Below, in pieces: positions 1-64,000 of a DNA stretch of 64,000 bases; positions within the stretch are counted from its first letter, which is position 1; each line of letters opens with the position of its first letter. The position numbers and the translations under genes are program-made. The DNA is from an uncultured Fibrobacterota bacterium (GTDB lineage Bacteria; Fibrobacterota; Chitinivibrionia; Chitinivibrionales; FEN-1185), in the NCBI GenBank assembly GCA_963753345.1, contig CAVWBU010000049.1:207017-271016 (forward strand). Direction: 5' to 3'. The notes beneath the pieces are model-generated. The model was not told the DNA's origin. It worked only from the letters and a program-made list of their open reading frames with translations, and did not search any database.

Positions 1-1
1 T

Positions 2-286
2 CTGCAGGAAAACGTGCCCATTTTCCGGGTAAAGCTCCTCGAGCTCGTGGAGGAGGGCAAGGTAAACATCGTCCTCGACATGGTCGCTTCCAATTATATA
101 AGCAGCATGTGCCTCGCCACTATCGTGGATGTCAAGAAAAGGCTCGCCGAACTCTCCGGCGACCTGAGGCTCGCCCGCGTCAACAATCTCGTGCGGAACC
201 TCCTGGAAACCACCAGCCTCATCAAGAAGATCGAAACGTTCGACGACATCGATTCCGCCGTGCAATCGTTTTCCAGGCAGAAATAA
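2..286 (+). CDS. STAS-domain anti-sigma factor antagonist (5' partial)
   Basis: Frame is open from the window edge; IVLDM..NYISSMCLATIV...GDLRLA...VRNLLETTSL matches the SpoIIAA/STAS pattern. Confidence 0.85.
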   Translation: MQENVPIFRVKLLELVEEGKVNIVLDMVASNYISSMCLATIVDVKKRLAELSGDLRLARVNNLVRNLLETTSLIKKIETFDDIDSAVQSFSRQK

Positions 287-312
287 GGCGCGGCCCGCGC
301 CGCATGCCGGCG

Positions 313-3052
313 CTATGTTCCGGTGCGCGGCGTTTTGGTCCAGACAGGGCGAAAAAGATTCTGCTCCCGCCTGAGGCATTCTCTTCTTGTAGCCAGAAAA
401 TCCCAGCATGACAATCCCGGGAACAGCGCCTGCAGGAGTTCCTGCGGTTTGCAGGTTTTCCCCGGCGCCATGGACAGCACGGCGCTGAATCCCACAGCGA
501 GCGCATTCCCCGGAGCCTGCTCCGGGGTTAGCGAGCGACTATAAGCATGTTTTCTTTCCATAGGGATGGAAGATTCCCCGTCCCGCGGGACTGCGGGGTT
601 ATTCAACGAGGGCGGGCCGTCCGCTCTGTCATTTGACGAAAGCGAATAGACCAGCGGCCTGATGTTTTTGTTCGAAGTCTTTCCTTCCTTCACAACGGTC
701 ACCGTCGCTTCGGTTCGGGAGAGAAACGAGCGGATCGCTGCAGCCAGCGACGCAGCGGTAAAGCCCTGCGGCAGCGGCGCGCCCAGCGGCTCAAACCGGT
801 AGTCTGCCGCGCAGATATCGGCGCTGAGCGACGCGTGCTTCCCCGGGATTTCCTCAAAATCAACGACCACGAGCCCGTGCGGAAGCCTGCGGTTGATTTC
901 CGCGCACATGCCGCTGGGCGCGCGGGGCGCGTCAACATTCCGGCAAAGCACCGCGTCGAACATTTCCGCGTCGCCGGCGATGCCGAGCGAAAGCGGCGGC
1001 CCGAACGCGACGAGCGGGTGGGGCCGGCACCCTTCCGAGAACGCAAGCGGAATCCCGGCGGCGTGAAGGGCGCGGTGGAAAACGCCTACCATGTCCAGGT
1101 GGCCGAGGAACCGGATCCCTGGTTCCTTTCTGTAAAGAAACCTGATACGGTGCCTCGTGGAAGACCGGGCGGGCGCGGTCCGTGCGGGAGACAACCTGTC
1201 CGGCGGCGGGCCGTCAGCGACCCGCCGGCCGGCGTGAGTCTCGTCCGGGCCGCACACCCCGCACCCGGAGCAAGAACCTGTCCTGCAGTCGGTCGTGATT
1301 TCGCCTCTTGCGGCCTTGTCGCGTTCCTTTTGCAGGAAGGCGCCGGACACGCCGATGGACACGGCCGACCACGGCAGCGGCTGGTCAATGGGAAGAACTC
1401 CGCAGAATTTCTCCAGATCGGTTCCGCTCTTTTCCGATGCGTTTTTCCATCGGCTCAGGTCGAAATGTTCGTCCCACCCGTCGAACCGGGCGCCCGCCTT
1501 CCAAGCGGCGTGGATGCAGGCCGAAAGGCTCCTGTCCCCGCGCGCCAGAACGGTTTCGAGGAAGGCCATGGCGGGATCGCGGTACGCCGTTTTCACGTTG
1601 CGCTGCCGGGCAAGCGCGTTTTTGACGGCCTTGGATTTCCGGAGCAGGTTTTCCTGCGTGTCCATGGCGTCCCACTGAAACGGCGTGTGCGGCTTGGGGG
1701 AAAACGGCGAGAGCGCCACGTTGATGGTCACCCTGTGCGAAAGCCGCCAGGCTGCGCCGGCGATGTCCGTGCTGAGCCTCACGATTCCCGCGATGTCGTC
1801 GTCGGTCTCGGTGGGCAGGCCGATCATGAAGTAGAGCTTGATGGTCTGCACATTTCTTTTAAGCAGCATGGCGACGGTGGCCATGATCTGGTCGTCGGAG
1901 AACCCCTTGTTGATCACGTTTCTCAGGCGCTGGGTCCCGGCCTCGGGCGCGATGGTGAACGAAGAGAGCGGCGCAACGGCCTGCAGGGCGTCGAGGTCCG
2001 ATTCGGTGAGCGCGTCGATCCGCGTTGACGGAAGCGAAAGGGAGACGTGTTCTTGTTTGGAAAATTCGGCCGCCGCGCGCAGCAGGGGAGCAAGGCCGCC
2101 GTAGTCCGCGGTGGAAAGCGACAGGAGCCCCGCCTCCCTCCATCCCGTGGCGGTAAATCCGTCCTTGAGCTGGGAAACGATGCTCGTTACGGGCCGTTCG
2201 CGCACGGGCCGGTAGTAGAAACCGGCGGCGCAGAACCTGCACCCCCGGGAACACCCGCGCAGCACTTCCACCACGAGCCGGTGGTGCACTACGTTGACGA
2301 GCGGGACAATGGGCCGGGACGGATAGGAATCGTCGGAAAGGTCAGCTAATTTTTGCGGCGCGGACGGGTTGCCGAGGCTCGGCCGGAACAAAAAACATTC
2401 CCGAGCGCCTGACCTCGTGCAGGGAAGGAACATACACGCCGTCAACCTTCTCCAGCGCTTTCAGGATATCGGGCTTGGCCGCGCCGCCGCGTTTCGACCG
2501 TTCCAGGATTTCGCAGATCGACACCACCGCCTCTTCGCCGTCGCCGACCACGAACGCGTCGATGAAATCGGCCAGGGGCTCCGGGTTGCCCATCACCGAG
2601 CCGCCCGCGACAACAAGGGGAAATACCGCGGTACGGTCGCGGCGGAAAACCGGAAGGCCGGCAAGATCGAGCATGTTCACGAGGTTGGCGTACTGCAACT
2701 CGTAGTTCACCGAGAACCCGATCCAGTCGGCGTCTTTGACGGGCGCGAGGTACTCGAGCGAAAACAGCGGGATGCTTCCGGACCGCATGATCCGCTCCGC
2801 GTCGGTCCAGGGGTGATAGCACCGGGAGAGCGCCCACGACGGGCGCTTGTTGACAAGGTGATAGAGAATCTGGCCGCCGTAATGCGACATGCCGATCTCG
2901 TAGGTCTCCGGGAAGCACAAAACGCCGTGGAGGGAAAGCGCGGCGGGGTCCTTGCGGATGCTGCTCATCTCGCCGCCCGCGTACTGCATGGGCTTCTGGA
3001 CAAAAGGGAAGAATTCCCGTTCGAGCCTGCGTCTCATGCCGGCGGTTTCCAT
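313..3052 (-). CDS. TIGR03960-type radical SAM protein fused to a TIGR03936/DUF2344 domain; one frameshift near 2350
   Basis: N-part LCFPETYEIGMSHYG (ORF 2342-3115). C-part RGCSRGCRFC (CxxxCxxC) and RFLGHLDM..FSEGCRPHP..FGPPLSLG. Removing one base from the A5 run at 2350-2354 joins the frames as AAKLADLSDD. Confidence 0.88.
490..606 (+). mobile_element. 117-bp two-hairpin miniature element (IS200/IS605-like, non-autonomous), copy A, in frame within the radical SAM gene
   Basis: Preceded by TGAA, ends TTCAA, two CCCCG..CGGGG hairpins; homologous to copies at 34084, 46315 and 51872. Confidence 0.85.
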
Positions 3053-3130
3053 CGTGTGCATACCCCCGCACACAAAATAATTCGGCCGCGCCCGCGCGGA
3101 CGCGGCGGAAATCACGGGGTCGGCCGGATG

Positions 3131-3862
3131 TTATTTGCCCTTCTCCAGGCGCTGCGCGAGAAATGCGGGCAGGTTGTTGTCGAGAATCTTGCGTTGGGTT
3201 ATGCTGTAGTCGTAGGGAACGCGCACCAGGGTCACTTCGCGTTTCTCCACGTCGTAGATCGCGTAGCAGGAGCGCGAATCGAAGTCGCGCGGCTGTCCCA
3301 CGCTGCCCACATTAATGAGGTAGTAGTTCTTTTCGTCAAGCGTGATGGTGTGCTCGGAGTGCAGGATGATCTTGTCGCTTTCCTGGATCATGATGGACGG
3401 CCAGTGCGTGTGGCCGATAAAGTTGAGCCGGTACACCAGGCTGTTGAACGCCTCGAACACCGCGTCCTCGCTGTCGGGGAACACGTAGATCCAGTCCTGG
3501 GGGTTTGACGGGGAGGAATGGGTGAAAAACATGTCGTCTTTCACTATTGTCAATTGAAGGTTTCTCAGGAAATCCTTCGCCGCGGGCGAAAGGTGGCTCC
3601 TCGTCCATTCCATGGCCGCGTAGGCATAGTAGGTGAACGTCTGAATGTCGATGCGGTTGATTGCGGCGTAGTCGTGGTTGCCTGCAACGCATTTGTCAAC
3701 GTTGTCCCGCACGAGCTCGATACAGCGTTCCGGGTCCGGATAGTATCCCACGATGTCGCCGAGGCAGACGACGGTGTCCACCTGTCGGGTTTCGATGTCC
3801 TTGAGGACGGCCGAAAGGGCCTCGACGTTGCCGTGAATATCGGAGATTACCGCGTATCTCAT
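3131..3862 (-). CDS. Calcineurin-like metallophosphoesterase
   Basis: DIHGN, GDIVGY, GNHD, GHTH and NVGSVGQPRD motifs. Confidence 0.92.
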   Translation of the reverse strand: MRYAVISDIHGNVEALSAVLKDIETRQVDTVVCLGDIVGYYPDPERCIELVRDNVDKCVAGNHDYAAINRIDIQTFTYYAYAAMEWTRSHLSPAAKDFLRNLQLTIVKDDMFFTHSSPSNPQDWIYVFPDSEDAVFEAFNSLVYRLNFIGHTHWPSIMIQESDKIILHSEHTITLDEKNYYLINVGSVGQPRDFDSRSCYAIYDVEKREVTLVRVPYDYSITQRKILDNNLPAFLAQRLEKGK

Positions 3863-4071
3863 GGAATGGCTGTTTCTTTCAGGGAGTGCGATTTCTCTGA
3901 TGAATATGCTAGATTATATTATTTTTGTTTTTTCGGTGCAACATAATTCTCCATTATGCGGCCGGCGGGCGGCGGCGGATTCCATTCTGTCCAGGATCGA
4001 CGGGCGCGGGAGCCCGCGCACGGGGCGCGCCGCGGTGCGGGGGCAGGGAGAAGCGGCGGGAAGGGACCAGC

Positions 4072-5121
4072 GTGACTGAAACGACACGATTGCCAAGATC
4101 ATCGGCTCCTCGGGTCGACGAATTCCGGCGGTGCATGACGCCGTCGTCGGCAACGCTGGTTCTCACGCACGACTACCCGGATCCGGACTGTCTGGCGTCC
4201 GCCTACGGCATTTCACAGCTGCTTTCGTTCTGGGGGACCCAGAACACCGTGATTTCGTTCGGCGGATTTGTCGGCCGCGCCGAGAACCGGGCCATGATAC
4301 GGTTCCTCAACCTTCACACCGTGCCCTTTGTGCTTCTCGAGCTCAAGGATTTCGACCGCATCGTGCTGGTCGACTGCGTTCCGGGCAAAAGCAATGTCTC
4401 GCTGCCGGCAGGCAAGGCGGTTCATGCCGTTCTGGACCATCACCTTTCCGGCGCATTTGACAAGCCGCCCTGTTTTCACGACATCAGGCAGGACATCGGC
4501 GCAGCGTCCACCATTGTGACGGAATACCTTCTCGCCGCACAATGCCCCATCCGCGAGAAACTCGCGACAGCACTCTTCTACGGGATAAAAACCGACACCG
4601 GCGACATGGGGCGCGACTCGTCGCCCGAGGACCTTGCGTGCTACAAGCGCATGTTCGACCTCATGGACCACGGCCTGCTTTCCAAAATAGAAAATCCCGA
4701 CAGGGACATCGCCTTTTTCAGGATGATCCACCGCGGGGCACAGGCTATCATCGCCTTCGGCCCCGTGGGGTACATTCCGCTCGGCCCGGTCGCCTCGCCC
4801 GACTATGTCGCCGAAATGGCCGATCTGTTCCACAGCATGGAGAAGATCGACACCACGGTGTGCAGCGGCGTATTCAAAAAGAACGTTTTCTTTTCCATAC
4901 GCGCCAAGAACCGCGACGAGGCGGGCATGCACGCGGAGAAGATCGCCGCGGCGCTCGGCGGCGGCGGGGGAGGCCACGGCAAACTGGGCGCCGGAAGAAT
5001 ACCGTGCCCCAAGGGGCATGAAGAGGCGGTTGCCGCAACGTTCCTCGAAACGGTGAAAGCCGCGTTCAATATCGGGTCGGTCGAAGGCGTACATATTCTG
5101 GAGGAATACCGGCACAGGTAG
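4072..5121 (+). CDS. DHH/DHHA1 family phosphoesterase
   Basis: HDYPDPD, LDHH, GIKTDT and GGGGGGH motifs; GTG start inferred. Confidence 0.9.
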   Translation: MTETTRLPRSSAPRVDEFRRCMTPSSATLVLTHDYPDPDCLASAYGISQLLSFWGTQNTVISFGGFVGRAENRAMIRFLNLHTVPFVLLELKDFDRIVLVDCVPGKSNVSLPAGKAVHAVLDHHLSGAFDKPPCFHDIRQDIGAASTIVTEYLLAAQCPIREKLATALFYGIKTDTGDMGRDSSPEDLACYKRMFDLMDHGLLSKIENPDRDIAFFRMIHRGAQAIIAFGPVGYIPLGPVASPDYVAEMADLFHSMEKIDTTVCSGVFKKNVFFSIRAKNRDEAGMHAEKIAAALGGGGGGHGKLGAGRIPCPKGHEEAVAATFLETVKAAFNIGSVEGVHILEEYRHR

Positions 5122-5170
5122 CATGCCGCGCCGAAGGCCGTTTTTTGCACCATCAGCAGAAGGGTTTGTC

Positions 5171-6007
5171 ATGTGGGAATACACCGACAAGGTCCGCGAC
5201 CATTTCCTCAATCCGCGCAACGCGGGCGAGATCGAGAACCCGGACGGCCTCGGCGAGGTGGGCAACATCACCTGCGGCGACGCTTTAAGGCTCACGTTCA
5301 AGCTTGACGCAGAGGGAAAGATAAAGGAGGCGAAGTTCAAGACCTTCGGCTGCGGCAGCGCCATCGCGTCGGCGAGCGCTCTCACCGAGTTGATAAAGGG
5401 CAAGACCCTCGACGAGGCGGCCAAGATATCCAACAGCGACATCGCGCAGTATCTCGACGGCCTGCCGCGCGAGAAGATGCACTGCAGTGTGATGGGGCAG
5501 GAGGCGCTCGAGGCCGCGATCGAATATTACAAGTCCGGCGGCAAGAAGACCGCGCCGCCCGCCAAGGAAGGCAAGGTGGTGTGCACCTGCTTCAACGTGA
5601 CCGACAGGGAAATCGAGCGCGCCATACGCGAGAACAAGCTGAAAACGATAGAGGACGTCACCAACTTCACCAAGGCGGGCGGCGGCTGCGGCGGCTGCCA
5701 CGAGCAGCTTCAGGAGATGCTTGACAAGATCAACGGCACCAGCGCGGTCAAGACGCAGCCCGCGGCACGGCTCACCACGCTTCAGAAGATCGACCGCATC
5801 CGCGAGGTGATCCGCACCGATATTCGTCCCATCCTCGCCGGCGACGGCGGCGACTGCGAGCTCGTGGACGTGGACGGCAGCGAGGTGACGATCCGGTTCA
5901 AGGGCCACTGCAACGGCTGCGCGTTTTCCAACAATACGCTCGTGTCGGTGGTGGAAAAAAAGCTGAGAGAGAAAGTGGCGGAGAATTTGAAAGTTAAAAT
6001 GGTATAA
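5171..6007 (+). CDS. nifU: Fe-S cluster assembly protein NifU (IscU-like, BFD-like [2Fe-2S] and Nfu domains)
   Basis: MWEYTDKV.DHF.NPRN, CGD, FGCGSAIAS, KMHCS, VCTCF, AGGGCGGC, DGGD, GHCNGC. Confidence 0.93.
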   Translation: MWEYTDKVRDHFLNPRNAGEIENPDGLGEVGNITCGDALRLTFKLDAEGKIKEAKFKTFGCGSAIASASALTELIKGKTLDEAAKISNSDIAQYLDGLPREKMHCSVMGQEALEAAIEYYKSGGKKTAPPAKEGKVVCTCFNVTDREIERAIRENKLKTIEDVTNFTKAGGGCGGCHEQLQEMLDKINGTSAVKTQPAARLTTLQKIDRIREVIRTDIRPILAGDGGDCELVDVDGSEVTIRFKGHCNGCAFSNNTLVSVVEKKLREKVAENLKVKMV

Positions 6008-6045
6008 ATAATAGTTTATAAATAGTAATACAAAACTCAATTTAT

Positions 6046-6523
6046 GGGGGGGGGGAGTTTACCCCGTCGGGTACTTCTCCCTCGTCAGGGATTTCCAAGG
6101 GTCACAAGGGTCGTCCCCCTCGCTCCGGCCGGGCCGCGCCACTTTACAAATCAGCATCCCACAGGCGCGTTCGGTCCTCCGCTACCCCCTCCTGGGTGCA
6201 CCCCTTGACAAAGTTGCTGCTAGACCATGCTCCGTTGCGAGGGCACCCACGGAGAGTTGTTGAATAGTTGAAACGTTGAATAGTTGAAAAGTTGAGGAGT
6301 TCAAAGAAAACCCCGTTTTACTCCTTGAGAATTCGGTCTAGCGAAAGTCCAAATTATTTCCTAAAAAGTCTTCCTCTGCCGCGCGTTAGGTGGACCGGAG
6401 TGGTCCCGCCATAGCGGGATTGCCGCCCGACCACGGCCCGAAGGGCCCTTGTGGCGGGCGGCAACGAGGCGAACAGCCGAGCCCGGAGGGAGACCGACCC
6501 GAGCGAAGCGAGGGGAACGCCCA
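6046..6523 (-). repeat. Composite intergenic repeat (GGGCGTTCCCC..CCTAACGCG module, 8-mer array, CTCCGTGGGTGCC module)
   Basis: Reverse-complement homolog of 10506-10953, e.g. ttgacaaagt.gctgc.agaccat, ggcacccacggagag, GTTGAAnn units, gaggggaacgccca. Confidence 0.8.
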
Positions 6524-6550
6524 CCAGATTTAAACAAATATTCTATTATA

Positions 6551-9250
6551 TCAACTCATCTCAGAAATAATCTCCCTCAAACACGCTGCAATCTGATCGG
6601 CGCTTGAATACGCAGAAATCTTCTTTGCTGTTATGAGGTCCTGGAAACCGAGCGGTGGCCCGAAGGTGATGGTGGGCGAGACTTTCTTTCCGGCAAACAG
6701 CCGGGGCAGACCTCCGGGCGGCCATGTATCCATGGTGCCCCGCACCCTCACGGGCACGACCGTGGCGTTGACGTCGAGCATAAGCATGCCGATGCCGGAC
6801 TTGAACTTCCGGAGCTCGCCGGTCTTGGTGCGGCCGGTTTCCGGGAACACGAGCAGATTGTTGCCGTCCTTGATAATCGCGATTGACGTGCGGAGAATCT
6901 CGGCGACATCGCTCTCGCGCTTGACGCGCACGACATGCGCGCCGAGGAACGCGAGCATAAGGGGCGGCAGAACATCGCGGCCGCCGACAATAAACGTCTT
7001 CCGTCTCGCGCGCTGCGGGAGGGAATACATGATCCAGAGGGGATCGAGCGCGCTCTGGCGGTTCGTGCAGAAAATAAGCGGTTTATTGAGCGGAATGTCG
7101 CCGCCGCCGGTCGAGGACACGTTCCACAGCAGGCTGCCCGCTGCGCGGGTGAGCAGAGGAAGCACCGTTGCGACTGCCGAAGCGCCCCTGGCCGGATAGA
7201 CAACAGGGTGTTTTGAGCCCGCGATGCGCTGTTTGATGTCGGTGACCGATTCTTCCTTACAGTTTGGCGCACCTGCCGCAGAGATCCGCTCCATTACCGT
7301 GGTGTACACGTCGCCGAGGGTCTCGATTTTGATAAGGTCTTCGTCCGGAAACGAGAAGCAGTACTTCCTCTCCACCATGCACATGAGGTCGAGCTTCTTC
7401 ATCGAATCAAGCCCGAGGTCCAGTTCAAGGTTGAAAAACGGGGGCAGTTTTGCCTCGCTGCTTTTGTTCGCGAGCTTTGCCGCAAATCCTGCGATGACCC
7501 TGTATTCCGCCGAGTCCATGAGGCCGGCATCCATTGCAGAGACCGCCTGCTTTTGTTTGCGGGCTTCGCCCGATTCCTTGAGCGAATAGTACAGTTCACG
7601 CAGTTCGTGCTTCTTGAGCTTCTTCGAGGTGGTGCGCGGCAGTGCGTCGTAGACAACCGCGAAATCGGTGATCTTCTTGTACGAGGGCAGGTCGCGGCCC
7701 AGGCGCAGAACCTCGTTCCGCACGATCTCCGCTGCTTCGCTTGTCGGGTATTTCCGCCGGATTTCCTGCGACGGCACGATCAGCGCCGCCGCGATCTCCT
7801 TGTCCTTGAGCTTAGCCGAAAACACGCCGATTTCCTCGATGACCGCCGAGGTGGAATAAAAATCCTCCAGTTCGTCGGGATAGACGTTCTTCCCGCTGTC
7901 AAGCACGATGATGTCCTTGCTGCGGCCCACCAGGTAGATGAATCGGTCCCTGCCGAGCCTGCCGAGGTCGCCGGTGTGGAACCAGCCGTCCGCGTCGAAC
8001 GACTTTTTGGTGAGTTCCTCGTTGTTGTAGTAACCGGCGAACACATTGGTGCCGCGGAAGCACACCTCGCCGATGCCGGACGCATCCGGTTTGTCAATCC
8101 TTACCTCGTTTTCGTCGAGCGGAATGCCCACGCTCGCGAGCCGGCGGTCTTCGATAGGACAGAGCGTGATTGCGCCGAACGTTTCCGAAAGGCCGTATCC
8201 TTCGACGATATTGAATCCCATCAGCTTGAAGCCGTTGAAGACGTTTTTGGTGATAGCGGCGCCGCCCGAGATCACGATGTTCAGCCTTCCGCCGAAACTT
8301 TTGTGCACCGAGGAGAAAAGCCTCTTGCGGAACTTTTGCCCGAGCAGACCGCCGAGCGAGAACGAAAGAAACGTCAGAACGGCGAACATCGCGCGCACCG
8401 CAATGCCTTTTGACCTCACGTTCTGGTTGATGTTGTTGTAAAACACCTGGAGCAGCTTGGGGACCGCCGGGAGCATCGTGACCTTTTTTTCGCGCAGCCC
8501 TTCGAGGATGAGCGACCCCTTCACCGTGGGAACGAGCACAATGTCAAGCCCGCCGCCGAGGGCGCCGGGCAGGCAGGCGCACGCGCCGAACACGTGGTGC
8601 AGGGGGAGCACCGCCATCATGGTGTCGCCCGGCCCCGCCTTCATGCGGGGGATTGCGGAAAGGGAAATCGCGGTGAAATTACGCTGGCAGAGCATCACGC
8701 CCTTGGCCTTTCCCGTGGTCCCGGAAGTAAAGATGATGACCGCGACGTCGTCGGGATTGAATTGTGCCGCGAATGCGTCCTCGTCCGGGTCTCCTGCCGC
8801 GCAAAACGAGGCGAACGTCTTTTCCAATTCGGGATACGCCTCGTTGTCCACGACAACGGCCGCAATGCAGCCGAACTCGGAGCGCATCTCCTCGAACAGC
8901 GGGGCAAAGCTCTTGGAGCAGAACACGAATTTCGGTTTTGTCTGGGATACGATTTCGCGGATTTCCGCGGCGGGCAGGTTCGGATCAATGGGAACGGTGC
9001 GGCCGCCTGCAAGGAATCCGCAGTGCCACGCGATCACCCATTCGGGCGTGTTGTCGCCGATCACCGCGAGCGTGTCGCGGCTTGAGTAGCCGCGTTTCTT
9101 GAGCGCAGAAACCAGGCGGTTAAGGTCCCTGTGGAAATCCGCATAGGTCCATGTACGCCATGCGCCCCCGCGCTTAAAGTGCATGCACGGACGGTCTGCG
9201 TTGTCGATGATGGATTTTTGAAGAAGGTCAGCGTAGACATGCTTGTTCAT
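6551..9250 (-). CDS. AMP-binding acyl-CoA/ACP synthetase fused to a carrier domain and a PlsC-like acyltransferase
   Basis: IIFTSGTTGKAKG, GYGLSE, WFHTGDLG; DLGLDSM phosphopantetheine site; VFPETGRT. The PlsC HxxxxD motif reads NRQSALD (His replaced by Arg). Confidence 0.9.
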   Translation of the reverse strand: MNKHVYADLLQKSIIDNADRPCMHFKRGGAWRTWTYADFHRDLNRLVSALKKRGYSSRDTLAVIGDNTPEWVIAWHCGFLAGGRTVPIDPNLPAAEIREIVSQTKPKFVFCSKSFAPLFEEMRSEFGCIAAVVVDNEAYPELEKTFASFCAAGDPDEDAFAAQFNPDDVAVIIFTSGTTGKAKGVMLCQRNFTAISLSAIPRMKAGPGDTMMAVLPLHHVFGACACLPGALGGGLDIVLVPTVKGSLILEGLREKKVTMLPAVPKLLQVFYNNINQNVRSKGIAVRAMFAVLTFLSFSLGGLLGQKFRKRLFSSVHKSFGGRLNIVISGGAAITKNVFNGFKLMGFNIVEGYGLSETFGAITLCPIEDRRLASVGIPLDENEVRIDKPDASGIGEVCFRGTNVFAGYYNNEELTKKSFDADGWFHTGDLGRLGRDRFIYLVGRSKDIIVLDSGKNVYPDELEDFYSTSAVIEEIGVFSAKLKDKEIAAALIVPSQEIRRKYPTSEAAEIVRNEVLRLGRDLPSYKKITDFAVVYDALPRTTSKKLKKHELRELYYSLKESGEARKQKQAVSAMDAGLMDSAEYRVIAGFAAKLANKSSEAKLPPFFNLELDLGLDSMKKLDLMCMVERKYCFSFPDEDLIKIETLGDVYTTVMERISAAGAPNCKEESVTDIKQRIAGSKHPVVYPARGASAVATVLPLLTRAAGSLLWNVSSTGGGDIPLNKPLIFCTNRQSALDPLWIMYSLPQRARRKTFIVGGRDVLPPLMLAFLGAHVVRVKRESDVAEILRTSIAIIKDGNNLLVFPETGRTKTGELRKFKSGIGMLMLDVNATVVPVRVRGTMDTWPPGGLPRLFAGKKVSPTITFGPPLGFQDLITAKKISAYSSADQIAACLREIISEMS

Positions 9251-10477
9251 GCAGGGCTCCGGTGTCCGGTTTCCTTAACAAACAGGGCGACAATGACAAG
9301 TGCGATTCCGCTCATGCACGATCCGAAAATAAAAGGGGCCGCGGGCGAGTGGGAGAAAAGAAACCCCGCGATCACGCTCGCGGGAAGAAGGCCGATGCCG
9401 ACGATGGTGTAAAAGAACCCGAGCGCGGTGGCCTTGGATTCTTTGGGCGACAGATCGCCCACGAATGCTTTCTCCACGCCTTCGGTCATGGCGTAATAGA
9501 TGCCGTAGATGATCCAGGAGATCCACAGCACCCACGAATGGTCCTTCGTAATGAGGCCGAACGAGCAGTACACGGCGGCGTACAGGGCGTATCCGGCAAT
9601 TAGAATCTTTCTGCGGCCGACCTTGTCCGAAAGCCCGCCGAAGAAGCGGGACAGGACGGTTGACGAGAGGTTGAAAAGCAGGTACATGAGGATCACGCCC
9701 GGAAGAGCGATGCCGAGGTTCATGCTGCGCAGAAAAAGAAACTGGTTTGACGAATTGCCCAAAGTAAAGAAGCATTGCGCAAGGAAGAAAAGTCTGAGGT
9801 TCCGGTCGTATTTCCTGAGGTCGAGGTTCGGCACCGGCTTTTGGGACGGTCCTTCTGACGCTGTTAAAGGGCGCGTTTCCTTGACAAAAAACAAGAACAC
9901 CACGCCGATAAACGCCGGGACAACAGAAACAGCGAACAGAAGGTAGAATGCATTGAGGTCCCTGAGCGTTTTCGAAACCGGGTCAAGAAATTGCAGGCAG
10001 ACAAGCCAGCACACAGCAACGCCGAGCGTGGCGCCGGCAAAGTCCATTCCCCGCTGAAACCCGAATGCCGCGCCCTGACGGCCCTGCTCGGTTGATTCAT
10101 AGATGAGCGCATCGCGCGGCGCGGTGCGGATTCCTTTCCCGACCCTGTCGAAGAAACGCGAGATAAGCACAAACCACCAGCCGAACGACGCTAGGAAAAG
10201 GAGCAGCTTGGACAGCGCCGAAAGCGCGTATCCGGCAATAGTCGGAGCTTTACGGAGGCGAATCCGGTCCGAGTAGTATCCCGCAAGGATCTTGAGCAGG
10301 CTCGCGGTTGATTCTGCCACGCCCTCGATGATGCCGAGCGCCGGCCCCACGAGCGCCTTCTGCGAAGCGAGCACCGTTGACACGAACGCCTGGATAAGCG
10401 GATACAGCATCTCGGACGAGACGTCGGTGAAGAAGGACGTAAGGCCGGTGAGGATGACGTTTCGGTTGTAATTTCAT
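9247..10477 (-). CDS. MFS transporter; 1-nt frameshift near 10468
   Basis: GYYSDRIRLRK, DRVGKGIRTAPRDAL, SDKVGRR. Removing one C gives the start MKLNRNVILTGLTSFFTDVSSEMLYP. Confidence 0.88.
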
Positions 10478-10505
10478 AGCCATAATTAGTATTTAGTAAA
10501 GAAGC

Positions 10506-10953
10506 TGGGCGTTCCCCTCGCCTTCGGTAAGCACTCAGGCTCGGGTCGGTTCTCCTTCCGGTCCACCCCTTCGGGTGCTTCCAAGGGTCGTCGGCCTCCG
10601 GCCTCGGGCTGCCTGTCCCAACCGCCTTCGGCTAGGGATCAGGCAGCACCGCGCTCCGGCTCGGCCTCCAGTCGCCCCTAACGCGCGCATACCGTGGTTA
10701 TCATCAGTCAACTACTTCTTCTCGCGCCAATCGGAATACTCAAGAAATTATCAAACATCTTTTCTTCCATTTCTCAACCTCTCAACTTATCAACTCTTCA
10801 ACGTTTCAACTATTCAACTTTTCAACTGCTCTCCGTGGGTGCCGCCGCAGCAATGTATGGTCTTGCAGCTACTTTGTCAAGGCGGCCACCCTGGAGAGGG
10901 GAGTGCCGAGGACGGCGTCAGCTGGCCGAGGCCGGGGGAGATACTTCTCCCCC
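10506..10953 (+). repeat. Composite intergenic repeat, inverted partner of 6046-6523
   Basis: GGGCGTTCCCCTCG..CCTAACGCG (10507-10686), TCAAC 8-mer array (10772-10826), CTCCGTGGGTGCC..TTGTCAAGG..GGGGGAGATACTTCTCCCCC. Confidence 0.8.
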
Positions 10954-10962
10954 AAAACTTTA

Positions 10963-11883
10963 TTATTCCGGATGGTATTCTAGTAGCGTCTTTACATGAG
11001 CGCACACCGCCCCCGCAAGGTCTTCCGGTGTGTAGCCGCCTTCGAGCACCGAAACTATTCTGTCATTGGAATGTGTATGTGCGATGTCCATCACGATTCT
11101 TGTCAGATGCGCAAACCCCTCGTCCGATAGGACAAAACAGCCGAGCTTGTCGTTCGCATGGCCGTCGAATCCCGCGGAAACGAATACAAAGTCAGGCTTG
11201 AACCCGTTCGCCCGCGGAACGAGCATGTCGGTGAATACCTTGACAAAATCCTCATCACCGGAGCCGGCCGGCATGTGCACGTTGATGTTGAAGCCGCGAC
11301 CGGCGCCTTCGCCTTCACGTTCGGGAAATCCGGTGCCTGGGTAGGCGAGCGCGTAGTGCGTGGAAAAATAAAGCACGGTCGGGTCTGTGTAGAATGCGGC
11401 CTCGGTGCCGTTTCCATGGTGAAAGTCCCAGTCGACAATGAGGATCTTCGGTTTTTTGCAGACTTCCTGAGCGTATCTCGCGGCGATCGCTACGTTGTTG
11501 TAGAAACAGAAACCTTCCTCCTGCCCCGTGTTGAGCGCATGATGCCCGGGCGGCCGCATGGCGCAGAACGCGTTGCGCGCTGTGCCTTCGCACACGGCCT
11601 TGACGGCCGCGAGCGCGCCGCCCACGGCAAGCTCGGCAATCGGGCCGATGGTTCTTATCCCTTGGATGGATTTGACATGCGCATCGGAATGGATTTTTCG
11701 GATGTGCGGAACGACGTTGGCAAGCGGGAAGAGCCTGATAACCTGTTTGTCAAGCCCGGTCTCGGCCATTTTCGCCTTGATCGCCGCCAGACGCTCCGGG
11801 CTTTCCGGATGGCCAAAGTCAAGCTCGTAGCCCATGCAGGCGTCTTCGAACACGTAACCGGTTATGTGAGCGGATTTTGACAT
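10963..11883 (-). CDS. Histone deacetylase/AcuC-family amidohydrolase
   Basis: HPESPERL, RPPGHHA, GFCFYNN, DWDFHHGNGT, SAGFD, LEGGY. Confidence 0.95.
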   Translation of the reverse strand: MSKSAHITGYVFEDACMGYELDFGHPESPERLAAIKAKMAETGLDKQVIRLFPLANVVPHIRKIHSDAHVKSIQGIRTIGPIAELAVGGALAAVKAVCEGTARNAFCAMRPPGHHALNTGQEEGFCFYNNVAIAARYAQEVCKKPKILIVDWDFHHGNGTEAAFYTDPTVLYFSTHYALAYPGTGFPEREGEGAGRGFNINVHMPAGSGDEDFVKVFTDMLVPRANGFKPDFVFVSAGFDGHANDKLGCFVLSDEGFAHLTRIVMDIAHTHSNDRIVSVLEGGYTPEDLAGAVCAHVKTLLEYHPE

Positions 11884-11917
11884 AAGGGTATCCTGCTAAG
11901 ATGCCTTGTAGTATTGT

Positions 11918-11946
11918 TGAACTAAAAATAATGTTTAGGCGACTAT
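11918..11946 (+). promoter_or_regulatory. Putative ECF-type promoter TGAAC-N16-GCGACT
   Basis: Same motif and spacing at 17016, 21074 and 26054. Confidence 0.7.
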
Positions 11947-12017
11947 CCAATTGCATAAATGAACTCGGGAAAGTACTGTTGAAAGCCCATAAAAGATCCG
12001 ACAACAAAGAAGGCCGC

Positions 12018-13238
12018 ATGAGAAAAACGATTGTTTTGACGGCAGCAGCTGTTTTGTTATGTTTCACCTGGCGGGTTAATGCGGACACGCCGCTGCGTCT
12101 CATGCTTGAGGTTGAGCCGGTAGTCGATACGATGACAGCCGGTGATTCCGCCACGTTTACTGGAACGGTCATTGACAATATGGACGTAATCCATCACGAG
12201 TTCGACACGTGCATTCATTGGAGCATGCAGCCTGCAGATAGCAAGAGCAGGCTCAGCACTACCACCGGCAGCCAAGTTACCTATTATGCTATTGAGGCTT
12301 ACCAGCGGAATTTTATCGTCACCAGTTTTACAGATCCGGCTTCCGGCAGAACGCTTGTCAGTGCCGATACGATTTATGTCAAACCAGGCATGGCGTATCG
12401 CGAATTCATTGAGCGGTATCCCCTTAGCGGCCTCTCATCGTTATCCGCTCCGATGGACTCCATTGTGCTGTCGCCGCCCACCGACACTCTGAGGGAGATT
12501 GCCGCGGTATTCCGTGACAAGTATGGTAATTTCCTTGGCTTCGACTCCGGCGTGACGTGGCAGGTGCCGAATGACAGCGGCATTATCAGGATAGAAACAC
12601 CGCCGGACACGCCGTATGTCTGCCGCATCGAATCGAGGAAGTCCGGAGTGACGTATGTCGTGTGCAGGAAGGCCGGCTTGACAATAGGGACGATGAAGGT
12701 GATGGTACGGACCGGCAGCCCCGCTCCGAACCCCGACATTGTGAAGGTCAGGGTGATTAATGCCTTAACCGACGTGCCGGTTGATTCCGTTGTCCTGATT
12801 CTCGGTCAGAACATCACGTTGCAATTGCAGGGGGTGTTGTATCCCGACTCCGCCACCTGGGTTGATATCTATGGAACTTGGGTGTTCGATCCTCACATTC
12901 CATCCATGGACCAGCTTCCACTCAGTTACAGTTTCATTACTTTCAGCGCGACAGACACGGGATCGTGGACGCTTTCCATTCTTGTTCCGTCTGCCGCGCA
13001 GGGAGCCGCGGTCGGGCCGATTCACCTCCGGGTGGTGCAGAACAGCAACAAGGTCATCAATCAATACCATCAATTGACAATAGGACAAAAACAGGTTGTC
13101 CGCGAATACTATAGCCTTCGCGGACAGAAACTGCCCTTTTACGGCGTCGGCCATGCTGAGGGGATTGTTTTGGAGCGAATCATTCAATCTGATGGAAAGT
13201 CAACAATCAGGAAATCGATTAACAAAAGTACGTTTTGA
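12018..13238 (+). CDS. Secreted Ig-like repeat protein (stalk modules like those of the fibro-slime proteins, no fibro-slime head) with C-terminal tail
   Basis: Signal peptide; RDKYGNF repeat; QNITLQLQG..WVDIYGTW module; tail YSLRGQKLP..GIVLERII. Confidence 0.75.
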   Translation: MRKTIVLTAAAVLLCFTWRVNADTPLRLMLEVEPVVDTMTAGDSATFTGTVIDNMDVIHHEFDTCIHWSMQPADSKSRLSTTTGSQVTYYAIEAYQRNFIVTSFTDPASGRTLVSADTIYVKPGMAYREFIERYPLSGLSSLSAPMDSIVLSPPTDTLREIAAVFRDKYGNFLGFDSGVTWQVPNDSGIIRIETPPDTPYVCRIESRKSGVTYVVCRKAGLTIGTMKVMVRTGSPAPNPDIVKVRVINALTDVPVDSVVLILGQNITLQLQGVLYPDSATWVDIYGTWVFDPHIPSMDQLPLSYSFITFSATDTGSWTLSILVPSAAQGAAVGPIHLRVVQNSNKVINQYHQLTIGQKQVVREYYSLRGQKLPFYGVGHAEGIVLERIIQSDGKSTIRKSINKSTF

Positions 13239-13261
13239 TAAGACCAGGCAGGAGGCGCTGC

Positions 13262-14944
13262 ATGACAAGGACTGGAATGATTTGCAAAGGAGTGGTTGTT
13301 TGCACCGTGGTTTTTCTCCTTGTAAATCCTACATGGGCTCAGGCTATGTATCCTCCCACCATGAAAAGACCGGTCACGTATTTCGACTTCCATCCCGACG
13401 GTTCCTGCCCGGACTTCAATCCCGGCACAAACCCCTCACTGTTGCTCCGGCACATGGTCGCCGACACGCTCGGCAGCGACAGCCTTCCCGCGCGAGGCGA
13501 TTCCGTTCTGTACAGTTGGGAAATGGGGAAGTGGTTCAGGCCCTGGCGGCAGGGCAACGATTTTGAGCGGCCCGTGTACACCCAGAACGGACGCGTCGTG
13601 GCGAACCTTTCCACGGCCTTGTTCGACACGTCGTACAAGAACATGGTTTTCAACGATACGCTCACGTTCACCTACATTCCCGGCTCGGCGGGACTGTACC
13701 GGTATTCGAACGCCGCGTTCTGGCCGCTTGACAACAGGGGATTCGGCAACGAGCCGGCGAAAGGGTACAACGGAACGCTTATCAACCCTGCGCCGCACAA
13801 TTACTCCTTTGCAATGCATATGAAATACGCTTTCAGGTATTCGGCCGGCCTTGCCTTTGCTTTCGGCGGCAATGACGACATCTGGGTGTTTGTCAACCAT
13901 AGGCTTGTGATTGACCTTGGAGGAATCCACGAAAACGCCTCGGATTCAATTGTTCTTGATTCCGACGCGGCCAATCGGTTGGGGCTGAACCCGGGCACTA
14001 CGTACGATTTGGACATCTTCTGCGCCCAGCGCCAGGCCGACCAGTCGTCGATGGTCATGACCGTGCCCATTCTGATTCCTGTCGAACCGGTTCGTCTGAT
14101 GATAAGTCTCGTTCCCAGCATCGACACCATTGCACCGGGCGGAGATTCCATCCCGATGCAGGCGATGATTTACGACGATACGGGCGGGCGCCATCCCGAC
14201 CTTGCCGATTCAATTGCATGGACGCTTACGCCGACCGGAACCCGCAATTATCTCAAGTATTCAAAGGGTGCGGCGAATGTAGTCTATGTGCTCGACCCTT
14301 ACACGTGGTTGACGGTTGCCGTCAGGTATCAGATTAATCCCGACTTGGTTCTCGTTGACTCGGCACGGTTTTATCTGAAGCCTTCGGTGGCACACAAATT
14401 GTTCATTGAGTCGGACACCGTCAATTGTTCGGGCTCGGGTGCCTTACAAGGGTGTTTTGCGCCTTCACCGTTGGATTCCATCGTTTTTTCCGGCGCCGTT
14501 GTCCAGAAAACCGCGGTGGCCATAGTTCGGGACACTTTCGGTAATTTTACCAGGTATTCGGCGACCGGTGAATGGAAATTGCTTTCCGGCAATGATGAGG
14601 TCAGCCTTTCGTTCCCGAAGGAACCGTATATCGCGCTTGTCCAGGCGATAAAGCCAGGGACTGCTTTTATGGAAGTGACTGACACAGCGGGCGGCTTGAC
14701 AATAAAGGATACCGTCAAAGTCATCGTGAAGGATGATATCGTTTCTGTAAAGTCGCATGGCGCGCCGCTTGAGACGTTCGGGAAAAATCGAGGAAAGCCG
14801 ATCAGCGAATTCTTCAACCTCCGCGGCCAGAGGCTGCCTTCAAACTTGTACGGCATCTCCCGCACCGACGGCATCGTGCTTGAGCGGATAATCGATCCAA
14901 CGGGAAAGATGAGCGTGAAGAAAAGTTTCGTCCCGAGTCCCTGA
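13262..14944 (+). CDS. Fibro-slime (PA14-like) domain secreted protein
   Basis: FWPLDNRGFG, HNYSFAMH, GNDDIWVFVN.RLVIDLGGIH; tail FNLRGQRLP..GIVLERII. Confidence 0.88.
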   Translation: MTRTGMICKGVVVCTVVFLLVNPTWAQAMYPPTMKRPVTYFDFHPDGSCPDFNPGTNPSLLLRHMVADTLGSDSLPARGDSVLYSWEMGKWFRPWRQGNDFERPVYTQNGRVVANLSTALFDTSYKNMVFNDTLTFTYIPGSAGLYRYSNAAFWPLDNRGFGNEPAKGYNGTLINPAPHNYSFAMHMKYAFRYSAGLAFAFGGNDDIWVFVNHRLVIDLGGIHENASDSIVLDSDAANRLGLNPGTTYDLDIFCAQRQADQSSMVMTVPILIPVEPVRLMISLVPSIDTIAPGGDSIPMQAMIYDDTGGRHPDLADSIAWTLTPTGTRNYLKYSKGAANVVYVLDPYTWLTVAVRYQINPDLVLVDSARFYLKPSVAHKLFIESDTVNCSGSGALQGCFAPSPLDSIVFSGAVVQKTAVAIVRDTFGNFTRYSATGEWKLLSGNDEVSLSFPKEPYIALVQAIKPGTAFMEVTDTAGGLTIKDTVKVIVKDDIVSVKSHGAPLETFGKNRGKPISEFFNLRGQRLPSNLYGISRTDGIVLERIIDPTGKMSVKKSFVPSP

Positions 14945-14956
14945 GAAGTTTTGGGA

Positions 14957-15293
14957 AGTGACAAAGTAATAAATTGATAGAGTGACAAAGGGCAAACCAG
15001 TCGGGGGATGCGAAGCATCATTCTGTTCGGACGATTTGTCAAGAGCAAACCTCTACTTACTTCCTAACAACTCTCGCTCGTGGGTGCCGGGAAAGGATCC
15101 CACGGGACAGAACAAAGTGTAGAATGCTCAGTGTATTTGTTTTCGCTCAAGGGCGACTGATCCACGCTAGAGCGGGATGCTGCCCGGACCGGCCCTGTGG
15201 GCCAATAGGACCGTGGCAGCCGAGCCTTGGCGTGACCGAGGAGAGCCGGTGCCGAGGGTAGGGCCGAGGCCTGGGAGAGAGCTTCTCTCCCCC
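14957..15293 (+). repeat. Degenerate composite repeat (8-mer array plus CTCGTGGGTGCC module)
   Basis: AGTGACAA-type 8-mers; ctcgtgggtgccg; gcgggatgctgcccggaccggccctgtgggcc shared with 6413 and 46020; terminal gggagagagcttctctccc hairpin. Confidence 0.6.
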
Positions 15294-15307
15294 GAGATTT
15301 GTTATCC

Positions 15308-16487
15308 TTAGATGCTCTCCAGTCAATATTTTCCTCAATTCATCCTTCTCCAGCTTCGCCGGATTGTTCTTGTTGTCCGTCCTGTCAACTATCGCATCAA
15401 CTGACGATGCGGTGACTCCAAATTTCCCCAGCTTCGGTATTTTCAAAACCCGCGCATATTCTTCGACTTTCTCTATCAGCATGTCGCAGGTCTCCCTTGC
15501 CGTGCCGCGCCGCTTGCCGCACAGGATTTCTCCGGCCCTGGCGTACTTGACAAGATGAGGCAACCCCGCCTCGGTCCGGGAAAGCGCGCGGATTGTTCTC
15601 CGAAGACATGGAGCAAGCAATGCTCCGCATACCACGCCATGCGGAACGGAAAACAATCCGCCTATCGACGACGCGAACCCGTGCACCACGCCCAGTCCCG
15701 CGTTGGCGAGCGCCATGCCCGACATGAGCGCGGCGTAGGAGAGGTCCGCGCGCACGGCAATGTCCCGGCCTGCGCTCGTGCACGCAGGCACAAGGCTGTT
15801 CCTTATTCGCTCCAAACCGCTTTGCGCGAGTGCGTCGGTGAGCATGGACGCCTTTGTCGAAACGTACGATTCGAGAAGCTGGGTGAGCGCGTCAAGGCCG
15901 CAGGCCGCGGTAATGCCCGGCGGACAAGACACGGTGAGGCAGGGATCGACGACCGCAACATCGGGCATGAAATTGTCGTGACGCAGCGACTTTTTGAAAC
16001 CGTTCGGGCCCACCCTGCTTATCACGGCGTTTCTGGTGGCCTCGCAGCCGGTGCCGGCCGTGGTCGGGACGGCCACAAAAGGCGCCTTGGTTCCCGGGTG
16101 AACCCTGGTGCCGACGTCTTCGAGATAGTCGGCCACGGTTCCGTCCACGCGGAGCATGGCCGAAATCGCCTTGCCCGCGTCTATGACGCTGCCGCCGCCC
16201 GCCGAAAGCACCGCGTCGATGCCGCGGTTCCGGTTGGCGTCCACTGCGCCGTCGATGTCCTCGGGAGAGGGCTCGCCGGAAATTTCCCATTCGTAAAGTT
16301 CGACGGACGCCTTGGCAAGGCTGTCCGCGATTGCGGCGCAGGCGCCGGAGCGCGAAAGCGAATTCCTGCCGCGCACCAGGAGCGCCTTTTTTCCCAGGCC
16401 CGAAATAATTGTTCCCAGGCCGTTCGCAGCGTTCGGGCCGAAGTGAATGCACGGGATGCGGGCAAACCGGAACGGATTTATTTCCAT
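15308..16487 (-). CDS. Iron-containing alcohol dehydrogenase
   Basis: GGGSVIDAGK, PTTAGTGCEAT, GLGVVHG, PHGVVCG. Likely true end ILLESI* at 15308 after removing one extra A near 15323. Confidence 0.9.
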
Positions 16488-16789
16488 TTGTCCTTTTCAA
16501 GAGGGCAAATTACTGCATAGGGAACGCCTTCGCGTGGTTTTTGCATCCAGGGTTCCACGGTTTTCTTCCACTCGATATAATGAGGAGTTGTCTTGTGCGC
16601 GGCGGCGTCCTCGTCCGATTCGTAGGCTTCGTAGAGCATGAATCGGCTCGGGTCCTCGGCGCTCTGCAAAACGTCGAAGCGCAGATTGCCGGGTTCGCGC
16701 ACCGAAGCTTCGTGATTCTTGACGGTCGCTTCGATGAAGCGGGTGATGGCGTCGGGTTTCACCTGGACCATGACGCTCGTGACGACCAT
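16478..16789 (-). CDS. Antibiotic biosynthesis monooxygenase family protein (LsrG-like)
   Basis: SVREPGNLRFDVLQ..F.LYEAY..AAAHKTTPHY. Confidence 0.88.
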   Translation of the reverse strand: MVVTSVMVQVKPDAITRFIEATVKNHEASVREPGNLRFDVLQSAEDPSRFMLYEAYESDEDAAAHKTTPHYIEWKKTVEPWMQKPREGVPYAVICPLEKDKWK

Positions 16790-17015
16790 AAGCGGCCTCC
16801 TTGCGGGAAATATTGCGGTCGGCTTTGATGCCGGGCGCTAAAGGGTTCTGCCGGGCATTTGAAACAAATATAAATACGTGAAAAACTGGTGTACGACATT
16901 TTTTTTTAATATATTTAGGGGGTGGGACTGGGATCGATGAAGAAGTCCTGATTCCGGGGGGGATTTTATTAATCGGTTAACCCACGTTAAATTCCCCTAT
17001 TTTTCAAATTTCTCT

Positions 17016-17045
17016 TGAACTTTTCTGCTCAGTTGAGCGACTGTA
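17016..17045 (+). promoter_or_regulatory. Putative ECF-type promoter TGAAC-N16-GCGACTGTA
   Basis: Motif repeated with identical spacing before each fibro-slime unit. Confidence 0.72.
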
Positions 17046-17140
17046 ACAGTGAAATATAGCAACCCGCTCGCGATATACTGGTAGTTCAATACGGGAGAAG
17101 CTCGGCGTTGCTCCGTTTTACACAGGAGGTTTGTTTACTT

Positions 17141-20100
17141 ATGCAAGACTCAAAGGTTTTTCTCCGGAAGATGATTGTTGCGGCCGCAGGCATGATTCTG
17201 GCATGGGCGTTTTCTTCAAGCGGGCAGGCGGTTTATCCGGCAAACCTGACAGTCCCGGTGACCTATTTCGATCAGCATTCTGACGGATCAAACCCTGATT
17301 TCAATCCGGGCGACAACCCGGCCAGGGTCGTTCGCGGCATGGTCCAGCCGAAGCTCGACAAAGATGGATTGCCGGTAGGCACCACTAATTATTTGTATAG
17401 CTGGGGCATAGGGAAATGGTGGCGCGCTTGGCCGCAAAGCCAGCTCGGACAGGGCAGCGATTATCTCCGGCCGACGTATGGTCCGCTGCTGCCGTTGCCA
17501 GGCGGGACGGCTCTCCTCGGCGTCAATACTGTGACATACGACACCTCGTACAAGAACATTATGATTCAGGACAATCTTGTTTTTACCTACGTGGCCGGCT
17601 CGGAGGGAGTGTACCAGTACCAGAATGCAAATTTTTTTCCGCTTGACAACAGGGGGTTCGGGCAGGAACGTACGGTGAACTGGGATGGAGGAATCCTCAA
17701 CCCCGCTCCTCACAACTATTCGTTCGCCATGCATTTGAACAGAGGGTTCAAGTACCGGCCCGGACTCACCTTTCAATTTGAAGGCGACGACGACCTGTGG
17801 GTATTTATCAACGGCCAGTTGGTTCTGGACCTTGGGGGGATTCACACTACCGTGGCGGGCCAGTTTAATCTTGGAGGACCCAATGACGCGGCTGGGCTGG
17901 CCGCGCAACTCGGTTTGAACCAGGGTGACTCGGCCACGCTCGACGTTTTCTACTGCGAACGGCAGTCCGTGGGTTCGGACATCAAGATCACAACCAACAT
18001 AATTACGGCAAATCCTGTAAAGCTCGTTCTCAACATGCAACCCCCGGTTGACACTCTCGCGGCAGGAAGTTTTGCAACCTTTACCGCAAAGGTTGTCGAC
18101 GATACGGGAGGAGTACGTCACGAATTCGATTCGCAAATCAAGTGGGCACTTTCTCCCGCAAGTACGAGCAGTCTCACCAACGCTACAGGCGGCGCCGACA
18201 CTTTCTATGCGCGGCAGGCGTACGTATGGGATACCATTCGCGCGTCGTTTACAAGCCCGATTAATGACTCGGTCCTGTGGGCGGCCGATACCGTATACGT
18301 CAAGGCCGGCCCGCCCTACCGGGTATGGATCGAACCGGACACCAATATCAATGTCAACGACAGGAGCCCGGCGAGCCTTGCCCGTCTGCAGAATCCCGAT
18401 CATGTTTCGCTTGTCACCATTTCCGACACCACGTCACAGGCCAATGTTTTCGGTGTGGTGCGCGACCAGTACGGAAACTTTGTCGGATTTGCAACGACTG
18501 CGCAATGGAGCGAATACGGCGCCCACCTCGGCATAGCCAATGTATCGGCATCCACCCCTCTGTATGTCGGACTCATCCAGCGAATCACCGGCGTTTTCGG
18601 AACGACCCAGGCCAAGGTTTCCGAACCCGGCCTCAATTTCGACACCACCACGGTGAGTATTCTCAACGGTTACATAAAGCAGCTCCGTTTTGTCAATGTC
18701 GCCACCAACCAGCCGATAACCGGGATCAACATCAACACCGACCAGGACATTACCGTCAAGCTTCAGGGCATCTTGTCAACCGACGCAACCAACACGTGGA
18801 TTGACGTTACCGGAACCTGGACGCTCACGCCGGGTATTGCGTCTGCGAATCCGATTCCAGCCGGAATCGCGGGCTCGTGGACCTTCAGTCCCACGGTGCC
18901 GGGCGGAACTTCCCAGCTTGCCGCGACCACGGGCACGGGCGCGCATGTCGTGACCGCCCAGATTCCGGTCGTAGTGACGCCGGCGCCTCCGTCGTCCGCA
19001 ACCTTCACGGTTATCACCCCGCCTGCGGGCCGCATTGCCGGCGATACGATTCTGGCGGTGGTGACTATCTCCAACCAAGACGGCCTCGAACCGGGCCAGT
19101 ATTGCTATGGCGGAGACACCGCCGCCCTGTACCACGACACGCTCGGCAAGGGTTCCGGTTCGCAGCCCGGCCCCACCATAACCACCGGTGAGGGAAGCAC
19201 GGGCCTCAACGCGGGAACAGGGAGCACCATCAAGACGCCGGAATGTTTCACCAACGGCGTCGATACCGTCAAGATCGTTCTCTACAACGCGCCGTACACC
19301 GATCCGCTTGTCGGCATCGACACGCTGCATCAGCTGTCCGTCAATCTCAAAGGGGTCACGGCGGTGACCACGCCGTTCAAGCTCTTGCCCGGAGATTTGT
19401 ACTCTCTGGAGCTCGAATCCGCCACCGGGGTCCATCTCACGGGCACCGACACCCTGGTGTATCCCGACGGCCATGCAACCATCTATTCGGTCGGCTACGA
19501 CAGGTACGGGAACGAGCGGGGGAGGGAGCTTGCCAACTGGAGCGTGACCAACACCCTTCATCCGCTCACGCAGAGCAGCAACATTTCGGGGATTTACTAT
19601 GACGCAAGCAACTCCACGTTTAACGAATCCGGCGAAGTTATCGCCAGGGCGGCGCGCTATCTCAACGGCGTTTTCCAGGACTCGCTGGCGGCGGACAGCC
19701 TCGGCATCGTCATCATCGGCCCTCCGTCGTCGCTCGATTCCGCGGTCACGCGCGACGCCAACGGTAACGGCTATCTTGACGAAATAGAATTGTACTTCAA
19801 CAAGCCGGTCACCATGCTTCCATCGACCAATTTCACCATCACCGCGAACGGGGTCGTCTTCCACGTGGACAGCGTGAGCGGCGTGGGAACAACAGGCGCG
19901 ACCGGGACGCATTTTGTTGTATACCTGCAGGAGCAGCAGAACGGCCAGCCCCAGACCGCGTGGAAACCTCTGGTGACCATCACGGGAATGCAGGGAGTTT
20001 CCGATATCAAGAACTTCGTGGCCAAGGACGGGGCCGGTCCGGTGATCTGGACGGTCACCAAGACCATCGTCAATCCCGAGGACAGGTCGCAGGACGTTAT

Positions 20101-20860
20101 CACCGTGACGTTCTCCGAGCCCATCACGGGGCCCGGCGGAAGCCAGTTTGCCTGGTCGACCGTGAAGCCGTCCTCTGTTCTTGCCGTGTACCTCCCCAAT
20201 CCATCCGGGACAGGGTACGACACGCTGTATAACGCTCTCGACAGCATCGCCTCGTTTGCCCAGGTGATCGGCGACAGCATCGTCAAGTTCACCATGACAA
20301 ACGGCAACGATATCACGGGGAACGATTACATGAACATCAAGGTGACGGCCGGGCAGATATTCGACGCGCGGGGGAACCCGCCCGTCACGGACAACCGGAA
20401 GGCGCCGGTGAAGGTGATCGGCGCGCTGCCTCCGCGGATTATTGCGGTGCCCAACCCGTCCGGTCCCACGTTCCTCCACGAGCAGCCCGGGACGCTTAAT
20501 TTTGCAAACAATCCCAATGCGCGGAACTGGGTGAGGCTCGAGCGCGCCGGCACGGTGATAACGTTCAAGATTTCCCTACCGTCAACCCCGGGAGAGGTCG
20601 TTACCGGGTATCTCAAGATCTATGACGCGGTGGGGAACACGGTGATCACCGCGAACCAGGGGGACGTGTTGTCGTCGCTCACCGTCAACCCGACCAATCT
20701 GAGCAGCGCCTACGACTACGACATTTACTGGAACGGGTCGAACGAGCAGGGCACCAAGGTGGCGCCCGGTGTTTATCGCACCGTTGTTTACCTTACGTAC
20801 ACTTCTCCCGCCAAGAGCGAGAAGAAGCGGCTGTGGGGCACGGTCGGGATAACGTACTAG
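17141..20860 (+). CDS. Giant fibro-slime domain protein 1 (1239 aa) with Ig-like stalk and FlgD/T9SS-like C-terminal domain
   Basis: GGAGG RBS; signal peptide; FFPLD, GDDDLWVFING.LVLDLGGIH, FYCERQ; RDANGNGYLD; YDAVGN..YWNGSN..KVAPGVY. Confidence 0.9.
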   Translation: MQDSKVFLRKMIVAAAGMILAWAFSSSGQAVYPANLTVPVTYFDQHSDGSNPDFNPGDNPARVVRGMVQPKLDKDGLPVGTTNYLYSWGIGKWWRAWPQSQLGQGSDYLRPTYGPLLPLPGGTALLGVNTVTYDTSYKNIMIQDNLVFTYVAGSEGVYQYQNANFFPLDNRGFGQERTVNWDGGILNPAPHNYSFAMHLNRGFKYRPGLTFQFEGDDDLWVFINGQLVLDLGGIHTTVAGQFNLGGPNDAAGLAAQLGLNQGDSATLDVFYCERQSVGSDIKITTNIITANPVKLVLNMQPPVDTLAAGSFATFTAKVVDDTGGVRHEFDSQIKWALSPASTSSLTNATGGADTFYARQAYVWDTIRASFTSPINDSVLWAADTVYVKAGPPYRVWIEPDTNINVNDRSPASLARLQNPDHVSLVTISDTTSQANVFGVVRDQYGNFVGFATTAQWSEYGAHLGIANVSASTPLYVGLIQRITGVFGTTQAKVSEPGLNFDTTTVSILNGYIKQLRFVNVATNQPITGININTDQDITVKLQGILSTDATNTWIDVTGTWTLTPGIASANPIPAGIAGSWTFSPTVPGGTSQLAATTGTGAHVVTAQIPVVVTPAPPSSATFTVITPPAGRIAGDTILAVVTISNQDGLEPGQYCYGGDTAALYHDTLGKGSGSQPGPTITTGEGSTGLNAGTGSTIKTPECFTNGVDTVKIVLYNAPYTDPLVGIDTLHQLSVNLKGVTAVTTPFKLLPGDLYSLELESATGVHLTGTDTLVYPDGHATIYSVGYDRYGNERGRELANWSVTNTLHPLTQSSNISGIYYDASNSTFNESGEVIARAARYLNGVFQDSLAADSLGIVIIGPPSSLDSAVTRDANGNGYLDEIELYFNKPVTMLPSTNFTITANGVVFHVDSVSGVGTTGATGTHFVVYLQEQQNGQPQTAWKPLVTITGMQGVSDIKNFVAKDGAGPVIWTVTKTIVNPEDRSQDVITVTFSEPITGPGGSQFAWSTVKPSSVLAVYLPNPSGTGYDTLYNALDSIASFAQVIGDSIVKFTMTNGNDITGNDYMNIKVTAGQIFDARGNPPVTDNRKAPVKVIGALPPRIIAVPNPSGPTFLHEQPGTLNFANNPNARNWVRLERAGTVITFKISLPSTPGEVVTGYLKIYDAVGNTVITANQGDVLSSLTVNPTNLSSAYDYDIYWNGSNEQGTKVAPGVYRTVVYLTYTSPAKSEKKRLWGTVGITY

Positions 20861-20883
20861 GCGAATAAGACATGGGACTGTAG

Positions 20884-20924
20884 AAATCCCGGGGAAGATT
20901 CTTCCCCGGGATTTTTCTGTTTTT
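20884..20924 (+). terminator. Rho-independent terminator
   Basis: AAATCCCGGGGAAGA-T-TCTTCCCCGGGATTT followed by T-rich tail. Confidence 0.8.
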
Positions 20925-21073
20925 AAGCGGCACGACAAATGTATTTTGTTGTCCGGCCGATGTGATTTCTTGTAAAGTATGCGGGGGTGGGGGATCTTGC
21001 GTTGTGTCTGGGGGCTGCCCGGAAATCGCCGTGGCGCATCCTCAGCCTCCTCCTCTTATTTGCCCAATTATGC

Positions 21074-21103
21074 TGAACATTCATCACCCATCGCGCGACT
21101 GTA
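21074..21103 (+). promoter_or_regulatory. Putative ECF-type promoter TGAAC-N16-GCGACTGTA
   Basis: Same motif and spacing as 11918, 17016 and 26054. Confidence 0.72.
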
Positions 21104-21207
21104 CATAAAACGAGCAGGCTCCGATTCCAATGATGTCGGGAAAGAGAAGCTTTCCGGCTTATTAAAATAACGCGGCACACGGTTCAAGACCGGGGGGGAA
21201 TTTGCGT

Positions 21208-24200
21208 ATGGTAAAGCACAAGGCACTGTTGAGCGGCATTGCTTCGGTTGCAGCCGGAGTGCTGTTGTTCGTCTCGCATTTATACGGACAGACGTTGTAT
21301 CCACCGACGCTCAACGTTGGGGTGACCTATTTCGATTACCATTCCAATAGCTCATGCCCGGATTTCAACCCCGGCACCAACCCCAACATGGTGCTGGCCG
21401 GCATGGTAGGGCAGACTCTGGACGCCGACGGGCTTCCTGTTGCGGGAACCACCATGCTTTACAGTTGGGGAATTGCGAAATGGTTCCGTCCATGGAAACA
21501 AAGCTTGCTGGGACAAGGCAGTGATTTTCTCAGGCCTGCCTATGCCGCTGGGGGCAGGACCGTCACCGCCGTAAACACGGTCACCTACGACACTTCCTAT
21601 AAAAATGTCGTGATCCAGGACAGTCTTCTTTTCACCTGTATTGATCTGGTAAACGGCGTGTACCAGTTTAATAGCGCAACTTTCTTTCCGCTCAACACCA
21701 GGGGGTTCGGGCCCGATGACTCTACGAAAGACTGGAATTATTACTCGTATCCCGGCGGAGTCGTCCAAAACGGCGGCCAGAATTATATCGGCCCTGCCGG
21801 CTTTCCCAATAACGCCGCAGTTGGAGATCGTCCGCCCAACCCTAACAATTATTCGTTCGGAGTGCATTTGAAAAAGGCCTTTCAGTACAGGGCGGGTCTT
21901 ACATTCAATTTTGCAGGCGACGATGATATGTGGGTTTTTATCAATGGTAAACTGGTGTTGGACCTTGGCGGCATCCACCAAACCACTCTGGGCAATTTCA
22001 ACCTTGACGCCTTGGGGCCCGCACTCGGATTAAACCTTGGGGATTCGGCGACAATCGACGTTTTTTATTGCGAAAGGCAATCCGTCGGCTCCGACATTCT
22101 TATCACCACAAATATTATTTCCGGAGCTCCCGCCACTCTTGATCTCAAAATGCAACCGCCGGTTGATACGCTTGCCGCAGGCAGCATTGCCGTTTTCACC
22201 GGTTCTGTTCTTGACAACTTCGGCAAGGCCAGGCCTGAATTTAACCAGTATATTTTCTGGACCCTTACTCCCACCGGCACCACGAGTTCGATAAGTCCCA
22301 CCTCCGGCCCGGTTGATACGTTTTATGCGGTTCAGGCATTCAAATCCTACATAATCACCGCGACATTCAATGATCCCGGTCAAAAACCGATTCCTCCGGT
22401 TTCCGACACCGTGTATGTAAAGGCCGGTCCTCCCGACCATCTGGTGATCGAGGCCGATCCCAACGGACTGACCCGCAGCCCGTGGCACGACGACCCGGTC
22501 GGCGGGAACGGTTCCATCACCATCGGTTCGGGTGACCTCAGCAAAAGCGTGTATGCCACGCTGCGCGACAAATACGGGAACTACGTGGGGCAATCGACGA
22601 ATACGAAGTGGGACACGATCCCGATCATCACGCACAACGTTGTAAAGGACAGCTCCGGAATCGCCGCGCAGGGCCAAGGGGTCATCACCAAGCTCGGCGT
22701 CCCGAATGATTCCGAATTGGTAAGTGCCACGGCGCTGGCCCAGCCCTTGCTTACCGGTATCACAAAAACGATGAGCGACACGGTAAAGCTTATGTCTCGA
22801 ACATCACCTACGATGCTTTACGGATAGTATCCCTTTCGCCGGGCGACACCGTTGTTCTTTCGTCCCTTGTCATGACCACCGACCAGGACACGTTCCTCAC
22901 CGTGCAGGGGTTGCGCACCGCAATCAACGATTGGGTGAACGTGCCCGGCAACTGGTCTCTTTCCGCAAACCTCAAGTCCGATACTGCCGCGCCCACGAGC
23001 AAGGTGAACTGGCTCTTTTCTCCAACGGACACGGGCAAGGGGACCATTACGGTCACGTTTGCGGGAAAGACCGTTTCGATTCCCGTTACAGTCAACCCGG
23101 GCGCGCCGCGCTCCCTTGTGCTGTATCCGCAGCCGGGCGTGCCGAGCGCCGCGAACAAAGCGTTGCCGCGCGACTCAACCGTTGTCGCGGGCGTCGATTT
23201 CCCTCTTGTCGCAAAGATGTTCGACCACAACAATGTCTGGCTCAGCTCGTATGAAAGCGCTGCCAGCAACACGCTCATAAGCTGGCAGCTCAGCGACACA
23301 CCCATCGGCACTCTTACGCCGCTGTCCGGATACAAGGCGACCTTCAACTCGAAAAAAGCGAATGACAGCGTGGTCATCATCGCGACGTTTAGGCAGGGCA
23401 CCGCGACGTACTCGGACACCATCGGTCTCACCATTGTGCCCGGGCCGGTAAAGCAGCTCGTGATAGAGGCGAACAAAGATCCAAACCTGAGCCCGAACGC
23501 CGCTGACCCGGTCGACAGCATCACCATCAATGCGGGCGAGACCACCAGGAGCGTTTACGCCATGCTGCGCGACGCCTACGGCAACTGGGTGGCGTATTCG
23601 CAGGTAACGTTGTGGACGAGTTTCAACAATCTCGTTGCGACCGCGACCGGCGGCGTGGCGATCCAGGGCGAAGGGATCGTCACGAGGGCCACGGATTCCG
23701 GCGCCACGTTTGTCAGCGCGGTCGACGCCGAACCTGCCTATGCCTCGCTGCATCTTGCGGACACGATAAAGGTGATAATGGCCAATATTTTCTATCGCGC
23801 GCTGCGCATTGTCGTGCGCGACTCAACGCAGATCGACACCCTCAGCATGAACACGAACCAGGACACCACGCTCAAGGTTCAGGGCCTCAGGTCCGACAAC
23901 GGCCAGTGGGAATACGTGTCTGCGCAATGGAGCATGCAAACCGGGCTTTCAACCGATCCCATGCCGCCGGGTCAGGCGGCCAATTGGACGTTCTCGCCGG
24001 TCACTCCCGGCAAGGGGTGGATCCATGTTTCCATGGCCAACGATTCCACGAAGCCCGATTCCGTTTTAGCAATCTTTACGCCGGGACCGCCCACCAAAGT
24101 GAGTATCGCGATCATCACACCGGCCAATCAATTGATTGCCGGCGACACGATACTGGCCCTTGTTCAGATTAATAACAAGGACGGCCTCGTGCCCGGCGCA

Positions 24201-25905
24201 TGGTGCTACGACGGCGCCAGCGGCGCCATATATCAGGACGGTCTGGGCAGCGGCGGACGCCAGACGCCCGTGGTGATCGGGGACAGCGGCGCCGGGCCGC
24301 TCAACCAAGCGCCGTCGACGGCGAACAAGACCGATGAGTGTTTTCAGAATGGAACCGACACGATAAAATTCATCCTCTACTACGCGCCGTACGGCGGCGA
24401 CACCGCGCACCAGATTTTTGTGTCGCTGGGCAGCCTAAATGCAAGCACCGTGCCGTTCACGCTCCTTCCGGGCGCTCTCAACTCGCTCGCCCTGGAAGAC
24501 GCGAACGGCGTCCATCAGCCCGATACCCTGCACCTGAATTATCCCGCAGGGCATGCGGTGGTGTATGCAGTCGGGTACGACCGGTTCGGCAACAAGATCG
24601 GCCCGGAAAACAGCACCTGGACCTATTCCAACACGCTCCACTCGGAACCCAACTCGACCGACGTGTCGAGGATCTACTATGAGACCGGCGGCGTCACCTC
24701 GGACGAACAGGGCTCGCTTATGGCCACGGCCGCGGGCGGCGTGAAAGACAGCATGTACATCTTCGTGAAGGGGCCGCTGTCGTCGCTCGATTCGGCGGTG
24801 ACGCGCGACGTCAACGGCGACGGCTATCTTGACGAAATAGAATTGTACTTCAACAAGCCGGTCACCATGCTTCCGTCGACCAACTTCACCATCACCTCGA
24901 ACGGGGTCGTCTTTACGGTGGACAGCGTGAGAGCCGTGGGAACGACGGGGACGCATTATGTCGTATACCTGCAGGAGCAGCAGAACGGCCAGCCACAGAC
25001 GGCTTGGAAACCTCTGGTGAGCATCACCGGAATGCAGGGAGTTGCAGATATCAAGAATTTCACGGCCACAGACGGCGCAGGCCCGGTGATCTGGACAATC
25101 ACCAAGACGATCGTCAATCCCGAGGACAGGTCGCAGGACGTGATAACCGTGACGTTTTCCGAGCCCATCACCGGGCCCGGCGGAAGCCAGTTTGCCTGGT
25201 CAACGGTAAAGCCGTCCAGTGTTCTTACCGTGTACCTCCCCAATCCATCCGGCACAGGGTACGACACGCTGTATAACGCTCTCGACAGCATCGCCTCGTT
25301 TGCCCAGGTGATCGGCGACAGCATCGTCAAGTTCACCGTGACAAACGGCAACGATATCACGCAGAACGATTACATGAACATCAAGGTGACGGCCGGGCAG
25401 ATATTCGACGCAAGGGGAAACGCGCCCGTGACGGACAACCGGAAGGCGCCGGTGAAGGTGATCGGCGCGCTGCCTCCACGGATTATTGCGGTGCCCAACC
25501 CGTCCGGCCCCACGTTCCTCCACGAGCAGCCCGGGACGCTTAATTTTGCAAACAATCCCAATGCGCGGAACTGGGTGAGGCTCGAGCGCGCCGGCACGGT
25601 GATAACGTTCAAGATAGCCATTCCGTCAACCCCGGGCGAAGTCGTGACCGGGTATCTTAAAATCTATGACGCGGTGGGAAACACGGTGATAACCGCGGAC
25701 TCAAAGGATGTGATGGCCTCGCTTAAGTCAAACGGCGCCAACGACAGCAGCGCCTACGACTACGACATCTACTGGAACGGTTCGAACGAAAAGGGCACAC
25801 AAGGTGGCGCCCGGTGTTTATCGCACCGTTGTTTACCTTACCTACACTTCTCCCGCCAAGAGCGAGAAGAAGCGGCTGTGGGGAACGGTCGGGATAACGT
25901 ACTAG
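21208..25905 (+). CDS. Giant fibro-slime domain protein 2 (~1565 aa); frameshifts near 22793 and 25799
   Basis: ORFs 21202-22827 and 22872-26039 join via SNITYDALRIV. Comparison with paralog 1 shows one extra base at GGCACACAAG; the corrected end is LWGTVGITY*. Confidence 0.85.
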
Positions 25906-25928
25906 GCGAAGGTGCTTGCAGTGCGAGG

Positions 25929-25970
25929 AAGATCCCGGGGAAGATCCTTTCCCGGGATCTTTCTGTTTTT
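25929..25970 (+). terminator. Rho-independent terminator
   Basis: AAGATCCCGGGGAAG..CTTTCCCGGGATCTT plus T tract; paralog of 20884. Confidence 0.78.
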
Positions 25971-26053
25971 GCGCGGTTTTGTCAAGGCATTTTACAGAAA
26001 AAGGGGAAAGCCACGAAAAGGCTGTTTTTAATCGATTAATCCCACCTAAGTCT

Positions 26054-26083
26054 TGAACCTTTCCTGCCATTATCGCGACTATA
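26054..26083 (+). promoter_or_regulatory. Putative ECF-type promoter TGAAC-N16-GCGACTATA
   Basis: Same motif and spacing; preceded by palindrome TTAATCGATTAA (26028-26039). Confidence 0.72.
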
Positions 26084-26421
26084 AGAGAGAAGTGCATCCC
26101 TTTTCCGGGGTTACGCTGATTGGGACAGCTTTCCCTCCACATAGAAAGGCGCCGGGATACCTGCCCCATTACGTTCAGGAAGAAAATTAGCATTGTAAAT
26201 TGGAGTCGAGTGAGTGTATAATAGGTAACAATAGGATTTGAGTTTGCGGGCGGAAGGGCTGGTTTGAGGAATCCGGAATAAGCGATTAAATTGCAGCGAC
26301 CGGAACAGAGGTTCTTCAATGTGCAATTACGGCTGCTTGCCGCGCAGAGAACATACGGATACGACGCGGTCTGAAGGGTTTACAAATACCACCTTTGCGG
26401 TCTGAACGGAAGGAATGTTTC

Positions 26422-29400
26422 ATGAAAAAGGTGATTGCTGCCTGCTGCCTGTTTCTGCTGTACGCGTCCGCGAGGGTCGGGGCGCAGATCTATCCGGCAA
26501 CGCTCCAGGTTCCCATTGACATTTTCGACTATCACTCGGACGGAAGCTGCCCGGATTTCAATCCCGGCGCGGGGGTGCCGAATGTCTGGCTCACCCACCT
26601 GGTGCAGGACACGCTGGACCAGGACGGGCTTCCCGTCAGGGGAACGGCGTTCCTTTACAGCTGGGAACTAGGGAAGTGGTGGCGCCAGTGGCGGCAGGGC
26701 AACGACTACGAAAGACCCGTCTATGCAACCGGCGGCAGGAGCGTCACGCAGCTGCAGAATGCTCCCCAGATAACCTATGACACGTCGTACAAGAACATCC
26801 TCGTTCGGCAGAATCTTCCGTTCACGTACATTGCAGGTTCACAGGGACAGTATCAGTATCAGAACGGCGCCTTCTTCCCCCTCGACAACGCAGGCTTCCA
26901 GGCAAACGGCAATCCTCCGGACCCGACAAGGGATGTCGGCGGCAATCTCATCAACAGGGCCACCAACTTGCACAACTATTCCTTTGCGACTCACATCCAC
27001 AGGATTTTCAAGTACGTCAACGGAACCACGCTTGCCAATCAACTCATTTTTGAATTCCGCGGCGACGACGACCTGTGGGTGTTCATCAACAGCCATCTCG
27101 TTCTCGATCTCGGCGGCATTCACACCACCATTCACGGATCCTTTGTCCTCGCCAACGGAAACGCCGTGGTGTGGGAGAATTTCAAGAATAATGACATGAG
27201 CGATACAATGACCGCTCCAACAAAACTGGTTGTCAACCTCGGTCTCAAGGACAGCTCAACCGCCGCCATCGATGTGTTCTTCTGCGAGCGCCAGTCCACG
27301 GGCTCCGACATCGAGGTGACCTCAAACATTATTACGGCGCCGCCGCAAACGCTTTCCATGCAAACCATCCCTGCAACCGACACAATAGCAGCCGGAGAAA
27401 CGATGCAGATGTTCGCCACGATTCTGGACGATACCGGCGGCGTGAGGCCCGAATACGCCAATCTTGTCACGTGGGTACTCCTTCCAACGGGAACGCGCAG
27501 CAGCATAAAGACCACGCAGGGCGGCTTCAACACATTTTACGCTGTTGACGCGTACAAATGGTACAACATCATCGGCACCTTTGTCGACCCGACCAATCCG
27601 GGTCGCATAATTCTCGACACGGTGAAAGTCTACGTGGTCCCTGCCGCTCCCTCGCATCTCACCATAGAGGCGAGTCCGGTTTCCGCAACGAACCTTAACG
27701 CCGACAACCGTCTCGGGTCAATCACCTTTCCGAGTTCCACGCAGATGGAGGACGTGTACGCGGTGCTGCGGGACCGGTTCGGCAACTTTGTGAGCTATGC
27801 CACGCTTGCGGCGTGGGTTTCGGACAACACCGCCGTGGTGACGGTCGCGCCGGGCAACACGAGCCTCGGCCAGGGCGCCATTACGCGCCAGACAAACCAG
27901 ACCGCAAGCACCTACGTCTCGGCGGCGCAGAACGGATGGACCGACTCGGTGCAGGTTATTCTGAGCAACGTCACCTACTCCCAGATTCAGATCGTGGGAA
28001 GGCTCACCGGCACCAGCGCCATCGACAGCATCGCCAGTTTGCAAATGCGAACCGACCAGGACACCACGCTGTGGGCGCTGGGGCTTGAAGCGCGCACCGA
28101 CGGCGTTGTCCAATGGGACCAGATCCAGGTGATGTGGGGCAACACCGCGGGCATGTCGTTCAACAACGGAGCTCCGACCAATGCGAATTCGTGGTCGTTC
28201 CAGCCGCTCACCCAGGCCACGGGGAAGATTTTTATCGTGTGGGGCTCGGGCGCCCAACAGCGGAGTGACACGATAACGGCGATATTCAACTATGGCCTGC
28301 CGGACCACATGGCGCTGTATCCTGCGAGGGGCCAGCCGGATGTGGGCACCAACGTCATGTACGGGCCGACAAAGACCGTTACTGCGGGGCAGGCGCTGCC
28401 CCTGGATGCCGCGCTTTTTTCCGCGAGCAACCAGTGGCTGAGCGCATTCGAGACGGACAATGCGCCCATTACGTGGACCATCCAGGAGCTCACAGGCGCG
28501 ACCAACACGGGGACGCTCAACAAGTACACGGGAGATCTGGTAAGCTTTACCGGGTACAAGGCAACCCAGACGGTGAAGGTGACGGCGACGTTTTCCAATA
28601 ATGGGATCACCATTTCGCAATTTATCAACATCACGATAACGGCCGGCCCTGCGGCAAAGCTGGTGATAGAGCCGGACACCACGGGCCGCACTGCGTATGT
28701 CAACGATCCCACGGGCGCGCACCGTGCGCAGAACCTGGGAGGTCTTACCATTGCGGGCTCGGCGACGACCGTTGCCGCATACGCGGTCCTGCGCGATCAA
28801 TACGGCAATTTTGTCGCATTTTCCAATCCCACAAACTGGACCTCGCGCGCCGACTCGATAGTGGTTGCCCAGCGCGGAGACATGACGTTCGGCCAGGGGA
28901 TCATGATGCGCGAGACGAATGTGGGGCAATCGTGGGTCCAGGCGCAGGACAGCATTCTCGGTTTTACCGACAGCGTCCTGGTGGTGATAAGCAACATCAC
29001 CTACACGGCGCTGCGGATCGTGGTGCGTGATTCGACGGTGATAACGAATCTCGGCATGACCATAGATATGGACACGACGCTCAAGGTGCAGGGCCTGCGG
29101 TCGGACAACCAGGTATGGGAGTATGTGAAGGCGAACTGGTCCGCGACTGCCGGTTTACAGAACGCGACGGCGGCGCCCGGCTCGTCGATAAGCTGGGACA
29201 TTGCTCCCAAAGATACCGGGCATGCGTGGATTAAGGTGTCTCTCACCGGAGCCACGCCGGATTCAATATCCGTTACGGTGGGCGCCGGCGTTCCCCAATA
29301 CATAGTGCTGTACCCTGCGGAGGGCGCGCCCGGTCCGGCGAACACCGCGTATCCCGGCCCCGGACAGGTTATCATCGATTCAGCCGGCAAGGCGCTGCCC

Positions 29401-32124
29401 GTGGTGGCAAAGGTGTTTGACAAGGCGGGCGACTGGCTGAGTTCGTTTGAGACGCCGTCGTCGCCGGTGACGTGGAGCATCGTGGAACTTCAGGGTAACA
29501 CGGATGTACCGACGGGAACATTGCCTCAGCCGCAAACCGGCGACAAGACCGTGCTCATGGCGACCAAAGCGAACAATACCATTCTGGTGATTGCAGAGTT
29601 TGCGCAGAACGGTCAGGACTTTAAGGATTCGATCAAGGTGACGGTGGCGCCGGGGAAGCCGGACCATTTGTCGCTGGAACCGTCGGCGGACGCGTTTGCG
29701 TCGCCTCACAAGGACAATCCCGAGGATACCGTTCTGATACCCGGAAACGCGACCAATGCCTATGTGTATGCGGTGATCCGCGATCAGTACGGGAATTTTA
29801 TCAGCGCGTCGCAAAGCACGGGATGGCTGAGCCGCGACGTTTCGGCGGTGACGGTGGACGACGGCCAGAAGAGCCTTGGGCAGGGTGTGATAACAAGGAG
29901 CGGGGTAAAGACCCAGGCCATGGTGGTGGCTACGAGCTTGAACTATCCCGGTTTGACCGATTCGACGCTGGCGGTAGTTCTCACCTATTATTATACCGCT
30001 CTGAGGATTGTTGATCCCAACGGGAACCCCATAACGAGTCTCACGATGAACACGAACCAGGACACGACCTTGATCATGCAGGGACAGCGTTCCGATAACG
30101 GTCAGTGGGAAAACGTACCGGGTACGTGGCAGACGACGTCGGGCCTTGTCACAACGCCGGGCGCACCCAGCAACGTGAGTACCTGGACTTTTTCGCCCGA
30201 CACGCCGGGCACCGGCACCATCACGGTAACCTACGGCACCGACACGGTGACCACGAAGCCTTATCACCTGAGCGCAACCTTCACGGTTGGCCCGCCGGTA
30301 TCGATAGAGACCGAGATTTTAACGCCGGTGAATCTGCGTGTGGCCGGTGACACGATTGTGGCGGTGACGCGGATCATGAACAAGGACGGGCTGGTGCCCG
30401 GACCGTACTGCGATTCCGCCACATATCAGAACGCATTGGGCACGGGCGGGCGGCCGAACCCCACGGTTGACAGCGTGAAAATGGGGACGAGTATGTACGA
30501 GTGTTTCCAGAACGGGATAGACACCGTGAAATACGTGTTGTACTATGCGCCTGCAGACCCGGACAGCCTTGAGAAGGTGACGGTGAAGTTCGAGGGGGAC
30601 AGCGCGTCTTCACAGCCGTTCACGCTGCATCCCGGGGCCCTTGCGCGGCTGTCTCTCGAGGACGTCAACGGGAACCAGCTTGATTCGATAAACCTGAATT
30701 ATCCTGCGGGCGCGCAGTCGATCATCGCGGTGGGGTACGATGCGTACGGGAACCTGCGCGGACCGGAGATAAGCACGTGGGGAACGAGCGGGACGCTGCA
30801 CGCGATCGACAATCCGACGGATGTGGTGCGGGTGTATTACACGTCGGGCTCGGTGAAGGGCAACGAGAGCGGGTATATCCATGCAACTGCCATCGGGATA
30901 GGCGGCAAGTCGGTGAGCGACAGCACCAAGGTGACGATAACCGGCCCCGGCACCACTCTTATAAGCGCGGTGACGGAGGATTCGTCGGGAAACGGGTATC
31001 TCGACCATATCATTTTGCACTTCAACAAGCTCACAACGTTTCCTCCGGGCGCTCAGATTGTTATCACGGAGGGAAACGGAAAGTATGTTCTGCCTGTTGA
31101 TAGCGTTACGGGGCTCACCTCGTCGACGGATTCGGTGTTTGTGGTGACGCTTGCCGAGCCGAAGAACGGTGATCCGGATTACGGGATTCCGGAGACGGAC
31201 TGGAAGCCGGAAATCTCGATAACGGGCATGACGGGAGTGAAGCAGATAACGGACTTTACCGCGACGGACGGCGCCGGTCCGGTGATTTGGAGTGTGACGA
31301 AGACGATTATGTCGCCTTCAGACCGCCAGCAGGACCAGGTGACGGTGGTGCTGAGCGAGCCGATCGGCACCAGCGGAAACGATTTCAGCCTTGCGACGTG
31401 GCCGCAGAACATGATTCTGGTGTGGAAGGATTCCGTGTTTGTGGTCAACGGGGTGAGCCATGACACGCTGGTGCAAGTGAAGGGGATGCTGGACAGCATC
31501 CTGGGATTTTACCAGGTGGTAAACGACTCGACGATCACGTTTTACATGACGAACGGAAAGGACATGACGGGGCGTGATTATCTGAGCCTTGTGTCGGACA
31601 CGAACGTGACGAAGCTGACGGACAAGGGCCCGTTGGTGCCGAACCCGCCGGTCGCGGACAACCAGAAGGTTCAGGTGATCGTGAAGAGCACACCTGCGCG
31701 TGCGCTCATCGTTGTTCCCAACCCGTCGGGGCCGACGTTCAACCGTGAGAATCCTGGAGTTCTCAATTTAATGAACCAGCCGTTTGCGCGGGACTGGGTG
31801 CGGCAGGACGGCGCGGGGACCGTGATGACGTTCAAGGTATCGCCCGCGAGCGGGGAGACGGTAACGGGGTATCTGATGATATACGACGCGGTGGGAAACC
31901 TGGTTATCTCCGCAGACAGTTCGAAGTCCACAGCCGGGATTATTCCCGCGAGCTGGACGACCGGCGCCCAGAGCACCTACGATTTCGACATCTACTGGAA
32001 CGGCTCGAACGGGAGAGGTTCGAAGGTGGCGTCGGGCGTATACAGGGCGGTGCTTTTCCTGAAATACGCATCGGCGACCGGCTCGAGAAACTCCAGGCTC
32101 TTCGGGACCGTGGGAATACGGTAA
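26422..32124 (+). CDS. Giant fibro-slime domain protein 3 (1900 aa)
   Basis: Signal peptide; GDDDLWVFINSHLVLDLGGIH, FFCERQ; repeated RDxYGN modules; EDSSGNGYLD; YDAVGN..YWNGSN..KVASGVY. Confidence 0.9.
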   Translation: MKKVIAACCLFLLYASARVGAQIYPATLQVPIDIFDYHSDGSCPDFNPGAGVPNVWLTHLVQDTLDQDGLPVRGTAFLYSWELGKWWRQWRQGNDYERPVYATGGRSVTQLQNAPQITYDTSYKNILVRQNLPFTYIAGSQGQYQYQNGAFFPLDNAGFQANGNPPDPTRDVGGNLINRATNLHNYSFATHIHRIFKYVNGTTLANQLIFEFRGDDDLWVFINSHLVLDLGGIHTTIHGSFVLANGNAVVWENFKNNDMSDTMTAPTKLVVNLGLKDSSTAAIDVFFCERQSTGSDIEVTSNIITAPPQTLSMQTIPATDTIAAGETMQMFATILDDTGGVRPEYANLVTWVLLPTGTRSSIKTTQGGFNTFYAVDAYKWYNIIGTFVDPTNPGRIILDTVKVYVVPAAPSHLTIEASPVSATNLNADNRLGSITFPSSTQMEDVYAVLRDRFGNFVSYATLAAWVSDNTAVVTVAPGNTSLGQGAITRQTNQTASTYVSAAQNGWTDSVQVILSNVTYSQIQIVGRLTGTSAIDSIASLQMRTDQDTTLWALGLEARTDGVVQWDQIQVMWGNTAGMSFNNGAPTNANSWSFQPLTQATGKIFIVWGSGAQQRSDTITAIFNYGLPDHMALYPARGQPDVGTNVMYGPTKTVTAGQALPLDAALFSASNQWLSAFETDNAPITWTIQELTGATNTGTLNKYTGDLVSFTGYKATQTVKVTATFSNNGITISQFINITITAGPAAKLVIEPDTTGRTAYVNDPTGAHRAQNLGGLTIAGSATTVAAYAVLRDQYGNFVAFSNPTNWTSRADSIVVAQRGDMTFGQGIMMRETNVGQSWVQAQDSILGFTDSVLVVISNITYTALRIVVRDSTVITNLGMTIDMDTTLKVQGLRSDNQVWEYVKANWSATAGLQNATAAPGSSISWDIAPKDTGHAWIKVSLTGATPDSISVTVGAGVPQYIVLYPAEGAPGPANTAYPGPGQVIIDSAGKALPVVAKVFDKAGDWLSSFETPSSPVTWSIVELQGNTDVPTGTLPQPQTGDKTVLMATKANNTILVIAEFAQNGQDFKDSIKVTVAPGKPDHLSLEPSADAFASPHKDNPEDTVLIPGNATNAYVYAVIRDQYGNFISASQSTGWLSRDVSAVTVDDGQKSLGQGVITRSGVKTQAMVVATSLNYPGLTDSTLAVVLTYYYTALRIVDPNGNPITSLTMNTNQDTTLIMQGQRSDNGQWENVPGTWQTTSGLVTTPGAPSNVSTWTFSPDTPGTGTITVTYGTDTVTTKPYHLSATFTVGPPVSIETEILTPVNLRVAGDTIVAVTRIMNKDGLVPGPYCDSATYQNALGTGGRPNPTVDSVKMGTSMYECFQNGIDTVKYVLYYAPADPDSLEKVTVKFEGDSASSQPFTLHPGALARLSLEDVNGNQLDSINLNYPAGAQSIIAVGYDAYGNLRGPEISTWGTSGTLHAIDNPTDVVRVYYTSGSVKGNESGYIHATAIGIGGKSVSDSTKVTITGPGTTLISAVTEDSSGNGYLDHIILHFNKLTTFPPGAQIVITEGNGKYVLPVDSVTGLTSSTDSVFVVTLAEPKNGDPDYGIPETDWKPEISITGMTGVKQITDFTATDGAGPVIWSVTKTIMSPSDRQQDQVTVVLSEPIGTSGNDFSLATWPQNMILVWKDSVFVVNGVSHDTLVQVKGMLDSILGFYQVVNDSTITFYMTNGKDMTGRDYLSLVSDTNVTKLTDKGPLVPNPPVADNQKVQVIVKSTPARALIVVPNPSGPTFNRENPGVLNLMNQPFARDWVRQDGAGTVMTFKVSPASGETVTGYLMIYDAVGNLVISADSSKSTAGIIPASWTTGAQSTYDFDIYWNGSNGRGSKVASGVYRAVLFLKYASATGSRNSRLFGTVGIR

Positions 32125-32155
32125 AAGGTTACACCTGCGCAATCGCCGCAGGCAC

Positions 32156-32201
32156 AAAAAAAGGCCGCGCCCCTGTACCAGGGGCGCGGCCTTTTTGCTT
32201 T
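32156..32201. terminator. Bidirectional terminator between convergent genes
   Basis: AAAAAAAGGCCGCGCCCCTG-TAC-CAGGGGCGCGGCCTTTTT. Confidence 0.85.
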
Positions 32202-32214
32202 GAGAGGGGGGAAC

Positions 32215-32628
32215 TTACATTCTGTCGATAAATTGCCCGGAGTCGGCGCAGGTCTCGAGCTCGATCCGCAAGTTGATGATATCGTCTCTGGTGATGTACT
32301 CGTCGCAATGGGAGAACATGGCCGGCGCGACGCACCTTCCCGAAGCGCGGGCCGAAAGCGAAAGAACTCCCCGCGCGCGCTGCGAGCACATCGCCCCGGG
32401 TTGTTCTTTCGTGATGCTGTGCAGTATTTTAAGAACCGTGGTGTCGCGCCGGCTTTTTCGTATTCTGTCAATTTGATTCCGGTTCAGCATAAAACAGCGG
32501 GTCTTGTAGTAGATAAGCGGGGCGGAGCACAGCGGGCAGCCGAGGATTATCATTGAAGCGTTGTTGCTCAGGAGGACCTCAAACGGCTTCCCGCAGTGCG
32601 GACATTCAATGGCGATCGTGGTGACCAT
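32215..32628 (-). CDS. Hypothetical protein with N-terminal zinc ribbon
   Basis: CPHC..CPLC pair; C-terminal ITRDDIINLRIELE helix; upstream AAGGAA-like RBS region. Confidence 0.7.
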   Translation of the reverse strand: MVTTIAIECPHCGKPFEVLLSNNASMIILGCPLCSAPLIYYKTRCFMLNRNQIDRIRKSRRDTTVLKILHSITKEQPGAMCSQRARGVLSLSARASGRCVAPAMFSHCDEYITRDDIINLRIELETCADSGQFIDRM

Positions 32629-32711
32629 GACAGCGCCGCTTTCTTTCCGGTTTTGGCACGAGGAACCTTTGCAACTTAATTGTACCACGCCAGAGGGGAT
32701 AAGTCAAGAAA

Positions 32712-33644
32712 ATGAGCGAAGAAACAAAGGTTGGACAGGACAGAGCCGAAGCGGCTGAAAAAGAAGTCAGATGCCTTATTTCCATAACAAAAAGAGCGCT
32801 TAAGCGTGTAAGGTCAAAATTGCAAAAACAGGATGAAGAGCTCAAAGAGGCCCGGCAATTCGCGCTGTTTGCGCAGATCGCGGACTCTCTGCTTGCGCAT
32901 CCGGAAGAAGTCGCCCGCGGTGCGTCTGCGGCATCAATCGAGAACATCCACGAACAGCGCCGGGAGGACGTGGCACTGGATCCTGCCCGAACGGTATTTG
33001 AAAATGCCGAGGAATATTACCGGAGATCAAGGAAAGGGAAACGAGGTCTTCCGATCATAGAAAAGAAACTTACGGAAACACGCGGCGAAGAATCCCGTTG
33101 TGCAGGGGTTTTAACGGCGCTCGAATTGATGAGAGACGATCCCGCACCGGATCCGGCCGTGGCGGCCGGAAAGTCGGCCGAGGCCCGGACAGCGCTGGAG
33201 AACCTCGGCGTTCTTCCCAGGAGCCGGGCGCCGCGGCCGAAAAGCGAAGCGGACGGCGTGCCGTACAGGCACCTGAGCCTTGACGGATGGGATATCTACA
33301 TCGGCAGGAACGACGCCCAGAACGACGAACTCACCACGCGCTTCGCGCGGCCGTGGGACGTGTGGATGCACGTTGCGGCGAGTCCCGGGTCGCATGTGCT
33401 TGTCCGCCGGGATAAAAACGCTCCGTGGCCGCAAAAGGATCTTCTTGTCAAGGCCGCCTCGTTCGCCGTCTGGTTTTCAAAGGCAAAGCACACGTCGTAT
33501 GCCGATGTCAACATAACCGAGGCGCGGTTCGTCCACAAGCGGCGCCACGCGCCGCCTGGAGAGGTTGTGGTCGACCGGTGCAAGACGCTGCGCGTCGCGC
33601 CGAAGTCGCCCCAGGAATACTTCGGCGGCGATTTCGATAAGTAA
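32712..33644 (+). CDS. NFACT RNA-binding (DUF814) domain protein, RqcH/FbpA C-terminal-like
   Basis: FENAEEYYRRSRKGKR coiled coil; IYIGRNDAQNDEL..DVWMHV..PGSHV..AVWFSKAK..PGEV. Confidence 0.88.
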   Translation: MSEETKVGQDRAEAAEKEVRCLISITKRALKRVRSKLQKQDEELKEARQFALFAQIADSLLAHPEEVARGASAASIENIHEQRREDVALDPARTVFENAEEYYRRSRKGKRGLPIIEKKLTETRGEESRCAGVLTALELMRDDPAPDPAVAAGKSAEARTALENLGVLPRSRAPRPKSEADGVPYRHLSLDGWDIYIGRNDAQNDELTTRFARPWDVWMHVAASPGSHVLVRRDKNAPWPQKDLLVKAASFAVWFSKAKHTSYADVNITEARFVHKRRHAPPGEVVVDRCKTLRVAPKSPQEYFGGDFDK

Positions 33645-33730
33645 AGCAGCCAGCCTCCACGGCCAACAAATACCTTGCCCACATGGCAAACCGGTATTAT
33701 TTTAGTAGCGGTTTTTTTGACGAGAATGAT

Positions 33731-33807
<77 letters not shown>

Positions 33808-33814
33808 ATAAAAC

Positions 33815-33846
33815 AAAAAAAGCTGGCCATGAGGTCAGCTTTTTTT
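33815..33846 (+). terminator. Terminator after tRNA
   Basis: AAAAAAAGCTGGCC-ATGA-GGTCAGCTTTTTTT. Confidence 0.8.
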
Positions 33847-33874
33847 GTTTTTGTTTATTGGTGCGGGGTATAGA

Positions 33875-33968
33875 CGAAGATCGTCGTTCAAAGCTGCAGG
33901 CGCAGCCAAGGCTTGGGCGACCACAACTGCATTGAAGGTTGCGGAGCCAAATCGAGCCCCCGCTACCA
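33875..33968 (+). repeat. tRNA-Met 3' remnant (att-like) interrupted by a 55-bp insertion
   Basis: CGAAGATCGTCGTTCAAA[55 bp]CAAATCGAGCCCCCGCTACCA versus tRNA CGAAGGTCGTCCGTTCAAATCGGACCCCCGCTACCA. Confidence 0.75.
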
Positions 33969-34083
33969 TATATAACCCTCAGACGGGTTGGTAACTTAGG
34001 CCGGTCTTGTAACCGGCCTTTGTTATTTTTTGGTCACACTGTTGGTCATGTCGCAGCTGCCCGAATGATTTCCTACGTTTGAA

Positions 34084-34285
34084 TAGCACAGCCCGCGCAA
34101 TCCCCGCGAGTTCGCTTACGCGGCTACTCCTGTGGTATGTATGCAGGCGTAGTCGTGGTGGCGCGGGGTTAGCGGGCGAATATTTATTATTCTATTTCCT
34201 TAGCTATGGAAGACCACGCAGTAGAGGCCGCAGACGTGCTTCGACCGCATGGCCAATCCCCGCCACTTCAGGCGGGGTTTTTCAA
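34084..34285 (+). mobile_element. Two-hairpin miniature element, copy B (202 bp, two internal insertions)
   Basis: TGAA|TAGCACAGCCCGCGCAATCCCCGCG..CGCGGGGTTAGCGGGCGAATAT..ATCCCCGCCACTTCAGGCGGGGTTTTTCAA. Confidence 0.85.
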
Positions 34286-34439
34286 TCCCATAGTCCACCT
34301 GTCAAAATTTATTAATGTATCGGATTGGTGAACAAAGTTGTTAACTAACAGCCGCTTTCGGAACCGCGGGCAGTTAGATTATTTGCGGATGAGTTTCGTG
34401 ATTGGTGATTTTTCGGTTAGTATCGACAGGAGGTATGAG

Positions 34440-34634
34440 ATGTCTTGCAAAATGCGATTTTTATTCCTTGACAGGTATCAACGACGATTGTCGCATATGT
34501 CACTTGGTGCGATTCTGGCGTTATTGACAATATGCATAGCTATCCGGGCCCAGGACACCGTAGATGCCACGACACTAACCGGCAAATACATGTGCGGTCT
34601 CGTCTGCGGCGAATATGGCGCTTCCGTCTGCTGA
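34440..34634 (+). pseudogene. Truncated remnant of a secreted glycoside hydrolase (GH71/99-like N-terminus)
   Basis: GGAGG RBS, signal peptide, then VDATTLTGKYMCG, resembling the (V/Y)MCGYQGWF start of GH71/99-like proteins; stops shortly after. Confidence 0.45.
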
Positions 34635-34745
34635 TTTTACAACTTATTCGCCATATTCAACTTGTCAATAGGGCTCATAACCAAAATGTCGCTCGTTCAA
34701 ATCGGGCCGAAAATGCCGCTGATAACCAGGTCAATATCCGATCAT

Positions 34746-36929
34746 CTATTTCAAAATAAACTTCTTGTTGATCTTCTGCCGATCTGACTCCGCAGTAACA
34801 AAGTACACGCCCTTTGGGTATTCTGAGACGTCAATGTCTTGTGCGGTGCGGGTATTCGTACTGCCTTGGTACACTACGCGACCCTGAACATCGGTAATAA
34901 AAAGCCGATTTACCGGCAGGCCGCCCAAGGCAAAGTGGAGATGAGTGCCTGCAGCACGAAGATAAATTGCAACGGTTTTCGCTTGGGATGAGGTTGTGGC
35001 CTTTAAAGTTGCGGTGTTTTCCTGGAAAAACCTGAAATAGTTTATGTTGTACAGATATCCGGACCCCTTATATACCAGATAAAGGTTTTGCAATCCTTTG
35101 GCTAAAGCAATTGGCGCTGCAACAGTTGTGTAGGTACTCCAGCTGCCCGTGCCTGGTACCGTAACGGTTCCGATCAGTGTGCCGGTTATTCCACCAAGCC
35201 TGATTTCAATGGTTCCGCCGGCCGTTGCGCTCGAAACTCTGAATCCGACACTATCAGCGCCGGTTGAACCAAAATCCACGTTCATGTATGCGGTGTAGTA
35301 TCCGTCCTGAATGCCGCCAAGCTGGTCAACGCCGCTCACGTCGGCGGTTGGTTCGACAATGACCCCTTTCAAATAATCAAAGTCTTCAGCTTCAATTGTT
35401 GCGTAAGCGTCTTTGGTGATTGTTGTAGACAGAGGACAATTGATCATCAGCGAAACGGCCGTAGATGCGCTGAACGCCGTGTACTGCGCGGTATCGGAAG
35501 CCCTGTTTCCCCACAAGGTGCCGATAATATCGCTTGTGTCACGGTTGTTATAGGCTACTTTTGCGTTGAGCTGCAACCAGGCTATATAATCGGGCTTGTT
35601 GAGATCAACGACATAGCGACGGGCATACCGCATGAATATTCCCTTGAATCCGCAGAGATCCGGTCCGTCCTCCGAATTGATTACATTCGATTGGAACATG
35701 GTGTTTTGCGTATAGCCTGCAATGGTGAGTGCATCATCGAGATAGGTGGTGTCTTTGGTGTAATTGTAAAGCATTACCGCAGCGCCCAGGTATGTTCCTT
35801 GATTATAGGTAGAACTCCAGTCACCGACCTTTCCGTCATAATTATCGTTCACCTTGCCGGTGCTTCTGACCAGCAAGTATATCCTTGACCACGTGTAGAT
35901 TTGCTGTGCCTTTGTAAAGTACGTTGTGTCGCCTGTTGCCTGTCCCAGGTACATTGCCGCCACGGTTGCCGGCCCGTTGATACAGGAGTTTTTCGTGGTC
36001 AGCCCCTGCTCCCACAATAACCCACCGCCGTACCCGGTAGTCCACGCGCGGGAATACATCTCGTCAAATTGTTGTTTGGCCTTGTTCAGGTAGGTTTGGT
36101 TGCCGGAAAGGAGAGCGGCGCGAACACATGCGATGACCGCCCAGGTGATATCATCGTTAAAATTGTTCCACATCCAGTCGGCGCCCTGTTTCGCGATAAA
36201 TCCCTTGTACATCTGATCGAACATGTCCCTGTATTTTGCAAGACCGGTGACTTCGTAGGCGTCATCCACAATCTCCATTATTTCGGCGATACCCCAAAAG
36301 CCCTCGCCGTTGACATACCCTCCTGCCGCATCTGTCGAGTAATACTTGGTTTTCCATGCCGCAAAAATCTGATCGGCAATCGCAGCAGCGGGCGCGGCAA
36401 TCTGGGATGATTGTGCCTGGAATAGCCACTTTTGAGAGTCATCGGAATTCGATTGCCATAAGAGGACATTGGCGCCATTTGCATTCGTTCCGTTCAATAG
36501 ATCGAGTGAAAAATTCGGGTTGGCGGCGGTTTTCAATTCATAGTAGCCGCCGCCGGCATCCACGATGCTCCACGCAACGGTGTTGTCGTTGGTGTTGCTG
36601 TTCTGATCAACATTTACCGAGTTGGCAGGTGTTGCATTGGCACTATGCAACAATTTCCCGCTTCCGGCGTTTGTCAATGTGTAGAGGCCATTTCCGCTGT
36701 AGATCACCATCCAGCGCTCCGCATCCGATCCAGTATTCGTCCATGTATCGACATTGCCGCCATTTGCCATGGAAGAATTGCCGACATCCAGCAATTTGCC
36801 GCTCGCCTTGGATGAAAGAGTGTACAGTGCGCCCGATGTAATGCCGGCGGTTTGTGGGAAACAAATGTCAATAGCGGCCAGCACCATAATTAGCAAAAGG
36901 CAAACCGGATGAAACGGGAATGATTTCAT
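34746..36929 (-). CDS. GH76 alpha-1,6-mannanase-like enzyme with ricin-B lectin, CBM6 and T9SS-type C-terminal domain
   Basis: NFNDDITW, KNSCINGP, TYNQGTYLGA, FKGIFMR; QxW ricin motifs; IEAEDFD..VDFG..TGSWSTY; DVQGRVVY..PKGVYFV..KKFILK. Confidence 0.9.
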   Translation of the reverse strand: MKSFPFHPVCLLLIMVLAAIDICFPQTAGITSGALYTLSSKASGKLLDVGNSSMANGGNVDTWTNTGSDAERWMVIYSGNGLYTLTNAGSGKLLHSANATPANSVNVDQNSNTNDNTVAWSIVDAGGGYYELKTAANPNFSLDLLNGTNANGANVLLWQSNSDDSQKWLFQAQSSQIAAPAAAIADQIFAAWKTKYYSTDAAGGYVNGEGFWGIAEIMEIVDDAYEVTGLAKYRDMFDQMYKGFIAKQGADWMWNNFNDDITWAVIACVRAALLSGNQTYLNKAKQQFDEMYSRAWTTGYGGGLLWEQGLTTKNSCINGPATVAAMYLGQATGDTTYFTKAQQIYTWSRIYLLVRSTGKVNDNYDGKVGDWSSTYNQGTYLGAAVMLYNYTKDTTYLDDALTIAGYTQNTMFQSNVINSEDGPDLCGFKGIFMRYARRYVVDLNKPDYIAWLQLNAKVAYNNRDTSDIIGTLWGNRASDTAQYTAFSASTAVSLMINCPLSTTITKDAYATIEAEDFDYLKGVIVEPTADVSGVDQLGGIQDGYYTAYMNVDFGSTGADSVGFRVSSATAGGTIEIRLGGITGTLIGTVTVPGTGSWSTYTTVAAPIALAKGLQNLYLVYKGSGYLYNINYFRFFQENTATLKATTSSQAKTVAIYLRAAGTHLHFALGGLPVNRLFITDVQGRVVYQGSTNTRTAQDIDVSEYPKGVYFVTAESDRQKINKKFILK

Positions 36930-37188
36930 GGCCTCTTCCTTCCTTTCAGATTTCTATCAGCGCGTGGTCCCGTCCTGTGAAATGACCGCGTTTGAGACAA
37001 ACTACAGGTAATTTACCTCTAAAATATTTCATCAGCCTGGTGATTATCTCTATCGTTGGAGAAGAGCTGAACATTAGGTAGGTATGGAAGAATGTTTCAT
37101 GTGGGTCCGGTTTCCCAAAAAGGAGCTTCCAATCAGCTCACCAATACCAAGAATATTACCGGTAATTGATTATTCAAATTGAGCCGTT

Positions 37189-37923
37189 ATGCAAAAACAT
37201 AATACTGTGGTTTTAATTCTGGTTTCATGCGTTGTGCTGATGGCAATGTGGGGCTGCACATCGCCATCCTCCAGCCCGACGTCATCAACCATTAATCTCG
37301 GTTTGGTTGCTTATTACCCCTTTAATGGGAATGCAAACGATGAAAGCGGCCATGGGTTCAATGGAATTGTCAATGGCGCGACATTAACGACAGACAGGTT
37401 TGGTCATCCTGATAAGGCATATTACTTTAACGGAAGCAGCGGCATTTCAACAACCGTGGATACAACTTTGTCTTTAACGAAATTCACCATGGCGGCCTGG
37501 TTTGAGAGTGATGCGGCAACAAATGCCCGCATTGTGGCGGTAACCCGGCTGTCCCAATGCAATTGCTACTATGGAATCATCCATGAGAATCAGAACGAAC
37601 TGCAGATCATGCTGCTCACTGATTCCACCAGCGTCACCGGATACAGGGTGAGTAACTCTCAAGCAGCGCCCAGCTCGGGATCATGGCATCACTGCGCGAC
37701 AACATATTCCAACGGAGTCCTGAAAATCTACGTTGACGGTGCACTTGATGATTCGGTGACTTCCGTGGCTCCTCTGGAAACGCAATTCAGGTCCTCGGCG
37801 GCTTTGCAAATAGGGTTTTGTGCCGCGGATAACAAATTTATCGGCAAATTGGATGATATTCGAATCTATAACAGGGTTCTAACGGATGCTGAAATAGCTG
37901 CTGTCTATTCGTTCCTTAATTGA
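37189..37923 (+). CDS. LamG-like jellyroll domain lipoprotein
   Basis: Lipobox MWGC; GLVAYYPFNGNANDESG, DRFG, WHH..TY..IYVDG, GKLDDIRIYNRVL. Confidence 0.88.
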   Translation: MQKHNTVVLILVSCVVLMAMWGCTSPSSSPTSSTINLGLVAYYPFNGNANDESGHGFNGIVNGATLTTDRFGHPDKAYYFNGSSGISTTVDTTLSLTKFTMAAWFESDAATNARIVAVTRLSQCNCYYGIIHENQNELQIMLLTDSTSVTGYRVSNSQAAPSSGSWHHCATTYSNGVLKIYVDGALDDSVTSVAPLETQFRSSAALQIGFCAADNKFIGKLDDIRIYNRVLTDAEIAAVYSFLN

Positions 37924-38122
37924 CAAGCGAACATGCTTCTTTCTGTCGTAATGCCTTGCTGTCTATCAGCCTGTATATACTTTGACCAGCCACGTGCTTT
38001 CCGTCTTCCTACCCACCTTTTTCAGGGAGGAAGCCAGCATGTAACATAATGGGGTTTTTGCTCTTGCTGTCTTGACCGCCGACATCATGCCATGGGGCTG
38101 GGGCGTGAAATCGAGCCCCCGC

Positions 38123-39166
38123 TTACCTCATCCGTTTGTAAACAACATGCGCCCCATCGTTCTCACTTCCCTCGTAATGCCCGCGGTTGATCCTTTTTAC
38201 GGTGTTGACTATGGGCGCCTTGGCGACCCCGACCCACTCCTTGGTGAATGTTGCCGTGCCGCTTGCCGGGTCATACCTGAAACCCGTAATATTGAACTTG
38301 TGTTTGCCTTCGACCATGCACTTTGTTCCGTCAACAATCTGGAACTCCTCAGACCCTGACTCCCCTCCATCGTGAGAATAGGCATTGCTCCATATCCCTG
38401 GAAATATGGATTCAATTGTTGCGCCGGTCTGAGCCGGTGCAACGCCCTGGTCCGGAGAAGGAACGGATATCGCGGCCGGCGCTTCTGCCGCTTGTAAACC
38501 TACAACTCGCGCTTTTTCCGTTTTTGCAGGAATGGACGCAGGGGCGGGCGCTTTCATGGCTTGCGGGCCCGTATCCGGCGCCTTTCCTATTCTTTCGGGA
38601 ATCTCTTCCCTGTGTTCAACTGTTTGCGGCGGCAATGGCTTCCCACCCGCTTTTACGGTCTTCCCGGATTTCCGCTTCTTCAATTCAGCCTTGATCTTTT
38701 TAAGAAAGTTCTTCGAATTGTCATGCCAGTTCGATTTCAATTCGTCATCCTTAACGGCCTTCCGGTCCAGGGACTTGTTTACTTCCTTGCACAAGGTGAA
38801 CACTTGCTGTTCATTCAACGCCGTTGCCTTAAACAAGGACAAGGGCATCTTCAGATTGCCGGGCGTCATGTTAATTAATACAGGGAGGATCTTGTTGTCT
38901 CTCGATCCCTTATAAATGGAACCGGCCTCAAAATGAATCCGCGGATTCTCCGCAGTGTCTTTTGTCAGGAAGACGAGCGCACAGGCGGAGCGGGCCATTC
39001 GCTTCGACGTTTCGTTAAGCCATTGTTTTCCCTTCTTGGTTTCCAACGGCACATACGGATTTGCCCCGGGAACAATCTTTGGAAGATATTCCCGGAAAAT
39101 TCCTGCAATTTTCCGGCTCAAAGGACCGTCCCAGCTCATGAAGACATTTTCCGAAGCCATAGTCAT
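38123..39166 (-). CDS. TIR domain protein with Pro/Ala linker and beta-rich C-terminal domain
   Basis: VFMSWDG..SRKIA, KGKQW, ALVFLT, NPRIHFEAGSI (catalytic-type Glu), ILPVL. Confidence 0.8.
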   Translation of the reverse strand: MTMASENVFMSWDGPLSRKIAGIFREYLPKIVPGANPYVPLETKKGKQWLNETSKRMARSACALVFLTKDTAENPRIHFEAGSIYKGSRDNKILPVLINMTPGNLKMPLSLFKATALNEQQVFTLCKEVNKSLDRKAVKDDELKSNWHDNSKNFLKKIKAELKKRKSGKTVKAGGKPLPPQTVEHREEIPERIGKAPDTGPQAMKAPAPASIPAKTEKARVVGLQAAEAPAAISVPSPDQGVAPAQTGATIESIFPGIWSNAYSHDGGESGSEEFQIVDGTKCMVEGKHKFNITGFRYDPASGTATFTKEWVGVAKAPIVNTVKRINRGHYEGSENDGAHVVYKRMR

Positions 39167-39595
39167 CCTTTCTGAGAAAGAAATGTGTCCGTTTGTTTCC
39201 TTGATGCCTCTTGCCGCGCAATCCCCGTGACTTGGTTCCTGATTCTTCTCTATAAACTAAGTTATCACTCATACGGTAAGTCAACTCTATCCCGCAAATA
39301 GATTGCTCCGAGTCTCTGATGGTGAGGGTTAAGCGGCTGCCGGCGAAAATTGGTTGACATTGCATTGTTGACAAAAATATCGCGGCAACCGTATACTCTC
39401 AAGTGATGGCCCTCCTAGGAAATAACGAATGTTTCAAAGCCCTGTCTTCTGTTTCTCCCTTTGCCGGAGAATGCTATTAAGGTGCGTTCTGCGCGCATCT
39501 CCAGCCGGCCGTCCAGAATTGTTTGTCCGGTTTTGGCTACCGGTCCACTTTGGCACTACGGTTCCAACGAATATCAAGAAGAAAGCGACTGGTCT

Positions 39596-40420
39596 ATGAG
39601 GACGTCTGCTTGTTTGCCGGCTGTTGTTATAATCTTCAATTCTTGTGCTCTCGCTCAGGTTGACACTATCCATGATACCACTGATTTTCCGACCAAGTAC
39701 AGTATCTCGGTAACCCCGATGGCGACATTGTCCTGCCCGAATTTCAAGTTTGGCGACAATTATTCACCCTATTGGGGAGGTGGCGCCAAAGCCTGTCTTA
39801 CCATGGACGTCAGGGAAGGCATGGCGGGATTTGATTTGGGTTTGTCGTGGTATTACGATCAGTTCAAGGCAAAAGAAACAGGTACAATCGCCGGCATGAA
39901 CAATCTCAGTTTAGGTTTTGACATGTATGTTTATTGGATTATTTCCGGAATTAACTTCGGTGCCTCCCAATTTGATGCCAGTGATGCAATTTACAATAGC
40001 CTTGGTGGAAAAACAGGTACGGAATTTGGCGCCCGAAACAGGGAATTGGCATTTTCTTATTCCCGCTATTTCGGTTTGCGTGTCCCGATCGGCGGCTGGG
40101 TTGCTGTGGACTGCGAATATCAGCTTGTTTCCCTGGAAACAAGCTATATGTTCTGGCACAACTCGCTTTCCGGCGGGATCGCAGGCGTAACTATGGCGCC
40201 TTTTACCCTTGCTGCCGCAAGTTGCCTAATGAACAAAAATATTCTAGGGGCAATTATTTCGAAGGTATTGGGCGCCGGCGTTTCCTGGGCCTGGTATTAT
40301 TTCGGTTACAAGAATCACGACTGGCCTTGGCATGATCCCAGTCCGATGTGCTTTCCACGATGTCTCCTTGGGGTAACTTTCAATATCGGGCGTTGGGCTC
40401 CAATTCAGGACGCAAATTGA
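39596..40420 (+). CDS. Hypothetical exported or outer-membrane protein
   Basis: Signal peptide-like N-terminus, aromatic amphipathic strands, LGVTFNI near the end. Confidence 0.55.
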   Translation: MRTSACLPAVVIIFNSCALAQVDTIHDTTDFPTKYSISVTPMATLSCPNFKFGDNYSPYWGGGAKACLTMDVREGMAGFDLGLSWYYDQFKAKETGTIAGMNNLSLGFDMYVYWIISGINFGASQFDASDAIYNSLGGKTGTEFGARNRELAFSYSRYFGLRVPIGGWVAVDCEYQLVSLETSYMFWHNSLSGGIAGVTMAPFTLAAASCLMNKNILGAIISKVLGAGVSWAWYYFGYKNHDWPWHDPSPMCFPRCLLGVTFNIGRWAPIQDAN

Positions 40421-40697
40421 GGCTTGCCGGGAACAAGTTTATGACCGGCGTTTGAAGGGATGCCGAGCGCTCTTGCAGCGGCTGTTTCGGCCACTTTTCT
40501 TGTCACCACGCTGCCGGTAATAATTGCGATACCTGCAAGAGTTTGACCATGAGCGCGCAGGGCGGTCAACCACGGGGAAATACGGCAGGAGATCGCAAAA
40601 AAAATGGGCAAAAAACCATTCCAAAGCGTATCTTTATGAAAAGCAACAATCGCACGTTTTTCTTTGTCTTATTCACCAAAAGATGGGGGAGGGTGAA

Positions 40698-42250
40698 ATG
40701 AAAAAAGCGGCAGTGTCGTGTCTGATGGCGGCGTTATTCGCCTGGTCTGTCTTTTCCCAAACCGTCAACATTTGCGGAAAGGTGACGGACCCGGCAGGGA
40801 ATCCCCTGACCCACACGGTGGTCAGGCTGGGCCAGGCAACGCAGGATTACGGTTTCGGGCCGATGCCGTATATGGTAAACACGGACGCCAACGGCCAATA
40901 CCAACTGGGAACAGGGGCCTGCCCTCCCACCAACGTACTTAGGGTAAGCAAGGCCGCTCATGGCGGCGCATATCCGAAGCCGGTGTACATGGGTGGAAAA
41001 GTGCTGTTCAGCGTGCTTCCGGTCAAGGCCTGGGTGAAGATGAGCATGTATGATCTGGCCGGCAGGTTTGTAAGAGACGTGTTGAACAGCACGCTTACCA
41101 GGGGAAATTACTCCGGATCGATTGACACGCGCGGGATTTCGTCACAGTACTATCTGCTTCGCGTGACCATCAACGGTGCGACAAACGTTTTGAAATTCCG
41201 TCCGCTTTCACGCGTTCAGGGCGCGACCCTGGCCCAAAACGAACCCGATTTCCAGGCCAGGCTCGAAAAAGTCGCGGCTGTGGTGGACACACTGCATGTA
41301 ACTGAACCGGGTTACAGCATCGGCGTCACGCCGATAGACACGCTGGTGGGGCATTACGATTTCGTGTTGACAAAGACCACTTCATGGACCGGCGACAAGG
41401 CCTCCATCGCCGCCTTCTGGGGAGACACGAGCACCTATCCGAAGAATTTTCAGTACATTATTCTCAACAGGACCAACGGTGCATGGCCGGACTCCAAGGT
41501 TTGCTGGGGGGGAACAAGACTCCGCTTTCCACGGCGAATACAAAGCCGATCGCCAGCGAGAGATTCTATATCTATATCGATCCCACCGATTCCAACAGCA
41601 GATATTTTGATTTTCTCGAAGTTAACGCAGGGGGCGGGATGTTCAATGGCAATTCCACCCGGGTGGACGGATGGAGGCTTCCCATTGCTTTCCGGCTCCA
41701 TACCTCGACCGGCATCGATACCATAATGGGCGATGCGTATGAAACGTTCTTTCAAACACGCCAGGCGAAATTTGATGAATTTCTGAATGAGGTGCCGAAG
41801 GAATTCACCCCTCTTGCAAAAGTAAATTTTGCCAATATCTATTCAGCCCAAATGATGGCGGTCAACTATTACAACACGGGCGGCGTGTATGCGACTTATT
41901 TCGACAAATACCAGGACTCTGTCATTGCCCACAACACAGGCGCACCTACTTTAACCACTACCTGGAACGTTTTGGCCTGTGCGGGTCCGTTGGGCGCTTC
42001 AGCCGATTGGTGCGCCGCCTACAACAGGCACGTCGGAACTCTGCCGCAAGGCGCGAATTTTGCAAACTGGCGCGTCAATGACTCCGCATCGTACTATCAG
42101 ACGGCGCCGTGCAACTATTTCTCGCGGTGGTGCCATCGTCGGTCGATAAACAATTACTGCTACGGGTTTGCCTACGACGACGACGGCGGCCATCAGGCGT
42201 TTATGGGCATAGGCAATGTCCAGTGGATTGCGGTCGCGATAGGGTGGTAA
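40698..42250 (+). CDS. GH64 beta-1,3-glucanase-like protein 1; frameshift in G run 41506-41512
   Basis: FDFLE..GNSTRVDGWRLP, NYFSRWCH..YGFAYDD; paralog of the intact genes at 44279 and 46503. Confidence 0.82.
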
Positions 42251-42282
42251 CAGGCCGACAAGTCCGCAGCGTTTTCCCGTAG

Positions 42283-42316
42283 AGAACCACGGCCTTTGGC
42301 CGTGGTTCTTTTTTTC
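42283..42316 (+). terminator. Rho-independent terminator
   Basis: AGAACCACGGCC-TTT-GGCCGTGGTTCT plus T tract; related hairpins at 44061 and 48113. Confidence 0.82.
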
Positions 42317-42463
42317 CCTCGCAGGGGCGCCAAGCGCAAGGGTGCTCGCAAAAAAAATGAGCGAAGGGCCGTTCCGAAGCGTATCTTAATGACATAAGAG
42401 AAATTGGACAAAGGCAAGTTCCGACCTGCCCTTCGGCTCAACCCGGAAAAAGGGGAGGGTGAA

Positions 42464-44031
42464 ATGAAAAGAACAGCAGCAGCGGGTCTGATGCTGGCAT
42501 TTTTCGCCTGGCCGGTTTTTTCCCAACCACTCTGCGTTGAGGGATTTGTTACCGATCAGAACGGACAACCCCTGCCCAACACGGAGGTCAGGTTGGGCCA
42601 GACAACCTATGACAATGGGTATGGGCAATCCCCCTACATAACGACAACCGGCAGCAACGGTTATTACTGGCTGGGAGAGGGAATTCTTTGCTGCGACCGG
42701 ATCGTCATCCCGAAAAGTACGCTTGCCCGGGGAGACGCCTTTTTGCAGCCCATCTACACGGGCGGAAAAGTCCTGTTTGGCCCTCCGGCGGGCGATGCGC
42801 TGGTGAGGATGAGCCTATACGATTTGTCCGGCCGGCTCGTGCGCGACGTGATGAACAAACGTCTTTCCAAAGGCGATTATTCCGTATCAATTGACACGCG
42901 CGGTATTTCTTCCCGGTTCTATCTGCTTCGGGTGACCATCAACGGCGCCGCTTTTGTCATGAAGCTGCAGCCCGCGTCGCGCCTGTCGGGAGGGGCGGTT
43001 GTCCAGAGTTCTCCCGGATTCGATACCCGGCTGGAAAAGCTCAGCGCGGCGGTTGATACCCTGCATGCCACCAAGCCCGGCTACACGATCGGCGTCACGC
43101 CGATAACCACCACGATGTGTGCGCGTTACGACTTCACCATGACAAAAAATACTACGTTCAATGGCGACACAAATGCCTTCTGGGGGGACACGAGCAAGTA
43201 TCCGAAGACGAGTCCGATTCAGTTCATTATTCTGAACCGGACCAACGGCGCGTTCCCGGACAGCAAGATTTTCTGGAGCAATCAGCAGAACGGAGCAAAA
43301 ACTTCTATCGCCACGCAATCCACGGTTCAGGATCCCCAACGGCGGCGGAAGGTTCTACATTTGGGTTGCTCCCAACGATTCAGGGAACCGATATTTCGAT
43401 ATTATTGAATTTAATTCTTCTGCAACGCACTTGGTCAGGCAATACCACCCGTGTGGATGGATGGAGGCTTCCGATAGCATTCCGGGTACATACCTCTATC
43501 GGCATAGATCCCACAATAGGTGACGTCTATGAAATGTTCTATCAGTCACGCCAGGCGAAGTTCGACGAATTCACAAACGAGGTGCCGAAGGAATTTACCG
43601 GTCTTGCCACCCAGGATTTTGCCCACATCTGGTCGCCCTATGCCTCGCCTGTCAATTATTTTGACACAGGCCGTGTATATGCAGACTACTTCGACAGGTA
43701 TCAGGATTCGGTCATAGCTCACAACCCCGGCGCACCTGCCAAAACGACTTCCTGGAACATTTTTGCGTGTAGAGGGTTTTCTTCACCTGATTATTCCGGG
43801 GCCTACAACAGGCACGTCGGAACGCTTCCTCAAGGCACCAATTTTGTGAACTGGCGCACCAACGACACGAGCTATTATTACCAGGCAGCGCCATGCAACT
43901 ACTTTTCAAAATGGTGTCACCTCAGGTCGTTGCACAATTTGTGCTACGGATTTCCTTACGACGACGGGAACCATTCGGCGTATATCCAACAGTACAATGT
44001 CCAGTGGGTGGCGATTGCGGTAGGGTGGTAA
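42464..44031 (+). CDS. GH64 beta-1,3-glucanase-like protein 2; frameshifts near 43331 and 43428
   Basis: Removing two single bases gives VQIPNGGGRFYIWVAPNDSGNRYFDIIEFNSSATTWSGNTTRVDGW; YGFPYDD..AVGW*. Confidence 0.8.
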
Positions 44032-44278
44032 ACGGTTGAGAAGCCGACGGTGATCTCAGAAGAACCACGGCATGATCCCGTGTTTCTTTTTTATTTCGAA
44101 CAGGTAAGAAGTATTTTTTAAAAAGGCTGATTGCTCGAAAAAAAACCGACGAAGTCCGGTTCCGCAGCGTATCTTTGTGACAGGAGCAAAGGCCTCGATT
44201 TCCCGAATCATGACGGATGGCATAGTAAAATTTACACGTTTAACAAGTTCTATTCACCAAAAAATGGGGGAGGGTGAA

Positions 44279-45898
44279 ATGAAAAGAACAGCAGTAGCGG
44301 GTCTGATGGCGGCGTTTTTCGCCGGGTCTGTTTTTTCCCAGACCGTCAACCTTTGCGGAGCGGTAACGGATCAGGGCGGGCAACCGCTCACCCATACCGT
44401 AATCAGACTCAGCACGACGACCTACGATAACGGCTATTGGGCCACGGCGCCCTATATGGCCGTTACCGACGCAAGCGGCCATTATCATATAGGGACCGGG
44501 ACCTGCATCGTCAACACCATTGTCCCGGGCACCCCTATGCGGGGCGAGGCCTTTTCGCAGCCGATGTATGTTGGCGGCAAGGTATTGTTCAGCCTCCCTC
44601 AAAGCAATGCGCCGGTGAGGATGAGCATATTTGACTTGTCCGGCCGGCTCGTACGCGACGTGATGAACAAAAATCTTTCCAAGGGCACCTATTCGGTGTC
44701 AATTGACACGCGCGGTATTTCTTCCCAGTTCTATCTGCTTCGGGTGACCATCAACGGTGCCGCATCGGTTATGAAGCTGCAGCCCGCGCTGCGCCTGACG
44801 GGCGGGGAAGTCGTTCAGAGCGTTTCCGGATTTGAGACCCGGCTGGAAAAGATGGCCGCGGTGGTGGACACCCTGCACGCCACCGAGCCCGGTTATACCC
44901 TCGGCGTCACGCCGATTGGCGCGCTGACGGGACAGTACGATTTCGTTTTGACAAAGAATAATACGTGGAACGGCGACAAGAACGCCTTCTGGGGCGACAC
45001 GAGCACGTATCCCAGGGCGGGCACTACGCCGATGTATGTCATGCTGAACAGGACCAACGGCAAATGGCCGGACAGCAAAATCGGCTGGACCACCACCAGA
45101 GGGGGTGCCACCACCCCCTTTTCACAAACTAACATGAAACCGCTCGGGGGCGGGCTGTTCATTTATATAGCTCCCACCGATTCAAATATGAGATATTTCG
45201 ATTTCCTTGAAGTAAATGGCGGCGGCGCCAGCTTTTTGGGCAACACCACCCGTGTTGACGGATGGAGGCTTCCCATCACGTTCCGGATCAAAACAACCGA
45301 CGGCAAAGACACCGTCATGGGCGACTCCTACTGGCTGTACTTCCAATCGCGCGAATCGAAATTCGCCGAATTTATCAATGAGGTTCCGAAGGAGTTCACC
45401 TGGGAGGCCACGCACGATTTCGCGAACATCTGGGCCCCGCATAAAATGGACCCCTTCCCCTTCCGGTCCACCGGACCCTATGGCGATTACTACAAACGGT
45501 ATCAGGATTCGGTCGTTAAAAACTATGTCAAGGACCCGCTCTGGGTGAATAAACCGGGCTACGGCGCACCCGCTAACGATCCCGGTCCCGAACCGGAAGT
45601 GACGCAGGCCGACGATGTTTTCGCCTGCGCCGGTGCGTTTGGCTCTTTACCCATTTGGGCGGCTGCCATGAACCGGCATGTCGCCCATCTGCCGCAAGGT
45701 GTTGACTGTTATAATTGGAGCTACGTCGATACCGCTAATTATTATACAGACGCACCTGCTAATTTCTATTCCCGCTGGTGTCATCGGCGAGCCATCAACG
45801 ACTACTGCTACGGCTTCCCCTATGATGACAATGGAGATCATGAGGCATACATTTCCATCGGCAACATCCAGTGGATGGCGGTAGCGATCGGGTGGTAG
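44279..45898 (+). CDS. GH64 beta-1,3-glucanase-like protein 3
   Basis: Signal peptide; YFDFLE..GNTTRVDGWRLP; AAMNRHV; NFYSRWCH..YGFPYDD. Confidence 0.87.
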   Translation: MKRTAVAGLMAAFFAGSVFSQTVNLCGAVTDQGGQPLTHTVIRLSTTTYDNGYWATAPYMAVTDASGHYHIGTGTCIVNTIVPGTPMRGEAFSQPMYVGGKVLFSLPQSNAPVRMSIFDLSGRLVRDVMNKNLSKGTYSVSIDTRGISSQFYLLRVTINGAASVMKLQPALRLTGGEVVQSVSGFETRLEKMAAVVDTLHATEPGYTLGVTPIGALTGQYDFVLTKNNTWNGDKNAFWGDTSTYPRAGTTPMYVMLNRTNGKWPDSKIGWTTTRGGATTPFSQTNMKPLGGGLFIYIAPTDSNMRYFDFLEVNGGGASFLGNTTRVDGWRLPITFRIKTTDGKDTVMGDSYWLYFQSRESKFAEFINEVPKEFTWEATHDFANIWAPHKMDPFPFRSTGPYGDYYKRYQDSVVKNYVKDPLWVNKPGYGAPANDPGPEPEVTQADDVFACAGAFGSLPIWAAAMNRHVAHLPQGVDCYNWSYVDTANYYTDAPANFYSRWCHRRAINDYCYGFPYDDNGDHEAYISIGNIQWMAVAIGW

Positions 45899-45917
45899 AA
45901 ATATCAAATAAAGATCT

Positions 45918-46082
45918 GGGCGTTTCCCCAAGAAAAGCCGCATGACAGTGCGGCTTTTCTTGGGGTCGGCCCTCCTTCCGGTCTCGGCCTTCGGCCTCGG
46001 GCCGCCTCGGCCCGATGGGCCCACAGGGCCGGGTCCGGGCGGCATCCCGCTATGGCGGGACCTCCAGTCCGGCCTAACGCAG
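45918..46082 (+). repeat. GGGCGTT(T)CCCC..CCTAACGC repeat module
   Basis: Same ends as 10507-10686 and 6381-6523; 17-bp perfect stem CCCCAAGAAAAGCCGCA/TGCGGCTTTTCTTGGGG. Confidence 0.75.
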
Positions 46083-46314
46083 GGCATAAGACACCGCCAC
46101 AATTGTCAATACTACCTCCGCTAACTGCGTGGTATTCTTCCTTGATCGCATCAACATGTGATCTGCTCACCACCGTTCTGCAATGGCAAGGGATTGCTCG
46201 AAAAAAAATGGCGAAGAATCCGTTCCGCAGCGTATCTTAGTGACAAGAGCGAGGGCATTGGTTTCCCGAACCATGACGGATGGCAAGTGAATTTTACACG
46301 TTTAACAAGTTCTA

Positions 46315-46476
46315 TTGAAGAACCCCGCAGCACCGCGACTGCGACAGCATACAACGCTACAGGAGCAGTCGCGACAGCGAACCTGCGGGGAATCTTCCAT
46401 CCCTATGGAAAGAAAACATACTTATAGTCGCTCGTATTCCCCGGAGCAAGCTCCGGGGAATACGCTCGCTGTGGGA
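46315..46476 (-). mobile_element. Two-hairpin miniature element, copy C (162 bp), in the leader of GH64 gene 4
   Basis: Close to copy A. The paralogous leader at 44243-44270 shows the empty site GTTCTA|TTCACCAAAAAATGGGG. Confidence 0.9.
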
Positions 46477-46502
46477 TTCACCAAAAAATGGGGGAGGGTG
46501 AA

Positions 46503-48080
46503 ATGAAAAGAACAGCAGTAGCGGGTCTGATGGCGGCGTTTTTCGTCTGGTCTGTCTTTTCCCAGACCGTCAACATTTGCGGAAAGGTGACTGACCCTTC
46601 TGGAAATCCCCTGACCCACACGGTGGTCAGGCTGGGCCAGGCAACGCAGGATTACGGTTTCGGGCCGATGCCGTATCTGGTAACTACGGACGCCAACGGC
46701 AATTACCAACTGGGATCAGGAAACTGCAACTTAGTAGGAGGCGTCATCCCGCGGAGCACGTTGCTGAGCGGCGATGCCTATCCAAAACCGGTATTCACGG
46801 GAGGAAAAGTGCTGTTCAGCGTGCTTCCGGATAAAGCCTGGGTGAAGATGAGCTTGTATGACCTGGCCGGCCGGTTCGTAAGAGTCGTGATGAACAGCGT
46901 ACAGACCAGGGGAAATTACTCCGTATCGATTGACATGCGCGGGATTTCGTCCCAGTATTATCTGCTTCGTGCAACCATCAACGGCGCGACAACCGTATTA
47001 AAATTCCGACCGCTTTCGCGGGCCCGAGGTGCAGGTATTGCCCAAAACGCTCCCGAATTTCAGCCAAGGCTTCAAAAACTCGCGGCCGTGAAGGACACGC
47101 TGCGCGCAACCGAGCCGGGCTACTCGATCGGAGTCACACCGATTGACACGTTGGCGGGGCATTACGATTTCGTTTTGACCAAGACCACCACCTGGACGGG
47201 CGATGCGGCCTCAATCGCCGCCTTCTGGGGGGACACGAGCACCTATCCCAAGAAGGGTTCGACTCCCCAGTATATAGTCCTGAACAGGACCAACGGCGCA
47301 TGGCCCGACGCCAAGATTTACTGGAGCCATGAGCAGGGCGGAACAAAGGTGCCGCTTACGCAAACGAATATGAAGGTACTCCAAAGCGAGCGGCTCTATA
47401 TTTATATCGCACCTTTGGATTCCCAATCCAGGTACTTCGATTTTCTCGAGGTCAATTCGAACGGCGTCAGTTGGGCCGGCAATACCACCAGGGTTGACGG
47501 ATGGAGACTTCCGATCGCCTTCAGGTTGAAAACCACCACCGGCATCGATACCATAATGGGCGATGAGTATGAAACGTTCTTTCAATCACGCCAGGCGAAA
47601 TTTGATGAATTTCTGAACGAGGTGCCGAAGGAATTCACCCCTCTCGCCACGGTGAATTTTGCCAATATCTATTCACCCCAGATGATGGCGGTCAATTATT
47701 ACAACACGGGCGGTGTGTATGCGACGTATTTCGACGAGTATCAGGACTCGGTTATCGCCCACAACCCCGGTGCACCCGCCAAAACGACTCCCTGGAACAT
47801 TTTGGCCTGCGCGGGTCCACTGGGCGCTTCGCCCGATTATTGCGCCGCCTACAACAGACACGTCGGAACCCTTCCGCAGGGTGCAAATTTCGCGAACTGG
47901 CGCACCAACGATTCCGCATTGTACTATCAGACGGCGCCATGCAACTATTTCTCGAGGTGGTGCCATCGCCGCGCGATAGACAATTTAACCTACGGGTTTG
48001 CCTATGACGACGACGGCGGCCATGAGTCGTACATGAATCCCGACAACGTTCAATGGATAGCGGTTGCGATAGGCTGGTAG
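46503..48080 (+). CDS. GH64 beta-1,3-glucanase-like protein 4
   Basis: YFDFLE..GNTTRVDGWRLP; NYFSRWCH..YGFAYDD..AIGW*. Confidence 0.87.
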   Translation: MKRTAVAGLMAAFFVWSVFSQTVNICGKVTDPSGNPLTHTVVRLGQATQDYGFGPMPYLVTTDANGNYQLGSGNCNLVGGVIPRSTLLSGDAYPKPVFTGGKVLFSVLPDKAWVKMSLYDLAGRFVRVVMNSVQTRGNYSVSIDMRGISSQYYLLRATINGATTVLKFRPLSRARGAGIAQNAPEFQPRLQKLAAVKDTLRATEPGYSIGVTPIDTLAGHYDFVLTKTTTWTGDAASIAAFWGDTSTYPKKGSTPQYIVLNRTNGAWPDAKIYWSHEQGGTKVPLTQTNMKVLQSERLYIYIAPLDSQSRYFDFLEVNSNGVSWAGNTTRVDGWRLPIAFRLKTTTGIDTIMGDEYETFFQSRQAKFDEFLNEVPKEFTPLATVNFANIYSPQMMAVNYYNTGGVYATYFDEYQDSVIAHNPGAPAKTTPWNILACAGPLGASPDYCAAYNRHVGTLPQGANFANWRTNDSALYYQTAPCNYFSRWCHRRAIDNLTYGFAYDDDGGHESYMNPDNVQWIAVAIGW

Positions 48081-48195
48081 CAGGCTGAGAAGCCTGCGGC
48101 GTTTTCCCGCAAAGAACCACGGCCTTTGGCCGTGGTTCTTTACTTTTGGGATACGAATAGCGGGATTGAAAGCGGCGACGCAGGTCCCGCTTCAC

Positions 48196-50025
48196 TCAGA
48201 CGGTTTTTTGATGAAATTCCTCCGCGACAACCCGGTTGCGGCCTTCATTCTTTGCCCTGTACAGCAATTCGTCAACCTTGGAAACGATGCTGTCGATGGT
48301 GAGGGTGCCCTTATCGGCCGATGGTTCCATGGAAAGAACGCCAAAGCTGGCCGTGACCCGCAGGTTATCATCAGGTGAGATAAAAACCTTTGTCTCAGTC
48401 GAGGTGCGAAAACGTTCCGCCACCGCCACGGCGCCCTTCATCGGGGTATTCGGCAATACGATCAAGAATTCTTCTCCGCCGTAACGCACGGCCCAATCGA
48501 TATCTTTACGGGTTGATCGAATGAGAATGGAACTGAATTCCTTGAGCACCAGGTCACCTTTGGCATGGCCGTGCTTATCGTTGATCTTTTTAAAATTGTC
48601 AAGATCACACATGACAATCGACAAGGGACCGCCGTAGCGCCGCAGTCTGGTAATCTCTTTGCCAAGATTGTCCACAAAATAACGCCGGTTAAAGCAATCG
48701 GTCAATTCATCGTGGACCGACAATTCATGCAGTTTTTCGTTGAGCGATCTCAGTTCCGATGTCCGCTCGTCAACCATGCGTTGCAGCCCGGTCCGGTGCT
48801 CAACCACCATCACGGCCATCCGATTAAAACTTCTTGCCAACGACCCCACCTCACCGCCGCTGTCATCCCAGGCCGGCACCGTGCCGTCTTCGGCAAACGT
48901 GTCGACCGCGGCGGTAAGTCTTCGTATCGGTTCGGCGATTGACCGGCTCAATACGTAGCTTCCGCCTATGGAGATGATAATCGCAATCAGGGCGAAAATC
49001 GCGGTCGTGTGAATGATATGGGTGATGCCGACAAAAATTTCTTTTTCAGGAACAGCCACGCCCGCGACCCAGTTTTTTTCGGTGAGCGGCGCCATGGCTG
49101 CATATTTGGCCGTCTTCTGGGCCTTAAAAACATAATGGGCCACCTGGACGCTTCGCGAGGAAATGCTTTGACGAAAAGCTGAATACACTTCGCCCAAATC
49201 AAGCGGCTCGATGGGTTTCTCGACAAATTGACGGGTGGAAGCGATCTCCGCCAATTGCGCCGAAGAAAGGGGAACGAGTGAATGATACGCCAATTCCGGT
49301 CTTGTATGGGTGAGAATTATTCCATCTTTGTTGATAATAAACGCGTCCTGCTCGCCGATTTTCATCTGTTCGACCCGGTTGGCCATTTCGGTGACGCGCA
49401 ATTTGAGGACCGCAATGCCGAGGATTTCCGACGATTCCTTGGCGGGATCGCGAAAAACCGGTGCTGAAAAGTAAACTCCGGGCTCTTTGCTGGTGAGGCC
49501 GATGCTCCAATCGCTCGCAAATGCCTTTCCCTTCATCGATTCCTTGAAGTAGCTGCGGACACGGTAATTGTTGCCGATAAATGTTCTGTCACTGGAAACC
49601 AGGCAGAGACCGGTTGTATCCATGAGATAAAATGCCGAGTACTCCGGGTTCATGGCGGTCTGGAGATCGAGCCAGGAGTTGAGGGCCTTAATTCTGGCGG
49701 GATCGTTTTTGCCTTTGACCAGAAAAGAGTTCATCTCGCTCAAACGCGTATATTGCTGAACCAGATTTCTGTGTACGGCAAGATACTTGTCTATCCTGGC
49801 AGCGAGTTTGCTTGAAGACGCTTTCAATTCGATGATTTTCCGGTCGGCCATGATCCGATGTTCGGTTGTTACCGTATAGACAGAAAACGCTATGATCGGA
49901 ATGGTTGCAATCAGAACAAAGGAAATCATCAGCCGCGTAAACAGGGAAAGCCGCCGCTTGAGCGGTTTGCCGGCTGCGCGCAGAGGCAGTTCGGTCTTCA
50001 ACGCTTCTGTTGACTCAGATTCCAT
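48196..50025 (-). CDS. Diguanylate cyclase with dCache sensor and HAMP domain
   Basis: Two TM segments, RSYFKE..YFSAPV Cache motifs, HAMP (GEVGSLARSFNRM), DLDNFKKIND.HGH.KGD, RYGGEEF. Confidence 0.93.
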   Translation of the reverse strand: MESESTEALKTELPLRAAGKPLKRRLSLFTRLMISFVLIATIPIIAFSVYTVTTEHRIMADRKIIELKASSSKLAARIDKYLAVHRNLVQQYTRLSEMNSFLVKGKNDPARIKALNSWLDLQTAMNPEYSAFYLMDTTGLCLVSSDRTFIGNNYRVRSYFKESMKGKAFASDWSIGLTSKEPGVYFSAPVFRDPAKESSEILGIAVLKLRVTEMANRVEQMKIGEQDAFIINKDGIILTHTRPELAYHSLVPLSSAQLAEIASTRQFVEKPIEPLDLGEVYSAFRQSISSRSVQVAHYVFKAQKTAKYAAMAPLTEKNWVAGVAVPEKEIFVGITHIIHTTAIFALIAIIISIGGSYVLSRSIAEPIRRLTAAVDTFAEDGTVPAWDDSGGEVGSLARSFNRMAVMVVEHRTGLQRMVDERTSELRSLNEKLHELSVHDELTDCFNRRYFVDNLGKEITRLRRYGGPLSIVMCDLDNFKKINDKHGHAKGDLVLKEFSSILIRSTRKDIDWAVRYGGEEFLIVLPNTPMKGAVAVAERFRTSTETKVFISPDDNLRVTASFGVLSMEPSADKGTLTIDSIVSKVDELLYRAKNEGRNRVVAEEFHQKTV

Positions 50026-50426
50026 GGGTATTATGTTTCTTCGCAATAGAAAATGATGGACAACTGCCGCGCTGTTGTGGAACACAATGAGAGAGAATCA
50101 GGAGATATAGTTCATTCTACCACTCACACGGTTTGTTGTCAATATCGGCAATTGGCCGCAAGTCTTGGGCACAACATTTTTCTGATGAAGAAGTCGGGGC
50201 AGCGCTTGCGTCGTTTCCAATAGGGGGACATATTAATGAGAGCGGTAAACAGATGACAAGTCATGAAACTGATAACGTCCGTTCGTGCTGAGCTTGTCGA
50301 AGCATGGACGGCCGCCGTTCGACTAGGCTCAGGGCGAACGGTTGCCATCTGTTTTCTGACCGGATTAATAACTGCGGAGGAACAAAGTGTGGCCCTTTAC
50401 ACAATGAGCATGTGCTATGGCGACGC

Positions 50427-51746
50427 CTATTTCAATTCGTACCGTGCTATCACAATGCCGCTCCCGGTTGCAAGCGAAGACAATGCGCTTGCGTCGCATC
50501 GTCCCGCATACAACGTTCTGCCCCGCATGTCGAACAATTCAATTCGTGTCGCATTGTGCGGCAGATTCATCAACAGCGTGTTCCTTGACAACATTGCCGT
50601 GACCGTATGCTTCCCCGGCGCCGGGACCGTTCGGCTGCCATTGTCATTGACCTTGGAGATGCCTTTGGTCACGAACTGGTAGAACTCGTTTCCCGCCATA
50701 AGGAAAGCGCCTTCGGTGTATTCGTCGTGGTTGGTCGGGCCAAAGCCGTTCGACGGCCCGCCGCCCACGCCTTGAGACCAGCCAGGAAGATTGGGGTGCG
50801 CGGGATCAACGCCCACACAGCCGATAAGACCTTCCCAGGCTTTTTTTGCGGGACCAAGATACGTGGCGGTGTCGATGATGCCGTTTCGCAATGCGTAAAA
50901 AAGTTCGTAGCAGAAAAAGCCGCTGCCGCTCGCTTCCTTGTTCCAGGCGGGCGTGAAGAGTTCGCTGCGCCACATGCCGTCGGTCTGGTTCTGCAGCGTT
51001 ATGAGTTCCGCGCAGGTCTCCCTGATTTTCTGTTCGAACCACGGCCGCCCCGGATGGCCGACCGGCAGGTACTGGTGAATCCTGCACGTCCCGCACACGC
51101 CCCAGCCGCAGCCGCGGCCCCACCACTGGCGGGTGACGCTTGTGTCGCTGCAATTGGAATTGAAAAGGTGGAATTTGATGTTGTAGTGGTGGTTTGCGTT
51201 CGTGCCCGCAAAATGATAAATCGAATCGTACATGACCGTGTCGTTGAGAATGAGCGCCGCGCGGGGGTAGCCCGGCGCAGCCATGTGATACTGGTCAACG
51301 ATGGGCCATTCAGCGTCACCGCATTTGTTGGGGCAAATCTGGTAGGTGTACCGGTTGAAATAAGCGAGCGCCGGACCCACATGCGGAAAATTCGCGGGTT
51401 GCGGGTCGGCAAGATAGGTTTCCAGATAGGCCTGATAACAGCAGATGTCGTCGTAGCTGGCGGCGAACGTGTCGGGCACCGCGGCGGCGGACAGCCACTT
51501 GTGGTAGTTTCCCCACGCCACGGTGCTGTCGAGGTACTGTTTGTCTTGTGTCAAGTTGTACAGAGCCATGATGCCCTCGAAATACGTTCCCACCTGCCAG
51601 CCGTTATAGAGCGTCGAATTAAGGCGTCCGCTTGCCACGCGCTTGCACATGTTCTTGATGCTGTCGGCAGCAAATTCCGGCTGCGCAAAGCTGATGTGGA
51701 AAAACAAAAGGGTCAGGAAAATGCATGCTATGCGCTTTATTTTCAT
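50427..51746 (-). CDS. GH88/GH105-like unsaturated glycuronyl hydrolase with C-terminal tail
   Basis: Signal peptide; DDIC, WGRGCGW, LQNQTDGMW, EASGSGFF, GAFLMAG; tail FDMRGR. Confidence 0.82.
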   Translation of the reverse strand: MKIKRIACIFLTLLFFHISFAQPEFAADSIKNMCKRVASGRLNSTLYNGWQVGTYFEGIMALYNLTQDKQYLDSTVAWGNYHKWLSAAAVPDTFAASYDDICCYQAYLETYLADPQPANFPHVGPALAYFNRYTYQICPNKCGDAEWPIVDQYHMAAPGYPRAALILNDTVMYDSIYHFAGTNANHHYNIKFHLFNSNCSDTSVTRQWWGRGCGWGVCGTCRIHQYLPVGHPGRPWFEQKIRETCAELITLQNQTDGMWRSELFTPAWNKEASGSGFFCYELFYALRNGIIDTATYLGPAKKAWEGLIGCVGVDPAHPNLPGWSQGVGGGPSNGFGPTNHDEYTEGAFLMAGNEFYQFVTKGISKVNDNGSRTVPAPGKHTVTAMLSRNTLLMNLPHNATRIELFDMRGRTLYAGRCDASALSSLATGSGIVIARYELK

Positions 51747-51871
51747 AGACCCTCCTGATTGACCTCTTCTCTGCGTTGTTGCCGAGCAATCCGCCATGCC
51801 ATTCCCGCCGCCTTCCCGCGGTCAGACCCACTCGTGAATATACGGTCTATTCCGCATTTTTAGTCATTGAA

Positions 51872-51984
51872 TAGCACAGCCCGCGCATTCCCCGCGACTT
51901 GGCGCGGGGTTAGCGGGCGAATATTTGTTATTCTATTTCCTTAGCTATGGGAGAATCCCCGCCACTTGGGGCGGGGTTCTTCAA
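51872..51984 (+). mobile_element. Two-hairpin miniature element, copy D (113 bp, minimal form)
   Basis: TGAA|TAGCACAGCCCGCGCATTCCCCGCG..GGGGCGGGGTTCTTCAA; nearly identical to copy B without its insertions. Confidence 0.87.
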
Positions 51985-52218
51985 TATGGCATTACCAGAT
52001 GGCATTACCAGCGCTGTGGCTTTTTGGCGGGCTTTGCCAGTTGTCCAACGCATATCGGGGAGTATAGGTCATGGTTCCGGTGCTTGACGTAAATAGGAAA
52101 AATGTCGAAAATGGCAAAATATAAATAGTCCTTGGATCGCCAACATGGTCCTGGCCCGGTGCAATCAAGAGAAAAAGAAAGCGAAGAACAGTATGGTTTC
52201 AGTTTCCAAGGAGAACCC

Positions 52219-54401
52219 ATGCATCTCATGAAAGAAGTTGTTTTTCCCTTAGCCGTGTTTTTTGCCGGGTTGACCTTGTTTTGCACCAAGAATAGTCCCA
52301 CAGGTCCCGGCTCTGCGTCCGGCAGCGGGTCCTTGGAGACTGCGGCATCGGTTGTTGTCGGCACGGAAACCATTCCCTCAAGCGGCGGCACGTTCGCGAT
52401 CACGAATTCATCGAGTGCGATCAACGGTTTTTCCATCACCGTTCCCGCGAATGCTTTCTCCGGGAGCAGGGATTTTCAGGTGTCAACTTCCGAAATCAAG
52501 AGCCACACTTTCGGGGCTGATTTTCACCCTGTCACGCCGGTGGTCACTATCGACGCGGGGGCGGGGTATGCCGACAGCGCCATTATCATCACAATTCTGC
52601 GAAAATTCCGAGCAGCAGTTTTGCCATGGGGTTCATCTACGATGCAGCGAGCGGCTCTCTGGAAGGACTGCCGGTTGTGGCTGAAGACTCTGCAAGCATC
52701 ACCGTTGCCACGCGGACTTTCACCGCCCCGTCGGCGCAGCCGGGGCTCGCGAATCGTCCCCCTTTCGACCACCGCGCTCTCAATTTTGGTGAGCGCATAG
52801 ACACGATGGTCCTCTTCAGCAAAGGGACCATAGCGTCCGGCTTTCTTCTGCGGGTCGACGATGGGAATTTGTCAATGCCGGGTCCTATATTGCAGACGGT
52901 GGTATGTGCGCGGGGCAGAGCATTACCGCGATGTGGTATTACAGCGAGAAGAAACTCAAAGACGACCTGCTGTCGCTTTATCATGCCTATGACAAACTGA
53001 ATAATCCGGCGAACAAATGGTTCATGTGGCAGGACAATCCGCGGGGAATCAGGTTCGCATCATCGGTACAGAATGATATCATGTGGAACAGCAAGCTCTA
53101 TCTTATTTTCGAGAATATCGAGCAGAAGCCGTATTTCAGAATTTAAGTTGGAAGGCGTTCGCCTACAGCATTCTTCTCACCAACCAACCCGAGTTTGTCG
53201 GATTAACAAGTGATTCCGGCGGCCATGCCATCATCGCCTATAAGGCTGACATGGCGAGCAAGCTGCTTTACGTCGCCGACCCAAATTATCCCGGACAGGT
53301 GCGCACGATAACCTATGATGCTGCGGCTGTTAAATTCGATCCGTATCCGACAAAACAGAACGCCAATGAAGCCGATGACCACCCATACTGGGGGATAGGC
53401 TATTATGCGAAAACGTCCATGGTGGACTGGGACAAGATCGGCAGCCGCTGGACGCAATTTCTGAACGGAACAATCGGAAACGACCGTTTTCCCAAATACA
53501 TTCTGTGGGTCTATGATGGCAGCGGCTATGCATTGGGCGATACGCTGATCACCGATGCCGATACGCTCATTGTCTCATGTATATCTGCCGCGTGCGCGAA
53601 GTGTTATGCCGGAACCAACTACCTTCAGAACCTTTCGATATACGATAGCAACGGCACTCTGTTGACGACCACCAATACGTCGGGTCTCGACACGCTGTAC
53701 CTTTCGCCGGGGACCGCAGTGTACGGATTTGCCATGTCCGGCGGAACACCACACGCCATCTTTGGCTTTATCGATTTCCGATGGATCACCATTGTCAATA
53801 GCACGCTGACCATCAATCCGGTGAACCTGAATGGAACCACCGATTCGACGTATCTATTCACCGCTTCATCGACCAGCCTGCCCGTACAGGCGGTCTACCA
53901 GTGGGCGGTAACGGACAGTCTGAATACGGTTGTCGATTCCAGTACAAAGACAAATGTAAACACCTTCAGCGTACAATTTCCCAAAGCGGGAACGTTCACG
54001 GTATTTGTCAACCTGTATGATACCGATACGACAAAAATTGTCGGTCGGGTGAAAACAACCGCCACTATCAGCAACGGGACTTCCGGTGTGGACCCGCAGC
54101 TTATCGGCACCTGGATCCCCTGGAGTCTCCTAACGCAGAGTTATACGCAAAACAGCTGGCAGGACACCATCGTTGTAACAACAACCAAATTTCTCGAAGG
54201 CAGCGTATATGCTTCTCCAGGAATCGCGTCCTGTAAACTCATCGCCAACAACGGAAATATCATCCCATTCGGATCGCAGGTTGATCATACGACTATACTA
54301 TCAATGGGGATATGCTCTACTGTGTCTTGGAATACACCTCAGCGACGCAGACGGTGACCGACAGCACACCCGGGGTACAGGCATACAAGAAAAAGAGCTA
54401 A
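52219..54401 (+). CDS. Exported (lipo)protein with papain-fold-like Cys-His-Asp domain; several frameshifts (assembly errors or pseudogene)
   Basis: Consecutive ORFs 52132-52800, 52626-53000, 52904-53146 and 53083-54357 read as one protein; GGMCAGQS..GGHAIIAY..YVADPNYP. Confidence 0.6.
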
Positions 54402-54489
54402 TATCCTAAGTAAGGCCGAGGAGAAATTTTCCCATAAGACATTTTCATATTCACATATCCCACCTTATTACGTCTTAAAAGGAGCCCCT

Positions 54490-56409
54490 ATGTCTTCCCG
54501 ACAAGGGTTTCAACAAAGTCGCCGGGTCTTTACAATTGCAATAATCATTGGTGGTATCGCAAGAATTGCGGCGCCGGATCCGGTGATCCCTGTGGAACGA
54601 ATAGCCGCATGGGCGCCGGGCGTTGGTTTCCGGGGCGGCATACCCGCCAGAACTTCCCTCATCAACGTTACGAACGCTCCATACAATGCCAAGGGTGACG
54701 GGGTCACCGATAACACCGCTGCCATTCAGGCCGCAATCAATGCGGCAACGGCAAATCAGGTGGTCTATGTGCCAACGGGCAAATACCTTTGCACCGGTAC
54801 GCTCAATCTGAAAAAGTCCAATATGTCAATTCGTGGCGACGGCCCCAATGCGACGATCGTCAATTACACGGGAACGGGCGTGGCCATTTCCGCAGCTCCG
54901 TATATCACGGCCTGGTCGGCCCGGCAGGCGGTGACAAGCGCGGTTACCCAGGAGGCCAATCATATTACCGTCACAAATGCGGGCGGAATAGCGGTCGGCG
55001 ATATCATCGTCATATCGCAGATTAATCCATCCTATGCGACGCTTCACGGCAATAACGGGCTTCTGTCCTGGGGCGGCGCCCCCAATGCTTCGGGCGGGTA
55101 CACCAATGACACCGCCCGCGGGATGATGCAGGTGGATCTCGTGACAGCAGTGAGCGGCAACACCCTGACCCTGGAAAGGCCGCTGTATCTGACGTTCGCA
55201 AGCTCGCAATCCCCGGCAATCAATTCCATGACGCCAGCGTACGGAATAGGTATTGAGAACCTGCAGATACTGCGCAGCGGGATCGGCGGTGACGAGCCGA
55301 ACGTCAATATGGCAACGCTGGCCGAGTCATGGGTCTCGAACATAGCATCGGTTCAAACAAGCGGAACGGAGAACTACGCGCATGTGATGCTCACCAACGA
55401 TTATGCGTGCGAGGTGAGGGACAGTTGGTTTCAAGGCGGCGGGATTAATGGCTCGGGCCTGGACTACGGGGTGTACATTGTCAATAACGCCAGTGAAAAT
55501 CTGGTTGAGAACAACGTGTTTGTCGGGATGCGGCACAGTATGATCATTGCCGCCGGCGCCAGCGGCAACGTTTACGGATACAACTACACCTCCGGACCGT
55601 GGGAGAGCAACTATCCCAATGATCAGACAGGGGACCAGGACAGTCACGGCGGAGAGACGTACATGAATCTCTGGGAAGGCAACATCGCCGAGAATTTCTG
55701 GATGGATGATACGTGGGGTGGCAATGCCTTTAACACGGGTTTTCGGGATTGGTGCATTGCCTACTCCACGGCGGGGCAAAACGACCAGGATTGGAATGCC
55801 GTAGCGCTCGAAGCCAACACCTACAGCGCGAATGTGGTGGGTATGGTGCTTGGCCGTCCGGGAGCGTCCAACATAGATTATTCCCTTGATTCAGGTGCGC
55901 AATCCACGGCATTTATCCAGGGGAATTACAGTTTTCAGACAGGAAAAACGCTGTGGCTATCCGGCCCTGTAGCGCTTCCCGCGTCGCTCTATTACGGTTC
56001 CAAGCCTGCCTGGTGGGGGGCTTTGGCATGGCCGGCCATCGGGCCGGATGTTTCGCCTGTCAACGGAGCCACACCGGCGCAGCAGCGATTTCTGGCGACG
56101 GCAGTGCAGCGCCTGCCGCAGAACCGCAACGCAGCTGGGGAAATCCCTTCGGCTCCTTTCCTTAAATCAACCTTTGTCCCAAAGAGCGGAATAACGGTCT
56201 TGACCTTTGGCGTTCCGGTTGCAGGCAATGTTGCGCTTGAGATTTATTCTTTGAGCGGCAGGACTATCGCGACGATTTCAAAGCCTGGCCTTGCGCCGGG
56301 GACCTACGAAGAAAGCTTCGGCGCCGCTGCGTTGCCTGCAGGCGTTTACTGCTGCAAACTCCGCGTCGGGACAGCCGCGCTGTCCCGTGTCATGAAGATA
56401 GCACGGTAG
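54490..56409 (+). CDS. Right-handed beta-helix glycan-active protein (Pectate_lyase_3-type N-terminus) with T9SS-like tail
   Basis: YNAKGDGVTDNTAAIQAAI..VYVPTGKY..IRGDG; tail IYSLSGR..LPAGVYCCKL. Confidence 0.82.
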   Translation: MSSRQGFQQSRRVFTIAIIIGGIARIAAPDPVIPVERIAAWAPGVGFRGGIPARTSLINVTNAPYNAKGDGVTDNTAAIQAAINAATANQVVYVPTGKYLCTGTLNLKKSNMSIRGDGPNATIVNYTGTGVAISAAPYITAWSARQAVTSAVTQEANHITVTNAGGIAVGDIIVISQINPSYATLHGNNGLLSWGGAPNASGGYTNDTARGMMQVDLVTAVSGNTLTLERPLYLTFASSQSPAINSMTPAYGIGIENLQILRSGIGGDEPNVNMATLAESWVSNIASVQTSGTENYAHVMLTNDYACEVRDSWFQGGGINGSGLDYGVYIVNNASENLVENNVFVGMRHSMIIAAGASGNVYGYNYTSGPWESNYPNDQTGDQDSHGGETYMNLWEGNIAENFWMDDTWGGNAFNTGFRDWCIAYSTAGQNDQDWNAVALEANTYSANVVGMVLGRPGASNIDYSLDSGAQSTAFIQGNYSFQTGKTLWLSGPVALPASLYYGSKPAWWGALAWPAIGPDVSPVNGATPAQQRFLATAVQRLPQNRNAAGEIPSAPFLKSTFVPKSGITVLTFGVPVAGNVALEIYSLSGRTIATISKPGLAPGTYEESFGAAALPAGVYCCKLRVGTAALSRVMKIAR

Positions 56410-56453
56410 CGGTTACCTTTTTGATGGGGAGGATGCCGCGCTCAGCTCACTTG

Positions 56454-57338
56454 CTAAAATGCATATCCAAGAGATATTTCGGTATCCAGCCCCGACAACC
56501 ATCGCAGACGGTCTATGGTGCTTTGATCCGGAACAGGGTTATCGAATTTGCTCCATGTATACCCATAGCCGATCCGGGCAACCAGGCTCAAACCCCAAGG
56601 AGCCACCCACCGTCTCCCGATATCGGGTCCAACCGTGATGCTTGTTTGGGTGTATCCAACGCCAGTATCCGCAAACCAGTCACGGCCATTTCCATATGAC
56701 CGGCCGCCATTTACAAAAACTCCGAGAAAACCAGAATTCATGCTCTTTGCCCAATGCCACCGGTAGGCCAACTCCAAATTTTCTCCGTGAGAATCCCAAT
56801 CGGTGTACCCTGGATAATAGCTGCCTTCAACGACGATCCCGTGCTGGCGGTTGAACAGATATTCATAATTGAGCGAGAGGGTGCCCAGGAAAAGTCCGGC
56901 CACATCGAGCTGAATCGCCTGTTTTGTCTTGTCGATATTTGGTGAATACCAATAACCTCTCACAGGCCTCCAGAATCTCCTTGGCGGGGGGACTCGATAG
57001 ACCACATACGGCGGCGAAGAAGAAGGAGGCATCACCGAGGCAGTTTCCGTTGGCGCCGGTTGAGTCGGTGCTCCTTGGACGCCTGAACCTGTGACGACGC
57101 GTCCCTTATGCTTCATAGCAGTGATAATGACGTGAGGAGATGCGCCGTCTCCTCTGAGCTGCACTATTTGATCCGAAGAAAGATCATAACTGGAATCGGA
57201 TGCATCGATGTAAGCAATAATAACATCTTCGCTTACACCGGATTTGAGCAGCTTTACCAAGTCACCATATTGCTGGGACGCCTGCAGGCTCGCAACGCCA
57301 AAAATGAGAGTGACGCACGAAAACAATAATCTTTTCAT
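56454..57338 (-). CDS. Hypothetical outer-membrane beta-barrel-like protein
   Basis: Signal peptide; small helical domain, Pro-rich linker, amphipathic strands ending ISLGYAF. Confidence 0.65.
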   Translation of the reverse strand: MKRLLFSCVTLIFGVASLQASQQYGDLVKLLKSGVSEDVIIAYIDASDSSYDLSSDQIVQLRGDGASPHVIITAMKHKGRVVTGSGVQGAPTQPAPTETASVMPPSSSPPYVVYRVPPPRRFWRPVRGYWYSPNIDKTKQAIQLDVAGLFLGTLSLNYEYLFNRQHGIVVEGSYYPGYTDWDSHGENLELAYRWHWAKSMNSGFLGVFVNGGRSYGNGRDWFADTGVGYTQTSITVGPDIGRRWVAPWGLSLVARIGYGYTWSKFDNPVPDQSTIDRLRWLSGLDTEISLGYAF

Positions 57339-57815
57339 TTGAAGCCCCCTGTTGAAATCATCATTAGACATCTATTTCACCCTTCTTGTTTCCATTTTGA
57401 GCTCGAAATCACGTCACCTTTACTTTGCAATGTTGCCTTTACCTGCGGAGATGGGGCTGACTCTCCGTGCCAATTGCCATCTCCACGAGTTTCCTCCGGG
57501 AACCAGCGACCCCGGAGCGAAGCGTCAAAGAGGCGAAGCCAACCCGGGCCGCGTTGTAGGATGAGAGTCTGTGGTTGACTGTTCACCCGAGTAAACATAA
57601 AGAAGGGGACAGGCATTTCTTTCGTGCAGTTGAGCCAATAATGTTTATATTTATATATAATAAAGGGGGCAGGCTTGGGCATGTGCCTCGGGTATAAGCC
57701 ATGATCAACCTCAAGGGGAGGGGAATCCTGCAGCCGAGTCCGTGCACGCTCTCTGAATCGCCGTCACTTGCCGAACATTCCTGAAATCAAAATTCATCAA
57801 AAGGAGGAGACGCAG

Positions 57816-60599
57816 ATGCTTAGAAAACTGCTGGCGTTTATTGCAAGTGTCCTGTTCTTGTCGGCTGTTGCATGCTACGCGGTTACCTACACGCCGGAAG
57901 CAAGCAATAGGATTAAAATCAATCTGGGTGATACTCCATGGAAGTTTATTAAATCGGACCCTTTGAACGCCCAAAGCGCGGCGGTAAGTGACGCGACATG
58001 GAAAGACATTGGAGTTCCGTATACCCCGAATGACGACGATACCTTTGTAAACGGCACGAGCGGCGGCGGTCCGATGTTTGGAGGCGCCTGCTGGTACAGG
58101 AAACATTTCACCTTGGACAACGCATATGCGGGAAGAAAAATATTCATTGAAGTCGAAGGCGCGCACATGGGTTGTCAGTTGTATATCAACGGAACATTCG
58201 TGCCCGGAAACAGCGCGTATAATCCGCAGGCCACGCATGTCATCGGTTTTATGGGGTTTGTGGTGGATGCCACGTCGCTTGTAACATTCGGCGGAGCGGA
58301 CAATCTTCTGGCCCTACGGGTCAGCTTTTCAGGCGGGTTTTACACAGACCCTGGTTTTTCGGAGGTTTTCAGGTTCGGATCGTCTGACGTTGGTGTGTTC
58401 AGGCCGGTGTGGCTGCATATCACCGACCCGGTCCATGTGCCGTTGAATCTGTATTCGGTTCTTAACCAGTGGGGAACATATGTCGCGACAACAGCCGCGA
58501 CGGACGCTTCAGCCACGGTGCGAATCCAGACAAACGTTCGGAATGATGGCGGGGCCGCTCAGGCCGTTACGCTGACCACCAAAATCGTCGACGCCGGCAA
58601 CAATGTGCTTTCGAGCATGGATGCCAATCAGACCATTGCCGCAGGCGCGACATTCATGTTCGACCAGACCGCCACAATAGCCAATCCTCATTTGTGGTAT
58701 CCGAACAATAGCCCATATGGCACGCCTTATATGCACAAAGTGTACAGTATCGTGAAGATAGGCGGAACCACGGTAGACCTTTTTACGAGCCCGTTGGGAA
58801 TCCGGACGGTCACCTGGGACGCGAATTTCCCTTATATCAATGGACACAAACATTGTTTGTACGGCGCTTCGGCGCGTTACGATTATCCGGCGCTTGGCAC
58901 GGCATTGCCTAATGAGGTCGAATACCGAGACCTGCAGATACTTGCGAAAATCGGCGGCAGCCTGTGGAGACCCGGACATTCATCGTGCAGCCCCGGGTTT
59001 GTCCATGCATGCGACGACGAAGGCGTCATGCTAATGCAGCCCAGCGGCGATGGTGAGGGACTGTGGTCTACTAACGTGAGTGCGTACCAGAGCACGCTCA
59101 AACAGGAGATCCAGCGCGACGTGTGCATACGCGACAGGAACGATCCGTCGATTCTCGCGTGGGAGGTTTGTAACGGCGATATTATCGCTGCCTTCTGCAC
59201 CACGCTCAGGAACCTGTGCAATTCATGGGAGCCGCTTGCGCCGCGCGCGATTTCGGTCCGCGGTATCGGAATGGGGCCCACGGACCTCATTTCGTGCACG
59301 GTCACCGGATGCGAGATGGGCATGAAGAACGGCCATCCCGGCAATCCGGCCTGGGGCGCGGAAGCCTGGGGCCATCAGGCCTCAAGGTATGCCTATGATT
59401 ATGAACTCCTGTTTTGCGAAGAGTTCGCACAAAACTGGAGAAAGAACATACAACAAAACTGTTTCGGGTTATGCCAGTGGTATTTGGCAGAGACTCCCGG
59501 CGAATGCGGGAATTTTGAAGGAGGTCCCGCTTGCGCCGACGAACGGTCGTTCGGATCTTCCATGATGGATTACAACCGTATTCCCAAATTACTTTACAAG
59601 GTATATAATGCCTGCTGGGTGCCGTATTCTACCAAGCCGGTGGTTTTCCTGGCACATCACTGGAACCGCGCCGGTGCGGTCACGGTCAATGCGTTCAGCA
59701 ACTGCCCGCAGGTAAATCTTCTTATCAATGGCAATAGCCAAGGGATAAAAACGCCGAATCCCTGGACCGGGACAGGGGACGAGACAACTAATCAAACCAC
59801 TACGGAGATGCCGTTTCAATGCTGGTGGAATGTAAACTGGGCAGCGGGAACTTTGCTTGCGCAAGGCCTTGATGCAAACGGCAATGTGGTATGTACCGAT
59901 CAGAAAGTCACGTCCGGAAATCCCGACCATATAGTATTGACCGTGGCTCCGGAGGTGGTAAAACCGGATGGAGAGGTCTTTACGATCAAGGCCAACGGGG
60001 TAGACGCGGCTTTTATACTGGCCACGGTGGTTGATGCGCAAGGCAACTGGAACCCCACGGCAACCAATATTATTACTTTCCAAACAACCGGTCCCTGCGA
60101 ATATCGCGGAGGCACTGATCAGGTTGTAACTGACGGACAAGGCTATGGCTATCATGCGCCTCTTGACCCAAATCTTTCTGCTGAAGGCGGGATGTGCAAA
60201 ATAGCCGTGAGGTCACGATGGACGGCGGGCCAGATAACGGTCACGGCGACTTCTCCCGGCCTGGGCACGGGCACGACGACATTCATGGTGAGCGATGTCG
60301 GAGAGCCGGTTGAATACAGGCGCCCCGCCACAGCGTATTCGTCCTCCATGCCCTCTTTCAAAATGGAATTGCTGGGAAAGACCCTTCGGTATTTCATCAG
60401 CAGTCCGGGGAGCGTCGCTATTGACATCCTCAATGCAAGCGGACGGGTGCTGAAACATATCCCGGCGCTCAAATGCACCGAGGGATGGCATCAAATCGGC
60501 CTCAGCGGAGAAACGGGTGCCGGCCTTGGCGTGTATTTTGTGCGCTGCGCGGTTGATGGCGCAAGCCAGGTCGTGAAACGTGTCGTCATGATCCGCTGA
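57816..60599 (+). CDS. GH2-family glycoside hydrolase (beta-galactosidase-like) with T9SS-like tail
   Basis: WYRKHF..IEVEGA..YING, G.FRPVWL, PHLW, GIRT, RDRNDPSILAWEVCNG, GSSMMDYNRIPK; tail ILNASGR..GVYFVR. Confidence 0.87.
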   Translation: MLRKLLAFIASVLFLSAVACYAVTYTPEASNRIKINLGDTPWKFIKSDPLNAQSAAVSDATWKDIGVPYTPNDDDTFVNGTSGGGPMFGGACWYRKHFTLDNAYAGRKIFIEVEGAHMGCQLYINGTFVPGNSAYNPQATHVIGFMGFVVDATSLVTFGGADNLLALRVSFSGGFYTDPGFSEVFRFGSSDVGVFRPVWLHITDPVHVPLNLYSVLNQWGTYVATTAATDASATVRIQTNVRNDGGAAQAVTLTTKIVDAGNNVLSSMDANQTIAAGATFMFDQTATIANPHLWYPNNSPYGTPYMHKVYSIVKIGGTTVDLFTSPLGIRTVTWDANFPYINGHKHCLYGASARYDYPALGTALPNEVEYRDLQILAKIGGSLWRPGHSSCSPGFVHACDDEGVMLMQPSGDGEGLWSTNVSAYQSTLKQEIQRDVCIRDRNDPSILAWEVCNGDIIAAFCTTLRNLCNSWEPLAPRAISVRGIGMGPTDLISCTVTGCEMGMKNGHPGNPAWGAEAWGHQASRYAYDYELLFCEEFAQNWRKNIQQNCFGLCQWYLAETPGECGNFEGGPACADERSFGSSMMDYNRIPKLLYKVYNACWVPYSTKPVVFLAHHWNRAGAVTVNAFSNCPQVNLLINGNSQGIKTPNPWTGTGDETTNQTTTEMPFQCWWNVNWAAGTLLAQGLDANGNVVCTDQKVTSGNPDHIVLTVAPEVVKPDGEVFTIKANGVDAAFILATVVDAQGNWNPTATNIITFQTTGPCEYRGGTDQVVTDGQGYGYHAPLDPNLSAEGGMCKIAVRSRWTAGQITVTATSPGLGTGTTTFMVSDVGEPVEYRRPATAYSSSMPSFKMELLGKTLRYFISSPGSVAIDILNASGRVLKHIPALKCTEGWHQIGLSGETGAGLGVYFVRCAVDGASQVVKRVVMIR

Positions 60600-60631
60600 A
60601 AAGTGCAAATGTCAACGTTGTGATGGTTTTG

Positions 60632-60660
60632 AAAGGGCACCCGCAGCAGGTGCCCTTTCT
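60632..60660 (+). terminator. Hairpin/terminator
   Basis: AAAGGGCACC-CGCAGCA-GGTGCCCTTT. Confidence 0.65.
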
Positions 60661-60817
60661 GCTTTGCAAAGGTGCGGGAATGTCGCCTGTGGAGAACATT
60701 ATCCACAGACATCAAGAAGCGGATTGGAATCTGGAGAGAAAAAATGACACACGCTATTTGTGTGCAGGAACCCAGGAATGTATAATGAAGACGATGGCAA
60801 CCAGGGGAGGAGCCGCT

Positions 60818-62062
60818 GTGAAAAACGTTCATAAAAACCTGGGAATACTTGCAGGATTAATGAGCGTGCTCAGCGTTGCGGCCAATGCCCAATGGGTCAA
60901 GACCAGCGGGCCGTGGAGCGGCGACGTCTCCTGCCTGCAATGCCACTATGCCACCGCGCTCGCCGCGAGCGGCGGCACTGTTGTTGCCGGAACGTATGCA
61001 GGCGGCGTTTTCCTTTCTCTTGACAATGGCACAAGCTGGACCGGGATCGATTCCGGACTCACCAATGACAGCATTCTTTCGCTTGCAGCGAGCGGCGGCA
61101 GTGTTTTTGCCGGAACGCACGGCGGCGGCGTTTTCCGTTCCGCCAATAACGGCACCGTCTGGACCGCGGCCGATTCCGGCCTCACCGACAAGGTTGTCCT
61201 TTCTCTTGCGGTGAACGGCAGCGCTGTTGTTGCCGGGACGCATGGCGGCGGCATTTTCCTTTCCGTCAATAACGGCGCAGGCTGGACCGCGGTCAACACC
61301 GGCCTCACGAATGACACCGTCCTCTCCCTTGTGGAAAGCGGCAGCAGTATTTTCGCCGGGACGCACGGCGGCGGCATTTTCCGTTCCGTCAATAACGGCG
61401 CGGGCTGGACGGCGGTCGATTCCGGCCTTGCAAACACGGCCGTCCTTTCTCTTGCGGTAAGCGGCGGCAGTGTTTTTGCCGGGACGCACGGCGGCGGCGT
61501 TTTCCTTTCAGGCGATGACGGCGAAGGCTGGACCGCGGCCGATTCCGGCCTCACCAACGACAGCGTGCTCTCTCTTGCCGTGAGCGGCAGCACGATCCTT
61601 GCCGGGACGCACGGCGGCGGTGTTTTCCTTTCCGTCAATAATGGCGCGCGGTGGACTGCAATCAATACCGGCCTCACCAATGCTGTTGTCACGTCACTTG
61701 CAATAAGCCGCGGCACCATCTTTGCCGGAACCGATGGCGGTGTCTGGCGCAGGCCGCTATTGGACCTGGTGGGCGTTGTCGGCGGCGATCTGCGGCAGAA
61801 GGCACGGGAACCGAAATCCGGCGGGTTCAAAATAAGCATCCGCAGGAATAGCGTCGTCGTGTCGCTGCCGGAATCATTGACGGATGGCGCAGCAACCGTC
61901 ACGTTGTTCACCATCGCCGGAAAAAGAGTTTATTCATCTGTACATCAGGCTTATAACGGGGCCCTCGAAATTCCCGTAGCCGGATTGTCGTCGGGCACGT
62001 ATCTCATGTCAATTACCAGCGGCAACGCCGCGATGTCTTCGTCGTTTGTGGTGACAAGATGA
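60818..62062 (+). CDS. BNR/YCF48-like beta-propeller protein with 41-aa tandem repeats and T9SS-like tail
   Basis: Six 123-bp repeats (61001-61738) of GGVFxSxNNGxxWTxxDSGLTN; tail FTIAGKRVY..LSSGTYL. Confidence 0.85.
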   Translation: MKNVHKNLGILAGLMSVLSVAANAQWVKTSGPWSGDVSCLQCHYATALAASGGTVVAGTYAGGVFLSLDNGTSWTGIDSGLTNDSILSLAASGGSVFAGTHGGGVFRSANNGTVWTAADSGLTDKVVLSLAVNGSAVVAGTHGGGIFLSVNNGAGWTAVNTGLTNDTVLSLVESGSSIFAGTHGGGIFRSVNNGAGWTAVDSGLANTAVLSLAVSGGSVFAGTHGGGVFLSGDDGEGWTAADSGLTNDSVLSLAVSGSTILAGTHGGGVFLSVNNGARWTAINTGLTNAVVTSLAISRGTIFAGTDGGVWRRPLLDLVGVVGGDLRQKAREPKSGGFKISIRRNSVVVSLPESLTDGAATVTLFTIAGKRVYSSVHQAYNGALEIPVAGLSSGTYLMSITSGNAAMSSSFVVTR

Positions 62063-62137
62063 CAAAGACCGGCTTCAACATTTGAAGAAGAAACTTGACA
62101 AGAAAGGGTCCCCGATTTGGATGGGAGAGATGTCATC

Positions 62138-63800
62138 ATGAAAAATCTAGCGGTTGTTTTTCTGCTGACATTGTCGAGTGCCTGGGGAGCCACGTACTAC
62201 ATCGCCGCGACCGGTTCCGATGCCAACAGTCCGACCCAGGCGAAGTCCAGGAACCAGTCCCTGGGCGCACCTGCCGGGCATGCCGAACGCGAGCGGTGCG
62301 TGCGCCTCTTTTGCGCCGGCGGCCGGAGACAGCTTTGTATTCCGCGGCGGTGACACGTGGGGCGCCGCGAGCCTGGGCGTCGATTGGCACTGGTCGGGGA
62401 CCTCCGCCTCCTGGATCTACATCGGCGTGGACCAGGCATGGTTTACGGGCGGTTCCTGGAAACGCCCAGTCTTTACCTGCGGGGGAGCGGCCTGCGCCAG
62501 CGGGACCAACCAGCTTCAGGTGAATGCCAGTTATGTCCTTGTTGACAACATCGAATGCACGGGAATGTACAAAGGCAGCGGCGGCGGTGGCGTGACCAGT
62601 ATCCTGACGCTTAACTCCTATAATGAGGTGAAAAACTGCTACGTGCATGGCTGGTCGCACGCTGCCGCCAGCACGGACAACTCCATGTGCTGGGGAATCG
62701 CCGCGCATGGCGGGTATCCTCACGATGAAATCTCGTTTCACGATAATGTGATAGACGGTTCCGACGGGACCAGGGACGATGGGAACGGCATTGAAGACGG
62801 CACCTACGTCTACAACAACGTGATCCGCTACGTTGTCAGCGGATTGTTGTCCGAATTCAACATCGTGCATGACAATCTCGTGGAGCACGATGTCCTTTCG
62901 TACGCCGGAGACCACTGCAACCTGATTTTTATCTTCCATCCGGCGAGCGGGACGCATCTTGTGGCCTATAACAACGTGGTGAGGCATTCGGGCTGTGCCG
63001 GGGGCATGGCATTCTGGCTCAACGGCAATGCCGGATGTGACGCCTGCACCACCTACGCTTTTAACAATGTACTGTACGATATAGACAACGGGATCATGGC
63101 CATAGGCGCGCATCCGTCAAGCGGCAATACAGGCACATATTACATCTACAACAACACGATCGTGAGCAACGGCGGCGCATGCATGGGAAACGGCGAAGCA
63201 TCCCCCAGGTCCATTACCCACTACGCGAACAATCATTGTATTAATGTCAATTCGTACTGCGATGTCACGGGCACGACGGGCATCAACGACAGCGGGAATG
63301 TGATGCAGACCACGGCAAAAGCGACTGCCGACGGTTATACTTCCAGCGAAGGCTTCGCCTATTCTCCCACCGCGGCAGGTAATGCGACCGTGGGTGCGGG
63401 CATCAACCTGACGAGCCTGTGCGCGTCCATGCCAGATTTGTGCAACGACGCGACGTACGCGGTCGGTTACGATTCGGTAAATCACAGGGTGATTGCGCCG
63501 GCCAGAACGCCGAAGGCGCGTCCGGCAACCGGAGCCTGGGACGCGGGGGCATACCAGTATGCCGCAGCAGGAATCCGGGGAATGGAAACCGGACCCCGGC
63601 ATGTTGTTCCGGCGCAATTGCCGCATGCGAATCCGCTGAGCGCCGCTTTGTTCCGCAGGTATATTCAATCAAGAAACAATCTGAAGGTGTATGATCTTGC
63701 AGGAAACCTTTTGAACAATCAGGCTATACAAGGCGAAGGGTTTTACTTGATTCGAGAGAGTATGAATGCGCCGCTGGAAAAGGTGCTGGTGGTGAAGTAA
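62138..63800 (+). CDS. Secreted right-handed beta-helix protein; frameshift near 62250
   Basis: Signal peptide and TYYIAATGSDAN join to SPWAHLPGM..FRGGDTW; YNNV/YNNT rungs; WDAGAYQY; tail YDLAGN..GFYLI. Confidence 0.78.
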
Positions 63801-63921
63801 TTGAGACAGGGGAGAGGAACAAAGCGCAGCTTCCAAGAAACCTTGCGAAGCAAGAGCGGAATTACAGGTTGACATCTTTTCTTCGAAGAAGTAATTTTTA
63901 CAGCAAATCTGCATGCAATGT

Positions 63922-63997
63922 GGGGCTGTAGCTCAGTTGGGAGAGCATCAGGCTGGCAGTCTGGGGGTCGTCGGTTCGAACCCGTCCAGCTCCACCA
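63922..63997 (+). tRNA. tRNA-Ala(GGC)
   Basis: GGGGCTGTAGCTCAGTTGGGAGAGC..CT-GGC-AG..GGTTCGAACCC..CAGCTCCACCA; G3:U70 identity pair. Confidence 0.95.
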
Positions 63998-64000
63998 TAA

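Follow-up and report, generated by a model that had tools for sequence, protein, structure and literature searches.

A short two-hairpin DNA element with IS608-like guide and cleavage motifs, probably a PATE, in an uncultured bacterial lineage

The window analyzed here (the whole 64-kb stretch of DNA) carries four short repeats, each built around two hairpins, which raises the question of what kind of DNA they are and how they came to lie where they do. An initial annotation had read them as a non-autonomous, PATE-like element with IS200/IS605-like ends that is moved in trans by a Y1 HUH transposase. The PATE-like reading was supported at every cis-level test that we ran (ends, hairpins, insertion site and guides), and we consider it probable, at roughly 0.78, that the copies are a non-autonomous IS200/IS605-family element, a PATE, with IS608-like guide-directed targeting. 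We observed the anatomy, the site specificity, the absence of any duplication beyond AAT, the insertion polymorphism between species and the covariation of guide and target. The sequence family is new, while the kind of mobile DNA is already known.

Four copies in the window and a family across the genome

Re-reading the sequence placed all four copies at the positions first annotated, each following TGAA and ending in TTCAA, and an alignment of the four bore out their common skeleton and their division into two subfamilies (A with C, and B with D). Copy A (490-606, plus strand, 117 nt, type-A core) follows its target TGAA at 486-489 and lies within a minus-strand radical-SAM/DUF2344 gene, in its 3' portion, with the frame kept. 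Copy B (34084-34285, plus strand, 202 nt, type-D core with two extra modules) follows TGAA at 34080-34083 and starts 277 nt downstream of a tRNA-Met gene (33731-33807). Copy C (46315-46476, minus strand, 162 nt, type-A core) follows a minus-strand TGAA at 46477-46480 and sits ~25 nt upstream of a gene with a GH64 domain in Pfam. Copy D (51872-51984, plus strand, 113 nt, type-D core) follows TGAA at 51868-51871 and has a 100% identical counterpart at G000:C35:96642, G000 being the host genome.

Copies B and C are longer in the alignment, with extra modules within or beside their hairpins. In copy B, a 51-nt module, M1 (34110-34160, plus strand), stands in place of the left-hairpin loop, and a 42-nt module, M2 (34214-34255, plus strand), separates GGAAGA from the guide and hairpin of the right end; all three blast matches of M2 (3/3) fall within elements of the same family. 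In copy C, M1 occupies the loop of the right hairpin (46331-46382, minus strand). The joints across copy C in public-run contigs derive from other copies, which lack M1.

A genome-wide nhmmer search gave 76 matches at E ≤ 1e-3 in the host genome, far more than chance would give, and left ends could be read in 61 cases and right ends in 62 within those matches. The initial description of a four-copy family therefore fits the window and not the family, which numbers ~70 loci in the 4.5-Mb genome, a few of them non-independent because of redundant contigs; only copies A-D fall in the window. Thirteen of 36 host-genome matches are at least 92% identical to copy D, one of them at 100%, and the family also includes 49-50-nt forms with one hairpin and a variant with nested hairpins. 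The element is present in six of the seven other genomes of the host's taxonomic family, genome G003 of that family being without any copy, and it was found in none of 23 genomes of other families in the same order (0/23). The host lineage is an uncultured bacterium of sediment, peat and soil metagenomes. A left-end pattern scan of the genome contigs returned a further set of 119 loci, which we rejected as chance matches because the pattern specifies only 14 bases; nhmmer on those 119 loci gave a single weak and unconvincing match (L081).

Ends, insertion site and guide sequences

On its top strand the element runs from TGAA/T (the slash marking the junction) through 13 nt (NN-CACAGC-NN-GCG), the left guide CATT, the left hairpin and a ~43-nt core to the right guide (GAAT or GATT), the right hairpin, a 4-nt spacer and TCAA, after which comes the flank, usually T. 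The right end reads ...TTCTTCAA, and the left end starts with TAGCACAGCC or TCCCACAGCG. In copy D, all on the plus strand, the left guide G_L (CATT, 51886-51889) stands directly 5' of the left subterminal hairpin IP_L (51890-51909, CCCCGCG-ACTTGG-CGCGGGG); the right guide G_R (GAAT, 51953-51956) precedes the right subterminal hairpin IP_R (51957-51976); and the 4-nt spacer TTCT with the right cleavage tetranucleotide C_R TCAA (51977-51984) forms the 3' end of the element. In one public-run contig, the match ends exactly after the TGAA, at 51871.

The element has no terminal inverted repeats; in the alignments its ends are asymmetric, their sole symmetry being the 5-nt TTGAA/TTCAA, and its two subterminal hairpins share one strand, in direct orientation. 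Over 82 distinct copies, the paired hairpin cells were Watson-Crick in 564 cases for hairpin 1 and 541 for hairpin 2, with compensatory pairs at, for example, columns 28-37 (CG 36, AT 24, GC 15). The non-Watson-Crick pairs in these copies were G.T in 60 cases versus A.C in 13, an excess that fits folding of the top strand, many of these G.T pairs being subfamily markers, so that they reflect the number of copies, not of separate events. The locally G-rich strand was the top strand at 47 of 71 loci (66%; binomial p = 0.009, local skew being noisy in this draft genome). A bias in this direction, here a modest one, would be expected if the element inserts into the lagging-strand template.

Tabulating the flanks of the 61 left ends gave T in 55, G in 57, A in 59 and A in 61 at positions -4 to -1, followed further out by a weak T/G preference at -5 (T in 33/61) and by no preference beyond. 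The flank had been predicted to be an invariant TGAA; the TGAA bases are indeed found in 55-61 of the 61 flanks, whereas four copies follow TCAA instead. Right ends carry TCAA in 60-62 of 62 cases, with T (52), A (8) or C (2) as the next base and no information further out. Sequence information reaches no farther than -5 on the left side and +1 on the right side, which leaves no room for a target duplication of variable length, and the longer, variable duplications of DDE-type MITEs were not seen in the flanks.

Empty sites agree with the flank tabulation in placing the insertion 3' of TGAA with no long target duplication, as first proposed. The unoccupied paralogous target reported in the window (44247-44258, minus strand, GGTGAA/TAGAAC, junction 44252/44253) is real, the leaders of two GH64-domain genes aligning on either side of copy C. 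The short AA(T) duplication allowed for in the initial annotation stands as well: a 3-nt AAT ambiguity persists at the copy C junction, and a fixed AA(T) duplication and no duplication cannot be told apart from the sequence. The insertions are polymorphic between species in both directions, and the boundaries between presence and absence are precise at TGAA/T.

In IS608, according to the available text of PMC5934647 and PMC3201880, the guides sit 5' of the hairpin foot, G_L AAAG goes with the left cleavage site C_L TTAC and G_R GAAT with C_R TCAA, and A+16 pairs with T-3 and A+17 with T-4. We scored three pairs between cleavage site (c) and guide (g), namely c-4:g2, c-3:g1 and c-1:g4, and took the guide counts on HMM columns because automatic parsers misread the nested-hairpin variant. 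By this rule the left guide CATT, as in copy D, predicts TGAA, and the right guide, whether GAAT or GATT, predicts TCAA. Among 85 core-length copies, the rule was obeyed at the right end in 70, broken in 3 and unscored in 12 because of alignment gaps, while the corresponding numbers at the left end were 62, 9 and 14. Type-D copies, copy D included, carry GAAT with TCAA, exactly the IS608 pair as given in the portions of PMC5934647 consulted.

Guide and target also change together. All four copies whose left guide is GATT are preceded by TCAA (4/4), as compared with none of the other copies, and the empty orthologous sites of two of these four (G001:C523 and G005:C35) hold one TCAAT each; in this TCAA subfamily the junction ambiguity rises to 5 nt, TCAAT. 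The covarying target base lies outside the inserted DNA, 15 nt from the internal guide base. In G007, a genome of another genus with three copies, the rule correctly predicts TCAC as the end of both copies with G_R GATG; the remaining copy, with G_R GACG, also ends in TCAC, where c-1 pairs with g4, yet the rule predicts TGAC. The covariation could rest on few events if the four GATT/TCAA copies share descent. Engineered retargeting has been reported for IS608, and the switch from CATT/TGAA to GATT/TCAA mirrors it in nature, as an example of DNA-guided target choice.

The same rule was checked on transposase-carrying insertion sequences, comprising 80 metagenomic relatives, all of one clade, of the 144-aa Y1 transposase from a sister genome, G002. 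With the right cleavage site taken as comp(g2) comp(g1) A comp(g4), the arrangement of guide, hairpin, 4 nt and cleavage site was found at the right end of 66 of the 80 loci, and the left-end rule held in 51 of 63.

Which enzyme acts, and that its chemistry is on single-stranded DNA, we infer by analogy with IS608. In this model, a Y1 HUH transposase acting in trans would bind both top-strand hairpins as single-stranded DNA, and the guide 5' of each hairpin would pair with its cleavage tetranucleotide through the three scored positions. The element would then be excised as a single-stranded circle, in whose junction the right end ...TTCTTCAA would be joined to the left end TAGCACAGCC or TCCCACAGCG, and would re-insert 3' of a TGAA paired with the left guide, with no target duplication. 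Assembled contigs from four public runs, which contain at most 0.35 of the sequence words, show no such circle junction, an observation that counts neither for nor against excision.

Candidate enzymes and alternative readings

The initial annotation stated that no Y1 transposase is encoded in the window, and this extends to the genome: PF01797 (Y1) and PF07282 gave no match at E ≤ 0.001 in the host genome (94% complete), and tblastn of the G002 transposase against it gave nothing better than E = 0.047. No pair of left and right ends more than 216 nt apart, as expected of an autonomous copy, was found in the host genome. A ~1.4-kb end pair in G002:C37 was rejected as an autonomous copy; there, an unrelated DDE insertion sequence has interrupted the element's core, with a CTAG duplication. 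The search for a tnpA gene flanked by the same ends gave none in the eight family genomes, where 12 Y1 loci from four genomes all lack the element's ends, as do all 80 metagenomic IS loci (0/80); what it did yield was an IS200-type element in the sister genome with the same layout and different ends. The initial annotation had named the lack of an HUH transposase with matching ends in related genomes as an outcome that would tell against it, and with none found in the eight genomes its reading does not come through that check cleanly; mobilization in trans by a Y1 transposase is therefore an inference. On metagenomic contig L259, a separate, diverged copy lies 300 nt upstream of an IS, a co-occurrence only.

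The host genome does encode at least three RAYT-like genes (on contigs C27, C32 and C35), as well as a fragment at the end of C48. These match NF047646 at E values of 4e-16 to 2e-13, their scores of 50-59 bits lying under the curated cut-off of 80, and their translations show HUH-like HxH and YY motifs. The element might be a REP/BIME-like substrate that such a domesticated, single-copy enzyme, in place of an IS-borne TnpA, maintains or moves, a reading that we regard as unlikely and under which HUH chemistry on single-stranded DNA would still apply. The RAYT-like proteins are the only Y1-type genes in the host genome, where no IS200-type TnpA was found, and a decayed RAYT-like gene in G002:C32 has a variant copy directly at its 5' end. 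Against this, apart from one adjacency (L176), neither the three host genes nor ten loci in relatives are bracketed by the element's hairpins, and the sub-threshold NF047646 scores also count against it. Co-occurrence was uninformative, since RAYT-like genes occur in seven of the eight family genomes, and their presence in the element-free G003 is a further point against this reading. REPs are inverted doublets with a fixed 5' tetranucleotide, whereas this element has two distinct ends, direct hairpins and its own guide and cleavage code, and its right-end layout matches the IS200-type clade. A broader version, similarly doubtful, is that in a lineage without an IS-borne TnpA the RAYT-like HUH proteins move this element together with other structured repeats. 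A module common to the genome's other abundant structured repeats, M3, always lies directly after an xATT or xxTT tetranucleotide, and M3 also sits directly after the element's guide. If this were true, domesticated RAYT-type enzymes would drive IS608-style, guide-directed transposition of two-ended elements, and the filling of the genome with structured repeats would be explained without a classical transposase.

Two further readings fare worse, and we consider both very unlikely. In one, the copies would be no transposon but structured small-RNA genes or terminator-like regulatory modules that spread by duplication and are kept by selection on the RNA; in the other, a DDE transposase would mobilize the element as a classical MITE, whose inverted ends, TTGAA...TTCAA, are very short and whose target duplication is fixed at 2-3 bp, AA(T). 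The conserved hairpins, their compensatory changes and the one-strand excess of G.U-type pairs would all suit an RNA, as would the T-rich tract after the right hairpin and the location of most copies beside genes. An Rfam search of the 64-kb window, however, returned only two tRNAs and no other curated family at gathering score, and the copies lie in either orientation relative to neighboring genes, copy A being antisense inside a coding region. Precise between-species boundaries at TGAA/T and a flanking base that covaries with the guide likewise speak against the RNA reading. The same covariation, with an internal base 15 nt away, is unpredicted by a DDE model. The AAT ambiguity at every junction does permit a 3-bp duplication, each of TTGAA and TTCAA is the reverse complement of the other, and 33 of 61 left ends have T at -5; yet the inverted repeat stops at 5 nt between asymmetric ends, and in 10 of 62 copies TCAA is followed by a base other than T while the left side still reads AAT. 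The only DDE insertion sequence seen near a copy is the unrelated one with its CTAG duplication in G002:C37.

Relation to known systems

The PATE reading places the element beside several described systems. Like IS608 of Helicobacter pylori, it inserts 3' of a tetranucleotide with no duplication and has subterminal hairpins on one strand, with a 4-nt guide 5' of each. Left cleavage site and hairpin foot are 18 nt apart here and 19 nt apart in IS608 (in the available part of PMC3201880). Unlike IS608, it is ~117 nt long without tnpA or tnpB, its left code is CATT/TGAA instead of AAAG/TTAC, cleavage at its right end falls 8 nt, instead of 10, from the hairpin foot, and the hairpin sequences are unrelated.

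Closer to the host is the IS200-type element of the sister genome G002, here called ISx, a 545-bp element that encodes the 144-aa TnpA and reads TTAG/T..AAAC(hairpin)..AATG(hairpin)TCTT-TTAC/t. ISx and its 80 relatives share with our element a right end composed of guide, GC-rich hairpin, 4-nt spacer, cleavage tetranucleotide and T; ISx also follows the same pairing rule, has T as its first base and is similar just before the right hairpin (TGGAAtAATgCC versus TGGAAGAATCCC). In contrast with our element, ISx carries tnpA, pairs AAAC with TTAG and AATG with TTAC, has different hairpins and has 14 nt, compared with 18 nt, between left cleavage site and hairpin foot. No ISx was found in the host genome.

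REP, BIME and REPIN sequences of E. coli and Pseudomonas, with their RAYTs, are likewise short, GC-rich, multi-copy hairpin repeats associated with an HUH Y1 enzyme, and RAYT-like genes occur here too; what sets our element apart is its two different ends with direct hairpins, its own target and cleavage tetranucleotides, and the lack of a bracketed RAYT gene. Gene-less, PATE-like elements that share IS200/IS605 ends and are predicted to be mobilized in trans by TnpA have been described for ISGst of Geobacillus stearothermophilus (Meers et al. 2023, PMC10055086, in the sections available). In that system a candidate tnpA with similar ends is present in the same genome and many of the elements encode omega RNAs for TnpB (same sections of PMC10055086), whereas neither tnpA nor tnpB was found in our host genome.

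The PATEs of Haloquadratum walsbyi (e.g. HqIRS46) are described, in the accessible part of PMC3119063, as having no inverted terminal repeats, near-terminal palindromes, no target duplication and a length too short to code, and our element has no inverted terminal repeats, near-terminal palindromes and no target duplication and is too short for a transposase. The same part of PMC3119063 describes 52-bp terminal-only forms that arise by deletion between the palindromes, other small repeats within palindromes, and polymorphic copies where intact IS200-type transposases are few or lacking; as in those PATEs, we found homogeneous subfamilies of high identity, ~50-nt forms and small repeats lodged in palindromes. 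The differences are that the host here is a bacterium and not a haloarchaeon, that the sequences are unrelated, and that here the guide and cleavage code and its natural covariation can be read directly. The combination of many near-identical copies and no cognate transposase in the assembly is as reported for Haloquadratum, which gives it wider interest.

The PATE reading would extend these elements to an uncultured lineage of sediment, peat and soil metagenomes and would account for one of several repeat families with which this genome is crowded. It also allows the boundaries of the element to be annotated to the base, a point of consequence for gene calling, since copy A adds 39 codons in frame to a conserved gene, as compared with the orthologue in G004.

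Window copies and their insertion sites

The initial annotation had described a two-hairpin miniature element in the window, and the four positions it assigned were exact: copy A at 490-606 (+), copy B at 34084-34285 (+), copy C at 46315-46476 (-) and copy D at 51872-51984 (+). All four copies follow TGAA and end in TTCAA, and the common skeleton and two subfamilies (A/C, here type A, and B/D, here type D) were visible in a four-way alignment. An Rfam search of the 64-kb window returned two tRNAs and nothing else. The description of a four-copy family held within the window but not across the genome (G000; 4.5 Mb, 55.9% GC, a draft in 55 contigs, 94% complete), in which the window occupies C49:207017-271016. 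A strict regular expression recovered 39 paired left and right ends in G000, while an nhmmer profile made from 24 core-length copies gave 76 matches at E<=1e-3, from which 61 left and 62 right ends could be read. Flanks common to three pairs of loci came from redundant contigs, and ~70 distinct loci is a fair figure.

Tabulation of the flanks gave T55, G57, A59 and A61 at positions -4 to -1 of the 61 left ends, with a weak preference at -5 (T33, G18) and no information further out. The TGAA that had been expected to be invariant was kept at 55-61 of 61 per base, with four copies following TCAA instead. At the right end, TCAA was kept in 60-62 of 62 and was followed by T (52), A (8) or C (2), with no information beyond. 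These 61 left and 62 right ends thus carry no variable duplication of the target, and inverted terminal repeats are absent apart from a 5-nt TTGAA/TTCAA symmetry.

The proposed empty-site control was also sound, as two paralogous GH64-domain gene leaders align on both sides of copy C, the unoccupied one reading GGTGAA/TAGA on the minus strand (junction 44252/44253). The accompanying caveat stands, in that a fixed AA(T) duplication and no duplication are indistinguishable by sequence alone. Comparisons with other genomes of the same taxonomic family (G001, G004 and G005) agreed in both directions: two loci were occupied in G001 and empty in G000, one was occupied in G000 and empty in G001, and a further locus held a copy in both G000 and G004 but none in G005. 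Copy A is missing from its G004 orthologue; it forms an in-frame 117-nt (39-codon) insert in the 3' part of a radical-SAM/DUF2344 gene (ORF 313-2445, -), and the G004 protein aligns on either side with a 39-residue gap, the reading frame staying open.

At one G001 locus (C364), a type-D left end begins right after the TCAA of a type-A copy. Either the two stand in tandem, or the second was inserted with the right-end TCAA of its neighbour as target, although its guide, CAAT, predicts TGAA. The copies at G001:C302:9350-9449 and G000:C24:68563 lie in the same intergenic region in opposite orientations relative to the flanks and are probably independent insertions. Copy B sits at the tRNA-proximal edge of a ~6.6-kb segment (33959-40582) that adjoins tRNA-Met (33731-33807) and carries a GH76/CBM6 gene. 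This segment has no counterpart between the syntenic blocks in G004 (C6:65911-66666 and 66769-68496, only ~100 nt apart) and may be an island or reflect a deletion.

Guide code and hairpin conservation

In IS608, 4-nt guides located 5' of each hairpin foot are described as reading the cleavage sites, with left guide AAAG paired with TTAC and right guide GAAT with TCAA, through pairs that include A+16:T-3 and A+17:T-4; the left site is placed 19 nt from its hairpin foot on the 5' side and the right site 10 nt from its own on the 3' side (PMC3201880, PMC5934647). We applied this as a rule in which cleavage-site bases c-4, c-3 and c-1 pair with guide bases g2, g1 and g4, respectively, and the third position is A. 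The rule fits both IS608 ends; the c-1:g4 pair is one that we infer ourselves, and it was borne out by the survey of insertion sequences (IS) described below. For the element, the left guide CATT predicts TGAA, as observed, and the right guide, GAAT in type D (identical to IS608) or GATT in type A, predicts TCAA, also as observed. When scored on HMM columns for 85 core-length copies (G000 contributing 48 and relatives 37), the rule was kept at 70 right ends, broken at 3 and unscored at 12 because of alignment gaps; at the left end, it was kept in 62, broken in 9 and left unscored for 14. G.T pairs account for several of the breaks, e.g. TATT or CGAT with TGAA.

Natural switches of guide and site occurred at both ends. 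The four G000 copies with left guide GATT (C21:89060, C24:68563, C32:176051 and C49:44520) are the only four that follow TCAA. Orthologous empty sites for two of them (G001:C523 and G005:C35) each contain a single TCAAT, so the changed base belongs to the target and was not imported by the element. Within the lower stem, column 46 remains G in all four copies and faces the guide G, so compensation is with the flank rather than inside the hairpin. The right-end switch is seen in another genus (G007), where the three copies found all end in TCAC. Two of them have guide GATG, for which TCAC is the predicted site; the guide of the remaining copy is GACG, so that c-1 still pairs with g4, whereas TGAC would be expected from the full rule.

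Both stems were kept among 82 distinct core-length copies (564 and 541 Watson-Crick cells), with compensatory pair types at columns 28-37 (CG 36, AT 24, GC 15) and 29-36 (AT 39, GC 37). Non-canonical cells comprised 60 G.T against 13 A.C, an excess that fits selection acting on a single-stranded top strand, although many G.T pairs are subfamily markers, so that these are counts of copies, not events. In both subfamilies the left hairpin is followed on its 3' side by either TTA or AAT; in IS608, bases at this place are reported to form triplets with the guide (PMC5934647). At 47 of 71 loci the top strand coincided with the strand that is locally richer in G (p=0.009), which in a draft genome lends modest support to the direction expected for insertion into the lagging-strand template.

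Taken together, the boundaries, guide code, switches and hairpins support the initial reading of an IS200/IS605-like palindrome-associated transposable element (PATE). We put the probability that the element is an IS200/IS605-type PATE working by guide-directed single-strand transposition at about 0.78. It is not a new kind of system but a tidy natural demonstration of the guide code. PATEs were defined in Haloquadratum, where loss of the sequence between the two palindromes is reported to have produced 52-bp terminal-only forms, other small repeats lodge within the palindromes, and copies are polymorphic though intact IS200-type transposases are lacking (PMC3119063); the element parallels all three features. 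PATE-like elements have also been described in Geobacillus (PMC10055086). The literature consulted on Chitinivibrionales repeats, under the names used here, yielded none.

Transposase-carrying relatives and candidate enzymes

A Y1 transposase (PF01797) was detected in four of the eight genomes of the taxonomic family. In the sister genome G002, a 545-bp IS200-type element encoding a 144-aa TnpA is present in 6-8 copies and is laid out as TTAG/T..AAAC(hairpin)..tnpA..AATG(hairpin)TCTT-TTAC/t, with TTAG at the left flank and T after the right end in five of six copies each. A metagenome scan with this TnpA gave 219 relatives, and the survey used the best 80 loci. Among these best 80 of 219, the right end consisted of guide, perfect hairpin, 4 nt and the predicted cleavage site in 66 (GAAG/TCAC 43, GATG/TCAC 13, GAAA/TCAT 5, AAAG/TTAC 3, GATA/TCAT 2); the remaining 14 were imperfect or mis-spaced, were truncated at the edge of the locus, or had been parsed wrongly. 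At the left end, a hairpin was detectable in 63 loci, and 51 of these had the predicted site 8-14 nt before the guide. Since the element shares the right-end layout of this clade and similar sequence just before the right hairpin, we regard it as a deletion derivative of an IS of that general clade. One metagenome contig (L259, 1-1423) carries a diverged copy at 188-303, TGAA/C...GATT(hairpin)ATAT-TCAA/T, and, 300 nt downstream, a separate IS200-type element with right end GATG(hairpin)AGGT-TCAC.

The Y1 transposase that had been supposed to move the element in trans was not found with the element's ends, either in G000 or in the best 80 of the 219 metagenomic IS loci. PF01797 and PF07282 had no match at E<=0.001 in G000 (94% complete), and tblastn with the G002 TnpA reached only E=0.047. 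Small multicopy IS are easily lost from a draft bin, so absence from the assembly is weak evidence. Using weak Y1 matches from relatives, tblastn located RAYT-like genes on G000 contigs C27, C32 and C35 plus a fragment at the end of C48. These three genes matched NF047646 at E=4e-16 to 2e-13, under the curated cut-off, and Pfam Y1_Tnp at only E=4e-4 to 0.03. Element hairpins bracket none of the three, and RAYT-like genes also occur in G003, a genome without the element; on G002:C32, a decayed RAYT-like gene directly adjoins a variant copy. Two of the G000 genes (C27:258800-261300 and C32:21100-23400) are interrupted in frame by short GC-rich palindromes arranged in runs, and the C27 gene has as neighbours a small gene and a tandem array (four units, ~111 nt). 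At G002:C37:3500-8000, an IS with a 369-aa DDE-type transposase has inserted into the central palindrome, TTCCTAG/G, of one element copy, with a CTAG duplication.

Family range, modules and other repeats

With copy D as DNA query, matches were obtained in 7 of 31 genomes, G000 included: six of the seven other genomes of the taxonomic family and none of 23 from eight other families of the order. The family member without a copy D match in this search was G003, of the same genus and 99% complete. G000 itself gave 36 matches, 13 at >=92% identity and one at 100%. The presence/absence differences between species and the near-identical copies indicate that the element was active after speciation. 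Several G000 contig sets (C44/C45/C46, C4/C5, C32/C54 and C5/C16) are 80-92% identical with the same element insertions and flanks; they may represent mixed strains or duplication, which means that a few loci do not count as independent.

Cores measure 113-121 nt, one-hairpin forms 49-50 nt and long forms 147-216 nt. Copies B and C are longer because of add-on modules: M1 (51 nt) replaces the hairpin loop in the left hairpin of B and the right hairpin of C, and M2 (42 nt) precedes the right guide of B. Some G000 copies outside the window have a third module, M3, placed between the guide and its hairpin; M3 measures 63 nt and forms a long hairpin of its own. By BLAST, 6 of 17 M1 matches and 24 of 27 M3 matches fell outside the element family and inside other G000 repeat families, so the modules are either shared building blocks or separate small invaders. 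M3 is a fixed part of another abundant repeat family outside the window (e.g. G000 C47:26493, C27:147226 and C35:68264), always directly after an AATT, CATT or xxTT tetranucleotide, which hints that this family may use the same kind of guide and hairpin unit. A different GC-rich repeat of ~130 nt at window positions 45962-46091 has very many copies in G001, G002, G004 and G005, and related repeats lie at many contig ends of G000.
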